Shown: positions 1 to 64,000 of the stretch, one piece after another
Numbering within the stretch: the first letter of the stretch is position 1
Layout: each line of letters begins with the position of its first letter
Origin: an uncultured Bacteroidales bacterium
GTDB lineage: Bacteria; Bacteroidota; Bacteroidia; Bacteroidales; UBA4417
NCBI GenBank assembly: GCA_903864265.1
Contig: CAIPFN010000157.1
Span: 687 to 64,686 of the forward strand
Direction: 5' to 3'
Length of the DNA stretch: 64,000 bases
The notes under the pieces: generated by a model
Seen by the model: the letters and a program-made list of their open reading frames with translations, nothing else
Database searches by the model: none
Told to the model about the DNA's origin: nothing
Position numbers and translations under genes: made by a program

Positions 1-2173
1 TTGTCTCGATAACGTGGTTTTCATGGTGGTGCCCAACCACAACCCGGACGGAATGCATATGGTGGTGGAAAATTACCTTAAATATAAGGGAACGCCTTAC
101 GAGGGCTGTTCCCTGCCCGGCGTATACCATAAGTATGTCGGCCACGACAACAACCGTGACTTTGTCACTCTCACGCAGCAGGATAATAAAGTAATCGCTG
201 CCATATATAATAAGGACTGGTTTCCGCAGGTCATGGTCGAAAAGCACCAGATGGGCTCCACGGGAGTCCGGTATTTCGTTCCGCCCATGAGTGATCCTAT
301 CGCCCAGAATGTGGATGAAGGCATTTGGAACTGGTCGTGGGTGTTTGGTTCGGCCCTGTCAAGGGACATGACCTCGGCAGGCTGCGCGGGGGTGGCCCAG
401 CATTACCTGTTCGACGATTACTGGCCGGGTTCCACGGCAACGGCGGAATGGAAAAACATGGTAGGGCTTCTCACCGAAGCCGCCGGGGTTTCGGGTGCCA
501 GCCCTATATATATCGAGAAAAACGAATTAAAAGTGGCAGGAAAGGGTTTGGGAGAGAATAAAAAAGGTATTAATATGCCCTTGCCCTGGGAGGGAGGATG
601 GTGGCGTCTTTCCGATATTGTGAAATATGAGATGCAGTCAACCTGGTCGTTGCTTAAAACAGCTTCTGCCAACAGGGAACAGCTGCTGCGATTCAGGAAT
701 TACATGTGCCGTAACGAAGTGAAGAAAGGCAAAACCCTGTCACCTTCCTACTTTGTGGTCCCGGCCCGCCAGCACGACCGCGGTGAACTGGTGGCCCTGG
801 TGAACCTGCTCGACGAACATGGTGTAAGTGTATTCCGGCTGAGAGAAAATCTGATGTGGAACGATAAAATGCTGCATGCCGGGGATATAGTTGTTCCGCT
901 GGCACAACCCTTCCGGTCGTTTATTAAAGAAGTGATGGAAGCCCAGGCCTTCCCTGTGCGCCACTATACTCCCGGGGGCGAAGCTATCAAACCCTACGAT
1001 ATCACCAGCTGGTCGCTTCCGCTTCATAAAGGCTTACTTTCGTATGAAATACCGGTGGTTGTCGAAGCAATCGAAAACAATCTGGAGCCGGTTCCTTTGC
1101 CTTATACATTGATGAGCGGCTTCGTGAATCATGAAAACGGGTACTGGGTTTTCAATTCTTCGAATAATGAAAGTTATAAAGCGGCATTTAAAGCCCTTTC
1201 CATTGGGCTTAAAGTAAGCCGCACAAGGACTGATCTAACTTGTTCTGGCGAGACTATTCCTGCCGGTAGTTTTATCGTCTCGGGAGTGAATGAAAAGATT
1301 GTTTCATTGTTAAAAGATTCTCTCACCGTTTCGCCCGAATGGTTCAGTTCAAATCCCGATTCCATGGCAGGCCTGGTACACTTGCCGCGTATTGCCCTGG
1401 TCGAAAGCTGGTTCCAGGATATAGATGCAGGCTGGACCCGCTTCCTGTTTGATCAATATCATATTCCGTTTACGGTTATCAGGCCTGCCGACCTGGCAAA
1501 GAAAACATATAGCCTGGATTTCGATATCGTTATTTTTCCCGATGAGGATAAAAATGTACTCATGGAAGGAAAAGTCAAAACCGGGGAAGATCTTTTTATG
1601 GCCAACCTTCCGCCTGAATATACCAAAGGCATGGGAAAAGACGGGTTTCAGAAAATATTGAAATTCATTAACAATGGAGGCACTGTACTTTCGTGGGGTG
1701 GCTCAACTGAGTTGTTCACGGGTATGATGAGTATAAAAACAAGTGAAACCGAAAGCGAGGATTTCCGGTTCCCGTTCAGCAATGTATCACCCGGCCTCGT
1801 GAAAGCGGGCTTAAACTGTCCCGGATCTTTGCTCAGCGTCAGGCTGCTGCCCGGCCACCTGCTGACCCGCGGAATGAACTCCGAAGCCGGAGTTTTAACC
1901 ACTGCCGAACAGGTATTTCAGACTACGCTTCCTCCTTTTGGTATGGACCGTAGGGTCATAGCAAGTTACCCTGAAGAGCATGTATTATTGAGCGGTTACT
2001 GTCAGAAAGAAGAATTGCTGGGTAACTATGCGGCAATGGTATGGATGCGGAAAGGCAAAGGGAACCTGGTGGTTTATGGCTTCAGCCCCCAGTTCAGGGC
2101 TTCAGTGCCCGGAGTCTACAAGCTTCTTTTTAACGGCATATTGTTAAAACAGGGAAGTGGTGACAATGATTAA
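1..2173 (+). CDS. M14-family metallocarboxypeptidase-like protein, 5' end cut by the window edge
   Basis: The frame is open from nt 2 (..CLDNVVFMVVPNHNPDG..), so the ORF-track start at 14 is not the true start. Motifs VPNHNPDG and GHDNNRDF fit the M14 fold downstream of the HxxE zinc site, which would lie upstream of the window. Stop at 2171-2173. Confidence 0.75.
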   Translation, partial: CLDNVVFMVVPNHNPDGMHMVVENYLKYKGTPYEGCSLPGVYHKYVGHDNNRDFVTLTQQDNKVIAAIYNKDWFPQVMVEKHQMGSTGVRYFVPPMSDPIAQNVDEGIWNWSWVFGSALSRDMTSAGCAGVAQHYLFDDYWPGSTATAEWKNMVGLLTEAAGVSGASPIYIEKNELKVAGKGLGENKKGINMPLPWEGGWWRLSDIVKYEMQSTWSLLKTASANREQLLRFRNYMCRNEVKKGKTLSPSYFVVPARQHDRGELVALVNLLDEHGVSVFRLRENLMWNDKMLHAGDIVVPLAQPFRSFIKEVMEAQAFPVRHYTPGGEAIKPYDITSWSLPLHKGLLSYEIPVVVEAIENNLEPVPLPYTLMSGFVNHENGYWVFNSSNNESYKAAFKALSIGLKVSRTRTDLTCSGETIPAGSFIVSGVNEKIVSLLKDSLTVSPEWFSSNPDSMAGLVHLPRIALVESWFQDIDAGWTRFLFDQYHIPFTVIRPADLAKKTYSLDFDIVIFPDEDKNVLMEGKVKTGEDLFMANLPPEYTKGMGKDGFQKILKFINNGGTVLSWGGSTELFTGMMSIKTSETESEDFRFPFSNVSPGLVKAGLNCPGSLLSVRLLPGHLLTRGMNSEAGVLTTAEQVFQTTLPPFGMDRRVIASYPEEHVLLSGYCQKEELLGNYAAMVWMRKGKGNLVVYGFSPQFRASVPGVYKLLFNGILLKQGSGDND

Positions 2174-2323
2174 GTGTCAGGGCATTTCCGGTAAAACCCG
2201 CTATTCCGGTGTGCAAGGGTTCCCATTGTATATTTTATCAGAAAAAACCACATCCACGCTGAACAAAGCAGCTTTAAAATCCTTAATACTTGTTAACCGT
2301 TTAATGACACCCAAAATTAAATT

Positions 2324-3364
2324 ATGAAGAATACGATTTCCTTGCTTTTAGTGCTTCTAACCTTTACTGTTTCCGCCCAGGAAAAACACCTTAAAAACAT
2401 TAAGCAGCTTACCTTTGGAGGCGATAATGCCGAAGCCTATTTCAGTTTCGACGGTAAAAATGTTTCGTTTCAAGGTAACAATCCGACCTGGGGTTTGAAG
2501 TGCGATCAGATTTTTAACCTCAATATAGCCGAAGCCGCAGCCGACAGCACGTATCGCCCGCCTTTGATCAGCACGGGTTTTGGACGCACCACCTGCTCGT
2601 TCTTTCTTCCGGGGGATAAGCAGATTTTATATGCTTCGACTCATCTGGGCGGGAAAGATTGTCCTCCAAATCCCGAGCCCCGCAGTGATGGGAAGTACCT
2701 GTGGCCCGTATACCCTGATTTCGATATTTTTGTAGCCGACCTCAAAGGTAACATTGTCAAACAGTTCACGAATTCACCCGGTTACGATGCCGAAGCAACG
2801 GTTTCGCCCAGGGGCGACAAAATCGTGTTCACTTCCATGCGCAATGGCGACCTGGATCTTTATACCTGCAATATCGACGGCAGCAATGTAAAACAAGTAA
2901 CCCATATGCTGGGATACGACGGAGGTGCATTTTTCTCGCCCGACGGCAAAAAACTGGTTTTCCGCGCATCCCGCCCGCAGACACCCGAAGATATAAAGGA
3001 ATATAAGGACCTGCTTGCCCAAAACCTGGTTATGCCTACCAAAATGGAGATATTTGTTTGTAATGTCGACGGAAGCGATCTGCACCAGGTCACACACCTG
3101 GGAAAGGCCAACTGGGCACCGTATTTCCTGCCTTCCGGCAATAAAATTATATTTTCAAGTAATCATCAATCCACCAAGGGTTACGACTTTCAACTCTTCA
3201 TGATTAACGTGGATGGTACCGGGCTCGAACAGGTTACAGCCGAAAGTTATTTCAATGCTTTCCCCATGTTTTCACCCGACGGCAAAAAACTGATGTTTTC
3301 ATCAAACCGCAACAAACGAAACCCCCACGATATGAACCTGTTTATCGCCGACTGGGTAGATTAA
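2324..3364 (+). CDS. secreted PD40/TolB-like beta-propeller repeat protein
   Basis: ATG start followed by signal peptide MKNTISLLLVLLTFTVSAQ. PD40-type strands recur (VSPRGDKIVFTS, FSPDGKKLVFRAS, LPSGNKIIFSS, FSPDGKKLMFSS). Confidence 0.8.
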   Translation: MKNTISLLLVLLTFTVSAQEKHLKNIKQLTFGGDNAEAYFSFDGKNVSFQGNNPTWGLKCDQIFNLNIAEAAADSTYRPPLISTGFGRTTCSFFLPGDKQILYASTHLGGKDCPPNPEPRSDGKYLWPVYPDFDIFVADLKGNIVKQFTNSPGYDAEATVSPRGDKIVFTSMRNGDLDLYTCNIDGSNVKQVTHMLGYDGGAFFSPDGKKLVFRASRPQTPEDIKEYKDLLAQNLVMPTKMEIFVCNVDGSDLHQVTHLGKANWAPYFLPSGNKIIFSSNHQSTKGYDFQLFMINVDGTGLEQVTAESYFNAFPMFSPDGKKLMFSSNRNKRNPHDMNLFIADWVD

Positions 3365-3519
3365 ACTTTGGCGGAACAGTTTCTTTTATAGACTATCTTT
3401 TCTAATGAAAAAAAGATTGGTAAAGCAGGAAAAGCTTTGTCAACCTTTTTTTTGTAATGGGTATCATACTTGTCCTCTTTGCGGCTTATCCTTTTAGCCG
3501 TAAAGCCATTGCAAAAATG

Positions 3520-4038
3520 TTATTTGCTGATCTTCTTCAATGCGTCCAGGTAGATTTTGCGGATGCTGTTTTTTTCTTCCCTTTCGGCAATGGCCTTTAT
3601 GGCCGGCACCAGGTCAGTATTGAAAGGCAGGCGGAGCTTGACAATCTGCCCCAGGGCAAATGCTGCACTCCAGCGGACCACCGTGCCGGGATGTTCGGAA
3701 TTTTCCAGGAGGTTCTTCACTGCGCTTTCAAGTTTGTCAGGAAACAGGAAAGCTGTATTTCCTATAACCCTGGCTGACTCCCATTTTATACGTGCTGCTT
3801 TTTCGCTCAGGCTTTGGGTAATGAAATCAAATGTTACAGTATCGACAATTCCCGGGTGTTTTTGCGATGCAAACTCAATGGCTTCGATACAGCTGGCCTT
3901 GTCGGCTTCCCTTGCCAAAGCGGCATATTGAACCAGTTTGCCGATGCTGATGGTATTGCCGGAAAGCAGGCTGCTGATGGCTTCTGTTTTCTCTTTCGGC
4001 TTGCGCAGCTTGTCATTCAGAATTTCATTGATGTCCAT
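3520..4038 (-). CDS. small HEAT/ARM-like helical repeat protein, function unknown
   Basis: The ORF-track start at 4071 is a TTG. The ATG at 4038 (MDINEILNDKL..) is more plausible. The sequence is all-helical and Leu/Ala/Lys-rich with HEAT-like segments (..VRWSAAFALGQIV.., ..ARIKWESARVIGN..). No catalytic motif recognised. Confidence 0.55.
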   Translation of the reverse strand: MDINEILNDKLRKPKEKTEAISSLLSGNTISIGKLVQYAALAREADKASCIEAIEFASQKHPGIVDTVTFDFITQSLSEKAARIKWESARVIGNTAFLFPDKLESAVKNLLENSEHPGTVVRWSAAFALGQIVKLRLPFNTDLVPAIKAIAEREEKNSIRKIYLDALKKISK

Positions 4039-4631
4039 AAACCTAAGGTTAAGGGTGCGTTTGTACTGCAAAGATACTCTTTCGTATTAGCCCGACAGGT
4101 CCTGCTGCCTGATATTTTGGGTGGTCAAAAGTTTGCTTCCCCGGGCCGGGAACTGTATACCCGGCATGCGTTTTCCGGTTTATAAAGCAGGTGCGGCGTT
4201 TCCCTGCCCAGGCGCTGATAGAGCAAGGCTTCTCTTTTTGGTTTGTTTAAGGGTTTTTGTGATTCTGTTACTGCAGTATATGTTTTATTCCTGCGTGCTA
4301 TTCCTTATATTTTGTCCGGAAGCCGGAGCCCGGAAATCGTCGTCACTGAAAAAGGAATACCCCGAAGAAGCAGTGAAATACGGGTTTAAACGCAATGGAA
4401 CAGGACAGGTAAAAATTAAATCTGAAATTTGTGTTGATTCAGGAGGTCCGGGAAAATTATCAATTTTTCAACTACCTGTATCAGAGTGTAATAAGCTATG
4501 TGGGATCCGATGGTTGGAGGCATTTGGCATGAGAGTCGGAGGATATCAACTAAAGCGTGTTTATAAAAATAATTCAGGATATCCAAAAATAAGTTAAATA
4601 ATATTTGGGATTATCCTCATAGCGTATTATC

Positions 4632-4741
4632 TTTGTCACTTCCGCAGAGTTTCTCCAGAATTTATTTAGGAGGAATCCGGAACAAGTGACAACAAATTGA
4701 TCTATTATTTACTAAATTTGTAGATTCTGATTGTTGTCACT
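4632..4741. promoter_or_regulatory. three spaced copies of a TTGTCACT motif, including an 11-bp perfect inverted repeat that flanks a TAAATTTG box
   Basis: TTTGTCACT lies at 4632-4640. AGTGACAACAA at 4685-4695 is the exact reverse complement of TTGTTGTCACT at 4731-4741. The copies are ~50 bp apart. The 35-nt spacer between the inverted arms contains TAAATTTG (4713-4720), which matches the Bacteroidota -7 consensus TAnnTTTG. Confidence 0.35.
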
Positions 4742-5098
4742 GGAAAATGAGGGCCGGTTTTAATGCTAAAATCGGAACGCATCAGAAACACCTCAGGTAG
4801 CTTATTTTAAAATCCAGTTTTGTACGACTAGTTTTTCCTTGGTCTTCACGTATCGCTTATTTTCTTCAGATTTATTTTAATGCTTTTTGCTTAACGTTGT
4901 TTTTTTTTGTTGAATAAATGGGTGGTTCCTCAGGGAGTTCATTCATGAATGTCAGTTTTAGTTGTTGTTCTAAGTTTTGTGATCTCGTCAGGCTATTCTT
5001 TTTCTTGGTTATCTTTTATTGCGCTTTAGTTTAAAAAGTTCAGGTTTGTCTTTTGCTTCACTTCATGTAACATTTGTTTGTGTCAATTAAAACGAGGA

Positions 5099-5128
5099 TT
5101 GGTTTTTTTTGAAATCATTCTATTTTTG
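5099..5128 (+). promoter_or_regulatory. candidate Bacteroidota-type promoter for the giant ORF, with a T8 tract in the spacer
   Basis: TTG at 5099-5101 is followed 19 nt later by TATTTTTG (5121-5128 = TAnnTTTG). The spacer begins with a run of 8 T (5103-5110). The site is ~165 nt upstream of ATG 5292. Confidence 0.3.
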
Positions 5129-5291
5129 ACCAATCACGTTTCATTCTTTAAATTCCGGAACTCGCCATGCTCTTTTCCTAGTGTTACTATTATTAAAATG
5201 GTATTGAAAAACATTTTCCTTTCAGAGAATTTTAACCATAGATTTTCGGTTGTGGAAACCTACCCAAATAATAACTTAATACATCAGGATT

Positions 5292-8200
5292 ATGAAAAGA
5301 ATTTTACACTTTTCGACGACTTTGCTGTTTTTGTTTGCTTTTCTGAACAGCATTAATGCCCAGTATTGTACACCGACCTTTACCAACGGATGCGAAGGCG
5401 GCCAGGGAATCACTTCGTTCCAGTTTGGTACAATCAATCAGACGCCAATACCATGTACCGGAACGCCCAATTATTACCAGGATTTTACCAGCATAAGTAC
5501 CGACCTGGCAATGAACGGTATTTATGATATTGCAGTGCAGACTGCAAATAACGGAACGTATATTTCAGTCTGGATCGATTATAATTCCGACCAGACCTTT
5601 GATAACGGGAGTGAACTTGCATTGCAGTTTTTCTGCATGTATGCGGGCACAACTTCTACTTCGCTGACGATACCTTCTTCAGCTACCACAGGTTCCACCC
5701 GCCTCAGGATCGTGGCTTCCACATTCTCTTATCCAATCGATCCCTGCAGTGATCCGGGTCCTGGCAACTGCTCCGACTATTCGGTTAATATCATTGATCC
5801 GGTCAGCCCGCCCTCAGTCAATACACTGGCTGCGACAGGCATAACGGCTTTGAGTGCGGTACTGAATGGTACCATAAATGCCAATGATAATTTTACCCAT
5901 GCCGTATTCAATTATGGTACTGGCCTGAGCTATGGCATCAATGTAACGGGTAGCCCATGGATTTTAACCGGAAGCTCCAATATGGATGTAGCAGCCTCCA
6001 TTTCCGGACTCATCCCGAATACTACCTATCATTTCGAAACCGTAGGATATGGCTCGGGAGGTTACGTTTCGGGCGGAGATATGGAATTTACTACATTGTC
6101 AATTCCGCCCACGGTAAGCACCGAACCCGCTACCAATGTATCGGGCGTTTCAGCCATGCTAAACGGATTGGTTAATGCCAATAATCTGGCATCCGGTGTT
6201 ACGTTTGAATATGGATTGGACGATACCTATGGTACCACCGTGGATGGCAACCCCTCTACGCTATCAGGTTATACTCCGCAATTAGTCACATACTATTTAT
6301 CGGGGCTGGATATGAATACAACCTATCATTACCGGGTTGTCAGTTCAAATTCCGAAGGCGTTACTCCGGGTGCCGATATGACTTTCACCACCTTGCCCAC
6401 ACTCTATTGCATGCCGGTATTCTCAACCGGTTGTAATACCTATGAAATCGGTTTGACCTATTTTGAACTGAATACGATTTCCCAAACTATACCGTGCAGC
6501 GGAACGCCCAGCTATTACCATGATTATACATCCTTATCCACCGACCTGGCCATGAACGGCTATTACTCCATATCAGTTCAGGAGGGTGGGGTTTATGGTG
6601 CAAGCGTGACGGTATGGATTGATTTCAATCAAAACAATGTTTTCGATGGGCCAGCTGAAGTGGTTGGGAATGGCTATTGCGCCGGAAGTTCCTCTGCCGT
6701 AATTCAGATTGCAGTCCCGGCTTCAGTGCCAACAGGCGCTACCCGGCTGCGGATTATGGCATCCTATTTTGGTTATCCTGTCAATCCCTGCGGCACCTAC
6801 GACTATGGAAACTGTTCGGATTTCACGGTAAATATTACCGATCCGCTAACTCCTCCTTCGGTAAACACACTCGCAGCTACCGGGGTATCAGCTACTGAAG
6901 CTGTGCTGAACGGTACCGTTAATGCAAATGACTATGCCACCCAGGTTGAGTTTCACTATGGATTAGATTTAAGTTATGGGAACGTAATCCAGGGGATCCC
7001 GGGAACCATAACCGGTAATTCCAACACCGATGTAAGTGCTGCTTTAACTGGACTTATACCTAACGCGACTTACCATTTTGAAGCCGTAGGGTTTGGCCCG
7101 GGTGGTTATGTTTCGGGAGGCGATCTTATGTTTACAACGTTTGCCTTACTCCCTGACGCCACGACCGGGAGCGCAACGTATATTGCGGGCTCTTATGCCA
7201 CATTGAACGGAACCGTGAACGCGAATAATTCCTTAACAGATATATATTTCGAATATGGCCTGGACGATACCTACGGCACTACTGTCGCCGGGAATCCCTC
7301 CAGCTATTCCGGCTTTTCCATTCAAAACGTATCGGCACAAATTACCGGGCTGGAGCTGAACACCACCTATCACTACAGGATAGTAGGCTCTAATGCGGAA
7401 GGGACTTCCACAGGGGCAGATATGACGTTTACAACCTTGAATATACCTTATTGTATTCCTACCTATTCAACCGGTTGTGAAAGTTATAACATAGGGCTGA
7501 CCTATTTTGGGCTGAACACGATTTCTCAGGCCATTACCTGTGCGGGAACCCCAAGCTATTACCACGATTTTACGGCTTCTTCAACCGACCTTGCCAAAAA
7601 CGGGTACTATACCGTTTCGGTCACAGCAGGTTATGGATACCCTGCGTATCCTACCTCTCTAACCGTCTGGATTGACTACAATCATGACAATGTCTTTGAT
7701 CCGGCTACCGAAACCATAGGTAGTGTCAATTGTTACGGCATTGGTACTACCTATACTTTCCCGTTTACGGTTTCCGCATCAGCTTTAACCGGGCCGGCCG
7801 GGCTCAGGGCGATGACTTCCTATTCTGGGTATCCTACTGATCCATGTGGGTATAATAGTTATGGGAATTGCTCCGACTTCACCGTCAATATTCTTGATCC
7901 GGTCAATCCTCCATCCATAACCACCCTGGGAGCTACCGGAATATCCCCTGGTGGGGCTGTGCTTAACGGGGCTGCGAATGCGAATGATAATCTCACCCAG
8001 CTCGAGTTCCATTATGGTTTAGACACCGGTTATGGAAACATTGCTGCCGCGGTACCCTCAAGCGTGGCAGGAAACAGCAATACCGATGTGAGTGCTTCCA
8101 TTTCGGGATTAACCCCCAATACAACCTATAATTATGCATTGATCGGTTTCGGCGCAGGCGGTTATATCATAGGTGATAACATGGCTTTTACAACCAACGG

Positions 8201-11200
8201 CATCCCACCATCCGTGACTACCCTCAGCGCAACCAGTATTTCAGGCATTTCTGCCACACTTAACGGAACTGTGAATGCCAACAATTTACCGTCGACCGTT
8301 TCGTTCGAATATGGACTTACCGATTCGTATGGTTCAGCCATCGCCGGGAATCCTTCTGACGTTTCCGGATTTTATTCGCAGGCTATTACTTCTGCACTCA
8401 CCGGCCTGGCGTTGAATACCACCTATCATTACAGGATTAACAGCACCAATTCGGCAGGGACTTCCTATGGAAGTGACATGACTTTTTCGACACTGCCCAC
8501 TACATATTGCATTCCTGTGTACTCTACGGGTTGTAATAGCTATAACATAGGATTGACTTATTTTGGTCTCAACACGATTGCGCAGACTATTTCATGCGCC
8601 GGATCGCCAAATTATTATCACGATTTTACTTCTACCTCAACCGATCTGGCTAAAAACGGGTACTATTCTCTTTCTGTAACCGAGGGAGGCTATTCGGTGT
8701 ATTACAGAATATGGATCGATTATAATCACAACAATGTTTTTGATGTCGCAACCGAACAAATCGGACAAGGGTATTGCAGTGGCGGAACAACTTCCACAAT
8801 CTACTTTACCGTACCTTCAACCGTTCCCACCGGGGCCACCAGGATCAGAGTAATGTCCCGCTATTCTTATTACGGGTATCCTTCAGATCCTTGTTCACTT
8901 TCCGAAATTTATGGGAACTGTTCTGATTTCACCGTTAATATAATTGATCCTCTAGCTGCTCCATCAGTTACTACTCTGGCAGCTACAGGAATAACCACCT
9001 CGGGCGGTATTCTGAATGGTACAGTTAATGCCAATGGTATTTCCACCAGCGTTATTTTTCATTACGGAACTTCCCTGAGTTATGGGAATACTATTGCCGG
9101 TGTTCCCGGAACGCTTAGCGGAAACAGCAATACCGATGTAGCAGCCACCTTAACGGGATTATTGCCCAATACCACCTATAATTACGAAGTAGTTGGCTAT
9201 GGTGCCGGAGGCTATGTGTCAGGAGGGAATATGACTTTTACAACCGGAGCCATCCCGCCGACCGTAACCACCACTTATGCAACCAATGTTTCGGGCACTA
9301 CTGCTACCCTGATGGGGACCGTGAATGCGAATTATTTATCTTCAGATGTCACATTTGAGTATGGGCTAACCACCTCGTATGGCACAACTGTTTTGGGAAC
9401 TCCCACGCCGGTAACAGGAGGAAGCCCGGTCGGGGTATCCGGATTTGTTTCCGGTCTGGATCAGGGTGCCACCTATCATTACAGAACCGTCGGTACCAAC
9501 ACCAGTGGCGTGGCCACAGGCACTGATGCTACATTTACAACCCTTTCGCCGACTACTACACAAGCGGTTACTTCGGACATTCCTGTCGGAACCACGAATC
9601 AGCAGATTATAGGTATAGAGATACCTAACCTGAGCCCATCCAATTCTGTTACTGTAACATCCTTTACCTTTAATACCAACGGCTGTACCCAGGTTTCCGA
9701 TCTGTCGAGGGCCAGATTGTATTCAACCGGAACTTCCGGGGTATTCTCAACTGCACTTCAGTTTGGTTCCGACGTAACCAGTTTTGGTGCCCTGGGTTCC
9801 TCCTTTGTCATTACCGGGAGCAGAGCACTCTCCTCCGGCAACAATTATTTCTGGCTGACGTATGATATACCCTCCGGAGCCACGGCGGGAGATGTGGTTG
9901 ATGCGGAATGCACATCTGTTATGGCAGGCGGCAGTTCCTTGGAGCCGGCTATTACAGCGCCAGCCGGAACCCGGACGCTTACCAGCGTAAAATTCCTGAA
10001 TAGCCTTGCCGTCACCCAGGCATCAACGGCTGCTGTGCAGAAAAGCTCAACAGATAACGAGATTTTAATGCTGGATTTCAACGTGGGAGGGAGTACTGCA
10101 ACACTTCCGCTGAACAGTATTTTAGTTACCAACACCGGTTTCGACAGTGACATCGCCGCCGGCGGTGTGAAATTGTACCTTACCTCATCCCCTGTGTTTG
10201 CTACAACCAATCCACTCGGAACGGCGCAGAGTTTCGTTTCGGGAACCGCCACTTTCAGTGCATTGTCATTCGATTTGCCAACCGGTCACACCTATGTATG
10301 GATTACTTATGATATTGCCGCCGGGGCAATCGGTTATCATACCGTGGACGCTAAAATCACCCAAAATGCAATTGACGTTCAGGGATTGCTTTATCCTCCA
10401 ACCGAGCAGAACCCGGCAGGAAGCCGCTATGTTGCAGTCGCACCTCATGCGCTGCCTTTTACCGAAGATGCCTGGGCCACCATACCTCCAACGGACTGGA
10501 ATAAAATAGGTGGAAGTTGGTATAAATCAAGCACAAGTTATTCAGGGGGAACATCTCCGGAATTACGTCTTTCCTATAGTGGGGCTAACGCCGGGGATAA
10601 AATGATTACTCCCCCGCTAATAACCACCGGGTTGCCATACCTTGTACTTCGTTTTAAGTATTTCCTCGATGATTACGGCGTTGGTTGCACATTAAGAGTC
10701 CAGTCAAGCAGTAATGGCAGTACCTGGACTAATGAAGCATGGTCACGAGCTTCAGTCAATAATCAGAACTATGGGCCTTTTGATGTTGTAACAACCATAA
10801 GTTCAAACCTGAGCGGAGGTAATACCCAGGTGGCATTTGATGTAGAGGGAAACCCCTATTATATCGATAACTGGTATATTGATAATGTAAAGATATCAGC
10901 ACCAGAGCCTCCAACAGTCACTACCGCTGCAGTGACTTCCGTTACCCCCAATACGGCCGTATCAGGGGGAACTGTATTAGACGATGCAGCAAACGCAGTT
11001 ACGGCAAGAGGTATATGCTGGGGCACTTCCTTAAATCCTACCCTTTCCGACAATTTCACTACCGATGGGTCGGGACTCGGAACTTTCGTGAGTAACCTTA
11101 GCGGTCTCGTTCCGGGTAATACCTATCATGTGAGAGCTTATGCCACCAATGGAATCGGGACTGCATACGGGGCCGATCTTTCTTTTACCCCTGCTCCGCC

Positions 11201-14200
11201 GCCAACGGTTACCACTACTGCTGCTACCGGATTGACAGGTACGGAAGCTGTTTTGAATGGCATTATCAATGCAAACTTAGGCTCTGTCGCCGTTTCATTC
11301 GATTATGGTTTAACCGTTTCTTACGGCAGTTCCGTTGCGGGTGTTCCGACCACAGTAACCGGCAGTACAGATACCCCGGTAAGCGCAAACCTGAGCGGGC
11401 TGCAACCCAATACAACCTATCATTTCAGGGCAAAAGGCTTGCCGGCAGGAGGCGTCGCTGTTTATGGTGATGACTTTACCTTTACAACCCTTGCTATTCC
11501 CCCTACCGTTGCTACCCTGGCTGCAACCTATATTTCCGGAGTTTCTGCCGTATTAAACGGAACGGTGATTGCTAATAATGCAACATCTGCCGTTTCCTTT
11601 GAATATGGTTTGACAACTTCTTACGGTTCAACCATTGCGGGTGTTCCTCCGGGTATCACGGGGAATACAGTTCAATCCGCAGCAGTTACCGTACTGGGTC
11701 TTGCCATGAATACAACCTACCATTTCCGGATAGTCAGTACAAATGCCGGAGGTACTTCTTATGGAGATGATATGAGCTTTACAACTCTGATAACTCCATA
11801 TTGTATTCCCGCCTACACCACGGGATGTAATTCCTATAACATCGGGATAACCCATTTTGAGCTCAGCTCGATCAATCAGGCCGTCACCTGTACGGGGACG
11901 CCTAACTATTACCATGACTTTACGTCTTCTTCAGCCGATCTGTATCAAAACGGTGCCTATGTGATTTCGGTGACAGGAGGGTATTGGGATACCTACGTGA
12001 CGGTTTGGATTGATTATAATCAGAACAATGTATTTGACGGGGCATCTGAAGTGGCGGGACACGTTTATATGACAAATCCGGGAGCTACCTACACCATCCC
12101 CTTCACGGTATCAACAGCTTCTTCGACCGGGCCGACGCGCCTGAGGGCCATGAGCAATTATTACTGGCCTTCGTATAACTATCCTGCTGATCCATGCATA
12201 CTTACCGAAACCTATGGAAATTGCAGCGATTTTACTGTTAACATCCTCTCACCGCTCACCCCTCCGACTGTCACAACCAATGCAGCCTCCGGCATCACGG
12301 CGACTGAGTCGGTATTAAATTCCACCGTCAATGCAAACGGAAATCCTACCAATGCTGTTTTCAAATGGGGGTTAACCGCATCATACGGCAACAGTGTTAC
12401 CGGGGTTCCGGCTGTAGTTACAGGTACTACCGATACACCGGTAACGGCATCCCTGTCGGGGTTAACGCCCAATACAACCTATCATTTCCAGGCAGTAGCA
12501 TGGGGGATAGGAGGGACTGTAAACGGAAGTGACGTAACATTTGCAACCACTGCTATTCCGCCCACTGTTGTCACAGGTACAACTTCAAATATTCAGATGA
12601 CCATCGCAACGCTGAGTGGAACGGTTAATCCTAATAACCTGAGTTCAACTGTTTCTTTTGAGTATGGATTGACTACTGCTTATGGTTCCACTATTTCGGC
12701 TTCCCCTTCATCGCTGGCGGGCTATTCCGTACAGTCTGTTACCGGCTCCCTGACCGGACTCACTTTGAATACACTGTATCATTACAGGATTGTCAGCACC
12801 AACTCCGCAGGTACGTCAGTAGGCGATGATATGACTTTCACTTCGGCTCCGACACTTTATTGTATACCATACTTCTCAACCGGATGCAATACTTACAGCA
12901 TTGGATTAACTTACTTTGGTCTGAATACGATTTCCCAAACGATAAGTTGCAGCGGTTCGCCAAGTTATTACCATAATTATTACCCAACCTCAACGGACCT
13001 GAACAAAAACGGCAATTATTCCATCTCTATAGCCGAAGGAGGTGGTTATGGCATCGATGTAACAGTATGGATTGATTATAACCAGAATAATGTTTTTGAC
13101 GGAGGTGTTGAGCTTGTCGGTCAGGGACATTGTAGCGGGGGTAGCACTGCCACCATTCCCCTCACTGTGTATGCATCTGCTTTAACAGGTTCAACAGGGC
13201 TTAGGATTCTTGCCAATTACGACGGTGACGGTTATGTTTCAAATCCTTGCGGTTCATATTCATACGGGAATTGTGCTGATTTCATGGTCAACATCCTGCC
13301 TGCAGTTACCCCGCCATCGGTTACCACTAATGCAGCATCCAGCATAACGGCAGCAACTGCAGTTTTGAATGCCACAGTTAACGGAAACGGAAATGCCACC
13401 AATGTTATTTTCAACTATGGGTTAACAAGCTCGTATGGAAGTACGGTTGCAGGTTCCCCGAGCCCGGTAACAGGTAGCACCGATATTGCAGTCAGTGCTT
13501 CACTGACGGGATTGCTAGCGAATACTTTATATCATTATCAGGCGGTAGGTTCGGGAATAGGCGGAACTGTTTATGGTAGTGACGTGACATTTACCACTGC
13601 TATGATCCCACCTACGGTCACTACTACGGCTGCTTCCGCTATAGCTGGCGTTTCTGCCTATCTGAACGGAACTGTAGACCCCAATAATTTGCCGTCGTCC
13701 GTATCCTTTGAGTATGGACTGACAGCATCGTATGGGACAACTGTTGATGGAAATCCCATTAGTGTTTCCGGATCGGGTTCTCAGGCCGTATCAGCTTTTA
13801 TCACGGGGCTTACTATGAATACGTTATATCATTACAGGGTAATCAGCACAAATTCGGCTGGTACTTCTTTAGGGGATGATATGACGTTTACCACCCTTAC
13901 CACACTTTATTGTATTCCATCCTATCAATACGGTTGCAGCGATCCGTGGTATATGGGACTAACATCTGTTGATCTGAATACAATTTCTCAACCTATTCCC
14001 TGTACCGGAACACCGCCTTATTACCATGATTATACGTCCTCATCCACCGATCTGGCCCTGAACGGCTCTTATTCACTTATAGTTCATGCAGGAGGCGGTT
14101 ACGGAATCTATATTAATGCATGGATTGACCTTAATCACAACAATTATTTTGATGGTGCAGGCGAAATAGTCGCACAAGGCCACTGCAATGGAGGGTCTTC

Positions 14201-17200
14201 TTTAACTATGACCTTAACAGTCCCGGGAACTGCCCTCACAGGAGCTACCCGGATCAGGGTAATGTCTAATTATGATGGTTACGGCTATCCTTCTGATCCC
14301 TGCGGGTGGAATTATTTCGGGAACGCTGCTGATTTCTCAGTGAATATTATGTCCCCCGGACCGCCAATCGTATCCACCGGGGTAGCAACTGATCTAAATA
14401 TCAGCAGCGCTACCTTGAATGGTTTGGTGAATCCGAACTATTTTTCGAGCACAATTTCCTTCGATTATGGGTTGACGGCTTCTTATGGATCCTCAATTGC
14501 CGGCACTCCGTCACCTTTAAGCGGGGGTGTAAATACGGCAATAACAGCAGCACTGACAGGGCTTACGGCAAATACAACATATCATTTCCGCATCAGTAGT
14601 ACGAATTCGGCAGGTACTTCTTTAGGCGATGATGTGACATTTACAACCACTCCAACCCCTGTTTTCATCGTTTCAGGCGGCGGAACCTACTGCAGCAATG
14701 GCTCGGGATTAAGTGTGGGCCTTAGCGGTTCGGATGTGAATGCAACTTACCAGTTGTATAAAAATGCTGTTGCATTTGGCAGTACTGTATCAGGTACCGG
14801 AAATCCACTTTCGTGGGACAATTTGTCTGACGGAACTTACACCATACAGGCAATTACTTCGGCGGGAAATACATGGATGATCGGGAATGCGGTTATATCT
14901 TCATATAATAACCCGGTTTCGGTGTATATCTATGCATCCGCGTATACCATATGCCCGGGCACCTCGGTTACTTTCACGGCATACCAGTCCAACGGGGGGG
15001 CAACACCTGCATACCAGTGGGTAGTTAATAATGTGAATGTAGGTTCGGACTCGTATCAATATTCCTATATCCCTAATGGCGGGGATGAGGTTAAGTGCAT
15101 ATTAACTTCCAATATTGCCTGTCCCACCGGGAACCCGGCAACCTCCAATACGATTACAATAACTGTCTCCAGTCCTGTTCCCAGCATTTCCGGTTCGGAT
15201 GTAGCCTGTGCCGGTTCTTCGGGTAATTCCTATTCTACGGAGTTTGGCATGTCGAACTATGTATGGAATGTTTCAGCCGGAGGAACTATCACCTCAGGCG
15301 GGAACGGATATTATTATGTAACCGTTACCTGGAATACTACCGGAGCTCAGACAGTAAGTGTTAACTACACGAATGGCTATTCCTGTACAGCAGCAACCCC
15401 AACTGTTAAAAACGTTTCCGTAAATGTAATGCCTACTCCGACCATCTCCGGATCCGCCACGGTTTGTGCCGGCTCAACCGGTAATATTTATACCACGGAA
15501 TCGGGCATGAGCGGATATTCGTGGGCAGTATCAGGCGGAACTATCACTGCAGGTTCAGGAACCAGCCAGATAACAGTGACCTGGAATTCCTCCGGAGCAC
15601 AGACCGTAAGTGTGAACTACTCAAACGGATGTACTCCTGCTTCGCCAACAATTTATAATGTAACGGTGAATCCTATCTCAACTCCAACGATAACAGGTCC
15701 TGTTACGGCATGCGTTAATTCAAGCGGGAATGTTTACTCAACCGAGCCCGGAATGAGCAGCTACAACTGGTCCGTTTCGTCAGGAGGCACAATCACTGCC
15801 GGTGGAAGCTCAGCTGATAATACGGTTACCGTAACCTGGAATGCTTCGGGAAGCAGATCAGTGCATGTGAGCTACACTAATACTTTTAGTTGCGGCGTAT
15901 CTGCCCCAGGTGTACTTAATGTGACGGTAAATCCTTTACCGGTACCAACCATTACCGGTCCCACAGTTATTTGTGATATTCCATCAACAGTCAATACCTA
16001 TACTACCGAAGCGGGGATGACAGGATATACCTGGGCAGTTTCTGCCGGAGGTACAGTCACGGCTGGAGGAACTGCTGCAGATAATTCAATTACCATAACC
16101 TGGACAGCCTTAGGCGCACAAAGTGTGAGCATTACCTATACCAGTAGTAATGGTTGTACTCCTTCAGGTCCAATGGTGAAAACTGTGAATGTTTATGCTT
16201 TGCCAGTTCCTGCCATTACCGGACCAGCTACTGTTTGCGGTATCCCGTCAACGGGTAATTTATATTATACTGAAACCGGAATGACAGGATATTCCTGGAC
16301 GGTTTCTGCTGGCGGAACCATCACCTCCGGTTCCGGTCACTACATTTATGTCACCTGGAATACAGCCGGTGCGAAAACAGTTAGCGTTACCTATGCCGAT
16401 CATGGCTGCAATCCGGTAAGCCCGACTGTTAAGAATGTGGATGTTTACGACAGACCGGTTCCTGTAATTACCGGCCCTACTGCTATTTGTGGAACCCCAT
16501 CACCTGGAAATGTATATTCCACCGGAGCAGGCATGGCCAACTATGCCTGGACTGTCTCCGGGGGCGCAATCACTGCCGGATCAGGCACAAATTCCATAAC
16601 CGTGAACTGGACATCACCCGGAGCCAGAACTGTACGGGTTACAGTTACCGATGGCAACGGATGTACTTCAAACCAGGTTGTTTATAATGTTGATGTGTAT
16701 GCACTACCTATTCCGTTTATTACTGGCGATGCATCTATATGTGAACCTCCATCTGCTGGTCATGTATATGCAACACAATCAGGCATGACAGGATATGTAT
16801 GGACTGTTTCGGCTGGTGGTACGGTTACTGCCGGCGGAAATGCATCAGATAACTCCATTACTGTTACCTGGACGGCATTAGGTGCACAAAGTGTAAGCGT
16901 AACTTATGCCGACGTGAATAGTTGTGTGCCTGCAAGTCCGACCGTTAAGAGTGTAAATGTTTACAACCTGCCGGTTCCTACCATTACCGGTCCGGCACCT
17001 GTTTGTGGTATTCCTTCATCAGGGAATTTCTATCACACTGAAGCCGGCATGACGGGATATTCATGGGCTGTCTCTGCGGGTGGTACTATTACTTCCGGAG
17101 GTTCCGGTAACTATATCTATGTAACCTGGAATACAGCCGGGGCCCAAACCGTAAGTGTAACGTACGCCGATCATGGTTGTAATCCGGTAAGCCCGACTGT

Positions 17201-20200
17201 AAAGAATGTGGATGTTTTTGCGAAACCGCTTCCCACCATTACCGGTCCGGCAATTATTTGCGGAACTCCCTCACCCGGAAATGTATATGTTACCGAAGCA
17301 GGTTGGGTAAATTATTCCTGGATCGTTTCAGGCGGTACCATTACAGCCGGGTCAGGCACAAATTCCATCACAGTGAACTGGACATCACCCGGAGCACGAA
17401 GTGTAAGGGTTGCCGTTACTGATGGAAACGGATGTACTTCAGATCAGGCCGTTTATAATGTCGATGTTTATGCTTTGCCCGTTCCGGTTATTAATGGAGA
17501 CGCGTCCATCTGTGCGCCGCCTTCTGCAGGTCATGTATATACCACTCAAGCGGGTATGACAGGATATGCCTGGAATATTTCAGCAGGTGGTATCATCAAT
17601 AGCGGTCAAGGTACCAACACCATCGATGTTACCTGGAATACAGTAGGGAGTCAGACAGTTGATGTTACATACACTGACACGCATGGTTGCACAGCTGCTT
17701 CCCCATCAGTAAAGCATGTCTCAGTCGATCTGTATTTCCCGGTGAGTATCACAATTGCTGCATCTGCAAATCCTATATGTACAGGAAGCTATGTCACTTT
17801 CACAGCCACTCCTGTCAATGGCGGGTCATCGCCTGTATATCAATGGATCGTGAATGGAATTAATGAGGGCTGGAATAGTTCGACTTATTGGTACATTCCT
17901 GTAAACGGAGATGTCGTTAGCTGTGTTCTGAATTCGAGTGTACTCTGTGCAACCAATGATCCGGCCACATCCAACGCTATCACAATGATAGTAAATACCC
18001 ATCCCGATGTGCCTGTAAGTGGTGGCGATATAACTGTTTGCTCAACTACATTGCCTGCTTTGCTGTCAGCTACAGCACCGGCAGGTAGCACGGTTGACTG
18101 GTATCACTATGCCAGTGGCGGAGGTGTGTTGTTGTCGAATAGTTCTGTTTATTCCACTTCATCAGCAGGCAGTTATTATGCAGAATCCAGGGATTTAGTA
18201 ACCGGCTGTACGAGTACCAGCCGAACCTTGGTTAATTTAACCATTAATGCTGCCGTTCAATATTTCATTGATTTAGATGGTGACGGATATGGCAACCCGG
18301 AAGTTTCTGTTATGGCCTGTGCACAGCCTTCGGGATATGTAACCAACAGTCTGGATTGCAACGATAATAATGCGAACATCAATCCGGGTGCTCAATACCT
18401 GGCTTATACAGGAAATGTTGGATTTACAAATTCTATCGTTTCTCCAACTACCGGATCGCCATATACACTCTTCCACTTTGAAGCCGATTATTTTGATGCC
18501 AACAATGCATTGCCCGGGGCAGGTTATCCCAGGCTGATACTGGATTACGAAGGAAACGGAAGTTATACCGATGCCAACGACCGTACAGTCATCATGACAG
18601 CTGCGGATCCTACGGATCTTACCACTTCCAACGGGAAGCGTTATTTTGTGGAGGTGAATGGCCTGACATACGGGACCAACTGGAAAGCCCGGATTATTGT
18701 AAGCGACGGAGTTAATTGTACTACCACCTTTGGCCCGTTCGATTACCCGGATGTGCTGCACGAACCCAACCTCTACCTCTTTGCCAACGATCTCAGCTTC
18801 AGTGTTCCTCATCCTGATCCTGCTCAAAACATCACTGTTTCTGCCGTGGTGCATAATGAATCGGATTTTGATGCCCAGAACTTTGTGTGCCACCTGATTA
18901 ATCAGTGGGATACCCTGATCGTTTATCCTGATGTAACGGTGGCTAATCTGCCGGCTCATCAGAGTACAACCGTGCAGTGGAACATTACCACCCCGGCTGT
19001 TCCTGCCTGGTGCCCGATGCAGGTAAAAGTGGATTACACGAATGTGATCAATGAAAACAATGAACTGGATAACTCGGCTGTGCGTCCGTTTGTAAACGGG
19101 AATTACCAGATCGCGGGCCGTATTGTGGTTCAATCACAGGTTTCGCCAGCTGTTTCTTACTCAAATCAGTATTATTATCTGTCATTGAGTGGCAGAGCCT
19201 GGTATACTGACCTGGCCGTTCAGCTCACCGATTCCACTGTGGCAGGTGCAACTGTCGATTTCACCATACTTGAAACAGGAGCTACCTATACAGGTTACAC
19301 CAATTCGTGGGGATATTTTAATATTTATTTCCCTGCTCCGCTTCCTCCGGGAGTATATCATATCATGGCTTCAGTCACCGATTTCACCTTAACAGGCGAC
19401 TTCACCAATGAGTTCACTATTCTTCCGCCAATCATTCCTATAACCAAACCAAACCTGACATTGGCTTACTGTCATTCTGTGGATGTGCAGCCTGTGAATC
19501 CGACCTATGATCCGGCCAATCCTGCGGATGTTACCCTGCTGGCTCATGTTGTGAATAACGGGAATGCTACGGCAATAGGGCCTATAGAAGTGAGGTTTAC
19601 CTACTCGACAGGAGGGACCTGGCTGGCACAATACAATGGCGACCTTGCGGCCGGCCATTCAGTGAACATTTCAACAACGGCACCTGTTCCGCCTCCGACA
19701 GCCACCCAGCTTGTGGCCTATGTCGATCCGAATGATCTGGTCCCCGAATGGAACGAATCTGATTGGGATAACTCAAGCATCGATAATATGTGCTATGATT
19801 TTCAGCCTGTGGGTATCTGCGGCGGTAATTTCTGGGGGACACATTGTGTGAATACCTCAACCAGCATTTATGTGGGCGTGAATGTATACCATCTTTATGA
19901 TGCCAATCCGTTGGATGTGAAATTTGAAGTCAGCGGGCCGGGAATTTCCGGCTGGCAGAATCTGGGTACAGGAACCTTGAATAACTTAACCCGGAATTGC
20001 TATTGCCCTTATGTGGTTGGAATACCTGATCAGTTCACATTTGCCGAAGTGGGCGTTTATACCTTCCGTATGACGGTTGATCCGGATAACGTTTACCCTG
20101 AGTGCGACGAGGATAATAATGTGCTCATCGTTACGGTCAATTCCATTTCCTGTCTGCCTCCTGAAACCAAACCAAACCTTGCATTTTATGGTTGCTATGG

Positions 20201-23200
20201 TCTTCAGGTACGACCAATTAATCCTTTCTATCCAGGCACTGCTACCCTGGTTGCCAATATTATCAATAATGGGAATGCAGTTGCCGTGGGCCCTATCGAT
20301 GTTCAGTTTACCTATTCGGAAGGAACATTCACAGGAACATATAACGGTAATCTGAGCCCAGGTCAAACGGCAGCTGTTACCGTTACTGCGCCTCTTCCGG
20401 TTCCGGCAACAACCATACTTACCGCTTTTATTGATCCTGCAAATACAGTTGATGAATGGAGCGAAACCGATAATACTGCTTCAGATAATATGTGCTGGGA
20501 ATTCCAGCCTGTTCCTCACTGTGGAATCAACTTCTGGTCGCATACCTATATTGTGGGTCAGTCGGCTACCCTGGCCGTTGGATTAAATGTTCAGCATCTG
20601 TACGACGCCAATCCTGTGAGGGTTAAATTCGAAGTCAGCGGACCTGGAATAGTTGGAACACAGAATCTTGGTTTTGGTTCATTAAACAATGTTTCACGGA
20701 ATTGCTGGTGCCCATGGGTTGTGGTTTTGCCAATGCCATTCACTTTCTTCGAAGCCGGGGTGTATCATTTTACCATGACCGCGGATCCGGATAATGTGTA
20801 CGCCGAATGCGACGAATCGAACAATGTGATGGAAGTTGATGTATCGGTATTAGATGGCGCGGATATGCGCATACTTTCGCAGTTCATTAATCCTACTCCT
20901 TTAAATCCGGGTGTAAATGATTCGGTATCCCTGATTGTTACCTACGAAAACATCGGAAATTCCAATGTGAATGATGCTATGAAACTGAGAGTGAAAGTAG
21001 ATAATACTGTCCTGGATGACATCTATCCCGTATATGGCCTGGCTACCGGCGATCATGCATCGGTTGCCATTCCTACAAAATGGGCCAGCAGCCTCCCGGG
21101 GGCTCATGTTATCAGGGCCATTATCGATGCCGACAACCAGGTGCCCGAAATTAACGAAAGTAACAATGAGGCAACACGGGCTATCATCGTCGGAGAATGC
21201 GCCAACCTCTACTTCCAGCTCTTTGCTTCCTCCAATTCCAATCCGGCACAGGGAGGTAATATCTTTATTAATTCCAGGATCGGAAACAACGGAGACGTGA
21301 ATGCTACGGCGAATGTGAAATTCTACTACATTGGTGATGCGAATGACACCATTCCGATAGGGCAAACCCCAATTTCTGTTTTTGCCCATGACAGCACTAC
21401 TATTATCATGCCTTGGGTGGTGGCTGACAATACCACCACCATAATAGGCAAAATTGTAGATGTGAATGTGCAGGAGTTTAATCCCGACGATAATGTGGCT
21501 ACTGCCATCTTAGGCGGCTTTACCATTTCGCTGACCCCTGTCTCGGCCTGTAACAATGAAAATAACGGTACACTTACTGCCGAGGCCACAGGAGGATCCG
21601 CACCTTATCTCTATATCTGGAGTAACGGGTATATTGGTGCAACTCTCACTGCCGGACCCGGAACCTATTCCGTTACTGTCACTGACAATGTAGGTTTGAG
21701 TAAATCTGCTTCAGGTACTATCGGGGAATTTGCCCCTATTGTTCCTACTATTTCCGGTCCCGCCATCGCCTCAAGCGGCTCAACAGGCAATGTTTACACT
21801 ACCGAGTCAGGAATGCACGGATATGCCTGGGCTGTTTCTGCCGGTGGAACCATTACCGGAGGAGGCACCGCAACGGATCATAGCGTGGTTGTAACATGGA
21901 ATGGAGGCGGGGCACAAAATGTCAGCGTCAATTATTTGACACCTCACGGATGTACAGCCTTAGCTGCAACCAATTATGCCGTTACTGTGAATGAAATTCC
22001 TGTGCCGGCCATCTTTGGCCCCGACAGTGCCTGCGCCAGTTCGACAGGGAATACATATCTGACAGAAAACGGGATGCACGACTATTCCTGGACGGTATCT
22101 GCCGGTGGTGTTATAACTGCAGGGGGAACCGCAAGCAGCAATTTCGCGGTTGTAACATGGAATACCCCCGGGATTCAAACGGTAAGCGTTTCGTATACAA
22201 ACCCGGATGGATATACTGCGGCATCTCCGACCAATTATCCTGTTACGGTTCTTCCTCACCCTGTGCCCACTATTACAGGACCTGTTGAAGTTTGCGTAAA
22301 TTCAACCGGCAATGTTTATACTACCGAGGCAGGAATGTCAGGGTATGTATGGACGGTTTCAGCGGGTGGTACCATAACCGGCGGGGGCGTTCCTTCAGGG
22401 AACTCCATAACAGTAACCTGGCTTTCGGCCGGATCAAGAACTGTAAGTGTTTCCTATACGGATACATATGGCTGCGTTACCGCAACACCAACCATTAAAA
22501 ATGTTATGGTTGATCCGTTGCCGGCCGCCGTTGCAGGCAATAACCGGGGAATATGCCTTAACAGCAGTACTACTCTTGGTGCAGCTCCAGTCGCAGGAAG
22601 TACTTACAGCTGGACTTCGAACCCGGAGGGGTTCTCATCAAACCTTGCCAACCCGACGGTTTCTCCGCAGGTAAATACCATCTACACGGTAATCGAAACC
22701 AATACCAACACCGGCTGTGTTAATAGTCACAGTGTGCTGGTAAAGGTTAATGCCATTCCGGCAGCTGTTGCCGGAGCTCCAAGGGCAATTTGCAAATATA
22801 CCAGCACTACCATAGGGGCTCCACCGGTAGCAGGCAGTATCTATAGCTGGACTTCAGTCCCGGTTGGATTCTCATCCCCTCTGGCCAATCCAACAGTAAC
22901 GCCATTGGTGACAACTACCTATACCGTGCTGCAAACAGCCATAGCTACCGGATGTTCCAACAGCAACAGCGTTGTTGTAACCGTTATCCCGATACCTGTA
23001 CCTACCTTAACAGGACCGACTCCGGTATGTAATAAATCGACAGCTAACACTTACACAACCGAGCCTTCCATGAACAATTATGTGTGGACCATACCCGCCG
23101 GTGCAATAGTTACTGCAGGGGGCACGACCTCAGATAATTACGTTACTCTGACATGGAACAGTACAGGCCTCAGGACAATCAAGGTAAATTACAGCAATTC

Positions 23201-23834
23201 CTATGGCTGTACCGCTGCCACTCCAAAGCAGTTTAATGTAATGGTAAATCCTTCGCCTGTGCCATCTATCATTGGCAGCAGTTCATGTTGCATCAATGCG
23301 AATGCAGTGTACTCTACAGTTCCTCTGCAATCGAACTATGTTTGGACAATCTCTCCCGACGGAATTATTAATAGTGGACAGGGAACCCGAACGGTGAATG
23401 TAATGTGGACATCTGCAGGAGCACATTGGATCGGGCTTAATTACACTAACGCCAGCGGCTGTTCGGCTCCATCGCCAAGTATTATGAATGTGACCGTGAA
23501 TACATGCAAGTCAGATGGCTTAGGGTCTGATTCTGTCAGCAATATCAATGCTCTGAATCCTCCTCTCGGCGGGTCCGATAAGTTTGACCTGAATGTCTAT
23601 CCGAACCCGAATGACGGTTCGTTTACAGCCATTATTTCAGTGCCTGAACCGGGTACTTACAGTCTGCAGCTCTATAGCAGCCTGGGTGTGATGGTCTACG
23701 AACTGAAAGATCTCTATGTGAAGGGGACCATCAGGCAGAAGATAGAAGTCAGGTATGTGGCTAATAGTATTTACACTCTTGTTTTAACTAACAAGGATCA
23801 GTCAATTCAAAAGAAGGTCTTAATCAGGAAATAA
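5292..23834 (+). CDS. giant (6,180 aa) modular cell-surface protein, T9SS cargo (adhesin-like)
   Basis: Uninterrupted 18,543-nt ORF. ATG 5292 is followed by signal peptide MKRILHFSTTLLFLFAFLNSINAQ. The body is built from repeated GEVED-like, FN3-like, PKD/Ig-like, CARDB-like and SprB-repeat-like modules. The last ~80 aa (..LNVYPNPNDGSFTAII..LQLYSSLGVMVYEL..) fit the type-A T9SS C-terminal sorting domain pattern. Confidence 0.9.
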   Translation: MKRILHFSTTLLFLFAFLNSINAQYCTPTFTNGCEGGQGITSFQFGTINQTPIPCTGTPNYYQDFTSISTDLAMNGIYDIAVQTANNGTYISVWIDYNSDQTFDNGSELALQFFCMYAGTTSTSLTIPSSATTGSTRLRIVASTFSYPIDPCSDPGPGNCSDYSVNIIDPVSPPSVNTLAATGITALSAVLNGTINANDNFTHAVFNYGTGLSYGINVTGSPWILTGSSNMDVAASISGLIPNTTYHFETVGYGSGGYVSGGDMEFTTLSIPPTVSTEPATNVSGVSAMLNGLVNANNLASGVTFEYGLDDTYGTTVDGNPSTLSGYTPQLVTYYLSGLDMNTTYHYRVVSSNSEGVTPGADMTFTTLPTLYCMPVFSTGCNTYEIGLTYFELNTISQTIPCSGTPSYYHDYTSLSTDLAMNGYYSISVQEGGVYGASVTVWIDFNQNNVFDGPAEVVGNGYCAGSSSAVIQIAVPASVPTGATRLRIMASYFGYPVNPCGTYDYGNCSDFTVNITDPLTPPSVNTLAATGVSATEAVLNGTVNANDYATQVEFHYGLDLSYGNVIQGIPGTITGNSNTDVSAALTGLIPNATYHFEAVGFGPGGYVSGGDLMFTTFALLPDATTGSATYIAGSYATLNGTVNANNSLTDIYFEYGLDDTYGTTVAGNPSSYSGFSIQNVSAQITGLELNTTYHYRIVGSNAEGTSTGADMTFTTLNIPYCIPTYSTGCESYNIGLTYFGLNTISQAITCAGTPSYYHDFTASSTDLAKNGYYTVSVTAGYGYPAYPTSLTVWIDYNHDNVFDPATETIGSVNCYGIGTTYTFPFTVSASALTGPAGLRAMTSYSGYPTDPCGYNSYGNCSDFTVNILDPVNPPSITTLGATGISPGGAVLNGAANANDNLTQLEFHYGLDTGYGNIAAAVPSSVAGNSNTDVSASISGLTPNTTYNYALIGFGAGGYIIGDNMAFTTNGIPPSVTTLSATSISGISATLNGTVNANNLPSTVSFEYGLTDSYGSAIAGNPSDVSGFYSQAITSALTGLALNTTYHYRINSTNSAGTSYGSDMTFSTLPTTYCIPVYSTGCNSYNIGLTYFGLNTIAQTISCAGSPNYYHDFTSTSTDLAKNGYYSLSVTEGGYSVYYRIWIDYNHNNVFDVATEQIGQGYCSGGTTSTIYFTVPSTVPTGATRIRVMSRYSYYGYPSDPCSLSEIYGNCSDFTVNIIDPLAAPSVTTLAATGITTSGGILNGTVNANGISTSVIFHYGTSLSYGNTIAGVPGTLSGNSNTDVAATLTGLLPNTTYNYEVVGYGAGGYVSGGNMTFTTGAIPPTVTTTYATNVSGTTATLMGTVNANYLSSDVTFEYGLTTSYGTTVLGTPTPVTGGSPVGVSGFVSGLDQGATYHYRTVGTNTSGVATGTDATFTTLSPTTTQAVTSDIPVGTTNQQIIGIEIPNLSPSNSVTVTSFTFNTNGCTQVSDLSRARLYSTGTSGVFSTALQFGSDVTSFGALGSSFVITGSRALSSGNNYFWLTYDIPSGATAGDVVDAECTSVMAGGSSLEPAITAPAGTRTLTSVKFLNSLAVTQASTAAVQKSSTDNEILMLDFNVGGSTATLPLNSILVTNTGFDSDIAAGGVKLYLTSSPVFATTNPLGTAQSFVSGTATFSALSFDLPTGHTYVWITYDIAAGAIGYHTVDAKITQNAIDVQGLLYPPTEQNPAGSRYVAVAPHALPFTEDAWATIPPTDWNKIGGSWYKSSTSYSGGTSPELRLSYSGANAGDKMITPPLITTGLPYLVLRFKYFLDDYGVGCTLRVQSSSNGSTWTNEAWSRASVNNQNYGPFDVVTTISSNLSGGNTQVAFDVEGNPYYIDNWYIDNVKISAPEPPTVTTAAVTSVTPNTAVSGGTVLDDAANAVTARGICWGTSLNPTLSDNFTTDGSGLGTFVSNLSGLVPGNTYHVRAYATNGIGTAYGADLSFTPAPPPTVTTTAATGLTGTEAVLNGIINANLGSVAVSFDYGLTVSYGSSVAGVPTTVTGSTDTPVSANLSGLQPNTTYHFRAKGLPAGGVAVYGDDFTFTTLAIPPTVATLAATYISGVSAVLNGTVIANNATSAVSFEYGLTTSYGSTIAGVPPGITGNTVQSAAVTVLGLAMNTTYHFRIVSTNAGGTSYGDDMSFTTLITPYCIPAYTTGCNSYNIGITHFELSSINQAVTCTGTPNYYHDFTSSSADLYQNGAYVISVTGGYWDTYVTVWIDYNQNNVFDGASEVAGHVYMTNPGATYTIPFTVSTASSTGPTRLRAMSNYYWPSYNYPADPCILTETYGNCSDFTVNILSPLTPPTVTTNAASGITATESVLNSTVNANGNPTNAVFKWGLTASYGNSVTGVPAVVTGTTDTPVTASLSGLTPNTTYHFQAVAWGIGGTVNGSDVTFATTAIPPTVVTGTTSNIQMTIATLSGTVNPNNLSSTVSFEYGLTTAYGSTISASPSSLAGYSVQSVTGSLTGLTLNTLYHYRIVSTNSAGTSVGDDMTFTSAPTLYCIPYFSTGCNTYSIGLTYFGLNTISQTISCSGSPSYYHNYYPTSTDLNKNGNYSISIAEGGGYGIDVTVWIDYNQNNVFDGGVELVGQGHCSGGSTATIPLTVYASALTGSTGLRILANYDGDGYVSNPCGSYSYGNCADFMVNILPAVTPPSVTTNAASSITAATAVLNATVNGNGNATNVIFNYGLTSSYGSTVAGSPSPVTGSTDIAVSASLTGLLANTLYHYQAVGSGIGGTVYGSDVTFTTAMIPPTVTTTAASAIAGVSAYLNGTVDPNNLPSSVSFEYGLTASYGTTVDGNPISVSGSGSQAVSAFITGLTMNTLYHYRVISTNSAGTSLGDDMTFTTLTTLYCIPSYQYGCSDPWYMGLTSVDLNTISQPIPCTGTPPYYHDYTSSSTDLALNGSYSLIVHAGGGYGIYINAWIDLNHNNYFDGAGEIVAQGHCNGGSSLTMTLTVPGTALTGATRIRVMSNYDGYGYPSDPCGWNYFGNAADFSVNIMSPGPPIVSTGVATDLNISSATLNGLVNPNYFSSTISFDYGLTASYGSSIAGTPSPLSGGVNTAITAALTGLTANTTYHFRISSTNSAGTSLGDDVTFTTTPTPVFIVSGGGTYCSNGSGLSVGLSGSDVNATYQLYKNAVAFGSTVSGTGNPLSWDNLSDGTYTIQAITSAGNTWMIGNAVISSYNNPVSVYIYASAYTICPGTSVTFTAYQSNGGATPAYQWVVNNVNVGSDSYQYSYIPNGGDEVKCILTSNIACPTGNPATSNTITITVSSPVPSISGSDVACAGSSGNSYSTEFGMSNYVWNVSAGGTITSGGNGYYYVTVTWNTTGAQTVSVNYTNGYSCTAATPTVKNVSVNVMPTPTISGSATVCAGSTGNIYTTESGMSGYSWAVSGGTITAGSGTSQITVTWNSSGAQTVSVNYSNGCTPASPTIYNVTVNPISTPTITGPVTACVNSSGNVYSTEPGMSSYNWSVSSGGTITAGGSSADNTVTVTWNASGSRSVHVSYTNTFSCGVSAPGVLNVTVNPLPVPTITGPTVICDIPSTVNTYTTEAGMTGYTWAVSAGGTVTAGGTAADNSITITWTALGAQSVSITYTSSNGCTPSGPMVKTVNVYALPVPAITGPATVCGIPSTGNLYYTETGMTGYSWTVSAGGTITSGSGHYIYVTWNTAGAKTVSVTYADHGCNPVSPTVKNVDVYDRPVPVITGPTAICGTPSPGNVYSTGAGMANYAWTVSGGAITAGSGTNSITVNWTSPGARTVRVTVTDGNGCTSNQVVYNVDVYALPIPFITGDASICEPPSAGHVYATQSGMTGYVWTVSAGGTVTAGGNASDNSITVTWTALGAQSVSVTYADVNSCVPASPTVKSVNVYNLPVPTITGPAPVCGIPSSGNFYHTEAGMTGYSWAVSAGGTITSGGSGNYIYVTWNTAGAQTVSVTYADHGCNPVSPTVKNVDVFAKPLPTITGPAIICGTPSPGNVYVTEAGWVNYSWIVSGGTITAGSGTNSITVNWTSPGARSVRVAVTDGNGCTSDQAVYNVDVYALPVPVINGDASICAPPSAGHVYTTQAGMTGYAWNISAGGIINSGQGTNTIDVTWNTVGSQTVDVTYTDTHGCTAASPSVKHVSVDLYFPVSITIAASANPICTGSYVTFTATPVNGGSSPVYQWIVNGINEGWNSSTYWYIPVNGDVVSCVLNSSVLCATNDPATSNAITMIVNTHPDVPVSGGDITVCSTTLPALLSATAPAGSTVDWYHYASGGGVLLSNSSVYSTSSAGSYYAESRDLVTGCTSTSRTLVNLTINAAVQYFIDLDGDGYGNPEVSVMACAQPSGYVTNSLDCNDNNANINPGAQYLAYTGNVGFTNSIVSPTTGSPYTLFHFEADYFDANNALPGAGYPRLILDYEGNGSYTDANDRTVIMTAADPTDLTTSNGKRYFVEVNGLTYGTNWKARIIVSDGVNCTTTFGPFDYPDVLHEPNLYLFANDLSFSVPHPDPAQNITVSAVVHNESDFDAQNFVCHLINQWDTLIVYPDVTVANLPAHQSTTVQWNITTPAVPAWCPMQVKVDYTNVINENNELDNSAVRPFVNGNYQIAGRIVVQSQVSPAVSYSNQYYYLSLSGRAWYTDLAVQLTDSTVAGATVDFTILETGATYTGYTNSWGYFNIYFPAPLPPGVYHIMASVTDFTLTGDFTNEFTILPPIIPITKPNLTLAYCHSVDVQPVNPTYDPANPADVTLLAHVVNNGNATAIGPIEVRFTYSTGGTWLAQYNGDLAAGHSVNISTTAPVPPPTATQLVAYVDPNDLVPEWNESDWDNSSIDNMCYDFQPVGICGGNFWGTHCVNTSTSIYVGVNVYHLYDANPLDVKFEVSGPGISGWQNLGTGTLNNLTRNCYCPYVVGIPDQFTFAEVGVYTFRMTVDPDNVYPECDEDNNVLIVTVNSISCLPPETKPNLAFYGCYGLQVRPINPFYPGTATLVANIINNGNAVAVGPIDVQFTYSEGTFTGTYNGNLSPGQTAAVTVTAPLPVPATTILTAFIDPANTVDEWSETDNTASDNMCWEFQPVPHCGINFWSHTYIVGQSATLAVGLNVQHLYDANPVRVKFEVSGPGIVGTQNLGFGSLNNVSRNCWCPWVVVLPMPFTFFEAGVYHFTMTADPDNVYAECDESNNVMEVDVSVLDGADMRILSQFINPTPLNPGVNDSVSLIVTYENIGNSNVNDAMKLRVKVDNTVLDDIYPVYGLATGDHASVAIPTKWASSLPGAHVIRAIIDADNQVPEINESNNEATRAIIVGECANLYFQLFASSNSNPAQGGNIFINSRIGNNGDVNATANVKFYYIGDANDTIPIGQTPISVFAHDSTTIIMPWVVADNTTTIIGKIVDVNVQEFNPDDNVATAILGGFTISLTPVSACNNENNGTLTAEATGGSAPYLYIWSNGYIGATLTAGPGTYSVTVTDNVGLSKSASGTIGEFAPIVPTISGPAIASSGSTGNVYTTESGMHGYAWAVSAGGTITGGGTATDHSVVVTWNGGGAQNVSVNYLTPHGCTALAATNYAVTVNEIPVPAIFGPDSACASSTGNTYLTENGMHDYSWTVSAGGVITAGGTASSNFAVVTWNTPGIQTVSVSYTNPDGYTAASPTNYPVTVLPHPVPTITGPVEVCVNSTGNVYTTEAGMSGYVWTVSAGGTITGGGVPSGNSITVTWLSAGSRTVSVSYTDTYGCVTATPTIKNVMVDPLPAAVAGNNRGICLNSSTTLGAAPVAGSTYSWTSNPEGFSSNLANPTVSPQVNTIYTVIETNTNTGCVNSHSVLVKVNAIPAAVAGAPRAICKYTSTTIGAPPVAGSIYSWTSVPVGFSSPLANPTVTPLVTTTYTVLQTAIATGCSNSNSVVVTVIPIPVPTLTGPTPVCNKSTANTYTTEPSMNNYVWTIPAGAIVTAGGTTSDNYVTLTWNSTGLRTIKVNYSNSYGCTAATPKQFNVMVNPSPVPSIIGSSSCCINANAVYSTVPLQSNYVWTISPDGIINSGQGTRTVNVMWTSAGAHWIGLNYTNASGCSAPSPSIMNVTVNTCKSDGLGSDSVSNINALNPPLGGSDKFDLNVYPNPNDGSFTAIISVPEPGTYSLQLYSSLGVMVYELKDLYVKGTIRQKIEVRYVANSIYTLVLTNKDQSIQKKVLIRK
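5364..9548 (+). repeat. four tandem coding supermodules (period ~1,041-1,056 bp)
   Basis: Units start at 5364, 6405, 7449 and 8505 (codons YC.P). Each unit is a Cys-rich GEVED-like domain (YC.P....GC ... C.G.P.YY.D.T ... WIDYN.N..FD ... DPC...YGNCSDF.VNI) followed by two ~100-aa FN3-like modules (..LNGTVNAN...V.FEYGL...YG....NTTYH(Y/F)....FTT). Confidence 0.85.
11799..14650 (+). repeat. three further supermodules of the same type
   Basis: Units start at 11799, 12858 and 13908. The last unit has only one FN3-like module, and its terminal motif is GNAADFSVNI rather than GNCSDF.VNI. Confidence 0.85.
15171..17729 (+). repeat. ten tandem ~84-88-aa PKD/Ig-like coding modules with a nested ~770-bp higher-order repeat
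   Basis: Module starts are ~15171, 15430, 15672, 15932, 16195, 16449, 16701, 16965, 17219 and 17471. The consensus is P.P.I.G...C......Y.T..GM..Y.W.VS.GG.I..G......V.W...G...V.V.Y....C.......V.V. Modules 5/6/7 closely match modules 8/9/10 at a ~770-nt offset. Confidence 0.85.
19422..20850 (+). repeat. two tandem ~243-aa units, each a pair of CARDB-like domains
   Basis: Units start at 19422 (LPPIIPITKPNLTLAYC..) and 20151 (CLPPETKPNLAFYGC..). Both contain ..NNGNA.A.GPI.V.FTYS.., ..DNMC..FQPV..CG.NFW.. and end ..DPDNVY.ECDE.NNV... The domain endings E.NE.NN/ECDE.NN are typical of CARDB. Confidence 0.75.
21731..23507 (+). repeat. second array: 3 PKD/Ig-like modules, 2 x ~79-aa modules, then 2 more PKD/Ig-like modules
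   Basis: PKD-like starts are ~21731, 21993 and 22254. The PLPAAVAG../AIPAAVAG.. pair starts at 22514 and 22751 (237-nt period). Two more PKD-like modules start at 22988 and 23260. A single SprB-repeat-like module precedes the array (CNNENNGTLTAEATGGSAPYLYIWSNG.., ~21514-21730). Confidence 0.8.
23580..23831 (+). other. T9SS C-terminal sorting domain (type-A-like) of the giant protein
   Basis: KFDLNVYPNPNDGSFTAIISVPEPGTYSLQLYSSLGVMVYELKDLYVKG...YTLVLTNKDQSIQKKVLIRK. This is the beta-sandwich CTD pattern (YPNP..G, ..v.iy...G..v). Confidence 0.75.
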
Positions 23835-23852
23835 CAAAGAATAAGGGAAAAA

Positions 23853-23891
23853 TCCAGGTGGTTGAAATGCAATTGCTTTCAACTGCCTGGA
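23853..23891 (+). other. imperfect stem-loop between the giant ORF and the GLUG gene
   Basis: TCCAGGtgGTTGAAA-tgcaattgc-TTTCAACtgCCTGGA gives 6 + 7 bp with a 2x2 internal mismatch. It starts 19 nt after the stop. No T tract follows, so it is not a canonical terminator. Confidence 0.35.
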
Positions 23892-23964
23892 TGAAGTACC
23901 GGGATCCTGGTTGATCAGAGAAGAGAAAGACAAACAATTGCAGCAAATCCTTAAACTAAAAAAA

Positions 23965-26649
23965 ATGAAAAGAAACATTCCAAACTTATTGAAAATGCTA
24001 TTCGCCCTTTTGATATTGGGCTGGAGTAGTGACATGAAGGCCCAGACTTATTCAGGCGGCAGTGGCACTAATGTGGACCCTTACCAGGTAAATTCACTTA
24101 CCGACCTTGTTTATCTCAGCGCTCACAGTACCGATTGGGGATTATATTTCAGGCAAACTGCCGATCTGGTTTTTCCAGGCCCCAACACAGGTGATGGTTT
24201 CTCCCCTATTGGTGATGCAGCAACTATGTTTACCGGGGAATATAACGGAGATGGCCACACGGTTTCAAATCTTTATATCAACCGACCCCTTACTGATGAT
24301 GTTGGTTTATTTGGATACAGTGTGGGCGTGGTGAAAAACCTTGGGTTACTTAATGTTGATATTACCGGGCAAAATGATGTAGGGGCCCTTGGGGGTACCT
24401 TGATTTCGGCCGATAATTGCTATACAACCGGTAGCGTAAATGGTGATTATTATGTAGGAGGACTTGGTGGCTATACTTCAAACAGTAATAATAGTCATTC
24501 AACTTGCAGTGTAACTGGGACTATTCATGTTGGTGGGTTTGCCGGATATAATTTAGGGAATTTAAACCGTTGTTATGCCTCAGGTACCGTAAGTGGTAAT
24601 TCCGGCAGCAGTAATGTCGGAGGTTTTGTCGGGTATAATAATTCAGCCGCTATAACAAATTGTTATTCAACAGGAAATGTATCGGGAACTTTGAATGCTA
24701 TCGGTGGTTTTGTAGGATATAATTATGGTTCGGGGACTATCCTGAACTGTTACGCTACCGGAAACGTGACAGGCGATACCTATGTGGGCGGGCTTGTCGG
24801 GGGAATTGATAATGCTTCGACGGTGCAGTTTAGCTTTTCAAAAGGACATGTTACCGGGAATACGGCAAAAGGTGGACTGGTAGGCTGGTTAGATGCAGGA
24901 GGCATTGTTGAAACCAGTTTCTGGGATATAGGAACATCAGGACTGGCAACAAGCGCTGGGGGCACCGGAAAAACCACCGACGAAATGAAAAAGGTAGGCA
25001 CCTATTTATCAGATCCCAGTTTGGTTATTCCATGGGATTATACCTTGTCCGGGGATAACTGGGCGTTTAACGAAACGGATAATGGCGGCTATCCTTTCCT
25101 CCGTTTCGAAACCCATGTGCCCGCTTATATCTGGCTTGGGACTTCTTCAACGGACTGGTCTGTACCTGCCAACTGGAGTGAGGAAGCGGTGCCGGGGACT
25201 ACAGAAAATGTTATTTTCCCTTCTGTAGGAAGTGAGCCGGCCGTCAGTGGTGGAACCGTGGTTGCAGGGAAAGTCACTATTGAGTCGGATGGGGTTCTCA
25301 CCATAGCCGGTGACGGTAAATTAACCGTAACCGGAACTCTGGTCAACAAGGCAGGCCCTTCGGGACTGGTAATAAATTCAGGCGGCTCGCTTATCGATAA
25401 TACTCCCGCTGTGTCGGCAACCGTGAACAGGGATGTGAATGATCTGAGTGATGACAGATGGCATTTATTTATCTCACCACTTACCACTTCACTTCAGGCT
25501 ACGGCAGCTTCCTGTTTTAACGGTGCGTATCTCGACCGGTATAATGAGCCCTCCGGTGAATGGGTGCGTCTTCTGACCGATGATTTTGTGACTGCCGGAA
25601 CAGGCTATTCGCTCAACTACCTGGCAGGGGTTAAACAATTAGTATTCCCGGGTTCGTTGAAATCAAGCCCGGTTGAGTTTTCAGCTTTAAGTTATACCCC
25701 AGGAGCACCCGGGTACCTGGAAGGCTGGAATCTGATAGGCAATCCGTATCCCTGCGGAATCGATCCCGCATTATGCGCTGTTCCTACGGGGATGAACGCT
25801 TTTGCCTACCTATGGGATGGGGCAGCCGGGAATTATACCACTCTGTCCATTGGCTCAAATACTATCCCCGGCGCCATTGCCTCCTTGCAGGGCTTTTTCG
25901 TACGTACGAACTCCGCAACAAACTCTCTTACGCTTGCCAATGACGCTAAAACGCATTCGGGTACCTTCTTAAAAGGGGGTACTATCGTTCCTGAAATGCT
26001 GAAGTTAAAGATAAACGGGAACGGCTACTCCGACGAAGCTTACATTCGTTTCATCAATTCGGCTACTTCAGCCTTCGACCAGCAGTATGATGCGTACAAA
26101 ATGGCTGGCAAGGATGAAGCTCCGCAATTGTATTCCATGTTGACTGGCGAAAAGGCTGCCGTTAATGCACTTCCATCCATTGAATCTAATGCAGATGTAT
26201 CACTGGGACTGAAGGTTGGAACTGATGCCAGCTATACCCTTACGGTGAGTGGGATCGAAAGTTTTGATGCTTCAACTCCATTGTTGCTGGAAGATCTGAA
26301 AACCAATACCACCCAGGACCTGAGAAAAAATGCTACCTATACCTTCAACGCTGCGCCATCTGAAACTGAAAACCGCTTTGTACTGCATTTTAAAAAGACC
26401 AATGGCATTGACGAAACAACAGGCAGTATGTTTAACATTTACAGCAACCGGCATACGGTCTATATTAGCAACCCCAAAAACCTGCAAGGCAGCGTTGAGA
26501 TATACGACATCACCGGCCGTATGCTGCGGAATGCGCCGCTTACCGGAAACGTCTTAGATCAGATTGATGTTCTTAATTATACTGGCAGTATGCTTGTGAA
26601 AGTGTTAACTGTAAAGGCTATAACTACGGAGAAAGTATTTGTAAACTAA
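23965..26649 (+). CDS. GLUG-repeat surface protein with T9SS-like C-terminal domain (894 aa)
   Basis: The ORF-track start (23911) is a TTG. ATG 23965 yields signal peptide MKRNIPNLLKMLFALLILGWSSDMKAQ. GLUG-type repeats lie at ~24300-24900 (VGALGGT, VGGLGGY, VGGFAGYN, VGGFVGYN, IGGFVGYN, VGGLVGG, KGGLVGW). The C-terminal ~75 aa (..VEIYDITGRMLRNAP..MLVKVLT..) resemble a T9SS CTD. Confidence 0.85.
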   Translation: MKRNIPNLLKMLFALLILGWSSDMKAQTYSGGSGTNVDPYQVNSLTDLVYLSAHSTDWGLYFRQTADLVFPGPNTGDGFSPIGDAATMFTGEYNGDGHTVSNLYINRPLTDDVGLFGYSVGVVKNLGLLNVDITGQNDVGALGGTLISADNCYTTGSVNGDYYVGGLGGYTSNSNNSHSTCSVTGTIHVGGFAGYNLGNLNRCYASGTVSGNSGSSNVGGFVGYNNSAAITNCYSTGNVSGTLNAIGGFVGYNYGSGTILNCYATGNVTGDTYVGGLVGGIDNASTVQFSFSKGHVTGNTAKGGLVGWLDAGGIVETSFWDIGTSGLATSAGGTGKTTDEMKKVGTYLSDPSLVIPWDYTLSGDNWAFNETDNGGYPFLRFETHVPAYIWLGTSSTDWSVPANWSEEAVPGTTENVIFPSVGSEPAVSGGTVVAGKVTIESDGVLTIAGDGKLTVTGTLVNKAGPSGLVINSGGSLIDNTPAVSATVNRDVNDLSDDRWHLFISPLTTSLQATAASCFNGAYLDRYNEPSGEWVRLLTDDFVTAGTGYSLNYLAGVKQLVFPGSLKSSPVEFSALSYTPGAPGYLEGWNLIGNPYPCGIDPALCAVPTGMNAFAYLWDGAAGNYTTLSIGSNTIPGAIASLQGFFVRTNSATNSLTLANDAKTHSGTFLKGGTIVPEMLKLKINGNGYSDEAYIRFINSATSAFDQQYDAYKMAGKDEAPQLYSMLTGEKAAVNALPSIESNADVSLGLKVGTDASYTLTVSGIESFDASTPLLLEDLKTNTTQDLRKNATYTFNAAPSETENRFVLHFKKTNGIDETTGSMFNIYSNRHTVYISNPKNLQGSVEIYDITGRMLRNAPLTGNVLDQIDVLNYTGSMLVKVLTVKAITTEKVFVN

Positions 26650-26665
26650 TAAAAACCACCATATT

Positions 26666-26905
26666 ATGAAAAAGACTTTTAAATTTTTAGCCCTTACAGT
26701 AGTATTTGTCACAGCCGGTTACCTGGCCCAGGCACAGCCGCACCCGGGTGAGCAAAACGGAGCAGGTTCTGTTTCCGGAGGCCGTATCGGATCGGGTCCG
26801 TCAGCCCCGATAGGGGATGGGCTGAGCATACTCTTGTTGTCGGCATTCGTTTTCGGAGGGTATAAGTTTTATCGCTCCCGTCGTGAGGCGTTAAGGATGG
26901 AATAA
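26666..26905 (+). CDS. 79-aa mini-protein: signal peptide + Gly/Ser/Pro linker + motif/TM helix/basic-cluster tail
   Basis: The ATG is 16 nt after the GLUG stop. Signal peptide MKKTFKFLALTVVFVTAGYLAQA, then linker PHPGEQNGAGSVSGGRIGSGPSA. The tail is PIGDG, a hydrophobic helix (LSILLLSAFVFGGYKFY) and RSRR. It lies inside the transcription unit closed by the terminator at 26987. Confidence 0.55.
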   Translation: MKKTFKFLALTVVFVTAGYLAQAQPHPGEQNGAGSVSGGRIGSGPSAPIGDGLSILLLSAFVFGGYKFYRSRREALRME

Positions 26906-26986
26906 TTTATAACGGCATCCATCAGATTTATTCATTTCATACTGAACCAGGGCAGGACACCTGCCTGGAGGCAGGCAAAACCCGGG

Positions 26987-27027
26987 AAAAGCATTTGCCA
27001 GTAATAACTACTGGTAAATGCTTTTTT
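26987..27027 (+). terminator. strong rho-independent terminator closing the giant/GLUG/mini-protein operon
   Basis: AAAAGCATTTGCCAGTA-ataac-TACTGGTAAATGCTTTT forms a 17-bp stem with one G.T wobble. It runs into a T6 tract (27022-27027). Confidence 0.8.
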
Positions 27028-27112
27028 ATATTCAAACCAGTGGCTTGAATCATTTTATGGAATGAACTATACAGATGGAATGCAGATGACGGATTTACCT
27101 GATTAATTTCCT

Positions 27113-27120
27113 TACATTTG
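27113..27120 (+). promoter_or_regulatory. candidate -7 box (TACATTTG) upstream of the AI-2E transporter gene
   Basis: Exact match to TAnnTTTG, 22 nt upstream of ATG 27143. No clean TTTG -33 element at the canonical spacing. Confidence 0.3.
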
Positions 27121-27142
27121 TATTCTGAGATAAGCAATTTCC

Positions 27143-28240
27143 ATGAAACAGGTATTGACATATGTAGGGTACTTCTTGTTTTTAGCCCTGGTAAGTTTCC
27201 TTATCTGGCGTTTTTCCTTTATGATCATATGGGTGTTGATTGCGGCCATTATTTCATTTGTAGGACATCCGCTGGTAAGGTTTTTCGACGGCATCCATAT
27301 TAAAAAATGGAGGATACCTCACTCCCTGAGTGCCGGCCTGGCCTTACTATGTATAATACTGCTGTTTTTTGTATTGCTGGCAGTTTTTGTGCCGCTCATT
27401 GTTAGCCAGGCTGAGACAATTTCGAAAATAGATGTGAACCGCCTGGCCCAGGACCTGCAGGGCCCTATGCATTGGCTCGACAAGCAATTGCATACCTTTG
27501 GAGTGATCCCAGCCGGGCAGACCTTGCAGGAATTCATCATCATCAAGGCCAAATCGGTTGTAAATCTCGGGAATGTAAGCGGAGCTTTAAACGACTTTTT
27601 CAGCGTGGCGGGGACCGTCTTTGTCGGCTTGTTTTCGGTGTTTTTTATCGCTTTCTTTTTTATGAAAGACGAAACCATGTTCGAAGAAACCCTCCTGCTC
27701 TTTGTTCCTGTTAAGCATCATGATGCTACCCGAAAGGTGATTGCCGATTCCAAAAACCTGCTGATGCGATATTTCATAGGCGTACTACTGGAAGTGCTGA
27801 GCGTGATGACAATCATCGCTCTGGGGCTTTGGATATTCGGAGTGGAAAATGCCCTGCTGATCGGGTTTTTTGGAGGAGTCATGAATATTATCCCTTACCT
27901 GGGTCCCATAATCGGGTCAACTATTGGCATTGCATTAGGGATAACGGCTACACTTGCTTCCGGTTCATATGCCGAACTTTTGCCAGTTCTGGCTAAACTG
28001 TGCGGGGTAATTTTTTCGGCCCATTTTATCGATAATAATATCCTTGTGCCTGTCATTTACTCGAAAAGCGTGAAAGCACACCCTCTCGAAATCTTTTTTG
28101 TAATTATCATGGGGGGCAGCCTTGCCGGTATTCCCGGAATGCTGGTGGCTATACCGGTATATACTGTGCTCAGGGTTATAGCGAAGGAATTCTTTCAGCA
28201 GTTCAGGGTAGTGCAGAAACTCACTGCTAAAATTGATTAA
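27143..28240 (+). CDS. AI-2E family (PerM/UPF0118) transporter
   Basis: 365-aa polytopic membrane protein. The C-terminal half has the family pattern (..LLMRYFIGVLLEVLSVMTII..LLIGFFGGVMNIIPYLGPIIGS..). Confidence 0.8.
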   Translation: MKQVLTYVGYFLFLALVSFLIWRFSFMIIWVLIAAIISFVGHPLVRFFDGIHIKKWRIPHSLSAGLALLCIILLFFVLLAVFVPLIVSQAETISKIDVNRLAQDLQGPMHWLDKQLHTFGVIPAGQTLQEFIIIKAKSVVNLGNVSGALNDFFSVAGTVFVGLFSVFFIAFFFMKDETMFEETLLLFVPVKHHDATRKVIADSKNLLMRYFIGVLLEVLSVMTIIALGLWIFGVENALLIGFFGGVMNIIPYLGPIIGSTIGIALGITATLASGSYAELLPVLAKLCGVIFSAHFIDNNILVPVIYSKSVKAHPLEIFFVIIMGGSLAGIPGMLVAIPVYTVLRVIAKEFFQQFRVVQKLTAKID

Positions 28241-28248
28241 GAAAAGGT

Positions 28249-29253
28249 ATGCAAAACTGGGCGTTTTACTACCTTTCCTTGTTGAAAACCTTAAATCCGG
28301 CCAGGGTACTGAATGTTTCCCTGGTAGGGATAAGTTTTCAGATAAGCAAGGTATTCCGCATACCCATTCTGGCTGGAAAGCCCTGGGCTGCTTCCATCGA
28401 ACCTACTACATACTGTAATCTCCAATGCCCGGAATGCCCGACAGGAATGCAATCGCTTACTCGTCGGCAGGGGACAATGGATACAGGCGTATTCAGGAGC
28501 ATATTGGATAAACTTTCGCCGGGTCTCTTACACCTGACCTTGTATTTCCAGGGTGAACCTTTTTTAAATCCCCGGTTTGCCGATATGGTTCAGATAGCCA
28601 GAAAACGCCGCATATTCGTGGTAACATCCACCAACGGGCACCATCTGAGCGAAAAAAATGTGGAGAATATTATTCGCAGCGGCTTGAACCACCTGATCAT
28701 TTCGCTCGACGGCATGGATCAGCAAACCTATGAGAAATACCGTGTAAATGGTAATTTCCTCACAGTAACTCAGGGAATACACAGGCTTGTTGCTGCCAGG
28801 AAAGCCATGAAATCCAGAACGCCTTTTATTGAATTGCAGTTTATCGTCATGCGCCATAATGAACATCAGATGGAGCAAGTGCGGGAGTTCGCAAAGATGG
28901 CAGGAGTAGATAAGCTTTCATACAAAACCGCCCAGGTATACCATTTCGATGTGGCGGGTACGATAATTCCAAAGCTGAAAGAAAAATCGCGCTACAGTCA
29001 GTTGCCCGATGGTTCCTGGGTAATGGCTAAGAAAATAAGGAATAGGTGTAAGCGTGTATGGAGTTCTATAGTACTTACCTGGGAAGGGAATGTTGTTCCC
29101 TGTTGCTACGATAAAAATGCGGATTATCAAGCCGGCAACCTGCTCAACGATTCCCTCGAGGCTATCTGGAAAAACCAGCGTTATACTTCGTTCAGGCAGC
29201 AGGTGCTGAACAACAGATCCGAAATTGAAATCTGCCGGAATTGCGGGGAGTGA
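28249..29253 (+). CDS. radical SAM protein with SPASM/twitch-like C-terminal Cys cluster
   Basis: CNLQCPEC (C56-x3-C60-x2-C63) is the radical-SAM cluster motif. GEPFLNP and VTSTNGH are also present. The C-terminal segment is C..VWSSIVLTWEGNVVPCCYD...EICRNCGE. Start is 8 nt after the AI-2E stop. Confidence 0.85.
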   Translation: MQNWAFYYLSLLKTLNPARVLNVSLVGISFQISKVFRIPILAGKPWAASIEPTTYCNLQCPECPTGMQSLTRRQGTMDTGVFRSILDKLSPGLLHLTLYFQGEPFLNPRFADMVQIARKRRIFVVTSTNGHHLSEKNVENIIRSGLNHLIISLDGMDQQTYEKYRVNGNFLTVTQGIHRLVAARKAMKSRTPFIELQFIVMRHNEHQMEQVREFAKMAGVDKLSYKTAQVYHFDVAGTIIPKLKEKSRYSQLPDGSWVMAKKIRNRCKRVWSSIVLTWEGNVVPCCYDKNADYQAGNLLNDSLEAIWKNQRYTSFRQQVLNNRSEIEICRNCGE

Positions 29254-29366
29254 ATAAGATGCATTGAAAAAATCAATGAATTTGTCCTTTTCGGATGCGT
29301 CCCGTCCCTGTTCCACAAAAAAAACTAATTTATATTTTTCGGACTAAGCGGGGGCGGACGGTGATG

Positions 29367-30278
29367 CTATTTCTTTCCTGTAAGTTCCTGGAAAACCTGT
29401 TCCAGGCTATGCTCTTCGCGGTGGAGTGAAAGCAGCGTAAGCTTGTTTTCGACTGCAAACTTGTTGATTCCTGGCCTGATATCTTCACCCGGGCGGGACT
29501 GCAATTTCCAGGTAAGAGCATTGTATTTCGTTGCCTTGATTACACCGGCGATAGATAGTAACATTTGCTCGGTTGCAGGCGTTTCGAATTCAACGGTAAC
29601 AATATCGTGCGATTGAATGACCGATAATTCGGCAGTAGCGCCGTCGGCGACAATAATGCCGTGGTTGATAATTATGGCCCGGCTGCACACGGCTTCCACC
29701 TCCTGCATAATATGGGTGGACAGAATAACGGTTTTTTGTTGCCCGATTCCCTTGATCAGTTCCCGGATTTCGATCAGTTGGTTTGGGTCGAGGCCCGAGG
29801 TGGGCTCGTCGAGTATTAACACTTCGGGATTATGAATCAGAGCCTGGGCCAGCCCTACACGTTGGCGGTATCCTTTCGAAAGAGTGCCGATTTTTTTATT
29901 CTGTTCAGGGCCAATGCCTGTAATTTCAATGATTTCGCGAATCCGGCTGCGGGAAGCTTTTCCCAGTTTATGAATGCCGGCAATAAATTCAAGGTATTCC
30001 TTTATGTACATATCCAGGTAAAGCGGGTTATGCTCCGGCAGATATCCTACTATTTTTTTTACTTCTTCTGTATCCATCATAACGTCATGCCCGTAGATGG
30101 ATGCTGTACCCGAAGTAGGAGGGATGTAACCGGTAAGTATTTTCATGAGAGTCGATTTTCCGGCGCCATTCGGTCCCAGTAAACCTACCACTTCTCCTTT
30201 GCCTATGTTGATATTCACCTTATCAAGCACTACCTGCGTGCCGTAAACCTTGGTAATATTATGAGTTATGATCGACAT
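29367..30278 (-). CDS. gldA: ABC transporter ATP-binding protein, GldA-like (gliding-motility-associated)
   Basis: Walker A GPNGAGKS, signature LSKGYRQR, Walker B LILDEPTSGLD. The stretches VGYLPEHNPLYLDMY and KTVILSTHIMQEVEA match my recollection of GldA. The symbol is tentative and was not verified by search. Confidence 0.7.
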   Translation of the reverse strand: MSIITHNITKVYGTQVVLDKVNINIGKGEVVGLLGPNGAGKSTLMKILTGYIPPTSGTASIYGHDVMMDTEEVKKIVGYLPEHNPLYLDMYIKEYLEFIAGIHKLGKASRSRIREIIEITGIGPEQNKKIGTLSKGYRQRVGLAQALIHNPEVLILDEPTSGLDPNQLIEIRELIKGIGQQKTVILSTHIMQEVEAVCSRAIIINHGIIVADGATAELSVIQSHDIVTVEFETPATEQMLLSIAGVIKATKYNALTWKLQSRPGEDIRPGINKFAVENKLTLLSLHREEHSLEQVFQELTGKK

Positions 30279-30421
30279 GAAGATTTTGTATTTATAAAGT
30301 GCGAAATTAGGAACTTTTTTAACCCGACACCTCGTTTGTTTTTGAAGACTCTATTCCGAATTTATGATCCGGATCCGGATCTGGACAAAATAATCAAAAT
30401 CTGCTTAAAACCACATCTGCT

Positions 30422-31660
30422 TTATTTGCTGATAACCAATCTGTAACAGGCCTGGTACCCAATTCCCTCATCCAGGCTAATCAGATAAACCCCAGGAGTA
30501 TAATTTCTGACATTTAATTTATACTTATGCTGCCCGGCAGATTGATATGCAACAAAAAGAGTAGTCAGGCTTTTCCCTTCGACGGTTGAAATATTCAACT
30601 TAACAATTCCATCATTGCGAACATTATATTCAATGGTGACTTCCTCAGAAGCGGGATTGGGCCAGACTGAAAAAGGCTGAAGATCTTCATTTTCAGGAAT
30701 AGTCAGGGAGTGGGCGAGTTCATACTCATATAACTTAAATGTTTTTCCTGAATCGGAACTTGAACAGAATTCCACGTTTAAAAATTGATCCGCGAAGGAC
30801 TCTTTTTCGTGTAAAATGTAGAATGTTCCGGATTCTCTGCCACAAGCGAAATGCACAAACTCATTACAAGCAAATGTTTGTTCACTTTGAAGGTCCCATT
30901 TCTTTCCATAATCAACTGATCTATAGATATAATAATGACTTGGACATGTATTGGTCCCCGTTACCAGATATAATTCACCTGCTTGCGTTCCACAGCATTC
31001 TGCCTTAAAATGGCTGCTGGTTTGCTGAAAGATTGATTGGGCATATGGAATTGTATCGAAGGTAGCACCGAAATCGAGGCTGTGACAAAGATACACACCT
31101 TCCTCCGTAAAAAAATCTGAATAAAATTCCCCTGAAACTGATCCGGCTTTCACATAGAAAGGATAATGAACGGTATCTTTCACTAAGTTTTGGGTTAATC
31201 CATTATCATAGCTTTTGAATAGCTGCAGAAAGTTAATATTCGCCGCATGATTACAATACATGAGGATCTCTCCGGGGATGGTTCCGCCAAAAATAGCCTG
31301 GATCCGATTTGAAGGCATCGCAATCGGTGCAAAAGTTAAGCCTGCGTCAGTGCTTTTATAAATTGAAAAGTGCATGCTTCCAATAACTGTGCCCTCAGTT
31401 GGTTCTGCGTACTCAATCAATCCGCCAAAATTATCTGCTTTGATATCGATTGCTTTTCCGTAATCAGAAAATCTGCAAATAATGCGTTTGTTATGGGAGA
31501 CAGTAGATAAGTACATGTCATCGTTTCCATTCCCTCTGAAAAAATCCTGCTGGCTGAATAAATGCATGGGAATTACAAAAAGTAAAATGCTGATTATAAT
31601 TCTGACCACTTCTTTAAAATTGTAAAACAGGGTCTTTAATAATCCGAAATAAGAATCCAT
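30422..31660 (-). CDS. secreted BNR/Asp-box beta-propeller-like protein with T9SS C-terminal domain
   Basis: The N-terminus is hydrophobic (..IIISILLFVIPMHLFSQQ). Five Asp-box-like motifs are present (STDAGLTF, SYDNGLT, SLDFGATF, SVDYGKKW, SSDSGKTF). The C-terminus is ..SVWPNPASEEVTIEY..VYLISL... Confidence 0.75.
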   Translation of the reverse strand: MDSYFGLLKTLFYNFKEVVRIIISILLFVIPMHLFSQQDFFRGNGNDDMYLSTVSHNKRIICRFSDYGKAIDIKADNFGGLIEYAEPTEGTVIGSMHFSIYKSTDAGLTFAPIAMPSNRIQAIFGGTIPGEILMYCNHAANINFLQLFKSYDNGLTQNLVKDTVHYPFYVKAGSVSGEFYSDFFTEEGVYLCHSLDFGATFDTIPYAQSIFQQTSSHFKAECCGTQAGELYLVTGTNTCPSHYYIYRSVDYGKKWDLQSEQTFACNEFVHFACGRESGTFYILHEKESFADQFLNVEFCSSSDSGKTFKLYEYELAHSLTIPENEDLQPFSVWPNPASEEVTIEYNVRNDGIVKLNISTVEGKSLTTLFVAYQSAGQHKYKLNVRNYTPGVYLISLDEGIGYQACYRLVISK

Positions 31661-32053
31661 GACAAAATAGTATAAATATGAGCATCAAATATATATAAAT
31701 TTATGATATGAATGTTTTATTAAGGCCAGAATATGGCCATCCGGTTCAATACCGAAAGAAAATTCCTGGATTATACTGCGATGGAGTGCCAGTATATATT
31801 CTGACAGAACTTTTGTTAATTCCTGAAATATACAAAACAGTACGTAGTGTTTATATCCACTATACCGTAATGCAAGGACGCCTTTGCGGATTTGGTTATC
31901 CAATTGGAAGCCGGATTTTATAAATAATAAAAAACTCGTTGTCACTAAACATTTATGTTAGTATTTTAACTATTTTTGCCCCCTCTAAACAAGAATGAAA
32001 AAGACGCTTCGGCCTTTGTTGAAAAGTAATCAACAAAATATTGTGAATAAGTC

Positions 32054-32084
32054 TTTGGATTTTAAATTTATAATAATACCTTTG
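32054..32084 (+). promoter_or_regulatory. canonical Bacteroidota sigma-A promoter for rplM-rpsI
   Basis: TTTG at 32054-32057 is followed 19 nt later by TACCTTTG (32077-32084 = TAnnTTTG). The site is ~57 nt upstream of ATG 32141. Confidence 0.5.
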
Positions 32085-32140
32085 CACCCCTTTTTATACC
32101 AAAGTGGGTATTTTTGATTAACAGCATATTACACAGGACG

Positions 32141-32596
32141 ATGAATACATTAAGTTACAAAACGGTCACTCCTAAGGCACCCGAAATTTCGAAAGAATGG
32201 GTTTTGGTTGATGCCGAAAACGAAATTCTTGGCCGTATGGCAACACAAGTTGCCAGGATTCTGCGCGGTAAAACGAAAACCAACTATACCCCTCATCTCG
32301 ATTGTGGTGACAATGTCATCATTATCAACGCCGAGAAGATCCGTCTGACCGGTAAAAAGATGAATGATAAGGTGTACGTTCATTATTCAGGACATCCCGG
32401 TGGACAGAAGATGAATACTCCCCGTATCATGTTGGTGAAGAAGCCTACTTATGTAGTGGAAGAAGCCATACGCGGCATGCTTCCTAAAAACCGCCTGGGT
32501 GCTGAATTATTCCGCAACCTGCGTGTTTTTGCCGGTGCCGAACATACCCATGAAGCACAGCAGCCTAAAAAGATTAACATTAACGAAATTAAATAA
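32141..32596 (+). CDS. rplM: 50S ribosomal protein L13
   Basis: MNTLSYKT...WVLVDAENEILGRMATQVARILRGK...DCGDNVIIINAEKI is the classic L13 N-terminus. ATG 32141 is preferred over the upstream alternative start at 32114. Confidence 0.95.
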   Translation: MNTLSYKTVTPKAPEISKEWVLVDAENEILGRMATQVARILRGKTKTNYTPHLDCGDNVIIINAEKIRLTGKKMNDKVYVHYSGHPGGQKMNTPRIMLVKKPTYVVEEAIRGMLPKNRLGAELFRNLRVFAGAEHTHEAQQPKKININEIK

Positions 32597-32601
32597 GTAC
32601 A

Positions 32602-32988
32602 ATGGAGACTACGAATGCAATTGGTAGGCGTAAATGTGCTGTAGCACGAGTTTATCTGAAAGAAGGCACAGGTGTCATCCTGGTTAACGGACGTGACTAC
32701 AAAGAATATTTCCCAACCGCAATATTACAGAATACAGTTTTGCAGGCATTCGAAATTTCCGCCACAGTTGGAACTTTCGATGTTATGGCTAACCTCAACG
32801 GGGGTGGCGTTAAAGGCCAGGCCGAAGCATTGAGGCTGGGTATTTCACGTATACTTTGCGAACTCGACCCTACCCGGCGTCCGGCATTGAAGGCAGAAGG
32901 CCTGATGCGCCGCGATCCACGTATGGTTGAACGTAAGAAATTCGGACAGAAAAAAGCCCGTAAACGCTTCCAGTTCAGCAAGCGATAG
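32602..32988 (+). CDS. rpsI: 30S ribosomal protein S9
   Basis: 128 aa. The sequence has GRRKCAVARVYL..., GGGVKGQAEALRLGISRIL and the C-terminal ..RKKFGQKKARKRFQFSKR. It lies 5 nt after rplM. Confidence 0.96.
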   Translation: METTNAIGRRKCAVARVYLKEGTGVILVNGRDYKEYFPTAILQNTVLQAFEISATVGTFDVMANLNGGGVKGQAEALRLGISRILCELDPTRRPALKAEGLMRRDPRMVERKKFGQKKARKRFQFSKR

Positions 32989-33017
32989 TATTGAAAATGA
33001 AGATAGTTTAGTATCTA

Positions 33018-33061
33018 AATTGCCAGGACTCCTGTATCACTTACGGGGCTACCTGGCAATT
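33018..33061 (+). promoter_or_regulatory. 10-bp perfect stem-loop in the rpsI-rpsB intergenic region (possible rpsB leader element)
   Basis: AATTGCCAGG (33018-33027) pairs with CCTGGCAATT (33052-33061) around a 24-nt loop. No T tract follows. The site is 45 nt upstream of the rpsB ATG. Confidence 0.35.
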
Positions 33062-33105
33062 GCGACATTAAAGAATGTAAACTAATTAAATCAGGAGATA
33101 ATTAA

Positions 33106-34011
33106 ATGGCAAGAACAACATTTGACGAATTACTCGATTCGGGCGCGCATTTTGGCCACTTGAAACGTAAATGGAATCCAAACATGGCTCCCTATATCTT
33201 TATGGAGCGCAACGGGATCCACATCATCGATCTTTACAAAACCATTGCAAAAATTGATGAAGCTGCTGCAGCTATCAAACAGATTTCGAAATCCGGAAAA
33301 CGCATCCTCTTCGTAGCCACCAAGAAACAGGCTAAGGAATTGGTTGCCGAACTGGTTCGTCCAACCAATATGCCTTACGTTACCGAGCGCTGGCCGGGCG
33401 GAATGCTTACCAACTTTGCCACCATCCGCAAAGCTGTCAAGAAAATGTCATCCATCGACAAACTGATGGTTAGCCCTGCTTTCCTGGGTATTTCGAAACG
33501 CGAACGTCTTCAGATTACCCGCGAACGTGCCAAACTCGAAAAGAACCTGGGTTCCATTGCCGACCTGAATAAACTTCCTTCGGCCGTTTTCGTGGTTGAT
33601 ATCATGAAAGAACACATTGCCATTGCTGAAGCACGTAAACTAAACATACCTACTTTCGCAATCGTTGATACCAACAGCGATCCTAACCTCGTGGATTTCC
33701 CTATTCCGGCAAACGACGATGCTTCTAAATCCATAGCCCTGATCATCAAAAAAATGATCGAAGCCATCGAAGAAGGTAGCAGCGAACGCAAACTCGACCG
33801 TGACAAACGCGAAGAAGAAGGAGGCGAAGAAGGCGAAGAACATGCAGCCAGCAAATTTGCTGACGATGACGACGACGACGCACGCGAAATAGCACGTAAG
33901 AAACGTGTTGCTGCCGGACTCGAACCTGCCGACGGCGACGATCGCAAACGTCCGCGTAAACCTGTTGCACGTAAACCTGCTCCGGGAGCCGCTCGTAAAC
34001 CAAGACCCTAA
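33106..34011 (+). CDS. rpsB: 30S ribosomal protein S2 with a long charged C-terminal extension
   Basis: The N-terminal ~225 aa are typical S2 (LLDSGAHFGHLKRKWNP.M..YIF..RNGIHIIDL...). The last ~77 aa are low complexity (EEEGGEEGEE..DDDDDD..RKRPRKPVARKPAPGAARKPRP). Confidence 0.95.
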   Translation: MARTTFDELLDSGAHFGHLKRKWNPNMAPYIFMERNGIHIIDLYKTIAKIDEAAAAIKQISKSGKRILFVATKKQAKELVAELVRPTNMPYVTERWPGGMLTNFATIRKAVKKMSSIDKLMVSPAFLGISKRERLQITRERAKLEKNLGSIADLNKLPSAVFVVDIMKEHIAIAEARKLNIPTFAIVDTNSDPNLVDFPIPANDDASKSIALIIKKMIEAIEEGSSERKLDRDKREEEGGEEGEEHAASKFADDDDDDAREIARKKRVAAGLEPADGDDRKRPRKPVARKPAPGAARKPRP

Positions 34012-34040
34012 TTCATACCCGAAAATTTTATTGTAAACCT

Positions 34041-34066
34041 AAACCTGTACTTTATAGTGCAGGTTT
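34041..34066 (+). other. stem-loop between rpsB and tsf
   Basis: AAACCTGTAC-tttata-GTGCAGGTTT forms 10 bp including one G.T, followed by ATGGATTT. It may be a weak attenuator or processing site. There is no strong T tract. Confidence 0.3.
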
Positions 34067-34108
34067 ATGGATTTACAACAGTAAATAACAAATTGAAATA
34101 ATACAACA

Positions 34109-34945
34109 ATGGCTACTATTACAGCATCAGATGTAAATAAACTGCGCCAGATGACCGGTGCAGGTATGATGGATTGCAAAAATGCGTTGGTGGAATCAGA
34201 AGGCGATATTGAAAATGCAATTGATATCCTGCGTAAAAAAGGACAGAAACTGGCTCTCAAACGTGCCGACCGCGACGCCAACCAGGGCTTCGTTATTGCC
34301 AAAACTACCGAGGATAAAAAATTCGCAGCGGTTATCATGCTGAACTGCGAAACGGACTTTGTTGCCAAGAATCAGGAATTTATTGATTATGCCCACAAAA
34401 TAATCGACCTGGCAGTGGCTACAAAACCAGCTTCACTCGAAGCCCTTTTATTCATGGAAATCGGCGGACGTTCTATCTCCGATGGTGTGACGGATCTGAC
34501 CGGCAAAACCGGCGAAAAAATGCAGTTGTCGCACTACGAATTTGTTGAAGCTCCTTTAGCTGTTGCTTACAACCACTTCGGTAACCGTCTGGCAGCTATA
34601 CTTGGTTTGAACAAGGCTGATGCAGCTGGTATTGAAGATGTAGCTAAACATGTGGCTATGCAGATCGCTGCTATGTCACCTGTAGCTCTCGACAAAGATG
34701 ACGTGGATGCTGAAACTATTGCCCGCGAAATTGAAGTTGGAAAAGACCAGGCTCGTGCCGAAGGTAAAGCGGAAGAAATGCTTGAGAAGATTGCTTTAGG
34801 CAAACTGAACAAGTTCTATAAAGAAAACACCCTGCTCAACCAGGAATTCATCAACGATTCGAAAATGACCGTTCGCGAATACCTGCAGAAAGCCGATAAA
34901 GACCTTACCGTTACGACTTTCCGTCGTTTGCAGTTAGGAGCATAA
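34109..34945 (+). CDS. tsf: translation elongation factor Ts
   Basis: The N-terminal UBA-like segment ITASDVNKLRQMTGAGMMDCKNALVESEGDIENAIDILRKKG is the EF-Ts hallmark. Position directly after rpsB is conserved. Confidence 0.96.
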   Translation: MATITASDVNKLRQMTGAGMMDCKNALVESEGDIENAIDILRKKGQKLALKRADRDANQGFVIAKTTEDKKFAAVIMLNCETDFVAKNQEFIDYAHKIIDLAVATKPASLEALLFMEIGGRSISDGVTDLTGKTGEKMQLSHYEFVEAPLAVAYNHFGNRLAAILGLNKADAAGIEDVAKHVAMQIAAMSPVALDKDDVDAETIAREIEVGKDQARAEGKAEEMLEKIALGKLNKFYKENTLLNQEFINDSKMTVREYLQKADKDLTVTTFRRLQLGA

Positions 34946-34962
34946 TTCTACTTTTTTTTTTG

Positions 34963-34995
34963 AAAAGCCCCGTCTGAAAAGAGGGGGCTTTTTTT
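34963..34995. terminator. bidirectional intrinsic terminator between convergent tsf and the DUF2809-like gene
   Basis: AAAAGCCCC (34963-34971) pairs with GGGGCTTTT (34984-34992) around a 12-nt loop. It is flanked by T10 upstream (34952-34961) and a T tract downstream (34989-34995). Confidence 0.75.
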
Positions 34996-35097
34996 ATGCG
35001 CGCTGTTTTGCAACTTTTAAAGCTATGATTATCCGATACTATGAAGGGATGTGGTCTCTCGATTTAGACATAATTATCTCGAACGGAGTGAAATACA

Positions 35098-35502
35098 CTA
35101 TCTTTTAAAAAATAGCTTTTCCATTATATACCCCGAACCCACTCCTATGGTGTAACATAGCAGATCGCTCCACAGAAATCCAAAACCAAGTATCAAACCT
35201 CCCAAAGGATTGGCGCGAAGGACATCAATCCATGAAGCATGATATAACTGGCTTATTTCAATGCAGAAGGAAAAAGCCAATGCGGCACCGGCAACCCATG
35301 ATGAGCTTTTTGCAGGAAAAATGAAACCAAACAGCAGGAATACCATCAAAGCCCATAACGTATCGCCCAGGTAGTTTTGAACCCATGGAGGCGATATCTG
35401 GGGAAAATGCCGCGAGGCAAGCCCGGCAGCTATGGTGACTACCAGCAATAGGGAATATAGATAACGGTTTCGGTTCAATGCCTGTTTTTTAAAATCAACC
35501 AA
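35098..35502 (-). CDS. small 4-TM membrane protein, DUF2809-like
   Basis: The hydrophobic pattern and the motifs ..YLGDTLWALMVF.. and ..LGFGFLWSDLLCYTIG.. resemble DUF2809. The only in-frame start is TTG at 35502, so the start is uncertain. Confidence 0.55.
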   Translation of the reverse strand: MVDFKKQALNRNRYLYSLLLVVTIAAGLASRHFPQISPPWVQNYLGDTLWALMVFLLFGFIFPAKSSSWVAGAALAFSFCIEISQLYHASWIDVLRANPLGGLILGFGFLWSDLLCYTIGVGSGYIMEKLFFKR

Positions 35503-35801
35503 AAGGGAAGCAGATGGTATTGAGCTCCTTGTTTCTGCATAACATGGCGTAGGACGACATTTCGTATAGTAGCTTAAGTGATGCAGGAAGTCCCCGGGTG
35601 GCGGCTAAGCGACTCAGCTGGTCAATGGTTAGGATGCTCAAATATACGCTTTTCTGTTGACCTGAATCCAAAAACTGGAATGGATGGAGTGCTGTTACAG
35701 GCAGTTTATTGCTTTTTCGTTTATAAAATTTCTGCAATCATTTACCAGCCTGTATTGCCGGTAATCATGGATTTATAAAGGGAAGACTGCTCATACAAAG
35801 A

Positions 35802-35830
35802 AAAACCCTGTAAGAAGGTTACAGGGTTTT
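35802..35830. terminator. 12-bp perfect hairpin terminator downstream of yqeY (usable in both directions)
   Basis: AAAACCCTGTAA-gaagg-TTACAGGGTTTT. A/T runs on both flanks supply a U tract on either strand. It lies 31 nt past the yqeY stop. Confidence 0.7.
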
Positions 35831-35860
35831 CGATTAGAGTAATCCAAAGAAATATTTAGT

Positions 35861-36313
35861 CTAGGGTAGTAGTTTTTTGACAATCTCCGAAATGGTTTTA
35901 TTATCGGCTTTGCCGGCAACCAGTTTGCTGGCCAACCCCATAACTTTACCTAAATCCTTGATGCTGGATGCACCGGTGTCGGCAATTACTTTGCGGATTA
36001 TAGCAGTCAGCTCTTCTTCGTCCATTTGTTCGGGCAGGTATTTTTCGATAATGGAAGCCTGGAATATTTCAGGTTCAGCCAGATCCGGACGCCCCTGGGC
36101 CGTGTATATTTCGGCACTCTCACGGCGTTGTTTCACCAGGCGCTGTAACATTTTTAACTCAACAGTGTCGGGGATAATACCGCCTGTAACATCTTTCCCG
36201 GTTTTTTCGAGCAGTAAAGCCGCTTTAATCGATCGCAAGGCTTCGAGCTTTTCCTTATCCTTATTGATCATTGCCTGCTTTATATCTTCATTGATAAGCT
36301 TTTCCAGTTCCAT
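35861..36313 (-). CDS. yqeY: GatB/YqeY domain protein
   Basis: MELEKLINEDIKQAMINKDKEKLEALRSIKAALLLEK... and C-terminal ..GKVMGLASKLVAGKADNKTISEIVKKLL fit the YqeY family pattern. Confidence 0.85.
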   Translation of the reverse strand: MELEKLINEDIKQAMINKDKEKLEALRSIKAALLLEKTGKDVTGGIIPDTVELKMLQRLVKQRRESAEIYTAQGRPDLAEPEIFQASIIEKYLPEQMDEEELTAIIRKVIADTGASSIKDLGKVMGLASKLVAGKADNKTISEIVKKLLP

Positions 36314-36534
36314 GGGCTGTTTGTATTAATCGACTGATTTATTGCTATAATCGATTCTATTGTAAATTCTTAAATTCTATTATTATTGGCTAAGCAAGTT
36401 TCCTGAAAACAATATTGTTTCAGCTGGCCCGAGGCGTACATATTCCGCTTTTTTACCTGCACCTGTTCAGCTTTTCTCATCTTCACGAATAAGTAAAACA
36501 TAATCAGGGCAGGAGCGAATAAGTTCCACCCTAC

Positions 36535-38097
36535 TTAGTCTACGTTATCGTGCAGGAATGAGTTATTCTCTCTCAGGCCGGTCCTGTTGTTGATGTCCGT
36601 TCCCAGTGTATAGCGTGAAACCTGGCTGTCATTCAACTGGCTGGAATCAGGCAGGTCGACATTGCGACGCATATAGGCCGGAACCCGCTCCATTTCTTCC
36701 ATATTGGATTCACTCATGGGCTTATGACTCAGGCCCCGGAGCTTGCTTACACGGTCCTGGCGCTGATCTTCCTGTTCAACATTCTGTTTGTTGATGGTAG
36801 GTTGAATAAACACAGGTGCTTTGGGTTCGGCTTTCATTATCGGATTCACAATTTCGAATTCCGGTTCCTGGTGGAAGAATGATTTTATTTCAACCGGTTC
36901 GGGTTTCTGTACACTTTTCTCAGCTGCCTGCTCTGTTTTTTCCATGGCAGTTTCATTGAAAAGTGTCATATGTGCATTGCTTACAGATACTTCGGGGCTG
37001 ATCCTGACAGGCTCTTCCATGTTTTTTATCGCTTGCAGGGGCTCAACCAGGCGTACTTCCGTAAAAGGTTCCACCTTTACTGGCTGAGGGGCATACAAGG
37101 TGTTTTTAACTTCATCAAGGTTGTACTTGGTGACCACGGGTTTGTTAAAGCCTGTAGCAATAAGTGTTATGGAGATTTCATCATCAAGGTTGTCGTCAAC
37201 TCCGTCGCCCCATATCACGTTGGCATCTTCACCAGTGCGTGAAGTTATATATCCGGTGATATCATGGAGTTCTTCGAGGGAAATTTCATTTTTACCTGAG
37301 GTAATGTAAAGCAATACATTTGATGCACCAACAATATCAGTATCGTCGAGTAAGGGTGAGTTTAAAGCCATTTCAACGGCTTTAACGGCGCGATCGGGTC
37401 CGTTGGCTATACCGGCGCCCATGATGGCTTTCCCGCTTCCCTGCATGACCGTTTTCACATCTTCGAAGTCGACATTGATACGGCCTGTAACTGTAATGAT
37501 TTCAGCAATGCCTTTGGCGGCAATAGCCAATACATTATCCGCTTTGCCAAAGGCCTGGCTGAGTTTCATGTCGCCCTGCATGTCCAGTAATTTATCGTTG
37601 CAGATGATCAGCGTGGTGTCGACATATTTCTTCAGTTCTTCAATTCCCGCATTGGCTTGTATTTCGCGTTTGCGTCCTTCGAAACTAAAAGGTTTGGTGA
37701 TGATACCAACTGTTAATATCCCCATCTCCCGTGCAATCTGTGCGATGATGGGAGCGGCACCTGTTCCGGTTCCGCCGCCCATTCCTGCTGTGATAAATAA
37801 CATGGAGGTGTTATGGGAAATGAGTTCCCGTATTTCGTCAGCAATCTGTATAGCTGCATCGCGCCCTACCGAAGGGTTGGCTCCGGCACCTAAACCGGTG
37901 CTCCCCAGCCTTATTTTATTGGGCACGTCGCACTTATTAAGTGATTGAGCATCAGTATTGCAGATATAGAAATCAACACCTTTGATGCCTTGCTTATGCA
38001 TATAGGCTACGGCATTGCTGCCCCCGCCCCCTACGCCTATTACCTTTATGATTGGAGCCTGTTCATCAGGCTGATCGAATTTTAACATGTCAGTCAT
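36535..38097 (-). CDS. ftsZ: cell division protein FtsZ (520 aa, long C-terminal linker and tail)
   Basis: IKVIGVGGGGSNAV and the tubulin signature GMGGGTGTGAAP are present. It is the terminal gene of the dcw cluster. Confidence 0.97.
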   Translation of the reverse strand: MTDMLKFDQPDEQAPIIKVIGVGGGGSNAVAYMHKQGIKGVDFYICNTDAQSLNKCDVPNKIRLGSTGLGAGANPSVGRDAAIQIADEIRELISHNTSMLFITAGMGGGTGTGAAPIIAQIAREMGILTVGIITKPFSFEGRKREIQANAGIEELKKYVDTTLIICNDKLLDMQGDMKLSQAFGKADNVLAIAAKGIAEIITVTGRINVDFEDVKTVMQGSGKAIMGAGIANGPDRAVKAVEMALNSPLLDDTDIVGASNVLLYITSGKNEISLEELHDITGYITSRTGEDANVIWGDGVDDNLDDEISITLIATGFNKPVVTKYNLDEVKNTLYAPQPVKVEPFTEVRLVEPLQAIKNMEEPVRISPEVSVSNAHMTLFNETAMEKTEQAAEKSVQKPEPVEIKSFFHQEPEFEIVNPIMKAEPKAPVFIQPTINKQNVEQEDQRQDRVSKLRGLSHKPMSESNMEEMERVPAYMRRNVDLPDSSQLNDSQVSRYTLGTDINNRTGLRENNSFLHDNVD

Positions 38098-38180
38098 TTT
38101 TCTCCCCCTAAAATTAATTGTTATATAATCCTGAACCTTTTAGTTACTCAAGTTTTTACTAACAAAATGATTGTTAATTA

Positions 38181-39458
38181 TTAACTTATTCCATCCTTGA
38201 AAAAACGGTCGAACCATTCGGTAACGATGTTGTGTTTGGCTACGGCTGGTTTTTCTTCCGGGATGGTTTCTTCCGGTATGGAAGCGCCATTTTTAAAGCG
38301 TGAAACGTCCGCACGTTGCATGCCCATTAGCACAAGGCCAAGTCCGGTGGAATACATAGGGCTGGTCATTTCATCGGCCGAATTGCTGGCAAGATGTTCA
38401 TTGGGGAACCCGATGCGGGTATCCATGCCTGTGATAAACTGGGTTAATTGCTCAATATGCTTAAGCATAGCCCCGCCTCCTGTTAATACAATTCCGGCAA
38501 TCAGGCGTTTCTCGAGTCCTGTGCTTTTAATTTCCTGGTATACCGCTTCAATGATTTCCTCCATGCGGGCCTGAATGATTTTAGCCAGGTTTTTCAGGGT
38601 AATTTCTTTCGGTGCTCTTCCTCTTAAGCCTGGGATGGCTACAACTTCTTCGGCACGGTTTTCACTTGCCAGGGCTGAACCAAATTTTACCTTTAAGTCT
38701 TCAGCATGCTTTTTAATGATGCTGCACCCGGCCTTAATATCTTCGGTAATAATTTCGCCTCCGAATGGAATTACAGCGGTATGCCGTATCACTCCATCGA
38801 GAAAGATGGCTACATCCGTTGTTCCTCCTCCTATATCAACCAGTACCACTCCGGCTTCTTTTTCATCATTGCTCAACACAGCTTCAGCCGATGCCAGGGG
38901 CTGCAGTATCATGTGTTGCATGTTATAGCCTGATTTTGCAATACATTTTAAGATATTCTGGGCAGCCGAAGTTTGGGCTGTAATAATATGAAAGCTGGCT
39001 CCCATCTGGTGCCCAAGCATGCCCTTCGGGTCTTTCACGCCACCTTCGCCGTCGATAATAAATTCCTGCGGCAGAACGTCAATGATTTTTTCACCCGGAT
39101 TCATGGCAATGTTGTAAATGCTGGAGATAAACCGGTCGATATCTTCCTGGCTGATCTCAGTTTCGGGATTATGCCTGATGGTGCTGGCCCGGTGCTGTAT
39201 ACTGCGGATATGCTGCCCGGCTATGCCTACATTTACAGTCCGTATGGTTACTTTGGAGTTAGCCTCGGCTTGTTTTATGGCGGTTTGAATGGAGTTAACG
39301 GTGTTTTCGATATTGGTAATAACTCCGCGGCGAACGCCTATGGATTCGGTATGGCCATACCCTAAAACCTCAATCTTGCCGAATTCATTGCGGCGTCCCG
39401 CAATAGCAGCAATTTTGGTGGTTCCAATATCTAATCCGACTACGATTTCAGTTTGCAT
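38181..39458 (-). CDS. ftsA: cell division protein FtsA
   Basis: Actin-like ATPase motifs VGLDIGTTKIAAI and VLVDIGGGTTDVAIF. The C-terminus is an amphipathic helix (..NIVTEWFDRFFKDGIS). It sits between ftsQ and ftsZ. Confidence 0.95.
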   Translation of the reverse strand: MQTEIVVGLDIGTTKIAAIAGRRNEFGKIEVLGYGHTESIGVRRGVITNIENTVNSIQTAIKQAEANSKVTIRTVNVGIAGQHIRSIQHRASTIRHNPETEISQEDIDRFISSIYNIAMNPGEKIIDVLPQEFIIDGEGGVKDPKGMLGHQMGASFHIITAQTSAAQNILKCIAKSGYNMQHMILQPLASAEAVLSNDEKEAGVVLVDIGGGTTDVAIFLDGVIRHTAVIPFGGEIITEDIKAGCSIIKKHAEDLKVKFGSALASENRAEEVVAIPGLRGRAPKEITLKNLAKIIQARMEEIIEAVYQEIKSTGLEKRLIAGIVLTGGGAMLKHIEQLTQFITGMDTRIGFPNEHLASNSADEMTSPMYSTGLGLVLMGMQRADVSRFKNGASIPEETIPEEKPAVAKHNIVTEWFDRFFKDGIS

Positions 39459-39468
39459 AGTTTTATAT

Positions 39469-40269
39469 TTATTTTGTGCACACTATTTGATTTTTATATT
39501 CAAGATTTAATTTCCCGTATTTGTTCCAGCCGGTTTTCACAAGACCGAATTCATAGAAACACTTCAGGTTTTCGAGTTTTTCGGCGGCATCGGTGGTGTC
39601 GCCTAAATATACTATGTGTGAGCCTGCTTTTGTAACCAGTTGGATGTTCCCGCTGGGTATAATGTATACCTGCTCGATAAGCGCTTTGAGTGTACTGTCG
39701 GATGTGATAATACGGGCCAGCAGATGAAGGTTATAAAGGCTTTTTAAGCGGGAGCGCAGCAGCAGGTTTGAGTCGGGAACAGAAAATATGTTCATGCCAT
39801 CATTCAAAGGGCTTTCAATAAAGCCTGTCGCAATCAGAACTTTATAGGGATACTGGAGGTGAACCGGCATAATACAACCTTCCTGGTCAATATAGTGCTG
39901 TTGGCCGGAAGGAGTGAAGTACCGGATTAAAGGAACGCGTTGATCGGCTTTTATCAGTATGTCTCCTTCTACAGTAAGCAATACGTCAGTGTTTACAAGA
40001 TATGGATTATGGCGTATAATGGCTTTCATACCGGCAATGTCGACGGTGCCAATGGTATTTAATTGAGGCTTCCCGAATTTTTTGGTGATATCGGAAATCA
40101 GGTCGTTGCTGCTCAGTAAAGGCTGAATTCCTTTATAATCAATCCTGCAGGTAATGCTTCGGCATTGTTTTATATCATGTGTGGCATTGGCATAGCCCAT
40201 CATTACCACAACGCCTGCTGCTATGGCTATCCATAAAGTGATGAGCAATATTTTTACCAGGATTTTCAT
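39469..40269 (-). CDS. ftsQ: cell division protein FtsQ
   Basis: N-terminal TM anchor (ILVKILLITLWIAIAAGVVVMMGY) followed by a POTRA-like region. The position between murC and ftsA is conserved. It overlaps murC by 4 nt. Confidence 0.8.
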   Translation of the reverse strand: MKILVKILLITLWIAIAAGVVVMMGYANATHDIKQCRSITCRIDYKGIQPLLSSNDLISDITKKFGKPQLNTIGTVDIAGMKAIIRHNPYLVNTDVLLTVEGDILIKADQRVPLIRYFTPSGQQHYIDQEGCIMPVHLQYPYKVLIATGFIESPLNDGMNIFSVPDSNLLLRSRLKSLYNLHLLARIITSDSTLKALIEQVYIIPSGNIQLVTKAGSHIVYLGDTTDAAEKLENLKCFYEFGLVKTGWNKYGKLNLEYKNQIVCTK

Positions 40270-41645
40270 GAGGGTTTGCTGTTTTTGTTCCTGAAATACT
40301 GCTCCAGCGGATCCACCAGGGTATCAATATCGCCTGCTCCCATGGTAAGAAGAACCTCAATATTCTTGTCAGCCAAACAGCCGGGAAGGTCCTCTTTCTG
40401 AACCAGGTGTTTAGTGCTGTGGTCCATCAGCGAAAGAAGCATTAGTGAATCGATACCGGCAATGGGTTGTTCCCTGGCCGGGTATATCGGCAGCAGTAAA
40501 ACTTCGTCGAGCAGGGAAAGACTTTTTGCAAAATCGGCCGCAAAGTCGCGGGTGCGTGAAAACAGATGAGGCTGAAAGATGCCGGTGAGTCTTCGTCCGG
40601 GAAACATAGCCCTGGCCGAGCTGATACAAGCCTTTATCTCTTCCGGATGATGAGCGTAATCGTCGATATATACCTGGTTGTTTCCCTGGAAACGTATATC
40701 GAACCTGCGCTTCACGCCTTTGAACGATGCAAGGCCCTTACTTAATTCTTCGGGTGTCACCCCTGCGAGTATGGCTGCTGCCAGGGCGGCTACTGCATTC
40801 TCTACATTATACAAGCCTGGAATACCGAGAACCAGGTTGTTGATTTTTCCGTTGGGGTAATTGAAGTCGAAATGATACAGGCCCTTTTCGAGACTCAGGC
40901 CACTAGCGTAAAAGTCAGCTTCCTGCTCTACCGCATAGGAATATTCATTACAGCCTGCAGCTAATTGTAAGGGTAAATTCAGGCCTTTTTTAATAATCAA
41001 TGAGCCCTGTTGTACAATATTGCCGGCGAAACTGCTGAACGCTTCCTCAATGGCCAGGTGGTTTCCGTAAATATCGAGATGGTCCGAATCGATGCTGGTA
41101 ATGATGGCTATGTAGGGATGCAAATGAAGAAAAGACCTATCGTATTCGTCGGCTTCCACTACCATAAACGGAGATGTTTCGGAAATAAGCAGGTTGTTGT
41201 CGAAATTCCTTGATATGCCTCCCAGAAAAGCCTGGCAGCCGATCAACGATTCATGCATCAGGTGCGAAACCATGGCGGAAGTGGTTGTTTTGCCATGGGT
41301 GCCGGCACAGGCTATAGTTTTGTATTCTGATGAGAGCATGCCTAATACTTCGGCTCGCTTCATCATCCGTATGCCGCTATGTTGAAGATACACGAATTCG
41401 ATGTTTGTAGCCGGAATTGCCGGGGTGTAAATGACCAATCCGGTTTCGGCCGGGATCAGGGACGGATCGGGATGGTAATGAATGATCATTCCTTCCTTTT
41501 CAAGTGCCACAGTGAGATCAGTGGATGTGCGGTCATATCCGTTCACCTGGTAGCCTTTGGCTATAAAATACCGCGCCAGCGCACTCATGCCGATGCCCCC
41601 GATGCCGAGGAAGTAAATAATATGTTCTTTTATTCTCAATGACAT
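40266..41645 (-). CDS. murC: UDP-N-acetylmuramate--L-alanine ligase
   Basis: The N-terminus is YFLGIGGIGMSALARYF. The Mur ligase P-loop GTHGKTTTSAM is present. dcw context. Confidence 0.95.
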   Translation of the reverse strand: MSLRIKEHIIYFLGIGGIGMSALARYFIAKGYQVNGYDRTSTDLTVALEKEGMIIHYHPDPSLIPAETGLVIYTPAIPATNIEFVYLQHSGIRMMKRAEVLGMLSSEYKTIACAGTHGKTTTSAMVSHLMHESLIGCQAFLGGISRNFDNNLLISETSPFMVVEADEYDRSFLHLHPYIAIITSIDSDHLDIYGNHLAIEEAFSSFAGNIVQQGSLIIKKGLNLPLQLAAGCNEYSYAVEQEADFYASGLSLEKGLYHFDFNYPNGKINNLVLGIPGLYNVENAVAALAAAILAGVTPEELSKGLASFKGVKRRFDIRFQGNNQVYIDDYAHHPEEIKACISSARAMFPGRRLTGIFQPHLFSRTRDFAADFAKSLSLLDEVLLLPIYPAREQPIAGIDSLMLLSLMDHSTKHLVQKEDLPGCLADKNIEVLLTMGAGDIDTLVDPLEQYFRNKNSKPS

Positions 41646-41661
41646 GACTGTGGTGGGGTTA

Positions 41662-42780
41662 TTATTGTTTTTTCAATGCAAGTTCAAAGACTTGTCCGGC
41701 TATAATGCCTGCCGAATTATGCATGGACAGTGCGCTGATGTTCGTACTTAATTCTTTCTGCCGGGCCGTATCTTTTGATAATGCAATTATCGCTTTTACC
41801 AGGCTATCCGGTGCATCTGCATCCTTAACCAGCACAGCTGCTCCCCGGTTTGAGAGTACAAGTGCATTTTTGGTTTGATGGTCTTCGGCTACATTCGGAG
41901 AGGGGACGAGAATGGTTGGCTTGCCGCTGATACAGAGTTCCGAAATAGCTATGGCTCCTGCACGGGAAATCACGATGTCAGCGACAGCATAAGCCTGATC
42001 CATTTCTTTGATAAATGGGAAGGTTATCATCCCTTTTCCCTGGTATGAATTGAGTGCCAGGGCGGCCTGCCCGGAATAATGTTTTCCGGTTTGCCATATC
42101 AGTTGTATGTTGGCTCCTGCCAGGCTTTCGAGTCCGGTATGTATACTTAGGTTGATGGTACGGGCACCCAGGCTTCCACCCACTACCAGCAGGGTTATCT
42201 TGTTTTCGGGGAGGTTAAAATGACGCAACGCGGCATCTCGTGAAATGGTATTAAACTCAATATCATTCCTGACCGGGTTGCCGGTGAACTTGATTTTTGA
42301 TACAGGAAAGAATTTTTCCATATCAGGGTATGCCACGCATATGCAGTCGGCCCTCGACGCCAGCATTTTGTTTGTGATACCGGGAAATGAATTTTGTTCC
42401 TGTATAAGGGTAGGGATGCCCAGCCAGGAAGCCATACGCAGTGTTGGCCCTGAAGCATACCCTCCGGTACCCACCACTACGTCAGGACGGAACGACTTTA
42501 TGATTTTTCGGGCATGGTACAAACTGGATACTACTTTGAACGGGAACAACAGGTTGTCAGTGGTAAGCCTGCGCTGCAGCCCGCTGATCCACAACCCTTT
42601 AATAGGATAGCCTGCCGAGGGAACCTTCTCCATTTCCATACGACCCAGAGCTCCAACAAACAAAATATCAGCCGTTGGTGCTGCCGCTTTTATGGCGTTG
42701 GCAATGGCAACTGCCGGGAATATATGCCCGCCTGTGCCGCCTCCGCTGAGGATTACCTTCAAGTTGTCAGACTGTTGCAT
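41662..42780 (-). CDS. murG: undecaprenyldiphospho-muramoylpentapeptide beta-N-acetylglucosaminyltransferase
   Basis: SGGGTGGHIFPAVAIA motif and dcw context. It overlaps ftsW by 14 nt. Confidence 0.95.
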   Translation of the reverse strand: MQQSDNLKVILSGGGTGGHIFPAVAIANAIKAAAPTADILFVGALGRMEMEKVPSAGYPIKGLWISGLQRRLTTDNLLFPFKVVSSLYHARKIIKSFRPDVVVGTGGYASGPTLRMASWLGIPTLIQEQNSFPGITNKMLASRADCICVAYPDMEKFFPVSKIKFTGNPVRNDIEFNTISRDAALRHFNLPENKITLLVVGGSLGARTINLSIHTGLESLAGANIQLIWQTGKHYSGQAALALNSYQGKGMITFPFIKEMDQAYAVADIVISRAGAIAISELCISGKPTILVPSPNVAEDHQTKNALVLSNRGAAVLVKDADAPDSLVKAIIALSKDTARQKELSTNISALSMHNSAGIIAGQVFELALKKQ

Positions 42781-43942
42781 GTTCTGTTTCCGTTATTTCT
42801 TCCGAGGCTTCCTTTTCCTCATCAATTTCTTTGCTCACGCTAAGAATAATTACTATTGCTACACTGGTAAACCATATGCTGGTTCCTCCCATACTTACCA
42901 GGGGCAAGGGCTGGCCGGTTACCGGCACCAGGTGAACCGCTACGGCCATGTTGGCAAAAGCCTGGAATATCAGGCTGATGGTAACACCTATAGCCAGCAA
43001 AGCCCCGAAATTGCCTGGAGCTTTAATCGCTATGCGTATGCCCCTGAATAGCAGTATCATGTACATCAGTATGATGGTAATAGCCCCTATTACTCCATAT
43101 TCCTCAATGATAATGGCAAAAATAAAGTCATTAAAAGGATTGGGTAGAAAATTTTTCTGCATGCTGTTGCCGGGGAGCTTTCCGAAAAAACCTCCGTTGG
43201 CAATCGCAATCTTGGACTGGTCGACCTGGAAATTTTCATCGCTGTCGCCCTTGCCTCCAAAATGCTCAATCCTGTTCTGCCAGGTCCCTAACCTCCCACT
43301 CGATTTGGGGGAGAACATCAGGAAAGTGATGAAAAGCGCCAGGGCTACTATACCTATGCCGGCAAGTGCCAGCAGGTAACGGAATTTTACACCCCCGATA
43401 AACATCAATACAATGCAGGTTACAAAAAGAATGGCTGCTGTGGATAGGTTGGCAGGTAGAATTAGCCCGCAAATCACTAAAACGGGAACCAGTATCGGTA
43501 TAAACGCACTCCGCATGTCCTTTATGTTTTCCTGCTTTTTGGCAAGCATTCGGGCAACATACATGATCAGGGCCAGTTTTGCCAGGTCGGAAGGCTGAAA
43601 CATCATATCGATGCCCGGTAAGGTGGTCCATCGTGCTGCTTCGTTGCGGACTTCGCCGAATACCAGGGTGTATAGAAGTAATGGACCGGCAAACAATACA
43701 ATGGGTAAGGCTATCTGCGAATATAGTTTGTAGTTGATTTTATGTGCCGCATACATGAGTACAAATCCAAAAATAAGAATGCTTAAATGCCTGAGCAGGT
43801 AATGCTCGGTATCGCCATGTTTAAAACGGTAAGCAAGCGTGGTGGTCGAACTGTAAACAGCCAGGACAGAGAACAGGGAGAGTATGATCACAACTCCCCA
43901 TATTACCTTATCTCCACGTATTTTCGGTACTATCTGAATCAT
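42767..43942 (-). CDS. ftsW: SEDS-family peptidoglycan polymerase FtsW
   Basis: Polytopic FtsW/RodA pattern (..FQPSDLAKLALIMY.., ..PLPLVSMGGTS..). It sits between murD and murG. Confidence 0.9.
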   Translation of the reverse strand: MIQIVPKIRGDKVIWGVVIILSLFSVLAVYSSTTTLAYRFKHGDTEHYLLRHLSILIFGFVLMYAAHKINYKLYSQIALPIVLFAGPLLLYTLVFGEVRNEAARWTTLPGIDMMFQPSDLAKLALIMYVARMLAKKQENIKDMRSAFIPILVPVLVICGLILPANLSTAAILFVTCIVLMFIGGVKFRYLLALAGIGIVALALFITFLMFSPKSSGRLGTWQNRIEHFGGKGDSDENFQVDQSKIAIANGGFFGKLPGNSMQKNFLPNPFNDFIFAIIIEEYGVIGAITIILMYMILLFRGIRIAIKAPGNFGALLAIGVTISLIFQAFANMAVAVHLVPVTGQPLPLVSMGGTSIWFTSVAIVIILSVSKEIDEEKEASEEITETEHATV

Positions 43943-43970
43943 TTAGTAGCTTTATTTGTAGGTGGTCGTA

Positions 43971-45311
43971 TTATAAATCCCTGACAGCCTGTTTGAATTT
44001 GTTGCCTCGTTCTTCGTAATTTTCAAAAAGGTCATAACTGGCACAGGCCGGCGAAAGAAGAACGGTATCGCCTTTTTTCCCTATACTGTATGCCGTTAAT
44101 ACCGCCTGCTCAGCCGATTGGGTTTCGTAAATGGCAACTACCTTGTCGGAGAAGAATTCGATGATCTTGGAGTTGTCGACTCCCAGACAAATGATGGCTT
44201 TCACTTTTTGCTCCACCAGTTTTTCCAGTTTAGTATATATATTGCCTTTGTCAACTCCGCCGGCTATCCATATAACGGGTGTTTCGATGGTTTCGAGGGC
44301 ATACCACACACTGTTGACATTGGTAGCTTTCGAGTCGTTAATGAAATCGATTCCATGTATACAAGCCACGTACTCGAGCCTGTGCGGCACATTTTCGAAA
44401 GCACCAAGCGACTGTCGGATACTTTCCTTGCGTACACCAAGCAGGTTTGTAGCTACCGAAGCAGCCATCGAATTGTACACATTGTGTTTGCCTTGTAAGG
44501 CGAGTTCTTCCAGTGTCATGGTAAAAGGGTTGTTATTTGTATTTATTGTTATTTTATTTCCTGAACAGATTGCATTCGCTGAATTATTTCCTGATTGAAA
44601 AGCAGTGGTGAAAATCCGGGCCTTTAAGTCCCGTATCCGCACTCCGGCTGCACTTTCTTCATCATCCAGGCAATAGATAAAGGCATCTTCGGCAGTTTGA
44701 TTTCGGGTAATCCTGAATTTCGAATTGATGTAGTTTTCAAAATTGTATGCATACCGGTCCAGGTGATCAGGGGTGATGTTTGTCAGAATGGCTATGTCGG
44801 CTTTAAAGGAGAACATGCTGTCGAGTTGAAAGGAGCTGATTTCCAATACATACCAGTCGTATTCGTGGGTGGCCACCTGCATTGCGAAACTGTCGCCTAC
44901 ATTTCCGGCTAATCCTACTTTAAAGCCTGCGTTTTTCAATATGTGGTAGATCAGCAGGGTTGTTGTCGTCTTTCCATTAGAGCCGGTGATGCATATCTTA
45001 CGTGCAAGGGTGAAACGGGCAGCAAACTCTATTTCCGATATGACCGGGATCCCTTTAGCCTTGATTTTCTGTACCAAAGGAATGGTAAGTGGTATTCCAG
45101 GGCTGATAATTACCTCATCGGCGTCCAGAATTTCTACTTCTGAATGCCTGCCTTCTTCGAATGCTATTTCATGATGAGAAAGAACGTTTTTGTATTTTTC
45201 TTTAATTGTGCCGGAATCGGATAGCCAAACCCCGAATCCTTGTTTCTTAGCCAGTACTGCCGCTCCTGTTCCGCTTTCACCTGCTCCCAGTATGACTATT
45301 TTTCTGTTCAT
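43971..45311 (-). CDS. murD: UDP-N-acetylmuramoylalanine--D-glutamate ligase
   Basis: ILGAGESGTGAA Rossmann N-terminus and ITGSNGKTTTT P-loop. dcw context. Confidence 0.95.
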   Translation of the reverse strand: MNRKIVILGAGESGTGAAVLAKKQGFGVWLSDSGTIKEKYKNVLSHHEIAFEEGRHSEVEILDADEVIISPGIPLTIPLVQKIKAKGIPVISEIEFAARFTLARKICITGSNGKTTTTLLIYHILKNAGFKVGLAGNVGDSFAMQVATHEYDWYVLEISSFQLDSMFSFKADIAILTNITPDHLDRYAYNFENYINSKFRITRNQTAEDAFIYCLDDEESAAGVRIRDLKARIFTTAFQSGNNSANAICSGNKITINTNNNPFTMTLEELALQGKHNVYNSMAASVATNLLGVRKESIRQSLGAFENVPHRLEYVACIHGIDFINDSKATNVNSVWYALETIETPVIWIAGGVDKGNIYTKLEKLVEQKVKAIICLGVDNSKIIEFFSDKVVAIYETQSAEQAVLTAYSIGKKGDTVLLSPACASYDLFENYEERGNKFKQAVRDL

Positions 45312-45322
45312 TTTCCCGGTTT

Positions 45323-46588
45323 TTACCTGATTTTAAGGGTGATGATCGAAATCAGCGCCAGGGCAATACCAATAATCAGGAACCTCATCACGATCTTCGG
45401 TTCCGGGTATCCTTTTTTCTGGTAGTGATGATGCAGAGGAGCCATCAGGAAAACCCGTTTGCCTTCACCTGTCATTTTGCGGGTATATTTGAAATAGGTT
45501 ACCTGTATGACTACCGATAGGTTTTCGGCGATAAAAATGCCGCATAGTATTGGGATAAGCAATTCCTTGCGGATCATTATGGCAAGTGCTGCGATAATGC
45601 CTCCTAAAGCAAGACTGCCTGTGTCGCCCATAAATACCTGGGCCGGATAAGAGTTGTACCAGAGAAACCCTACGCACGCCCCTACAAGCGCACTGATGAA
45701 AACCACCAGTTCACCTGTATTGGGGATATACATGATGTTGAGATAATCAGCAAATACAATGTTGCCGCTCACCCAGGCAAGTAAGCCCAGTGTAATGGCA
45801 ATTACCGCGGAGGTCCCTGTGGCCAGCCCATCCATGCCATCAGTCAGGTTGGCGCCGTTGGATATAGCTGTGATGATGAATATTACCATGGGAATAAAGA
45901 TCAGCCATGCCAGTTTTCTATAGTCATCCCCTGTCCATTTTAGGAGAACGGCATAGTCGAATTCATTGTTTTTAAAGAAGGGAATGGTGGTCTTGGTTGA
46001 TTTTTCCGGGTTAGATTTAAATTTTTTGTTGTGATCTTTTATCTGTTCAAAGGCAGTCAGTGAACCGGGTTTCACCACGGTTACCGATGTCTTTCGTTCG
46101 GGCATACGTTCGCGGATAACCACTCCCTGGTTGAAATATAATACGGATCCTACCACTAAGCCTGCTACTATCTGCCCTATTATTTTAAACCTGCCGGCCA
46201 GGCCTTCCTTGTTTTTTTTGAAGACTTTAATATAATCATCCAGAAAGCCAATGAGTCCGAGCCAAACGGTAACAAAGAGCATTAATAGGATATAGATATT
46301 CAGGATTTTTGCAAAAAGCAGGGTCGGCAGGAGTACAGCGCCCAGTATAATAAGGCCGCCCATAGTAGGGGTGCCGGTTTTAGCCATCTGGCCTTCGAGG
46401 CCGAGCTCGCGTACTGTTTCCCCTATTTGTTTGGCGCGCAGGTAGTTGATAATCCTCTTGCCATAGATCAGGGCAAAAAAGAGTGAAAATATCGTTGCCA
46501 TGGCAGCCCGAAACGAAATGAACTGAAACATTCCTGCTCCGGGTACATCGTACGCTTTATCCAGAAATGTAAAAAGATAATACAGCAT
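45323..46588 (-). CDS. mraY: phospho-N-acetylmuramoyl-pentapeptide transferase
   Basis: Polytopic protein with [17 protein letters not shown] and [11 protein letters not shown] motifs. Confidence 0.95.
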
Positions 46589-46627
46589 AGGGCCTGTTTT
46601 GTGAGGTATAATTAGTTTTGAATCCGC

Positions 46628-48079
46628 TTACAATAAGTATTTCTTCAGTATTTCCTTGTCATCAAAAGGATGTTTAACCCCCTTGATTTCCTGGTATTTT
46701 TCGTGTCCTTTTCCCGCAACCAGTATCACATCATTGTCACGGGTCATGGCACAGGCTATTCGAATGGCATCGTGCCTGTCGGTAATATTCTGTACATTGC
46801 GGGCATATTCTTTTTCCACACCTGCCTGCATTTCGGCGATTATTTGTTCGGCAGTTTCACTGCGGGGATTGTCGGAAGTGAGGATAACCCTGTCGCTGAG
46901 TCTTGCAGCTATGCGTGCCATGATGGGGCGCTTGGTCTTGTCGCGATCGCCACCGCAGCCTACTACAGTTATAAGCATTTGTTTTTCAGTGCGTAGCTGG
47001 TTGATCGTTTCCAAAACATTCTGCAAGGCATCAGGAGTGTGAGCGTAATCAACGATCCCGATAATTCCCTGTGACGATTTGATATAATCGAAGCGGCCTT
47101 CGATGCTTTCGAGCTTGCTTAATATTGTGAGTACTTCTATAGTGTCCTGCTCAAGTAAAACACTGGCAGCATACACGGCCAGCAGGTTATACCCGATAAA
47201 GCGGCCAACCAGGCGGCACCAGATTTCGTTGCCGTCAAAGTCAAGGTGCAAGCCATCGAGCGGGGCTTCAATGATGCGGCCTTTGAAGTCGGCCATTTTC
47301 TGAAGGCTATAGCTGTGGCGTGAGGCTTTTGAATTCTGAAGCATCACCAGGCCGTTCCGGTCGTCAATATTGGTTAAGGCAAATGCTGTCGACGGCAATT
47401 CGTCAAAGAAATGCTTTTTGGCTTTGAGGTATTCGTCAAATGTCTTATGGAAATCGAGATGATCGTGGGTTATATTTGAAAAAATTCCCCCGGCAAAGGT
47501 CAGGCCTGCAATGCGGTTCTGAGCCACTGCATGCGAGCTTACTTCCATAAAACAATAACTGCATCCTTTTTCAACCATATGATTAAGCAGCTGGTTGAGG
47601 CTGTAGGAATCCGGTGTAGTATGCGTGGATGGAATAATTTCATCATCAACCCGGTTCAGAATAGTCGAGAGTAAACCGGTATGATACCCCAATTCCCTGA
47701 AAAGATTAAATAACAGGGTGACCGTGGTGGTTTTTCCATTAGTGCCGGTAATTCCGACCAGTTTAAGCTTTTTGGATGGATTGTCGAACCAGTTGGACGC
47801 CACCACACCCGAAGCATAACTGCTGTCGCTCACCTGTATATAGGTAATCGTATCGTTGGTGGTATCGGGAAGGTTTTCGCAAATGACGGCGACAGCACCT
47901 TGTGCAATTACCTGGTCTATAAAGCTGTGCCCGTCGACCCTTGTTCCTTTGATGGCGAAAAACAAACTGCCGGCATGTGCTTCGCGTGAATCAAAGCAAA
48001 TGCTACTGATGTTAATATCAGCAGCACCTTTAATGTGCTTGATTTTCACTTGGCGGAGTAAATCATTGAGGGCTTTCAT
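46628..48079 (-). CDS. murE: UDP-N-acetylmuramoyl-L-alanyl-D-glutamate--2,6-diaminopimelate ligase
   Basis: GITGTNGKTTT P-loop and the TSDNPRSE (DNPR) motif that marks mDAP-adding MurE. dcw context. Confidence 0.94.
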   Translation of the reverse strand: MKALNDLLRQVKIKHIKGAADINISSICFDSREAHAGSLFFAIKGTRVDGHSFIDQVIAQGAVAVICENLPDTTNDTITYIQVSDSSYASGVVASNWFDNPSKKLKLVGITGTNGKTTTVTLLFNLFRELGYHTGLLSTILNRVDDEIIPSTHTTPDSYSLNQLLNHMVEKGCSYCFMEVSSHAVAQNRIAGLTFAGGIFSNITHDHLDFHKTFDEYLKAKKHFFDELPSTAFALTNIDDRNGLVMLQNSKASRHSYSLQKMADFKGRIIEAPLDGLHLDFDGNEIWCRLVGRFIGYNLLAVYAASVLLEQDTIEVLTILSKLESIEGRFDYIKSSQGIIGIVDYAHTPDALQNVLETINQLRTEKQMLITVVGCGGDRDKTKRPIMARIAARLSDRVILTSDNPRSETAEQIIAEMQAGVEKEYARNVQNITDRHDAIRIACAMTRDNDVILVAGKGHEKYQEIKGVKHPFDDKEILKKYLL

Positions 48080-48111
48080 GCAGGGTTCAGTTAGTGGCTT
48101 GTTTACGATTC

Positions 48112-50217
48112 TTATTTTGTTTTTATTCCCAGGCTTAGAAGTATGGGTGAGCCGGGCGGTATTTTACTTCCTGCTGAAAGCGATTGTTGAGTAACAACCC
48201 CAACCCCGTTGATCTGAACTCTTAGCCCGAGTTTTTCGAGCCTGAAAACGGCATCGCTAACGCCCATCCCAATTACGCTGGGAATAGTTTGTTCGCCATA
48301 CGCTACCGAGGCAAAACGGGATCCCGAGCTATCGGTAACCTGGGTTATCCATTCTTCGGTAGTAGGTTTTAATGTGGAATAGCCCAGCCACTGGGTCAGG
48401 TATCGTATATCCCGGGTATTGCCTGCCAGCAAAGGGTTGCTGCGTATGGAATGCGTGGTATCGACCCAGTTCATTCCTACTTCAGGATCAGTAGCGTAAA
48501 TACGGTCGGCAATTTCGCGGAATACCGGTGCGGCTATCGCGGCACCGTAATAGCCTCCCTGGGTTGGATTGTTTATTACCACAATACAGGCATACTTGGG
48601 ATTGTCGGCGGGGAAGTAGCCCACGAAAGATCCTTTATAGTTAGTTTTATTATAACCGCCTCCATTTTGAGCAACCTGGGCCGTGCCTGTTTTGCCAGCG
48701 ACTTTGTAAATAGGGTTTTTTAGCGAAGAGCCCGTGCCATGATCAACAACTGCTTCGAGCATGGTCTTAGCCATGGCAATGGCTTCTTTCGACGCGATCC
48801 GGGGGTTAATTATCTGGGTTTTAAATTCGGTAACCGGTAAACCTGCCTTACGCACTTCCTTAACAAAATGAGGCTTAACCATCACTCCATCATTGGCGAC
48901 CGCATTGTAAAAGGTCAGGATCTGCAAAGGGGTAAGTGCAACTTCATATCCGATCGACATCCAGGGTAAGGATGAATTGGACCATAACCCATCTTTGGTA
49001 CCCAGGATCTGAGGACGGCCTTCACCTTTTATTTCGAGGCCGAGTTTTTTGTTGACACTGAAGCTGTGTAACCTGTCGACAAAGGCCTGTGGATTGGAAG
49101 CGTAAGCCCGGTAAATTACTTTTGAAATCCCAACATTCGATGATTTTTCGAATGCCTGCTGTACCGTCATCACCCCACCTCCCATATGCGAATCTTTCAT
49201 GGTACGGCTGCCGAATCGGGTAACGCCCCCGGTTACATCCACAATATCATTGAGTTTGACTTTCCCGTCTTCAAAAGCAGCCAGTAAGGAGTAGAGTTTG
49301 AACGTTGAGCCCGGTTCGGTGCTTTCACCTATGGCATAGTTGTATAATTCTTCGTACGATCCTTCCCTGGTGCGGCCCAGGTTGGCAATGGCTCTTATTT
49401 CGCCGGTTTTCACTTCCATTAAAATGGCACAGCCATGATCAGCCTGGTTGATCACCAACTGCTTGTACAGAGCTTCTTCGGCAACATCCTGTATATTGAT
49501 GTCGATGGTTGTCAGTATGTCGGCGCCGTTAACCGGATCTATTTCATTGTTGTGGTTCATAGGCCGCCAGTTGCCGTCGGGTATACGCTGATAGAGCCTT
49601 TTGCCCGCCATGCCCTGCATTTCGCTGTTAAAAGCACTTTCGATACCTACATTATTTGAATTGCCATCCTTGAACCATCCTAAGGTGCGGTAACCCAGGT
49701 GGCTGAACGGATAAACTCTCTTGTTCTGAACCGTGGTTATTAACCCGCCGCTGTTTTTCCCCAGCCTGAAAATAGGGAATGTCCTGAGCGTTTTAAGCTG
49801 GTCGAAAGTAGCTTTACGTTTAATCAGCAGGTACCGGTTTTTGCTGTTTCGTCCCTTAACCAGTAAGGATTTGTAAGCCAGCCTGGACTGGTCCTTAAAA
49901 TAAGAGGAAAGATACGTGGACAAAGAGTCGACATCGCTGTCAAATGTGCTGTCAGCAATTAGAGGCGAAGCTGCATCCATCCTTACTTCGAAAAGGGGAA
50001 CTGAGGTGGCAAGCATTTCGCCGTTCACGTCATAAATATTGCCCCTGTTTGGCTCAATAGTGAAATATTTAAGGGAGAGTTTTTCTGCTTTAGCCTTCCA
50101 CATTTCGCCCTCTACCAATTGGATATACAGGATCTTACCGATAATAGCCAGGCTTATGACAAACATAAAGCCATAAACCAGGTACACTCGGGTAAGTATT
50201 GATTTCCTTGAATCCAT
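48112..50217 (-). CDS. ftsI: class B penicillin-binding protein (FtsI/PBP3-like) with C-terminal PASTA-like domain
   Basis: Transpeptidase motifs STFK, SSN and KTGT. N-terminal TM anchor. The C-terminal ~65 aa (..IPSVIGMGVSDAVFRLEKLGLRVQINGVGVVTQQS..) resemble a PASTA domain. Confidence 0.92.
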   Translation of the reverse strand: MDSRKSILTRVYLVYGFMFVISLAIIGKILYIQLVEGEMWKAKAEKLSLKYFTIEPNRGNIYDVNGEMLATSVPLFEVRMDAASPLIADSTFDSDVDSLSTYLSSYFKDQSRLAYKSLLVKGRNSKNRYLLIKRKATFDQLKTLRTFPIFRLGKNSGGLITTVQNKRVYPFSHLGYRTLGWFKDGNSNNVGIESAFNSEMQGMAGKRLYQRIPDGNWRPMNHNNEIDPVNGADILTTIDINIQDVAEEALYKQLVINQADHGCAILMEVKTGEIRAIANLGRTREGSYEELYNYAIGESTEPGSTFKLYSLLAAFEDGKVKLNDIVDVTGGVTRFGSRTMKDSHMGGGVMTVQQAFEKSSNVGISKVIYRAYASNPQAFVDRLHSFSVNKKLGLEIKGEGRPQILGTKDGLWSNSSLPWMSIGYEVALTPLQILTFYNAVANDGVMVKPHFVKEVRKAGLPVTEFKTQIINPRIASKEAIAMAKTMLEAVVDHGTGSSLKNPIYKVAGKTGTAQVAQNGGGYNKTNYKGSFVGYFPADNPKYACIVVINNPTQGGYYGAAIAAPVFREIADRIYATDPEVGMNWVDTTHSIRSNPLLAGNTRDIRYLTQWLGYSTLKPTTEEWITQVTDSSGSRFASVAYGEQTIPSVIGMGVSDAVFRLEKLGLRVQINGVGVVTQQSLSAGSKIPPGSPILLSLGIKTK

Positions 50218-50243
50218 TTTTTAATCTATCTTCTGTTGGGTTA

Positions 50244-50654
50244 TCAGTTTGCCTGTTCAATAAGTATTTTGCGGGGAGGGGTTTTGGATTCCTTCAATCC
50301 GCTGTTTTGCAGTCTTTTGGCTATCTCGGTTTGCCGGGTGGTTTGCATTAGTTTCGACTTGGTATTGATATATTCAAAACGCTGTTCCTCAATCTGTTTT
50401 TTTGTTTTACTGATGCTGATAATGGTGCGGTTGGCATAATTCGAATTGAAAATGTAGAGCAGCCCAATACCCGTTAGAAAGATAAGGAAGGGCAACAGCC
50501 TGATAACTTTGTCGCGAACCAGGAATGACCCTTCCAATATGCTTTTTACCTTTCCCCCGACCTGGCTTTTTTTGGCTTTCGGTTGTTTGGCAGGTTTTGG
50601 GCTGGCAGCCGGTTTTTCGGGTTCTGCGTTTATCGTATTGCGGATTTCGTTCAT
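50244..50654 (-). CDS. FtsL-like cell division protein (Bacteroidota type)
   Basis: Basic Pro/Lys-rich N-terminus, a single TM helix (LLPFLIFLTGIGLLYIF), then a coiled-coil-like tail. It has the conserved slot between rsmH and ftsI. It overlaps rsmH by 4 nt. Confidence 0.7.
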   Translation of the reverse strand: MNEIRNTINAEPEKPAASPKPAKQPKAKKSQVGGKVKSILEGSFLVRDKVIRLLPFLIFLTGIGLLYIFNSNYANRTIISISKTKKQIEEQRFEYINTKSKLMQTTRQTEIAKRLQNSGLKESKTPPRKILIEQAN

Positions 50655-51550
50655 ACCCCGGGTTTTTGAGCGACGCGCAACTTTGCACTTCTGGATCGGG
50701 GATTCATTTTCAGTTCGGCCTCCGCCGGAGTAATGGGTTTGCGTGTTACAGGCTTCAAGGTTGAAATGATATTGCCATAAAAATCCTTTTCCTGGACGCC
50801 TTCAAAATTGCCGGTTTTCATGTAGTTCTTCACCAGCCTGTCTTCGAGGGAGTGATACGAGATTACAACCAGCCGGCCCCCTGGTTTTAACACATCCGCA
50901 CATTGTTTCAGCATGGCTTGTAACGCTCCCATTTCATCGTTGATCTCGATGCGGATAGCCTGAAATACCTGGGCCAGGTATTTGTTTTCGTAATTGGAAG
51001 GCATACAGGATTTTATGGCTGCAATCAACTCGGTTGTGGTGGTAATTGGACTGGTTCGGGCCTGGGCAATAACCGAAGCCAGCTGCCGGGCATTCGATAT
51101 TTCACCGAAGAGTTTAAATACCGTCCTGAGCTTTTCCTCGGGATAGGTATTTATGAGTTGTGCCGCGGTAATACCCTGGCTGCGAGCCATACGCATGTCG
51201 AGAGGACCTTCGAAACGGGTTGCAAAACCCCGGCCCGGCGTATCAATCTGGTGAGAGGAAATGCCCAGGTCGGCAAGTATACCATCAAGAGGCAGTGCCT
51301 TATGCAGGCGAAGGAAGTTTTTTAAATACCTGAAATTTTCATTTACCAGGGTGAAACGATCATCTTCCAATGCATTCTGCAGGGCATCTTCATCCTGGTC
51401 AAAAGCAATCAGCCGCCCTTGGGTGTTCAGTTTCGCTAATATCTCACGCGAATGACCGCCGCCACCGAACGTAAGATCAGCATAAATCCCTGACGGATTG
51501 ATGCTGAGGCCTTCAATACATTCGTGCAATAGTGCTGGTTGATGGTACAT
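50651..51550 (-). CDS. rsmH: 16S rRNA (cytosine1402-N4)-methyltransferase
   Basis: HQPALLHECIEGL...DLTFGGGGHSREIL and ..DLGISSHQID.. motifs. It follows mraZ. Confidence 0.95.
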   Translation of the reverse strand: MYHQPALLHECIEGLSINPSGIYADLTFGGGGHSREILAKLNTQGRLIAFDQDEDALQNALEDDRFTLVNENFRYLKNFLRLHKALPLDGILADLGISSHQIDTPGRGFATRFEGPLDMRMARSQGITAAQLINTYPEEKLRTVFKLFGEISNARQLASVIAQARTSPITTTTELIAAIKSCMPSNYENKYLAQVFQAIRIEINDEMGALQAMLKQCADVLKPGGRLVVISYHSLEDRLVKNYMKTGNFEGVQEKDFYGNIISTLKPVTRKPITPAEAELKMNPRSRSAKLRVAQKPGV

Positions 51551-51557
51551 CCGGGTT

Positions 51558-52022
51558 TCATTCGTTGAGGTTAATATTTCCTAAGATTTCCTCGGCCAGG
51601 TCAGGGAAATTAGTCTGGGTTTCGCTTACGGCCTGATCGTACTTCGCTTTATCCCATATTTCAATACAATCCATTTTTGCCGTAACTACGATATCTCCGG
51701 TAATTTCGGCAAAAACAGCCAGGTCCCTGGGGATCAGTAACCTGCCGGTACCATCTATTTCCAACTCTTTTAATCCCGCATTATACGCCCGGATAAAATC
51801 ATTGTGCTTTTTATTGAACCTGTTCATCTTGCTCATGATCTTCAGGTACAACTCGTCCCAGTTCGACCTGGGATATAGCTCGAGACAAGGACTGAAAATG
51901 CTGCGCTTTACGACAAACCCCTCATTCAGAGAAGCGTTTACCTGGGTCTTTAACGCCACAGGAAGCATAAATCTTCCTTTAGCATCAACCCGGCAAATGT
52001 GCTCTCCTTGTAAGGGAATCAT
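51558..52022 (-). CDS. mraZ: transcriptional regulator MraZ
   Basis: It has the duplicated SpoVT/AbrB-like MraZ motifs VDAKGRFMLP and IDGTGRLLIP. It is the first gene of the dcw cluster. Confidence 0.95.
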   Translation of the reverse strand: MIPLQGEHICRVDAKGRFMLPVALKTQVNASLNEGFVVKRSIFSPCLELYPRSNWDELYLKIMSKMNRFNKKHNDFIRAYNAGLKELEIDGTGRLLIPRDLAVFAEITGDIVVTAKMDCIEIWDKAKYDQAVSETQTNFPDLAEEILGNINLNE

Positions 52023-52059
52023 GGCTATTATTATTTTGGTGTAAATTTACAGCTGATTT

Positions 52060-52090
52060 CCCACTTTTAACCACTTTTTACCACATTTTT
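52060..52090 (-). promoter_or_regulatory. three direct GTGG(T/G) repeats at exact 10-bp spacing: candidate MraZ operator / dcw promoter region
   Basis: In the minus sense the region reads TGTGGTAAAA AGTGGTTAAA AGTGGGAAAT (plus-strand CCAC at 52061, 52071, 52081). The repeats are 39-62 nt upstream of the mraZ ATG. A TAAATTTA near-match to the -7 box lies at 52042-52049. Confidence 0.55.
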
Positions 52091-52294
52091 TTATTAACAA
52101 TACACAGAAAGCCTATTAATAAAGGATTTCAGAGAAAATTCGGTCTGAAAGAACTGGTAATGCTATAAAGTTTAAAAATATTTCAATAAACACAGGGCTT
52201 TGAAGTACTTTACCCTTTACCGCTATACAGAATATTGGGGAGGAGAATATTCCACATCTGCCGATTATTCGTTAATTTTGCAATAAGCAATATA

Positions 52295-53188
52295 ATGGAG
52301 TATTGTTTTCAGCTTAATTATAGTATGGGAGATCAGCCTGTTAGTAGTCAAAAACGCGAATATTTTCTCGATCTGGACCGTGTGATTGCAAACAAGAACC
52401 CGGGCTTGCTCAAAATTTTACCGCGATTTGTACTGAATTACCTGAAAAAGGTCATTCACCAGGATGAACTGAATGAGATCATCCGTACCAATCATGATGT
52501 GTTGGACCTGGATTTTCTGGATGCCTGCCTCAAAGGGTTTGGTGTGAAGATCAGTTACCGGGGGCTCGAAAATATTCCGGCAGCGGGTCGTTGGATTATT
52601 GCTTCCAATCACCCGCTGGGGGGACTGGATGGGATGGCGCTAATGTGGGTGGCCGGAAAGGTGAGGAAGGATATAGTGTTTCCGGTAAATGACCTGCTGA
52701 TGAACATCCCCAACCTGAAAGGTCTTTTTATCCCGGTGAACAAGCATGGTTCCAACGCCGGGAATGCCAAAATAATTGACGACACCTTTGCATCGGATAA
52801 AGCAATGCTGTATTTTCCGGCCGGGTTATGTTCGCGCATGCAAAAGGGCGGCATCAGTGACCTGGAATGGAAAAAAAGTTTTATAAGCAAAGCCAGGGCC
52901 CACAAGCGGGATGTTATACCATGTTACATCAACGGGCGGAATTCCGGCTGGTTTTATAATCTGGCCCGTTTCCGTGCATTTCTGGGAATCAAGGCAAATA
53001 TTGAAATGCTTTACCTGGTGGATGAAATGTTCAAACAACGGGATAAAGAAATTGTGATTACTTTTGGTAAACCAATTTCTTATACTATCTTTGATAAAAA
53101 GAAAACAGATTTAGCCTGGGCACAAAAGCTGAAAAGCTATGTGTATACCTTAGAAAAGAATATGAACACCTCATTTTTTGCTGAATAA
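52295..53188 (+). CDS. PlsC-type lysolipid O-acyltransferase (OlsA/GlsA-like)
   Basis: The acyltransferase block is IASNHPLGGLDGMAL and the second block is YFPAGLCSR. The ORF-track start 52235 is a TTG. ATG 52295 (or 52325) is more likely. Confidence 0.7.
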   Translation: MEYCFQLNYSMGDQPVSSQKREYFLDLDRVIANKNPGLLKILPRFVLNYLKKVIHQDELNEIIRTNHDVLDLDFLDACLKGFGVKISYRGLENIPAAGRWIIASNHPLGGLDGMALMWVAGKVRKDIVFPVNDLLMNIPNLKGLFIPVNKHGSNAGNAKIIDDTFASDKAMLYFPAGLCSRMQKGGISDLEWKKSFISKARAHKRDVIPCYINGRNSGWFYNLARFRAFLGIKANIEMLYLVDEMFKQRDKEIVITFGKPISYTIFDKKKTDLAWAQKLKSYVYTLEKNMNTSFFAE

Positions 53189-53202
53189 ATACCTTGAATT
53201 CG

Positions 53203-54126
53203 ATGCAGGAGATAATTGACGCAGTCGACAGAACATTACTGGAGTTGGAGCTTACTCCCGAAAGATTTGTGAAGCCCACAAACAGCGGGAATAATGAGAT
53301 ATACATTGTATCGTATCATAATGCGCCCCATGTAACCCGGGAAATTGGCCGCCTGCGTGAAATTACCTTTCGCGATGCCGGTGGTGGTACTGGCCTGGAT
53401 TGCGACCTGGATGAGTTTGATACGGACGAGGAAAATCCGTTTCATCAGTTGCTGGTCTGGGATCCGCGGGAGAAAGAAATAGTAGGAGGTTATCGGTTTA
53501 TTCATGGGAAAACCCTAAGGCGCAATAAGGACGGTATTATCAACACCCCAACCAGTGAGCTTTTTCATTTGTCGGAACGGTTTATCAATGAGTATCTGCC
53601 CCACACTATCGAACTGGGTCGTTCGTTTGTACAGCCTATGTACCAGCCTACGGTTAACCTGCGTAAAGGAATGTTTGCGCTTGATAATATATGGAATGGA
53701 CTGGGTGCCATATTAATGCAGAACCCTGATGTAAAGTATTATTTTGGGAAGATCACCATGTATCCGCAATATAATGTGGAAGCCCGCGACCTGATCCTTT
53801 ACTTTCTTCGGAAATACTTCGGGGATCAGAACAATCTGGTGTATCCTCATCAGCATCTCAAAATCAACACTCCTGAATCATTCCTGTCGGGGGCATTTAA
53901 TGCCGGCTCCTACGAGAAGGACTATAAAATCCTCGTTCAGGAAGTACGCCTCAGGCATGAAAATATCCCTCCTTTAGTTAACGCATATATGAATTTATCG
54001 TCAACCATGCTTTTCTTTGGTACCTCGCTGAATCCGGGATTCGGAGACGTAGAAGAGTCGGGTATACTGGTAACCCTGGATGATGTTTACGACTTTAAAA
54101 AGGACCGGCATTTAAACATCTCTTAG
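53203..54126 (+). CDS. GNAT-fold amino-acid N-acyltransferase (OlsB/GlsB-like, hemolysin-like family)
   Basis: ..IGRLREITFRDAGGGTGLDCDLDEFD..HQLLVWDPREKEIVGGYRF.. fits the N-acyl amino acid synthase family as I recall it. ATG 53203 is preferred over TTG 53194. It lies 14 nt after the O-acyltransferase. Confidence 0.65.
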   Translation: MQEIIDAVDRTLLELELTPERFVKPTNSGNNEIYIVSYHNAPHVTREIGRLREITFRDAGGGTGLDCDLDEFDTDEENPFHQLLVWDPREKEIVGGYRFIHGKTLRRNKDGIINTPTSELFHLSERFINEYLPHTIELGRSFVQPMYQPTVNLRKGMFALDNIWNGLGAILMQNPDVKYYFGKITMYPQYNVEARDLILYFLRKYFGDQNNLVYPHQHLKINTPESFLSGAFNAGSYEKDYKILVQEVRLRHENIPPLVNAYMNLSSTMLFFGTSLNPGFGDVEESGILVTLDDVYDFKKDRHLNIS

Positions 54127-54320
54127 AAGACTATACTCGCAGGGATTCTTAAACTGATTTGTCCGAAAGCGGTGGGGTAGCAGGACTGGCCCATTCAGGC
54201 TTTTGCGATTCTGACGCTTGTTTAATCTTTTATGTATCGAAGGTTTTGCTGTTTCTGCTGTCCCTTTGGGCTTTCGATTCAGGAACTTTTCAAAAAAAAA
54301 TAATAAACAATTAAACCGAT

Positions 54321-54941
54321 ATGAATAACCGTAGGGCCGCTTTTATGATAAGCGCCGCCGATATAACAGGCTGTCCCCAGGCCCGCTTACCTGAATATGC
54401 ATTTTTCGGGCGATCCAATGTGGGTAAGTCGTCACTGATTAACATGATCACCGGGGTTAAAAACCTGGCGCGCACCTCCTCAACTCCGGGCAAAACACAG
54501 CTGCTGAATTATTATATGGTGGATGAAGATACCTGGTACCTGGTTGACCTCCCCGGTTACGGGTATGCCAAAGTCTCTAAAAAATCGCGCCGGAACTGGG
54601 AAAAGATCATACGCGAATACCTTTTGCAGCGCGAATCCCTGGTTTATACCCTTATCCTGGTCGATACCCGCCATGAAGCTCAGAAGAGTGACCTGGAACT
54701 TATCAACTGGATGGGAGAACAAGGATTGCCTTTCGGACTGGTTTTCACAAAAGCCGATAAAATTTCGCGTAATGCCGTTAAGCGTAACGTGGAAGAATAT
54801 AAGAAGGTGCTTTCCGAAAAATGGGAGGAACTGCCACCTATGTTTATCACCTCGGCCCATTCGGGTGAAGGGAAGAGCGAAATCAATAGTTTTATTGCTC
54901 TCTCCAATATTGAGTATGCCTCACTGACTGACCAGAAATAA
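54321..54941 (+). CDS. engB: ribosome biogenesis GTPase YihA/EngB
   Basis: G1 GRSNVGKSSLIN, G3 DLPGYG, G4 TKADK. Confidence 0.93.
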   Translation: MNNRRAAFMISAADITGCPQARLPEYAFFGRSNVGKSSLINMITGVKNLARTSSTPGKTQLLNYYMVDEDTWYLVDLPGYGYAKVSKKSRRNWEKIIREYLLQRESLVYTLILVDTRHEAQKSDLELINWMGEQGLPFGLVFTKADKISRNAVKRNVEEYKKVLSEKWEELPPMFITSAHSGEGKSEINSFIALSNIEYASLTDQK

Positions 54942-54983
54942 TAGTTTATTCCGGATTCTGTTCTTTTTCGCTATAAAAGCAAA

Positions 54984-55031
54984 AACGTTTAAAACGTATC
55001 CCGGTGAATCCGCGAATCCGTTTTAAACGTT
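54984..55031. terminator. 13-bp perfect inverted repeat between convergent engB and the biotin-carrier gene
   Basis: AACGTTTAAAACG (54984-54996) pairs with CGTTTTAAACGTT (55019-55031). The 22-nt loop contains a GAATCCG direct duplication. The stem is AT-rich and lacks a clear U tract. Confidence 0.4.
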
Positions 55032-55083
55032 CTGCAAGCATCGGTAATGCAGGCATAGCAATGCCTCCTTCCCTGTTCAGCCT

Positions 55084-55473
55084 CTATTTAAATAAGATGA
55101 GAATCTGGCTTTTTGGAACCATATCGCCTTCTTTTATATAAATTTCAGCCACCGTGTAGTTATCCTCTGCAAAAATGGTATTGACCATTTTCATGGCTTC
55201 CAGGTCTATCAGTTTATCGCCGGCTTTTACTTTTTTCCCTTTTACGGCGTAAATCTTCTTGATAGTACCCGGGATAAAAGAATACACTTGTTTAGGGTCG
55301 GCCGGCTGGTAAAATTTCCTGTTCAGGAACTTCTTGGTCAGCCTGGTTTTGTATTTCACATCCTCAATGAGCAAGGTTTGAAACACCTCGGCTTCGTGAA
55401 TTTCGGACGATTCTTCCGGTTTTATGTCTTTTAAATTCAGACTCTTTGAATATTCACTCGTTGGCATAATCAT
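55084..55473 (-). CDS. biotin carboxyl carrier (biotin/lipoyl attachment domain) protein
   Basis: The biotinylation motif LEAMKMVN sits in the C-terminal barrel. The start is placed at ATG 55473 (MIMPTSEY..), because the longer ORF-track N-terminus looks non-coding. Confidence 0.8.
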   Translation of the reverse strand: MIMPTSEYSKSLNLKDIKPEESSEIHEAEVFQTLLIEDVKYKTRLTKKFLNRKFYQPADPKQVYSFIPGTIKKIYAVKGKKVKAGDKLIDLEAMKMVNTIFAEDNYTVAEIYIKEGDMVPKSQILILFK

Positions 55474-55594
55474 TTTTTTAGTAAACACAACTATTGAAAA
55501 ATGCAGGGTCGTAAGCACTCAGCTGCTACAGGGTAGTGCCTTGTACAATCAGATCGGTTTGGGTATCTGGTTTTGGATTACGCCCTCCGGTGAA

Positions 55595-57142
55595 TTAAAA
55601 TGGAGGTATGCCGTGTTTTTTCTGAGGAACGTCCACTTTTTTATCCGCTGAAATTGCGAGAGCGTGAATAACCATATCCCGGGTTTCTTCCGGGCTGATA
55701 ACGGCATCCACATACCCATAGGCGGCGGCAACGAAAGGATTGGCAAATTTCTCTTTGTATTCCTTGATTTTGAGTTTGCGCATTTCATCGGGATTTTCCG
55801 CATCCTTTATTTCATTCCTGAAAATAATGTTGGCGGCTCCTTCGGGTCCCATAACCGCGATTTCGGCGGTTGGCCAAGCAAATACAAAGTCAGCACGTAA
55901 ATGGCTCGAACACATGGCTATATATCCTCCGCCATAAGCTTTGCGTGTGATAACGGTAATTTTCGGAACGGTGGCTTCGCTGTAAGCATAAAGCACTTTC
56001 GCCCCGTGACGGATTACCCCGGCATGTTCCTGGTCCACTCCGGGCAGGTAGCCCGGTAAATCGACCAGCGTAACCAATGGAATATTAAAGGCATCGCAGT
56101 AGCGGATAAAACGGGCAGCCTTGTCGCTCGAATCCACATCCAGTACACCTGCCAGTACCAGGGGCTGGTTAGCTACAAATCCAACCGTAAACCCGTTCAT
56201 GCGGGCAAACCCTATCACTATGTTCTGTGCAAACAGATCCATTACTTCAAGGAAGTCGGAATCGTCGCATATGCCGCGGATCACATCTTTTACATCATAC
56301 GGCTGCCTTGGATTGGTAGGAAAAACTTTCTCGAGGCTGTACTGACGAACACGGGGTGGTTTCTTGGGGAACGGATCGGCTTTCTTCAGGTTATTCCAAG
56401 GGATGAAACTGCAAAGTTTCTTGATCTGCTCGAAACATTCCAGTTCGCTTTCGGCAAAGAAATGAACGTTACCAGTAATTTCGGCCTGCACACGGGCACC
56501 GCCCAATTCTTCCATCGAAATCTCTTCACCGAGGACAGTCTTAATAACTTCGGGCCCGGTGATAAACATTTTGGATATTTTATCGACCACGAACACAAAA
56601 TCGGTCAGCGCCGGCGAATATACCGCACCCCCGGCACAAGGCCCAAGGATCACCGAAATCTGAGGGATTACCCCCGATGCCTGCGTGTTACGGTAAAAAA
56701 TTTCTCCGTAACCTGCCAGGGAATTCACCCCTTCCTGTATACGGGCTCCCCCTGAATCGTTGATGCCGATCAAAGGGATTTTGAGTTTCATGGCGTGATC
56801 CATGATCTTGGTTATCTTTTTGGCATGCATATAGCCAAGCGAACCACCGGCAACGGTAAAATCCTGTGCGAAGATACAGACAGGATAATTGTTGATAGTT
56901 CCTGTTCCGGTAATAACACCGTCACCAGGCAGGTACTTGTCGCTCATTTCAAAGTCGCGCCCTGCGTGTTCTACAAACAGGTCGTATTCGTGAAATGACT
57001 TCGCATCCAGCAAGGCGATAATACGTTCGCGGGCTGTCAGCTTTCCGGTAGCTTTTTGTTTTTGGATGGCTTTATCACCACCGCCACGCAACGCTTCCTG
57101 CATTCTGCGTTTCAAATCAGATGATTTGGAGCTTAAGGACAT
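55595..57142 (-). CDS. acyl-CoA carboxylase carboxyltransferase subunit (propionyl-CoA carboxylase beta / methylmalonyl-CoA decarboxylase alpha family)
   Basis: 515 aa with the duplicated crotonase-like carboxyltransferase pattern (..GGARIQEG.., ..LGPCAGGAVYSPALTDF.., ..AYGGGYIAM..). Confidence 0.92.
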   Translation of the reverse strand: MSLSSKSSDLKRRMQEALRGGGDKAIQKQKATGKLTARERIIALLDAKSFHEYDLFVEHAGRDFEMSDKYLPGDGVITGTGTINNYPVCIFAQDFTVAGGSLGYMHAKKITKIMDHAMKLKIPLIGINDSGGARIQEGVNSLAGYGEIFYRNTQASGVIPQISVILGPCAGGAVYSPALTDFVFVVDKISKMFITGPEVIKTVLGEEISMEELGGARVQAEITGNVHFFAESELECFEQIKKLCSFIPWNNLKKADPFPKKPPRVRQYSLEKVFPTNPRQPYDVKDVIRGICDDSDFLEVMDLFAQNIVIGFARMNGFTVGFVANQPLVLAGVLDVDSSDKAARFIRYCDAFNIPLVTLVDLPGYLPGVDQEHAGVIRHGAKVLYAYSEATVPKITVITRKAYGGGYIAMCSSHLRADFVFAWPTAEIAVMGPEGAANIIFRNEIKDAENPDEMRKLKIKEYKEKFANPFVAAAYGYVDAVISPEETRDMVIHALAISADKKVDVPQKKHGIPPF

Positions 57143-57313
57143 AGGTTTTTAGTTTGTGAATAATATATGGCTTCACCCTTCGGCGAATTTTTCATTCATA
57201 GGCAAAGATACAATCATTTAATTGTAAATTCATGTATCCGTCATGCATTTTTCGTATTGAGGACTGGATTTAGTTGCCGTAATTAATTAATTTTGAGGAA
57301 TTAAACATGCCAG

Positions 57314-57679
57314 ATGAATATAGAAGAATTAAGAGATTACTGCATCTCCAAACCCGCTGTTACCGAAAGTTTTCCTTTCGATGAGTCAACCCTGGTATTT
57401 AAAGTAGCCGGTAAAATGTTTCTGCTCACCGACCTGGTAGATGCTCTTTCAATGAATGTCAAGAACACCCCCGAAAAAGTGATTGAACTCAGGGAACACT
57501 ATCCCAGTGTTTTGCCGGGATACCATATGAATAAAATTCACTGGATAACTGTCATGATCGACGGTACTATAGCCGTTTCCATCCTGAAGCTTTGGATTGA
57601 TGAGTCCTACAACCTGATCGTATCGGGATTTAGCCGCAAGGAGAAACTGCTGTTTGACGAAATGACCACAGGGAAGTAA
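57314..57679 (+). CDS. MmcQ/YjbR family DNA-binding protein
   Basis: The sequence reads ..LRDYCISKPAVTESFPFDESTLVFKVAGKMF...HMNKIHWITV.., which is the YjbR family pattern. Confidence 0.75.
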   Translation: MNIEELRDYCISKPAVTESFPFDESTLVFKVAGKMFLLTDLVDALSMNVKNTPEKVIELREHYPSVLPGYHMNKIHWITVMIDGTIAVSILKLWIDESYNLIVSGFSRKEKLLFDEMTTGK

Positions 57680-58084
57680 TTATGGTAACTCCACGTATTT
57701 TGAAAGTGCGTTTACCAGGGCAGCTTTCGATTGTACGCCTACAAAGGTTTCCATCAGTTTGCCGTCCTTAAAAATCAGAATCGCGGGAATGCCCTGTATT
57801 GCAAATTGGTTTGCCAGAGGCCCGTTGGCATCAATATCAACCTTGCCCACCTTTACCTTGCCCTTGGTTTGACCGGCTATTTCATCAATTACCGGGGCCA
57901 TGGCTTTACAGGGCATGCACCAGGTAGCCCAAAAATCGACCATTACGACACCCTGCTTCGTTTGGCTCACAAAGTTATCGGTGGTTAAGGTTGTTATGTT
58001 GCTTTCGTCCGATTTAGATTTACAGGAAATCAGGTTCAAACATAGTGCTGCTATTATTAGGGCGAAGAAGGTTGCTTTTCTCAT
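57680..58084 (-). CDS. exported thioredoxin-family protein (lipoprotein-like signal)
   Basis: Signal/lipobox-like N-terminus (..ALIIAALCLNLISC) and the active site WATWCMPCK. Confidence 0.88.
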   Translation of the reverse strand: MRKATFFALIIAALCLNLISCKSKSDESNITTLTTDNFVSQTKQGVVMVDFWATWCMPCKAMAPVIDEIAGQTKGKVKVGKVDIDANGPLANQFAIQGIPAILIFKDGKLMETFVGVQSKAALVNALSKYVELP

Positions 58085-58310
58085 GATTTCTGAATTCTAA
58101 AGTTCGGTTATTATATTAGGGTAAAATTGGATTCCGGTTTAAATTCAAATCCGCATAGGGCTGGTATGATTACAAATGCAGACCTAAGTGGCGACTTCCC
58201 CGTAAAATATTCCTTGAGGGGTGAGCGGTTTCAGGTATAAGCCGGGCATCCGACATTTATTATCCCCAACTATCCCAGGAACAAACGGATTCTATACCCG
58301 TTACCGGTTT

Positions 58311-60740
58311 TTATTTCAGCGTCACCAGCGTAATTCCTGACCCTCCGGTTTCGAGTGATGCATCGGCAAAGCTTTTCACTTCGTGTACCCCCGACAGGTA
58401 ATTGCGGATAATACTTCGCAGCACCCCGTTTCCTTTTCCATGCAGAATGCTGACTTCGGAAACGTGCAGCATGATGGCTTCGTCAATATACCTTTGAATG
58501 AGCAATTCCGTTTCGTCGGCCCTCATGCCTCTCACATCAATGGTGATCCGGAAATTAGCCATTCGGGCATTCATATCGTTGACCATATTTTGGTAGGCGA
58601 CTCCCCGGTTAACTGATTTGCGGGCCATGGAATTGGAAACAACTTCCAGGTTTTCGCTTTTCACCCTCAGGGTAACGGTATTAAAGGCTACGGTGGCCTC
58701 TTGTCCATTGATTTCAGTTACTTCGCCGGTTTCCTGCTGTCCTATCATCCTCACCCGGCTGCCTTTCACAACCGGCTTTCCCGGTTCAACCTGGGGTTGT
58801 ATCAATTCTTCCTTTTCAGCAACAGGTTCGGGAAGCTGTATCTCAGCAACTTGTTCGGTGAATTCTTTTATTTCGGTTCTTAGCTTTTTGGTCCGTGTGG
58901 ACTCCGCCTGTGATTGCTTGATTTCACGGATGGTTTTTTCTATGAGCTGATTCGATTTTTTAAGAATGGACTGAGCCTCATGGCTTGCCTTTTCGAGAAT
59001 TTCCTTCTGTTTGCGGTCTAAATCTTCTTTCAGCGCAGTATAGCGGTGAATCAGGCCGTTCAGCATGTCGTCAGCCTGCTGAAGTTGTTTTTCTTTCAGG
59101 CTGAGTTCCAGTTTTTCGGCTTCCAGGTCCTGCATTTGCTTATCGAAGTCGAGTTTGCCATGACCGACTTTTTCGCCTGCCTTTTCCAGCACATCTTTTG
59201 GGAAGGAAATGTTCAGGGCAATTTCAAAAGCAAAGGAACTTCCGGGTCTGCCGGTTTTAAGTACAAATAAGGGTTTCATATGCCTGGTGTCGTACAACAT
59301 CGCCCCGTTCAGGAAACCGCTGTGGTTCGACGCCAGCAGTTTCAGGTTGGCGTAATGGGTAGTTACCACCCCGTAAGCTTTTTTGTCATTCAGCGATTCG
59401 AGTACGGCTTCGGCAATGGCTCCTCCTGACTGTGGTTCGGTTCCTGCTCCAAATTCATCTATAAGGAAGAGCGTGGAATGGTTAGCGAAATCCAACAGGT
59501 TTTTAATATTTAGCAAATGGCTGCTATAGGTGCTCAGGTCGTTCTCAATCGACTGCTGGTCGCCTATATCGATAAAAAGATGGTCGAAAATGCCCGCTTC
59601 GGAGGTGTCGAGCACCGGTATCAGTAAGCCGCATTGTAGCATGTACTGCAACAGCCCCACTGTTTTCAGCATCACTGATTTTCCTCCCGCGTTAGGACCT
59701 GAAATGATCAGGATGCGGTTGTTTTCATCCAGCGAGATGCTGGAGGCTATAATGTCGCGTTTTTGTTTTTTCAGCGAAAGCATCAGCAGCGGATGCCGTG
59801 CCTGTATCCAGCTGAACGACTGTTGGTTCCTTAATATGGGTTTTAACGATCCGGTTTCAATAGCCAGCAGGGCTTTGGCCCTGAGGGCATCGAGACGTCC
59901 TGTAAAGTTGAGGGATTCGTTGAGTAAAGTGACATAAGGCCGTAATTCATCGGCCAGTTCAATGAGTATTTTAATGATTTCGCGGCGCTCGGCCAGTTCC
60001 AGTTCCCTGATGCTGTTGCGCAGTTCAAATACTTCGGTAGGTTCAATAAAGGAGGTTTGGCCCGTAGCCGATTCATCGATGATTACGCCACTGATCTTGC
60101 GCTTGTTCGATGCATGAACAGGAATAACGGCATGCCCGTCGCGGATGGCAATTTCGGTGTCGGAAGGAACCAGTTTATCGAGTTTGGCCTGGGTAAGAGC
60201 CTGCGCAATCCTTTTGTCAATAAGGTGTATAGTTCTTGACAGGCTTTTCCTTATTTCCAGTAGGGCAGGGGAGGCGTTGTCGCGTATATGGCCTTCGATA
60301 TCGAGTACCCGGTTAATGCCTGATAGGATAGCGGGTTCAATATACTGAGCCCCTATCAGGGAATGAAGGCGGGGAAAGTTGGTGCCGGAAGTATTCGAGA
60401 TGAAACTGATGCAATTGCAATAGGCGGTATAGGAGGTACGCAGTAGAAGGAGCGATTCGGCCGGAAGGTATGTTCCCGGTATCAGGATGTGATTCAACTC
60501 ATCTTCCAGTTCGAAATATTCGGATGCCGGATATCCGAAAACCGTGAGCAAAAGGGTACGGAATTCTTCGGTAAGATCGAGTTCGTTGTTAATTTCTTCC
60601 GGATTGTTGCTGAAACAAATGCCGGCCACTCTCGTTTTCCCTCCCTCGCCCTGGCAATAACCTGCAAGCATACGCCTGATGACATCGAAACCGGTTTTTT
60701 CTTCAAAATTTGCAGGTGAGATCACAATTTTTTTCTGCAA
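58311..60740 (-). CDS. mutS2: endonuclease MutS2 (MutS domain V ATPase + C-terminal Smr)
   Basis: Walker A GPNAGGKS, Walker B LFLIDEFGAGTEP, a long coiled-coil linker and a C-terminal Smr domain (..IDVRGMRADE...ILHGKGNGVLR..). Confidence 0.93.
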   Translation of the reverse strand: MQKKIVISPANFEEKTGFDVIRRMLAGYCQGEGGKTRVAGICFSNNPEEINNELDLTEEFRTLLLTVFGYPASEYFELEDELNHILIPGTYLPAESLLLLRTSYTAYCNCISFISNTSGTNFPRLHSLIGAQYIEPAILSGINRVLDIEGHIRDNASPALLEIRKSLSRTIHLIDKRIAQALTQAKLDKLVPSDTEIAIRDGHAVIPVHASNKRKISGVIIDESATGQTSFIEPTEVFELRNSIRELELAERREIIKILIELADELRPYVTLLNESLNFTGRLDALRAKALLAIETGSLKPILRNQQSFSWIQARHPLLMLSLKKQKRDIIASSISLDENNRILIISGPNAGGKSVMLKTVGLLQYMLQCGLLIPVLDTSEAGIFDHLFIDIGDQQSIENDLSTYSSHLLNIKNLLDFANHSTLFLIDEFGAGTEPQSGGAIAEAVLESLNDKKAYGVVTTHYANLKLLASNHSGFLNGAMLYDTRHMKPLFVLKTGRPGSSFAFEIALNISFPKDVLEKAGEKVGHGKLDFDKQMQDLEAEKLELSLKEKQLQQADDMLNGLIHRYTALKEDLDRKQKEILEKASHEAQSILKKSNQLIEKTIREIKQSQAESTRTKKLRTEIKEFTEQVAEIQLPEPVAEKEELIQPQVEPGKPVVKGSRVRMIGQQETGEVTEINGQEATVAFNTVTLRVKSENLEVVSNSMARKSVNRGVAYQNMVNDMNARMANFRITIDVRGMRADETELLIQRYIDEAIMLHVSEVSILHGKGNGVLRSIIRNYLSGVHEVKSFADASLETGGSGITLVTLK

Positions 60741-60769
60741 AAGTAATCAAAATCAACCCATGCCTGACC

Positions 60770-63700
60770 CTAAGCAGGCCTGCTGTTTTGCTTTTTAATC
60801 AACCGTATCAGCAATACCAGGGCTGAAATAATCAAAAGAGCGAGAACTGCATAAATTTGGAATGAATTGGACTTTTCCCCAAAGCCTTCGAGGGGGCTGA
60901 TATCGCCGACATTCATATAGGAAGCCCAGTAGTGCGGATGAGCCGTAAGTTTATCGCACTTGTCGAGGTATTCCAGTTTAGCCAGGCGCAAAGCTTCATT
61001 CCGCGGTTTCCCCTGGGCTATATATTTATAAAAGTATTCCATGAGTTTTACCCCCGAACGGTCTTCCACAGCCCAGGCTGTCATTATGATGCCTGGGACG
61101 CCTGCGTAGAAAAAATCGCGCGACAGGCTCATGATTCCTTCGCCTTTGCGCATTTTCCCCGATCCTGTATTGCAGGCGCTCAGCACAGCCATGTCGGCAT
61201 GCAACTCCATATTGATCAGTTCCGAAGCGTTTAGCATACCATCGTCGATGGTGTCGTCCTTCGGCTTAAAGAACATCAGCTTTGAATACAGTGGATTTTC
61301 GTTATTGATAATGGTATGCATGGCCAGGTGTAAAACCCTGTAATCGGAAGCATTCTTTTTAAAGGAGGTCTCGGTGGCGTTTTTGCCTGTAAAAGCAGTT
61401 ACCCTGAAGTAATCATTCAGGATTTTGATTTCTTCCTGTGAATTAGTGAGATTCGAAAGTACATTGCGCAGGATCTTGCCGGTTTCATCTTTTTTGTCCA
61501 GAACGGAATTGTCGGGTCCGTATCCGGGTCCGTAGGCAAGGATGCGGCCATTGTTTTGAGTGCTGTGCAGGTTTAGCTCATCAAAGAAGGTTGTTGCCGA
61601 AGGGGCATAGCTCAGAGCGCAGTCCCTGATCAGGTAGGGCAGGTTCCGGTACACAGGTTTTGTAGTATCCGGCAGGGATGTTAGCAAGACGTCAAACGAC
61701 AGGTAACCCAGTTCTCCGTCAGGAATAATAATCAGATCCCTGCCCTTGATAGTCGATTGAACAGGTAGTAAAAGGGTGCGAAATAACTCATGAGAGGCAC
61801 AAACATATTCCCGGAAGTCAGAACCTGAATAGTTATTGAAAACCTTCCCGGTCAATTCCTGTTTTAAAGTCTGCAGATTCCGGGTGAACGATGAATCGAT
61901 TGCGGAAGTGAACAGTTGAGTCTTGTCCGAGGTTATGGCAAAAATAAACAAGGTGGAATCCGTAAGGGTATATTCAATCATCGCCTGTTTCGGGCTCAGT
62001 TTTTTCCGGATCTGCTCTATCGAAATAACTGAATTGTCATATTTCAGGTTATAATACAAGGGGTAATTCTTTTCGATGGATTTGATGAGTTCATCCTGTT
62101 GGCGGCTGAGATCAAAAATATGGTTGTAGCATAATTTGATGTTGGCTTCATCGGGATTGTGGGCAAGCTTCTGATCATGAATCTGTTTGTTGTAGAAAAA
62201 GATTTCTGATTTCAAGCGGGCATCCAATGCAAGAAGGTCATGTGGGATGCGTCCTATGTTTTTAGCCTCCCTGTCGCGCAGATGCGACAGCAGTACGGCT
62301 GACTTTCCTTTTTCGGATAAGATGAAAGCTTCTTCCAGTGCGCCTGCGCTCCTGGTTCTGCGATACAGGCTTACTTCTGCCAGCAGGGCATTTGAAAATG
62401 TGTTTTTCTCATTTTCCGATATAAACAGCTTGCTGTCCTCATCCTGGTATGTTGAACGAAGCATTTCTATCATTTTCAGCGCCAGGCCGAAGCAGGTTGT
62501 GCTGCATTTTAATAAATCAATGCGGGTAGTGTCGGACTGGTACAGCAATAATAAGGCGGTAGCTTTGGCGGTTAAGGGGTTTATCAGATTTTCATTCAGG
62601 TTGTCTTTTTGTATCTGGGGGTTATCCGATATCTTCTCCGAAGTAAATCCCGGGAAGCCGGCCATAAGCGATTGCTGGAAAAACTGAATGGCTTTTTCAT
62701 AGGATTTCGCCCTGTAATAATAGTTCCCGGTATAATAATAGGCTGTTGAAACATCAATATTAACCTTGCCCAGAACTTTCTTATACAAATCAGTTGATTT
62801 GTTCAGGTAAAAGAGTGCCTGTCTGTTCCCTACAACCGAAAGGTAATCGCCAAATCTCAGATAGGTGAGAGCCGTCTCAAGATTGTCTTCTCCATACATT
62901 TCAATGCTATTCTGAAGAGCTGACTCGTAAAATTCTTTTGTTATGTTCGGTTTATCCGACATTTTAAAGGATACACTTGCGATACCCCTAAGTATCTTCA
63001 TTGAATTTGGAAGTTTGTCCCCATATGACAGCCCTTTCAGGTAATAGTTTTTGGCTGTAGCATAATCACCTTTTTTTTCGGCTATATAACCCATGTTCAG
63101 GTATATGGTAAGCAGATCCTTCAGATCTCCGGGGGCCTTCTCTGAAATGATCTCGAGCGACTTATTCAGGTAGCTTTGTGCTTTTTCGTAATCGACGCTG
63201 TAGATGTACCCTGTTGCTAAATTCAGGAAAAGCAGGCCTGCCACAATTGAATTAGACTGATTTTGTGAAATATAAAATCGTTCGGCGCGATCCAGATACT
63301 CCATCGACTTTGAATCGTTCCGCCGGATTTGATAGAACCTGCCCATATTCAGATATAATGAGGCTAGTTTGGGGTCATTTGGCTTTAAAATTTCCTGGGA
63401 GACTTTTAACGCCTTTAAGAAATACTGTTCGGCATTTTCATAATTGGCTGTTATGGAATAAACTATGCCGATGTTCTGAAGTGAACCGGCATAATCGGAG
63501 CTCCTGGTAATTCCTGCCTTCTCGTAGGTAGCGATCGCTTTCTGATATTGAATTCGGGCCTCGTCAAATTTATCCTGGCATAAGAATAAAGTCCCCATGC
63601 CGTTATATGAAAGCGCCAGCCCGGTGTCAAGGACGGAAGACCTTGCCAGGTAAGTTTTTATATTCCGGGTCAACAGGGCCGATGCCTGTTCAAATTGTTT

Positions 63701-64000
63701 TTTATCGGTGAGCAGTAATGCTTTTTTATGAATCAAGCCATTGTATACATTGCCTGTGGTATCTATCTTCCCATTTGCAAAAACCTGTGCCATTTCGGCC
63801 AGTTTCAGGGCTTCGTTCAGATCTCCTTTCGCCCGGAGGCAATCAATCTCTCCCGAAATGCTTTTTGCCCAAGCGGAGTAAAGCTGCACTTTTAAACTTG
63901 ATTCAACCGCTTTGCGGTAATAAATTATGGCCGAATCGTAGCTGCCACGGCTTTTAAGCTGCTCGGCCAATACCAGTTCCGATTCGCCTTTAGTTTGCGG
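60770..64000 (-). CDS. TPR-repeat CHAT-domain protein with C-terminal TM anchor; N-terminus beyond the window
   Basis: The frame stays open to nt 64000, and the ORF-track M at 63970 is an internal TTG. About 500 aa are TPR-like (..YYRKA.., ..AEQYFLKALKV.., ..AKNYYLKGLSY..). The CHAT core carries the caspase-like dyad (..VLHLAMHT.. and ..AVLSACNTGSGK..). The C-terminal helix is IYAVLALLIISALVLLIRLI. Confidence 0.85.
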   Translation of the reverse strand, partial: PQTKGESELVLAEQLKSRGSYDSAIIYYRKAVESSLKVQLYSAWAKSISGEIDCLRAKGDLNEALKLAEMAQVFANGKIDTTGNVYNGLIHKKALLLTDKKQFEQASALLTRNIKTYLARSSVLDTGLALSYNGMGTLFLCQDKFDEARIQYQKAIATYEKAGITRSSDYAGSLQNIGIVYSITANYENAEQYFLKALKVSQEILKPNDPKLASLYLNMGRFYQIRRNDSKSMEYLDRAERFYISQNQSNSIVAGLLFLNLATGYIYSVDYEKAQSYLNKSLEIISEKAPGDLKDLLTIYLNMGYIAEKKGDYATAKNYYLKGLSYGDKLPNSMKILRGIASVSFKMSDKPNITKEFYESALQNSIEMYGEDNLETALTYLRFGDYLSVVGNRQALFYLNKSTDLYKKVLGKVNIDVSTAYYYTGNYYYRAKSYEKAIQFFQQSLMAGFPGFTSEKISDNPQIQKDNLNENLINPLTAKATALLLLYQSDTTRIDLLKCSTTCFGLALKMIEMLRSTYQDEDSKLFISENEKNTFSNALLAEVSLYRRTRSAGALEEAFILSEKGKSAVLLSHLRDREAKNIGRIPHDLLALDARLKSEIFFYNKQIHDQKLAHNPDEANIKLCYNHIFDLSRQQDELIKSIEKNYPLYYNLKYDNSVISIEQIRKKLSPKQAMIEYTLTDSTLFIFAITSDKTQLFTSAIDSSFTRNLQTLKQELTGKVFNNYSGSDFREYVCASHELFRTLLLPVQSTIKGRDLIIIPDGELGYLSFDVLLTSLPDTTKPVYRNLPYLIRDCALSYAPSATTFFDELNLHSTQNNGRILAYGPGYGPDNSVLDKKDETGKILRNVLSNLTNSQEEIKILNDYFRVTAFTGKNATETSFKKNASDYRVLHLAMHTIINNENPLYSKLMFFKPKDDTIDDGMLNASELINMELHADMAVLSACNTGSGKMRKGEGIMSLSRDFFYAGVPGIIMTAWAVEDRSGVKLMEYFYKYIAQGKPRNEALRLAKLEYLDKCDKLTAHPHYWASYMNVGDISPLEGFGEKSNSFQIYAVLALLIISALVLLIRLIKKQNSRPA

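Follow-up and report, generated by a model that had tools for sequence, protein, structure and literature searches.

A single reading frame of more than six thousand codons, found in a 64-kb stretch of DNA (64,000 bases; hereafter the window) from an uncultured Bacteroidales bacterium, raises the question of whether so long a frame is a genuine gene and, if so, what kind of protein it encodes. The giant gene with its parts, its upstream region, and the hairpin and GLUG-motif gene that follow it all lie on the + strand.

A giant gene under purifying selection

The frame runs uninterrupted from the ATG at 5292 to the stop at 23834, exactly as a preliminary description of this DNA had reported, and its 6,180 codons account for 18,543 of the 64,000 bases (29% of the window). 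The predicted product is a 642-kDa protein with a pI of 4.2 and 108 Cys residues, built from ~59 tandem modules.

The high repetitiveness of this protein, and a source that is evidently a metagenome-assembled contig of 74.5 kb, might suggest an assembly artefact, through collapse of repeats or a chimeric join, or else a decaying pseudogene left open by chance. However, the internal DNA repeat copies are only 60–83% identical, too divergent for collapse to be likely. Collinear orthologues were found in four other uncultured Bacteroidota contigs (L001, L002, L003 and L048, the last obtained from Trout Bog samples of anoxic lake hypolimnion), and aa ~4200–5400 are collinear in all four of these independent assemblies. 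Moreover, ten tandem PKD_6 units pair off one to one, by position, with orthologous units of L002 (63–86% identity). In each of the seven segments compared with L002, from aa 1–369 to aa 5742–5896, pN (0.13–0.26) is far below pS (0.60–0.79), by which measure the frame is under purifying selection relative to this orthologue. At the base composition of the window, a run of 6,180 codons would be free of stops by chance with a probability of ~1e-144. An artefact or pseudogene is thus strongly disfavoured, to the point of being scarcely credible: judged by collinear orthologues, repeat divergence and pN far below pS, the gene is real.

Two antisense ORFs (18273–19133 and 20901–21389) were rejected as genes, as they lie inside a part of the frame that is conserved at 75–88% amino-acid identity. 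The GC3 of the giant gene is 0.44, as compared with 0.49–0.54 in housekeeping neighbours, a difference that low expression or a separate history might explain. Upstream is a 694-bp, AT-rich intergenic region (4598..5291; GC ~0.40) that presumably holds the promoter and 5′ leader; a promoter scan found nine sigma-70-like sites in it versus 3.1 expected, none of them decisive, and no Rfam family matched it. Rfam and tRNA scans of the whole 64-kb window were both empty.

Signals for T9SS export

Both ends of the protein carry predicted export signals. A Sec signal peptide (aa 1–23; 5292..5360), proposed earlier, can be read directly from the sequence as MKRILHFSTTLLFLFAFLNSINA/Q, that is, MKR, a hydrophobic core and INA followed by Q, with cleavage predicted at INA/Q in keeping with the Q-rule for signal-peptide cleavage in Bacteroidetes (PMC5837995). 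The junction, ..(K/N)AQYC.., is also present in the orthologues L002, L003 and P0142. A lipoprotein was considered and rejected: Cys26 is not in a lipobox, and its counterpart in every other GEVED-like module is likewise the first of the conserved Cys.

At the other end, a type A T9SS C-terminal sorting domain (CTD; aa 6102–6180; 23595..23831), likewise anticipated by the preliminary description, scores above the curated cut-offs of both PF18962 (33.3 bits; cut-off 27) and TIGR04183 (26.7 bits; cut-off 23) over aa 6102–6178, and shares 60% identity with its counterpart in the L048 orthologue. The last 121 aa gave no match to the type B models (PF13585 and TIGR04131) even at E≤1, and no type C CTD was matched in the giant protein. 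Preceding the CTD is a Ser/Gly/Asp/Asn-rich linker (aa 6071–6101; 23502..23594), which likely contains the predicted PorU cleavage site, given a PorU motif of T/E/D/N followed by G/A/S (PMC10202324). With a signal peptide and an above-cut-off CTD at its extreme C-terminus, the giant protein is, as far as its sequence tells, a type A cargo.

Two further CTD-bearing proteins are encoded in the window, and a T9SS machinery in the host is implied by these three genes; none of the core genes (SprA/Sov, PorV, PorU and GldK-N) was found within the 64 kb. Type A cargo follows a pathway of PorV, which is its general shuttle, PorU and A-LPS, and cognate PorP/SprF gene pairs occur only with type B cargo (PMC10202324, PMC12618676). 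Indeed, the flanking ORFs showed no match to the PorP/SprF family. The absence of such a partner, which had been presented as a peculiarity of the locus, was therefore reproduced, but it is what a type A CTD leads one to expect and is no anomaly.

N-terminal arrays and central cassette

To count modules, HMMs built by us from the internal repeats were combined with Pfam and NCBIfam scans, and homology of the protein was searched region by region. The N-terminal half begins with array A (aa 24–1419; 5361..9548), in which a 150-aa GEVED-like module followed by two FN3-like modules occurs four times. Three further FN3-like modules (aa 1873–2167; 10908..11792) and array B (aa 2169–3121; 11796..14654), which holds three GEVED-like plus five FN3-like modules, lie farther downstream. 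The totals of seven GEVED-like modules (PF20009, 310 bits) and 16 FN3-like modules (with matches to Pur_ac_phosph_N, PhoD_N and fn3) agree with those counted by eye beforehand.

The GEVED-like module contains six Cys, and its name-giving motif reads G-N-C-S-D. Its AF2 model is a beta-sandwich (pLDDT 92.9), for which the best PDB match is a domain of endo-beta-N-acetylglucosaminidase HS (TM 0.72); the other PDB matches are Ig-like or CBM-like, and the Foldseek matches include the Vibrio cholerae biofilm scaffold RbmA at a low TM of 0.38. A PDB sequence search with the GEVED-FN3-FN3 supermodule returned nothing usable. In fibrillar adhesins, GEVED is a stalk domain (PMC10952558).

Between array A and the three FN3-like modules is a cassette that had escaped the preliminary description. 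It starts with two BNR_assoc_N/CBM93-like modules. The first (aa 1427–1547; 9570..9932) matches PF14873 at 62.8 bits versus a cut-off of 25; the second (aa 1579–1694; 10026..10373) is divergent and was not detected by Pfam on its own, being recognized by its likeness to the first (34% identity; BLASTP E 1e-9). PF14873 corresponds to CBM93, the sialoglycan-associated CBM of NanH (PMC9472817). The cassette ends with a choice-of-anchor-J-like (MAM/cleaved-adhesin-like) domain (aa 1695–1872; 10374..10907), which reached 22.1 bits (E 1.4e-4) against NF038128, below the cut-off of 30. A word-indexed search with this domain alone found no relatives, yet an exhaustive HMMER search found 1,042. Among ten of them that were sampled, seven match NF038128 over essentially its whole length, and three of these seven score above its cut-off, with up to 75 bits.

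C-terminal modules

Two Ig-like modules (14655..15158) follow array B, an unassigned one at aa 3122–3204 and one with Cys and a YQW..VN motif at aa 3205–3289; this pair has sub-threshold matches to PKD_3 (19.7 bits) and BiPBP_C (15.1 bits). Next are the ten tandem PKD_6 modules (aa 3290–4146; 15159..17729), and then a second YQW..VN module (aa 4147–4232) plus an Ig_7 ‘CHU_C-associated' domain (aa 4238–4319; 45.8 bits versus a cut-off of 27.3), together at 17730..18248. The two Cys-containing YQW..VN modules, both noticed earlier, are 51–59% identical to each other. Three more PKD_6 modules (aa 5479–5741; 21726..22514) and a final two (aa 5897–6070; 22980..23501) bring this family to the 15 that had been estimated, found by PF19408 as 15 stretches with 333 bits.

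Several other modules lie between these PKD_6 blocks. A putative metal-binding motif of the MopE type, D.DGDGYG...C.D.N (aa 4326–4368; 18267..18395), scores 17.3 bits with PF11617, under its cut-off of 27; its earlier assignment is nevertheless backed by many MopE-repeat (PF11617) proteins that match it at 50–70% identity. It is followed by a ~125-aa domain (aa 4369–4495; 18396..18776) that is 65–77% identical to L001, L002, L003 and L048 and has no Pfam, NCBIfam or PDB match; it is predicted to be all-beta, and an AF2 model of aa 4320–4500 contains strands only (pLDDT 51). The CARDB-rich region (aa 4496–5410; 18777..21521; CARDB, 127 bits) would comprise about seven CARDB-like domains, two of them Cys-rich, as had been proposed; all seven stretches appear at E≤1, but only four at E≤0.01. 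A carboxypeptidase-regulatory-like module within it (CarboxypepD_reg; aa ~4646–4700) can be retained from the preliminary description as a likeness of 18–19 bits, short of the Pfam cut-off of 32.3. A lysyl-oxidase-like enzyme, suggested by 13.6–16.4 bits (E 0.007–0.05), was rejected, since the match falls on a Cys-rich CARDB-like module. Then comes a module (aa 5411–5478; 21522..21725) with the one SprB repeat already recognized by eye (aa ~5418–5446; PF13573, 36.2 bits versus a cut-off of 28). Finally, two ~78-aa Cys-containing modules (aa 5742–5896; 22515..22979), defined by their internal likeness (55–60% identity), matched nothing in Pfam or NCBIfam. These two modules, the ~125-aa domain and the Ig_7 domain had also been overlooked.

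PDB sequence searches with the family-less domains of the protein yielded nothing usable. Wherever a module could be assigned or modelled with confidence, it is of beta-sandwich type, and Pfam and NCBIfam scans revealed no catalytic family anywhere in the protein.

With its SprB repeat and a size class equal to that of SprB, the protein could be taken for a gliding-motility adhesin, driven over the cell surface in the manner of SprB or RemA; RemA is a mobile adhesin with a type A CTD (PMC10202324, PMC12618676). We regard this as improbable. The type B CTD and the adjacent PorP/SprF gene are both absent, the SprB repeat is a single one in 6,180 aa, and no gld or spr gene is present in the window. 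In addition, the relatives of the protein are Bacteroidales MAGs, and Bacteroidales are mostly non-gliding anaerobes.

Conservation and variation among orthologues

Comparison with the orthologues divides the protein into two parts. The C-terminal two thirds are positionally conserved, with 70–88% identity to the closest orthologue, and the CARDB-rich region (79% identity to L002) ranks with the best-conserved stretches. The N-terminal GEVED-FN3-FN3 arrays differ between orthologues in number and order; for example, array B has no collinear counterpart at its position in L002. Consistently, dN is 0.26–0.32 in N-terminal segments versus 0.14–0.15 in the PKD_6 and CARDB parts. The gene is a clean example for the evolution of proteins of this kind: the predicted proximal stalk stays fixed, and the distal array is shuffled. 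Nearly all relatives of the giant protein in databases are fragments from contigs of 2–4 kb, and a metagenome scan with its C-terminal 446 aa gave no matches.

A downstream GLUG-motif gene

Directly after the stop of the giant gene is a strong RNA hairpin without a T-run (23852..23892), at which a terminator scan found nothing; the 127-nt spacer folds with −35.2 kcal mol−1 (z=−3.9), and none of 200 shuffles was as good. The spacer leads to a gene (23962..26649) for an 895-aa GLUG-motif protein (Glug, 64.6 bits) with a signal peptide (..KA/Q) and a probable type A CTD (TIGR04183, 20.1 bits, E 4.7e-4, below the cut-off of 23), which is probably, on these sequence features, a second T9SS cargo. 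A metagenome scan with this protein found a 38%-identical GLUG homologue in L048, where it immediately follows the giant orthologue. A distant relative keeps the pair of giant and GLUG genes and no other neighbour, and the GLUG-motif protein probably works with the giant one. Upstream of the giant gene are a PD40 propeller gene (also present in L002, at 83% identity), a HEAT-like ORF and ORFs with no family match.

A model of a surface fibril

The giant protein is probably a non-catalytic giant fibril of the cell surface, similar in kind to fibrillar adhesins, and from its modules we infer an adhesin function. The preliminary description had arrived at a giant T9SS-delivered surface adhesin or matrix protein, with which the signal peptide, the type A CTD, the stalk- and lectin-like body and the lack of a catalytic domain all accord.

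As a fibril, the preprotein would be exported by Sec and cut after INA, upon which the new N-terminal Gln would be cyclised as the Q-rule predicts, and disulfides would form in the Cys-rich modules in the periplasm. The CTD would direct the protein to the SprA/Sov translocon, and PorV would carry it to the PorU/PorZ/PorQ attachment complex, where PorU would remove the CTD and either link the new C-terminus to anionic LPS or release the protein. In an anchored protein, the PKD_6 arrays and CARDB region of the conserved C-terminal two thirds would form a cell-proximal stalk, from which the faster-evolving N-terminal part with its variable copy number could extend outwards by as much as ~200 nm. 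This distal part, which comprises the GEVED-FN3-FN3 supermodules plus the cassette (two CBM93-like modules and a choice-of-anchor-J-like domain), would bind glycans or particles, for example other cells, polymers, and host or detrital surfaces.

The last step at PorU also accommodates a released extracellular matrix or biofilm scaffold, that is, a protein secreted by T9SS and freed of its CTD but shed instead of being linked to A-LPS. The T9SS signals are equally compatible with such a fate: release in place of anchoring is the outcome for a significant subset of type A proteins (PMC10202324), and RemA foci can vanish and RemA has been found in spent medium (PMC12618676). An acidic protein rich in Asp/Asn motifs (WIDYNxNNxFD) would moreover suit Ca-bridged matrices, and a biofilm scaffold, RbmA, is among the structural matches mentioned above. 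However, no sequence feature separates release from anchoring, and a fixed C-terminal stalk with a variable distal end fits an anchored fibre better; a shed scaffold is therefore rather unlikely.

The surface fibril may be part of something larger, a possibility that we raise tentatively and consider doubtful at present: the giant and GLUG-motif proteins could constitute a conserved two-gene module for an undescribed T9SS surface appendage of anoxic-freshwater Bacteroidales, whose ~200-nm stalk would capture glycans. If so, the variable array of six-Cys GEVED-like modules and the CBM93/anchor-J cassette would be presented on the stalk, and the targets would be acidic glycans (sialic-acid-like or others) carried by particles or partner cells.

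The claim that the architecture is undescribed holds in so far as it has never been named; its domain families are all known, though, and collinear orthologues, unannotated so far, exist in at least four other MAGs or metagenome contigs. No new mechanism is involved, and the protein, though large, is an ordinary representative of a known kind. Its value lies elsewhere: a major share of the contact of Bacteroidota with their surroundings is made by giant T9SS cargo proteins, which are mostly unannotated, and metagenome assemblies usually fragment their genes. Here the signal peptide, the mapped modules, the CTD and a conserved partner gene are all in place, and because of this completeness the gene can serve as a reference for annotating fragments.

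Comparison with known systems

Compared with the giant protein, RemA of Flavobacterium johnsoniae is smaller by a factor of about four, has a different type of lectin and is not known to carry GEVED, PKD_6, CARDB or CBM93 modules. The two have in common a Sec signal peptide and a type A CTD, with which secretion of either would depend on PorV. Both can do without a cognate PorP/SprF gene, and both are non-catalytic with a carbohydrate-binding-type module within repeats (PMC10202324, PMC12618676).

SprB of F. johnsoniae resembles the giant protein as a giant, repetitive, T9SS-delivered surface filament of similar size class, but its CTD is of type B and the gene for its cognate SprF lies directly downstream (PMC12618676). 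On all three marks of the SprB type the giant protein differs: it ends in a type A CTD, its gene has no PorP/SprF neighbour and, instead of being dominated by SprB repeats, its body is made of other modules with one such repeat.

The gingipain/HagA cleaved-adhesin and choice-of-anchor-J proteins form a broad group, common among type A cargo proteins of the T9SS in Porphyromonas and other bacteria, to which aa 1695–1872 would belong; the giant protein has a single copy, at 22 bits against a cut-off of 30, and no protease domain. NanH/BTSA-type sialidases share the CBM93 module, which matches the first copy in the giant protein at 62.8 bits and in NanH positions the enzyme on sialylated glycans (PMC9472817). 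In the giant protein, by comparison, the module is duplicated and embedded in the stalk, and no sialidase or other catalytic domain follows.

CshA-type adhesins (Streptococcus gordonii and many phyla) are anchored by LPXTG, whereas the giant protein would be anchored by its T9SS CTD. The ligand-binding NR2 domain that precedes GEVED in CshA was not found by Pfam and NCBIfam scans, whose libraries may omit an NR2 model, and there is no room for an NR2-like domain because the signal peptide or an FN3-like module directly precedes each GEVED-like module. The two share the GEVED family, repeated stalk domains and architectures that arise through domain shuffling (PMC10952558). As in fibrillar adhesins, the bulk of the giant protein consists of stalk modules (seven GEVED-like, 16 FN3-like, 15 PKD_6 and ~7 CARDB), and its candidate adhesive domains are one CBM93-like module above threshold plus a second copy and the choice-of-anchor-J-like domain below it.

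Domain map of the giant protein

The open frame at 5292..23834 (+), which occupies 29% of the window, runs for 6,180 aa without an internal stop in both the ORF listing and the translation, as claimed in the preliminary description; at the base composition of the window, the chance probability of a frame this long is ~1e-144. As internal DNA repeats of the gene are just 60–83% identical to one another, repeat collapse is unlikely. The product (642 kDa, pI 4.2, 108 Cys) is rich in Thr, Ser, Gly, Val, Asn and Tyr.

Domains were mapped via Pfam and NCBIfam scans of the two halves and of ten sub-segments, plus HMMs built from internal repeats. A signal peptide, read from the sequence (MKRILHFSTTLLFLFAFLNSINA, followed by Q; aa 1–23), precedes array A (aa 24–1419; family scans and repeat HMMs), which consists of four supermodules, each with one 150-aa GEVED-like and two FN3-like modules. 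Next are a BNR_assoc_N module (aa 1427–1547; PF14873, 62.8 bits versus a cut-off of 25), a divergent second copy (aa 1579–1694; 34% identity to the first, E 1e-9) and a divergent choice-of-anchor-J-like domain ending in WYIDNVKIS (aa 1695–1872). Repeat HMMs then place three FN3-like modules (aa 1873–2167) and array B, with three GEVED-like and five FN3-like modules (aa 2169–3121), followed by two Ig-like modules with sub-threshold matches (aa 3122–3289), ten PKD_6 modules (aa 3290–4146; family scans and repeat HMMs), a YQW..VN Ig-like module found by internal-repeat comparison (aa 4147–4232), an Ig_7 (aa 4238–4319; 45.8 bits), a MopE-like motif (aa 4326–4368) and a conserved domain with no Pfam or NCBIfam match (aa 4369–4495). 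[quoted passage not shown] Neither a type B or type C CTD nor any catalytic family was detected in the protein by these scans.

The HMM totals exactly equal the 7 GEVED, 16 FN3-like and 15 PKD_6 modules counted earlier by eye, and the type A CTD, the approximately seven CARDB-like domains and the single SprB repeat were likewise recovered. Two other proposals held in part: the MopE-like motif is supported by database relatives but its profile match is sub-threshold, and the carboxypeptidase-regulatory-like module does have a match, again below threshold.

In an alignment of the seven GEVED-like copies, five Cys positions are invariant and a sixth is found in five copies, thus each copy carries five or six Cys. 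An Asp/Asn-rich WIDYNxNNxFD motif is present, and G-N-C-S-D stands in place of the eponymous motif. The alignment was confidently modelled by AlphaFold2 as a beta-sandwich (pLDDT 92.9, pTM 0.89), for which the top PDB match in Foldseek was a domain of endo-beta-N-acetylglucosaminidase HS (9x1i_A; TM 0.72, E 2e-7), the others being generic Ig-, PapD- or CBM-like sandwiches. The GEVED family was defined on fibrillar adhesins of the CshA type, as a domain of their stalk; domain shuffling gives rise to these adhesins (PMC10952558).

The segment of aa 1427–1872 had been overlooked in the preliminary description. PF14873 is listed in CAZy as CBM93, the module with which the NanH sialidase of Tannerella binds carbohydrates (PMC9472817). 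The adjoining domain at aa 1695–1872 has no Pfam match, and a word-indexed search found no relatives; an exhaustive HMMER search retrieved 1,042 representative ones, of which 470 reached E<=1e-10. Of ten relatives that were sampled, seven match NF038128 (choice-of-anchor J) across essentially the whole of that model, three of these above its cut-off (up to 75 bits), and one sampled relative additionally matches Cleaved_Adhesin and Reelin-B weakly. The domain itself scores 22.1 bits (E 1.4e-4), under the cut-off of 30. Because both the relatives and the domain match NF038128, it was named choice-of-anchor-J-like, which denotes a transitively supported resemblance and not curated membership.

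Orthologues and sequence conservation

When aa 1420–1880 were searched against the GTDB species genomes, three clear orthologues emerged: L001, from a Bacteroidota MAG (ELA284), where the entire 10.6-kb contig is one open frame, and L002 and L003, from Bacteroidales MAGs, with ORFs of at least 5,712 and 5,897 aa, respectively (lower bounds, as both frames extend past the stored locus). Most remaining database relatives are fragments on 2–4 kb contigs; a 3,640-aa relative (P0142) has a smaller module set. Overall module order is common to the three orthologues and the giant protein, and the cassette of two CBM93-like modules and the choice-of-anchor-J-like domain is retained in all, with three copies in L003 (3665–21355 (+)). 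An unrelated 4,727-aa protein at another locus (L006, 4541–18721 (+)) carries three BNR_assoc_N-like modules. The CBM93-like repeats at L003 and L006 therefore mark the module as one inserted recurrently into giant Bacteroidota proteins.

Against L002, pN (0.13–0.26) is below pS (0.60–0.79) in all segments compared, thus indicating purifying selection throughout. Residues ~3200–5900 are collinear with L002 at 57–88% identity (mostly 70–88%), each of the 13 PKD_6 units covered there has its own positional orthologue, and a two-unit internal PKD_6 duplication (79–86% identity) predates the split of the two genes. Those N-terminal segments that were compared evolve about twice as fast (dN 0.26–0.32 versus 0.14–0.15), and module number and order there differ among orthologues: for example, four GEVED-like modules precede and three follow the cassette in the giant protein, while six precede it in L002. 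Judged from these comparisons, the gene is real and conserved, with evidence for an orthologue family that combines a fixed stalk with a shuffled distal array.

A conserved downstream partner gene

The next gene (23962–26649 (+), from ATG 23962) encodes an 895-aa protein with a signal peptide ending in KA before Q (Q-rule), GLUG motifs (64.6 bits) and a probable type A CTD slightly below cut-off (20.1 bits, E 4.7e-4). A metagenome scan with this GLUG protein found a further locus (L048; contig TBL_comb47_HYPODRAFT), which going by its contig name apparently derives from the Trout Bog Lake hypolimnion. At this locus, in a distant relative, a giant frame of 3,275 aa or more is collinear with aa 4200–6180 (45–78% identity), its terminal CTD sharing 60% identity with that of the giant protein, and a homologue of the GLUG protein (38% identity) is encoded ~170 nt further downstream. 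As the remaining neighbours are not shared, the giant and GLUG genes constitute a conserved pair. Isolate and contig names among the relatives (ELA, AM-2014, TBL hypolimnion) hint at a habitat in stratified or anoxic freshwater lakes.

Directly after the stop of the giant gene is a strong, near-perfect 16-bp hairpin (23852–23892 (+)) with no T-run behind it; the spacer has a folding energy of −35.2 kcal/mol (z = −3.9). The terminator scan called no terminator at 23852–23892, and the hairpin could be a U-tract-less terminator or an attenuator between the two genes. Both genes have a GC3 of 0.44, versus 0.49–0.54 in seven other sampled genes of the window, at similar overall GC; this may stem from codon usage typical of low expression, from amino-acid composition or from a different history.

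Genomic surroundings

The setting is ordinarily chromosomal, with rplM, rpsB, tsf, the dcw cluster from mraZ to ftsZ, and MutS2 among the genes. The giant gene is preceded by an unusually long (694 bp), AT-rich intergenic region (4598–5291) with nine sigma-70-like hexamer pairs versus 3.1 expected, TAnnTTTG-like strings by eye (for example, near 5121 and 4718) and no Rfam match. Also upstream, 2324–3364 (+) encodes a secreted PD40/TolB-like beta-propeller protein; a counterpart with 83% identity sits in the syntenic position upstream of the L002 orthologue, and none lies upstream in L003. The 719-aa ORF at 14–2173 (+), probably running past the window start, has no Pfam or NCBIfam match and bears M14-carboxypeptidase-like strings by eye (PNHNPDG, GHDNNRDF).

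Elsewhere, 30422–31660 (-) encodes a third candidate T9SS cargo, a 412-aa protein that matches BNR/sortilin-like families weakly and carries a type A CTD (PF18962 36.8 bits, TIGR04183 26.5 bits). The gene for an AI-2E family transporter (27143–28240 (+)) is immediately followed by one for a radical SAM/SPASM enzyme (28249–29253 (+)). A 266-aa ORF without Pfam match (39469–40269 (-)) lies between ftsA and murC, the usual position of FtsQ in the dcw cluster. A 1,066-aa TPR-CHAT (caspase-like) protein (60770–63970 (-)) adjoins the MutS2/Smr gene (58311–60740 (-)); CHAT-TPR proteins are at times tied to defence or signalling.

Predicted export and comparison with known systems

The sequence shows a signal peptide, an all-beta modular body without enzymes and a type A CTD, and at this level the protein fits a type A T9SS cargo. 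The protein would be exported via Sec and cleaved before Gln24, which would become pyroglutamate, then translocated via SprA/Sov and passed to PorV; PorU would remove the CTD, and the protein would be moved to A-LPS or released, which is the established route of type A cargo (PMC10202324, PMC12618676, PMC5837995). If C-terminally anchored, the conserved PKD_6/CARDB part would form the stalk nearest the cell, with the variable GEVED-FN3 arrays and CBM cassette shown distally for binding; when extended, ~59 modules of 3.5–4 nm each would span roughly 200 nm. From the kinship with CBM93, the predicted ligand would be a glycan, possibly an acidic one.

Family scans of the ORFs found no PorP/SprF, T9SS core or gld genes within the 64-kb window, in agreement with the earlier claim that no PorP/SprF-like gene is adjacent. 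This had been treated as a contrast; it is instead the rule, as no cognate PorP/SprF gene is expected for a type A CTD. The giant protein is similar in size to SprB, yet it lacks all three SprB-type features: the CTD is not type B, no SprF gene adjoins, and SprB repeats do not make up the body. Nor is it a member of the CshA family, as no NR2-like domain was found in the Pfam and NCBIfam scans. In its mode of working it may be likened to RemA-type or fibrillar adhesins. By their profile matches, all building blocks that could be assigned belong to known families, and giant proteins several times this size are already on record in bacteria (10.1101/2023.11.21.568195); what is added here is a complete module map, a conserved orthologue family with a putative fixed stalk and shuffled distal array, and a conserved GLUG partner.

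Follow-up and report, generated by a model that had tools for sequence, protein, structure and literature searches.

A giant T9SS-secreted protein predicted in a lake Bacteroidales carries seven diverged GEVED modules with an exchanged motif

The NR3 region of Streptococcus gordonii CshA served to define the GEVED family (Pfam PF20009), and the G-E-V-E-D motif lies near the C-terminal end in more than 88% of the family-defining sequences (Barringer et al. 2023, PMC10952558). The domain has no experimentally defined function (PMC10952558), and our literature search found no experimental work on the present protein or on GEVED domains of Bacteroidota. CshA is a sortase-anchored Gram-positive adhesin, whereas the protein described here belongs to Bacteroidota and to the type IX secretion system (T9SS). 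In the latter respects it resembles the T9SS type A adhesins of the SprB/PKD/CARDB kind, with a signal peptide, giant size, repetitive Ig-like domains, a terminal Por_Secre_tail and SprA encoded in the genome. Unlike the Bacteroidota gliding adhesins, it showed no evidence of a link to gliding. To our knowledge, an N-terminal array of GEVED/FN3 cassettes has not been described for SprB or RemA.

We analysed a window of 64,000 nucleotides (contig CAIPFN010000157.1 of assembly GCA_903864265.1), taken from a metagenome-assembled genome (MAG) that is 64% complete. One ORF in this window is predicted to encode a giant multi-domain protein of a lake Bacteroidales that is secreted via the T9SS and probably attached to the surface (Table 1). 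The signal peptide was placed by the usual Bacteroidota signal-peptidase pattern, which we take to apply here; the predicted mature N-terminus would be Gln, with the first GEVED module directly after it. The cassettes follow a 4 + 3 layout, split by an unrelated block. The protein has 16 self-similar FN3-like copies of ~100 aa: units 1-6 are each followed by two and unit 7 by one, and a further three precede unit 5. In the Pfam scan, fn3, Pur_ac_phosph_N and PhoD_N exceed the whole-protein cut-offs. The FN3-like domains of unit 1, the unit whose translation was read for this purpose, contain no cysteines.

Table 1. Features of the predicted protein (window positions; closer positions are nucleotides).
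Feature	Coordinates	Strand	Remarks
Whole protein	5292..23834	+	one ORF, 6,180 aa; giant T9SS-secreted multi-domain protein, probable surface protein
Signal peptide, cleavage between MKRILHFSTTLLFLFAFLNSINA and Q	5292..5360	+	predicted, read from translation
GEVED module 1	5364..5804	+	closer GNCSDY (5763), 6 Cys, 64.6 bits
FN3-like pair, cassette 1	5805..6398	+	self-similarity of FN3-like copies
GEVED module 2	6405..6848	+	closer GNCSDF (6807), 70.2 bits; AF2 pLDDT 96.8
FN3-like pair, cassette 2	6849..7445	+	whole cassette AF2 pLDDT 94.5, pTM 0.80
GEVED module 3	7449..7904	+	closer GNCSDF (7863)
FN3-like pair, cassette 3	7905..8498	+	
GEVED module 4	8505..8954	+	closer GNCSDF (8913)
FN3-like pair, cassette 4	8955..9548	+	
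Array-interrupting block	9549..11798	+	BNR_assoc_N-type module, ~246 aa without Pfam match, three FN3-like domains (10905-11792)
GEVED module 5	11799..12257	+	closer GNCSDF (12216), lacks C92, 5 Cys
FN3-like pair, cassette 5	12258..12851	+	
GEVED module 6	12858..13307	+	closer GNCADF (13266)
FN3-like pair, cassette 6	13308..13904	+	
GEVED module 7	13908..14360	+	closer GNAADF (14319), lacks motif Cys (C137), 5 Cys
Single FN3-like domain after module 7	14358..14654	+	
Cell-proximal part	14655..23594	+	PKD_6 array (15 stretches), Ig_7, four CARDB stretches, SprB repeat, further PKD_6
T9SS type A C-terminal sorting domain (Por_Secre_tail / TIGR04183)	23595..23825	+	Pfam/TIGR profiles

The opening motif YC.P....GC occurs exactly seven times, at the seven module starts reported in a preliminary description of this DNA, and all seven modules end in a closer of the form G...D[FY].VNI. 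That description gave the closer as GNCSDF, with GNCADF in unit 6 and GNAADF in unit 7, which is accurate for units 2-7 but not for unit 1. The DPC...YG stretch said to precede it is loose, reading NPC in units 2 and 6 and PG in unit 1, with a spacing of 5-6 residues. Cysteine positions had been called conserved throughout; this is true of four of the six columns (C2, C10, C31, and C129, numbered as in unit 2), but not of C92 and C137. Likewise, the cassette of one GEVED-like and two FN3-like domains is real in units 1-6, but unit 7 (13908-14654, 249 aa) has one FN3-like domain instead of two. Alignment of the seven modules of ~147 aa left 41 columns invariant, and the other units are 45-49% identical to unit 1. 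Whole cassettes share 44-61% protein identity and 63-68% DNA identity, and the copies are old and diverged.

The assignment to the GEVED family was upheld. PF20009 matches the protein over seven stretches with E = 6.6e-97, and single modules score 49.7-70.2 bits against a gathering cut-off of 24.4 bits, so a chance repeat can be rejected. Each match covers profile positions 1 or 2 to 78 of 78; the model spans only the C-terminal half of the module, which is counted from "YC". The G-N-C-S-D-F residues fall in the G-E-[TV]-E-D-Y columns, as had been proposed. In an alignment of 137 domains, Y1, C2, W71, D73, N75, C129, G135, and D139 are invariant, and all seven units carry these residues together with the family-wide R116. 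The modules retain the W-I-D-x-N loop of PF20009, the strand bearing R116, the Cys that precedes the last strand, and G135 and D139, and they too are found in a secreted, repeat-rich, adhesin-like protein. They differ from the PF20009 motif in that the glutamates are replaced by N and S/A, Val/Thr by Cys and Tyr by Phe, and in their extra cysteines. None of the seven units has a literal G-E-V-E-D motif, the G and D alone being retained. The acidic motif had been described as lost; both glutamates are indeed gone, but the invariant Asp stays, and non-acidic closers are frequent across the family, both glutamate positions being acidic in 522 of 931 sampled domains. The motif is thus descriptive rather than a criterion of membership. 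Given how they score against the HMM, which invariant columns they keep and where they fall in the tree, the modules are best classed as true but divergent GEVED domains.

Structure prediction by AF2 gave an all-beta model of the unit 2 module and a confident model of the 348-aa cassette (Table 1). The best PDB matches of the cassette model are tandem FN3/Ig ectodomains (E down to 4e-12). The best Foldseek match of the module in the PDB is 9x1i_A (TMq 0.63, E = 2.6e-06), beyond which the search returned generic beta-sandwich matches alone. By hmmsearch, residues 728-877 of 9x1i_A, a GEVED-type domain of endo-beta-N-acetylglucosaminidase HS (Endo-HS), are the sole solved sequence match (E = 2.5e-07); a structure of the CshA NR3/GEVED region was not found in the PDB. 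The Endo-HS domain likewise lacks both glutamates, with the closer GFAIDF, and it keeps W-x-D-x-N, the R-L-R strand, and the G and D. In contrast to the present modules, it occurs once, as an accessory part of a glycoside hydrolase; it is 19% identical, has long insertions and lacks the conserved family cysteines from the aligned stretch.

GEVED domains had been described as usually occurring once, near the C-terminus, which made an amplified cassette appear an unusual use of the fold. Neither point is supported: the best 150 of 14,706 representative matches carry 2-33 copies each, and regular arrays are common among them, with periods of ~150, ~240-260, ~300, ~330, ~350-385, and ~455 aa. These relatives, from Bacteroidota and other phyla, are likewise giant secreted proteins in which GEVED is accompanied by between one and three domains of Ig-like, FN3 or CBM type. 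Examples are P0010 ([GEVED+FN3-like]x8 with GETEDY closers), P0008 (x10), P0004 (x14, ~370-aa period) and P0003 and P0012 (~455 aa). Unlike the present protein, they have closers that are acidic or of the E..R type, and their cysteines mostly number 2-4. Close relatives are already labelled "GEVED domain-containing protein" by NCBI. Among the proteins compared, only a lake Bacteroidales group (P0002, P0009, P0017, and P0024) combines a [GEVED+2 FN3] period of 348-354 aa with GN..DF closers.

In a FastTree phylogeny built from the few columns left after excluding the motif columns, all 52 variant domains fall in one clade (local support value 99). Its sister is a canonical group of the YC.P...GT...GETEDY type, and unit 1 clusters with the first units of orthologues. 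Of 44 further genomes in the genus, 6 contain variant arrays, in ORFs that reach 5,954-9,173 aa where the contig permits; one shares the 4 + 3 layout. Across 120 other families of the order, no match to the variant exceeded ~107 bits. The hosts are all lake MAGs of Bacteroidales or Bacteroidota. The present genome also encodes canonical GEVEDY domains, and one protein has both types. The GN..DF-type domains thus appear to form a monophyletic, taxonomically narrow sub-lineage of single origin.

Residue covariation was examined by mean-field DCA on 932 domains, a sample biased towards the best matches of a variant-derived profile and containing many internal repeats. Of the 10,011 ranked pairs, 118-137 came 9th, 39-136 10th and 27-138 14th, while the core pairs D73-R116, R116-D139 and D73-D139 came 25th, 33rd and 38th. 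S, T or G39 occurs with E136 and H39 with N136; R118 occurs with T137 and M or L118 with C137, R118 being restored where residue 137 is A or S. N27 is combined with E138 in 501 domains and D27 with R138, a charge swap, in 83, whereas the variant has Q27 with S or A138. In the variant set, Q27 is present in 74 of 96 domains, H39 in 77 and C137 in 70. The covariation suggests pairing across neighbouring strands of E136 with residue 39, V/T137 with 118 and E138 with 27, and an invariant triad made up of D73, R116 and D139. In the variant, E136 with S/T/G39 would have given way to N136 with H39, E138 with N27 to S/A138 with Q27, and T/V137 with R118 to C137 with M/L118. Three consecutive residues in the last strand would thereby have been exchanged along with their putative contact partners. 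The core (W71, D73, N75, R116, G135, D139, and the C2-C129 pair) is kept. These three pairs appear to have been swapped as sets at least twice, yielding the E..R/D27 type and the N-C-S type. Partner-wise swaps around an intact core argue that the eponymous glutamates belong to a replaceable inter-strand polar network rather than to an indispensable site.

The variant had also been called disulfide-stabilised. C2 and C129 are universal to the family. C10 and C31 are both present in 69 of 137 domains, both absent in 65 and mixed in 3, and their DCA rank is 7 of 10,011; a second disulfide, C10-C31, is therefore well supported as a predicted bond. It is not specific to the variant, as roughly one fifth to one third of the canonical domains have both residues too. 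A third disulfide per module, in which the motif cysteine pairs with C92 and stabilises the module in place of the acidic residues (for example of a lost Ca2+ site), seems doubtful. C92 occurs in 78% and C137 in 90% of variant domains and both are nearly absent from canonical ones, exactly six cysteines are found in 46 of 96 variant domains, and weak DCA couplings join the 88-103 hairpin to residues 131-136. However, the two cysteines are nearly independent within the clade (58 both, 15 and 14 single, 9 neither; Fisher p = 0.10), the cysteine count is odd in 42 of 96 variant domains, and the 92-137 pair ranks 4,671 of 10,011. Moreover, C137 covaries with residue 118 instead, C92 persists where C137 is lost (e.g. 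the QHCRAG type), and units 5 and 7 of the window each lack one of the two. The D27/R138 charge swap hints at a direct side-chain pair at E138 and not at a metal site. The motif cysteine probably has no special role.

The joint appearance of conserved Q27, H39 and C137 in the variant clade and the unpaired cysteine in many modules could also mark a chemically active site in each module, formed by Q27, H39, N136, and C137 and holding a metal, a thiol that responds to redox state, or a Cys-Gln thioester of the kind seen in Gram-positive adhesins. We consider this very improbable. C137 couples to the hydrophobic M or L118 and not to Q27 or H39, and the position coupled to Q27 is 138, not 137. Several family members replace C137 by A or S, with R118 back in place, and neither Pfam nor Foldseek linked the modules to thioester, isopeptide or cupredoxin domains. 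Equally hard to credit is a bolder version, in which the re-wired face, with M118 added, would do more than compensate neutrally for the lost residues and would give the fibre tip seven copies of a novel functional site. Such a site might tune adhesion by way of a bound metal or of a free thiol sensitive to redox state, or might capture a ligand covalently.

At the C-terminus, PF18962 (Por_Secre_tail) scores 30.3-31.1 bits (cut-off 27) and TIGR04183 26.8 bits (cut-off 23), the match stopping 2 residues before the stop codon. The genome encodes SprA (TIGR04189, 2,560 bits) and contains 97 sorting-domain matches. The T9SS would export the protein, and the sorting domain probably anchors it to the outer surface, which would make the N-terminal GEVED/FN3 region the cell-distal end. 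Arrays of GEVED/FN3, PKD_6 and CARDB, together with the sorting domain, constitute a fibrillar-adhesin layout of repeated stalk domains plus an anchoring signal. The best explanation, to which we assign a probability of about 0.75, is a T9SS surface fibre with diverged GEVED cassettes of one re-wired sub-lineage. Within a long adhesin-like fibre, the cassettes most likely serve as semi-rigid units for spacing or presentation, and they may also serve as binding units; surface anchoring and a stalk or adhesin role are suggested by the architecture.

A stronger version of the binding role, in which the modules are the ligand-binding (lectin-like) units of a multivalent adhesin and the re-wired face shifts specificity toward a target in the lake habitat, is conceivable but rather unlikely. 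The cell-distal position of the modules would suit it, as would the lineage-specific changes in hosts that are all lake MAGs and the avidity conferred by seven-fold repetition. In CshA-type adhesins, GEVED lies near the tip, adjoining the binding domain, but the same study groups it among stalk domains (PMC10952558). The even positions 142 and 144 of the last strand couple to the hydrophobic core, so residues 136 and 138 may face inward instead of forming an open site. The generic character of the Foldseek matches besides 9x1i also speaks against a lectin-like module.

Taken as a T9SS surface fibre, the protein is of an ordinary kind, set apart by an evolutionary twist in the GEVED motif. The striking repeat reflects normal use of the domain, as fixed-cassette arrays are widespread in giant secreted proteins, and annotation pipelines recognise such proteins already. 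As a modest gain, the analysis also yields a testable view of the role of the name-giving GEVED residues, and the covariation pairs offer a rational start for stability or binding work on the GEVED domain.

All seven GEVED modules lie in one ORF, whose product opens with a typical signal peptide (…FLNSINA-QYC…) and ends in a type IX secretion system (T9SS) C-terminal sorting domain, recognized by Pfam Por_Secre_tail (30-31 bits, cut-off 27) and by TIGR04183 (26.8 bits, cut-off 23). The genome, a 3.6-Mb MAG of 64% completeness, encodes the T9SS translocon protein SprA (2,560 bits) and contains 97 sorting domain matches, 90 of them above the cut-off. Given the sorting domain, the signal peptide, SprA and these matches, T9SS export and cell-surface display of the protein is the obvious reading, and the predicted C-terminal anchor would place the N-terminal GEVED region at the cell-distal end. 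The T9SS cargo repertoire of this incomplete genome is very large. NCBIfam yielded for the ORF a partial match to the C-terminal extension of an M4 peptidase model, which is far below the cut-off and uninformative. A weak match to a MopE-type putative metal-binding motif, below the cut-off (E = 0.003), lies where the CARDB-rich region begins, and a Lysyl_oxidase-like partial match was also observed. The ORF directly downstream (912 aa) carries GLUG motifs (E = 5e-18) and may encode a second surface protein of the same transcription unit. Immediately after an AI-2E family transporter gene in the window comes a radical SAM/SPASM gene (334 aa).

Coordinates of the giant ORF, its parts and neighbouring genes in the window
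Feature	Position (nt)	Strand	Remarks
Giant ORF	5292-23834	+	uninterrupted; 6,180 aa; contains all seven modules
GEVED modules 1-7 (starts)	5364, 6405, 7449, 8505, 11799, 12858, 13908		~147 aa each
Block splitting the array	9549-11798		BNR_assoc_N-type module (55 bits), stretch without Pfam match, three FN3-like domains
Stretch without Pfam match	10254-10991		~246 aa
First FN3-like domain of the block	10905-11198		more divergent
MopE-type motif	18249-18971		weak match
Lysyl_oxidase-like match	about 20655-20846		partial
GLUG-motif ORF	23911-26649		
AI-2E family transporter and radical SAM/SPASM genes	27143-29253		

The protein has exactly seven openers YC.P....GC, which lie at the module starts given in the preliminary description. 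Each is followed ~134 residues later by a closer of the form G...D[FY].VNI, as described there, except that unit 1 reads GNCSDY and the "DPC...Y" spacer is variable. The proposed arrangement of seven cassettes, each a GEVED domain plus two FN3-like domains, holds for six (347-353 aa), whereas the seventh spans 249 aa and has one FN3-like domain. A self-trained profile detects 16 FN3-like domains. Modules 1-6 are each followed by two and module 7 by one, and another three lie just before module 5. The cassettes are arranged 4 + 3 around a 2.2-kb block. Identity of the other modules to unit 1 is 45-49%, with 41 invariant columns across the seven.

Pfam GEVED (PF20009) matches the protein seven times (E = 6.6e-97), confirming the family assignment. 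In a six-frame genome search each copy scores 49.7-70.2 bits against a cut-off of 24.4 and reaches the last profile position. The Pfam model (78 positions) spans the C-terminal half only; the repeated conserved unit comprises ~147 aa, from "YC" onward. We aligned the seven units with 130 full-length domains from 80 loci in other genomes. Y1, C2, W71, D73, N75, C129, G135 and D139 (unit-2 numbering) are invariant in these 137 domains, and GNC[SA]DF occupies the columns of the canonical GE[TV]EDY motif, as had been supposed. The acidic motif had been called lost; both glutamates are indeed replaced, likewise the middle residue and the tyrosine, but the glycine and aspartate are retained. Canonical GEVEDY domains also occur in the same genome. 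A 1,983-aa T9SS protein encoded outside the window, on contig C52 of this genome (about nt 709-6657; loci L001/L008), has a variant domain at its N-terminus (YCLPEYTLGC...GNAGDFMVNL, 5 Cys) and a canonical domain farther inside (YCTASAS...GEVEDYTVNL, 2 Cys). Since both types coexist in one genome and even in one protein, the variant motif is a property of a domain sub-lineage and not of organism composition.

The AlphaFold2 model of unit 2, computed with the 137-sequence alignment as input, is all-beta (mean pLDDT 96.8, pTM 0.91). Foldseek returned a single specific match in the PDB, 9x1i_A, endo-beta-N-acetylglucosaminidase HS (TMq 0.63), the remaining matches being generic Ig-like or beta-sandwich folds (TMq <= 0.54). 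Against PDB sequences, the 137-domain profile identified residues 728-877 of the same chain (E = 2.5e-07), and a profile of the seven units alone gave no meaningful match. The GEVED-type domain of Endo-HS (~728-877), apparently the one member of the family with a solved structure, has the closer GFAIDF and is thus also non-acidic. The model of a whole cassette (pLDDT 94.5, pTM 0.80) has linkers of 5-6 residues and matches tandem FN3/Ig ectodomains; its pTM suggests a fairly stiff three-bead unit.

Covariation was analyzed by mean-field DCA. The window protein and the best 150 database matches supplied 1,040 domain instances, to which the locus domains were added; 932 rows passed the gap filter (Meff 861) and 10,011 pairs were ranked. 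Three motif positions couple strongly to residues elsewhere in the domain: 118-137 (rank 9), 39-136 (rank 10) and 27-138 (rank 14). At 27/138, canonical domains combine N27 with E138 (501 domains) and variant domains Q27 with S or A138. A large GEVED subgroup of 83 domains carries the clean charge swap D27/R138; these are the GE[AV]RDY closers, in which Asp replaces Asn opposite Arg (database proteins P0004, P0028, P0033, P0052, P0060, P0101 and others). Ser, Thr or Gly at 39 accompanies E136, and His accompanies N136. R118 goes with T137, and M or L118 with C137; variant domains with Ala or Ser at 137 have Arg again at 118. The ranks and joint counts indicate that three side-chain pairs, exchanged as sets, hold the "GEVED" strand to its neighbours. 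A Ca2+ site built from the two motif glutamates was considered, but the charge swap points to direct side-chain pairing at 138; in canonical domains a metal site is still conceivable. The couplings D73-R116, R116-D139 and D73-D139 (ranks 25, 33 and 38) suggest that the motif aspartate is part of an invariant D73-R116-D139 cluster beside W71 and the C2-C129 bond. The window modules retain the residues of this cluster and have the three pairs re-wired in one particular way.

Two chemical roles for the motif residues were not adopted as the main reading. Against both an intramolecular thioester, isopeptide or ester cross-link and a cupredoxin-like Cys/His/Met site, C137 couples to 118 and not to Q27 or H39, M118 is conserved in just 49/96 variant domains, and families of these kinds gave no match. 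That the Q27/H39/N136/C137 set forms a chemically active site is very improbable.

Cysteine positions had been described as conserved throughout. This is true of 4/6 columns in the window; C92 is missing in unit 5 and the motif cysteine in unit 7. C2 and C129 are universal, and the pair ranks 58 of 10,011 in DCA despite both columns being invariant. C10 and C31 are both present in 69 of the 137 domains, both absent in 65 and mixed in 3, and their DCA rank is 7. This near-perfect co-occurrence and top-ranking contact make a second disulfide, C10-C31, a well-supported prediction. Between about one fifth and one third of the canonical domains share both cysteines, so this bond is not special to the variant. 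C92 (78%) and C137 (90%) are characteristic of the variant clade, and a regular C92-C137 disulfide could be envisaged. Their association is weak, however (58/15/14/9, Fisher p = 0.10, 96 variant domains), the cysteine count is odd in 42/96 of them, and the 92-137 pair scores at background in DCA, with only diffuse couplings near residue 92. A disulfide of the motif cysteine is therefore unsupported, and the regular C92-C137 bond unlikely; the pattern at C137 better resembles that of a small hydrophobic residue, which would pack against residue 118. The idea of a disulfide-stabilised variant is half right.

In a tree of the 137 domains computed without the motif columns, all 52 GN..D[FY] domains form a single clade with a local support of 99. 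The sister group consists of "YC.P...GT ... GETEDY" domains found in MAGs of Chitinophagales, Bacteroidia and the like. All variant loci come from Bacteroidales or Bacteroidota MAGs, and their isolate names (Loclat, LacPavin, ELA and others) suggest that they derive from surveys of lakes and other fresh waters. The opening units of orthologous proteins cluster with window unit 1, and unit 3 pairs with one particular unit from another MAG (76% identity); because these groupings are position-matched, the array is older than the split of these species. Cassettes are 44-61% identical to one another in protein and 63-68% in DNA, indicating old duplications. This DNA identity and the position-specific orthologues rule out both recent amplification and artefactual assembly. 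Whole-genome searches found variant copies (3-9 each) in 6/44 other congeneric genomes, with open frames reaching 5,954-9,173 aa where the contig permits and the others on short contigs. Above ~107 bits, 0/120 genomes from other families of the order had a match. One congeneric array is laid out 4 + 3, others 4 + 4 or six in a row. As the orthologous frames G153:C421 (8,933 aa, 4 + 3), G136:C15 (9,173 aa, 4 + 4) and G137:C18 (5,954 aa, six in a row; genome:contig) differ in layout, copy number and the interrupting block vary between species.

The cassette had been regarded as an unusual use of this fold. Among 1.84 billion representative proteins, a profile search gave 14,706 matches at E <= 1e-3 (944 at E <= 1e-30), and the best 150 contain 2-33 GEVED domains each, so multi-copy arrays are common. 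Their periods are regular: ~150 aa for GEVED alone in tandem, ~235-260 with one additional domain, ~300-330, ~350-385 with two and ~455 with three. Arrays read from the sequences include [GEVED + FN3-like] x8 and x10 and [GEVED + PKD] x13. Closers are diverse (GETEDY, GEVEDY, GQAEDY, GE[AV]RDY, GETHDY, GQTADY, GN[FY]VDF), and both motif positions are acidic in only 522/931 sampled domains. The GN..DF type accounts for 13/150 best representatives, four of which share the 348-354-aa cassette of the window protein. The NCBI pipeline already labels four of these proteins "GEVED domain-containing protein". The definition of the family dates from 2023 and is based on the NR3 region of CshA, an adhesin of Streptococcus gordonii; in CshA-type adhesins, GEVED is classed as a stalk domain and invariably comes after NR2, the domain that binds the ligand (PMC10952558).

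We propose that the protein would form a very long surface fibre, anchored C-terminally, with PKD-like, CARDB and SprB-type repeats in the cell-proximal two thirds and the GEVED/FN3 cassette array in the distal third. The most plausible role of the cassettes would be that of semi-rigid units for extension and presentation, which may also contribute to binding; that the GEVED modules themselves are the binding units is conceivable but rather doubtful. The GN-C-S-DF signature would mark a polar network between strands that has been re-wired, with compensating changes, in this lineage specifically; it would be neither a loss of function nor a new stabilising principle. We assign this overall picture of an anchored fibre, semi-rigid cassettes and compensated re-wiring a probability of about 0.75. 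The preliminary description thus holds with small corrections, and about half of its interpretation stands. The window modules belong to an established domain family, of which they form a divergent sub-lineage, and their architecture is a common one. For the family, the covariation map of the GEVED motif is the useful residue of this analysis, and the 9x1i domain is a possible template.

Follow-up and report, generated by a model that had tools for sequence, protein, structure and literature searches.

What can a secreted protein contribute to the cell when it appears to consist of little besides its own targeting signals? The question is raised by an open reading frame at positions 26666 to 26905, on the forward strand of a 64,000-nucleotide stretch of DNA from an uncultured Bacteroidales bacterium, which was analyzed as a whole and is called the window here. 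Retranslation gave the same protein as the initial annotation, 79 amino acids followed by a stop codon. Residues 1 to 23 (positions 26666 to 26734) read as a Sec signal peptide, with an MKKTFK start, a hydrophobic core, and an AQA sequence directly before Gln24; in the Bacteroidota, proteins cut by signal peptidase I habitually have glutamine at +1. Residues 24 to 46 (26735 to 26803), from the sequence and family alignments, form a linker rich in proline, glycine, and serine that is predicted to be periplasmic and that would be the entire "passenger" if the tail were removed. The tail itself has three parts: a signature motif, A-P-I-G-D-G (residues 47 to 52, 26804 to 26821), delimited by conservation and motif counts; a predicted transmembrane helix, LSILLLSAFVFGGYKFY (residues 53 to 69, 26822 to 26872); and a putatively cytoplasmic basic cluster, RSRR (R70-S-R-R73), with a short end (residues 70 to 79, 26873 to 26902). 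The position of the basic cluster is kept throughout the family, as GRKVY, KKLR, and similar sequences. Motif, helix, and basic cluster thus lie at the extreme C terminus of a secreted protein, and this layout, together with the domain match described below, supports the proposal that the protein is little more than an exosortase-type C-terminal sorting signal. We refer to it as the mini-protein.

The 79-residue open reading frame is a real, conserved gene. Two metagenome orthologs share 71% and 66% amino acid identity with the mini-protein, and each sits 16 nucleotides behind an ortholog (76% and 70% identity) of the gene for a protein with GLUG repeats that also precedes it in the window; the upstream neighbor is therefore retained, as a synteny check proposed in the initial annotation had asked. 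Nei-Gojobori dN/dS ratios between the mini-protein gene and its orthologs are 0.10 to 0.19, with dS close to saturation, and the sole length difference is one in-frame indel of two codons. A reading frame this short could be a chance opening in the 3' untranslated region of the GLUG gene, and a Shine-Dalgarno sequence is a poor check on such a frame, being rare in Bacteroidota genes. Chance, however, would not yield these ratios, the in-frame indel, and the conserved position, nor at least 12 paralogs in the same genome and relatives in 1,665 sequence clusters. The conservation data have already refuted that explanation, and we give it practically no weight. Among the findings that the initial annotation had named as counting against its proposal were a lack of orthologs, a lack of purifying selection, and a tail unique in the genome; what we found instead were orthologs, purifying selection, and at least 12 occurrences of the tail. 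The gene assignment as a whole draws on the translation, the match to NF046080, the family profile, and dN/dS.

The start codon lies 16 nucleotides past the stop codon of the gene for a 912-amino-acid GLUG-repeat protein (23965 to 26649, forward strand; Pfam Glug). Behind the mini-protein gene, at 26985 to 27027 on the same strand, a perfect 19-bp hairpin followed by a U run has the form of an intrinsic terminator; a simple terminator scan missed it, and folding of the sequence detected it (minimum free energy of -41.4 kcal/mol, z = -4.86). From the short gap and the downstream terminator, the mini-protein gene is predicted to be the final gene of the GLUG transcription unit. This agrees with the earlier suggestion that it is coexpressed with type IX secretion system (T9SS) cargo, and the GLUG cargo gene would share its terminator. 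Between the mini-protein stop codon and the terminator, at 26950 to 26976, there is a small element of three arms, GGCAGG, CCTGCC, and GGCAGG, of which the centroid fold contains one of the two possible hairpins. Upstream of the mini-protein gene stand the GLUG gene and the gene for a T9SS protein of 6,180 amino acids. Downstream (27143 to 29253) lie a gene for an AI-2E family transporter and, 8 nucleotides on, a radical SAM/SPASM gene.

A scan of the mini-protein against NCBIfam gave a single match, to PID_CTERM (NF046080), with 17.8 bits and an E value of 0.0022 over residues 48 to 70, compared with a curated cutoff of 26 bits for this model of 25 positions. The motif and helix align to model positions 2 to 24. 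The "PID-type" model mentioned in the initial annotation does exist, and it is the only NCBIfam model matched. The Pfam scan of the mini-protein gave no match, and no PEP-CTERM model matched it at an E value of ≤10; its motif reads P-I-G and contains no P-E-P. It also departs from the Pro-Ile-Asp signature of the model, the aspartate of A-P-I-G-D-G standing one position later.

Searches of the assembly from which the window derives (392 contigs, 64% complete), first with the PID_CTERM model and next with a profile built from the paralogs, found 12 to 13 small open reading frames of the same design. The paralogs, at least 12, are all 70 to 85 amino acids long, and neither the model nor the profile found a large protein bearing the tail in this 64%-complete genome. 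Beyond the genome, a word-indexed homolog search returned only two relatives, and a profile search was needed for the rest: among 1.84 billion representative proteins, it matched 1,665 clusters at 50% identity (E of ≤0.001). The proteins of the best 150 of these clusters are all 62 to 155 amino acids long, and "hypothetical protein" is the name of the matches wherever the source gives one. The initial remark that minimal proteins are often the clearest members of sorting systems understates the case, in that every member found, here and across the phylum, is a mini-protein without a large passenger.

Among 124 family representatives, Q24 and P25 are invariant, and conservation reaches 90% or more at M1, K2, P27, A47, P48, G52, and Y63. 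The residue following P-[IV] is glycine in 106 of 120 representatives and aspartate in 8, so that the commonest motif is P-[IV]-G-[SGN]-G and P-I-D-G-G is a minority form (PIGSG, 28; PIGGG, 21; PVGSG, 17; PIGNG, 13; PIGDG, 5; PIDGG, 4). The PID_CTERM model matches 72 of the 124 representatives at an E value of ≤0.01, and only 11 of them reach about its cutoff (E of ≤6e-6); the Bacteroidales mini-proteins are accordingly a largely subthreshold branch of PID-CTERM. A Bacteroidales relative with the motif APIDGG (genome G120) scores 28.7 bits, above the cutoff. On homology, then, the mini-protein is a divergent member of the PID-CTERM family, to whose above-cutoff members it is joined by a continuum. 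Mini-proteins of two subtypes, which begin with Gln-Pro-Pro and with Asp-Gln-Pro-Pro after the signal peptide, sometimes stand in tandem behind one cargo gene, as at C237:3713-4439 in the same genome and at L058:9488-9940 and 15441-15885 elsewhere.

The near-constant companion of these genes is a T9SS type A cargo gene. The mini-protein gene lies just downstream of one, on the same strand, in all eight copies that could be resolved in the genome, the others being at contig ends or in tandem, and seven of the eight cargos pass the type A C-terminal domain (CTD) model TIGR04183. The pairing is not peculiar to this genome. In 28 further genomes from the order, the C terminus encoded upstream matches TIGR04183 at 25 of 29 loci, with gaps of 5 to 250 nucleotides, and at canonical PID-CTERM loci of other classes, the mini-protein follows a type A cargo in 11 of 12 cases. 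In the window, the C-terminal 125 amino acids of the GLUG cargo match TIGR04183 with 24.2 bits over the last 70 residues (cutoff of 23). A C-terminal module of about 110 to 125 residues is common to the cargos paired with mini-proteins; in the GLUG cargo, alignment and a custom hidden Markov model (HMM) place it at 26270 to 26646 on the forward strand, about 125 residues long and composed of a pre-CTD strand motif followed by the T9SS CTD (E of 3.5e-26 with the HMM). The strand motif of cargos that precede mini-proteins is Y-x-F ... G-D ... R-F-x-L-H-F. Within the genome of the window, a mini-protein gene follows 7 of the 12 cargo genes whose products have the full module but only 1 of the roughly 20 whose products have a plain CTD, and the pre-CTD motif may define a cargo subclass that recognizes the mini-protein. 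Cargos at canonical PID loci carry a similar R-F-x-I-x-I strand, and loci L011 to L040 share the pre-CTD motif.

As had been stated at the outset, the window holds no sortase-like gene; two exosortase-family genes lie on other contigs of the genome. One of them, C361:276-848, has its best match to XrtX (NF046081), at 86.5 bits against a cutoff of 170, and passes the exosortase/archaeosortase signature TIGR04178 with 54.7 bits (cutoff of 23). Its Bacteroidales orthologs score 69 to 110 bits against the XrtX model, forming a subfamily that shares about 30% identity with canonical XrtX; C97, R138, and H157 are invariant in all 17 Bacteroidales-type and canonical XrtX sequences compared. Adjoining genes encode a VanZ protein, a FemAB-family protein (TIGR03019, 132 bits), a deacetylase with Polysacc_deac_1 and DUF3473 domains, and a GT4 transferase. 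Together they make up a polysaccharide locus that includes VimA-like and VimE-like genes, and genes in this arrangement are found in other genomes as well. The XrtX-associated membrane protein NF046082 had no match at an E value of ≤1 in the 64%-complete genome, and none was seen beside the enzyme orthologs at loci L056 to L061.

Do mini-proteins and this type of enzyme travel together? In a sample of 201 genomes from about 148 families of the order, mini-proteins (E of ≤1e-10) and an XrtX-like enzyme (E of ≤1e-20) were each present in 34. Both occurred in 29 genomes, mini-proteins alone in 5, the enzyme without a strong mini-protein match in another 5, and neither in 162, which gives an odds ratio of 188 (Fisher P = 8e-25, with phylogeny not corrected for). 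The T9SS fails to explain this pattern, because its sortase PorU is present nearly everywhere (187 of 201 genomes, and also the genome of the window); the presence of a T9SS was accordingly rejected as the cause of the patchy distribution of mini-proteins. At the level of the phylum, true XrtX (≥170 bits) was found in 51 of 301 genomes and any XrtX-family match in 99, and all 69 genomes positive for PID_CTERM (E of ≤5e-4; 67 of them above the cutoff) fall within those 99. The genome studied here likewise combines the mini-protein with an XrtX-family enzyme, that of contig C361. In five genomes (G351, G305, G450, G281, and G446), a PID gene directly adjoins the exosortase gene, and in three more (G120, G136, and G070), a mini-protein gene lies 4 to 5 kb from it. 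There are exceptions: genomes G122 (99% complete), G084, and G157 have mini-proteins without any exosortase signature. The only genome of the same genus, G147 (2.7 Mb, 96% complete), has neither mini-proteins nor exosortase nor PorU, and that of the window, G000, measures 3.6 Mb at 64% completeness; the two differ either by a large within-genus change in gene content or because the bin is heterogeneous.

The XrtX-like exosortase of contig C361 is likely the enzyme that processes the mini-protein, the two genes lying on different contigs of one metagenome bin. Overall, we consider it probable that the gene encodes a mini-protein of the PID-CTERM type that is exported, held in the membrane, and cut by this exosortase, whereupon the released peptide is transferred and serves the neighboring cargo. 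From the sequence features, the mini-protein would be exported by Sec and would lose its signal peptide after A23, making Gln24 the new N terminus. The C-terminal helix and RSRR would then hold it in the inner membrane, with A-P-I-G-D-G at the periplasmic face, where the C361 enzyme would cut. As a membrane cysteine transpeptidase, the exosortase would pass a Pro/Gly peptide of about 25 residues to an acceptor. The FemAB/VimA-family and deacetylase genes flanking the exosortase make a lipid- or polysaccharide-borne sugar modified with an amino acid the most plausible acceptor. Veith et al. (2020, PMC7468200) note that VimA is a member of TIGR03019, the FemAB family associated with exosortases, and they speculate that sugars of a similar kind serve as the acceptors of exosortases; the VimA pathway produces the linking sugar, modified with an amino acid, onto which PorU attaches T9SS cargo. 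The two-gene cassette with a cargo for each paralog means that the peptide most likely serves the cargo beside it, the simplest idea being a role such as an anchor or adaptor for that cargo on the cell surface. The N-terminal glutamine is probably cyclized, which argues against the N terminus of the peptide as an amine acceptor for the cargo. For PID-CTERM proteins and for XrtX, we know of no observed cleavage, acceptor, or product.

Other enzymes and other fates of the tail have to be weighed against this. The initial annotation had pointed to XrtF as an exosortase-family protein of the Bacteroidota, and it does not hold up as the partner here: the two exosortases of the genome score 62.3 bits (C155) and 42.6 bits (C361) against TIGR04128, for which the cutoff is 90, and the enzyme that co-occurs with mini-proteins is XrtX-like, so XrtF was rejected. 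The C155 protein (C155:380-964) passes the XrtH model TIGR04177 with 93.6 bits (cutoff of 86) and is the only exosortase here above a subfamily cutoff. Its gene overlaps by 11 nucleotides a gene for a 199-amino-acid membrane protein (together C155:380-1553) that is itself weakly exosortase-like, at 24.7 bits. That this XrtH-class protein, with its paralogous membrane partner, processes the mini-proteins is nonetheless very improbable. Of 200 other genomes from the order, only 2 contain an ortholog (>40% identity), and one of these two lacks mini-proteins; on this near absence from genomes bearing mini-proteins it was rejected. The tail, moreover, is unlike IPTL-CTERM, the known signal of XrtH, and the NCBIfam scan of the mini-protein gave no IPTL-CTERM match.

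A different alternative dispenses with processing altogether. The mini-protein would then be a single-pass inner membrane microprotein whose tail is a plain stop-transfer anchor and which acts on the neighboring cargo directly, for instance as a holdase in the periplasm, as a targeting factor, or as a regulator, while the correlation with exosortases would be indirect, through a shared lifestyle or envelope type. In its favor, every member found is a mini-protein without a passenger domain; it is the cargo gene, not the exosortase gene, to which the mini-protein gene is tightly and almost universally linked; and G122, G084, and G157 keep mini-proteins in genomes without an exosortase signature. 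Against it stand the confinement of all 69 PID-positive genomes to the 99 with an XrtX-family enzyme, the odds ratio within the order, the direct adjacency of mini-protein and exosortase genes in at least five genomes, and the succession of motif, helix, and basic cluster, which is the layout of known exosortase, archaeosortase, and rhombosortase signals. Weighing these, we regard an unprocessed anchor as unlikely and prefer cleavage by the XrtX-like exosortase. A more specific version of that preferred reading is possible and decidedly tentative: mini-proteins would be genetically encoded adaptor peptides, which the exosortase fixes to a Vim-type sugar and to which the upstream cargo becomes tethered. 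The sugar would sit on a surface glycolipid or polysaccharide, with the peptide bound through its C terminus, and the cargo would be attached through the conserved pre-CTD module or by PorU chemistry, so that each cassette would supply a surface protein and its own anchor.

The system is catalogued in NCBIfam as NF046080 (PID-CTERM), NF046081 (XrtX), and NF046082 (XrtX-associated membrane protein), and our literature searches found no paper on PID-CTERM, XrtX, or "exosortase X." With the catalogued system, the mini-protein shares a signal peptide, glutamine at +1, a short proline-rich linker, an A-P-I-x-G-G motif, a helix of small residues, and a basic cluster; in both, the substrate is always a mini-protein, present in multiple copies behind T9SS type A cargo genes and occurring where an XrtX-family exosortase exists. 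It differs in having P-I-G-D-G (P-[IV]-G-x-G in most Bacteroidales) in place of P-I-D-G-G and a glycine-rich linker about twice as long. The enzyme differs as well: it belongs to a subfamily of its own, with about 30% identity to canonical XrtX, has no NF046082 partner, and is encoded in a polysaccharide/Vim-like locus rather than in the three-gene XrtX cassette.

PEP-CTERM/XrtA (EpsH) resembles the present system in combining a tripartite C-terminal signal with an exosortase-family enzyme in which Cys, Arg, and His are conserved, and it too is linked to polysaccharide genes and to genes for a deacetylase and a FemAB-like protein (TIGR03019); unlike it, the present system lacks the P-E-P motif, has a short enzyme of about 190 amino acids, and has substrates that consist of no more than the mini-protein, without a passenger domain, and whose genes go with those of T9SS cargo. 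XrtF of Flavobacterium johnsoniae is likewise a short Bacteroidota exosortase, with a class of surface and biofilm phenotype in common with T9SS genes, whereas both exosortases here fall below its cutoff. XrtF and the exosortase F-associated protein are needed for surface colonization, and XrtF substrates are not identified in the literature (PMC10936215). The proposed reaction also resembles that of PorU with the Wbp/Vim sugar, in which a transpeptidase joins a new C terminus to an amino-acid-modified sugar, and the TIGR03019 family of VimA adjoins the exosortase here. The substrate of PorU, in contrast, is the T9SS CTD at the outer membrane, and the mini-protein carries an exosortase-type signal of the inner membrane. 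A chemical link between the PorU and exosortase pathways is a hypothesis.

The conservation of the pair of T9SS type A cargo and mini-protein across the phylum suggests that a single surface structure is acted on both by exosortase sorting at the inner membrane and by T9SS/PorU sorting at the outer membrane, and it hints that two sorting systems held to be separate work together. If mini-proteins do act as adaptors, the missing substrates of the short exosortases in Bacteroidota would be these proteins, and T9SS cargo would have a second mode of attachment, represented by the cassette. We found no description of the substrates of these enzymes (XrtF and XrtX) in the searchable literature, and we know of no exosortase with a chemically defined product. 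A mature substrate of about 55 residues without a passenger domain would be near the simplest object in which to find a cleavage site and an acceptor. There is also an annotation gap in a large family (the 1,665 clusters), in that about 90% of the Bacteroidales branch falls below the NCBIfam cutoff and is labeled hypothetical protein. Finally, in several genomes, the XrtX-like gene and GT4 are adjoined by the gene for a conserved protein of about 485 to 540 amino acids that has no Pfam match and ends in ...YYDF or ...YDDF (L056:8062-9687, L059:10117-11574, and L061:2859-4463); this protein may be an outer membrane component of the exosortase system.
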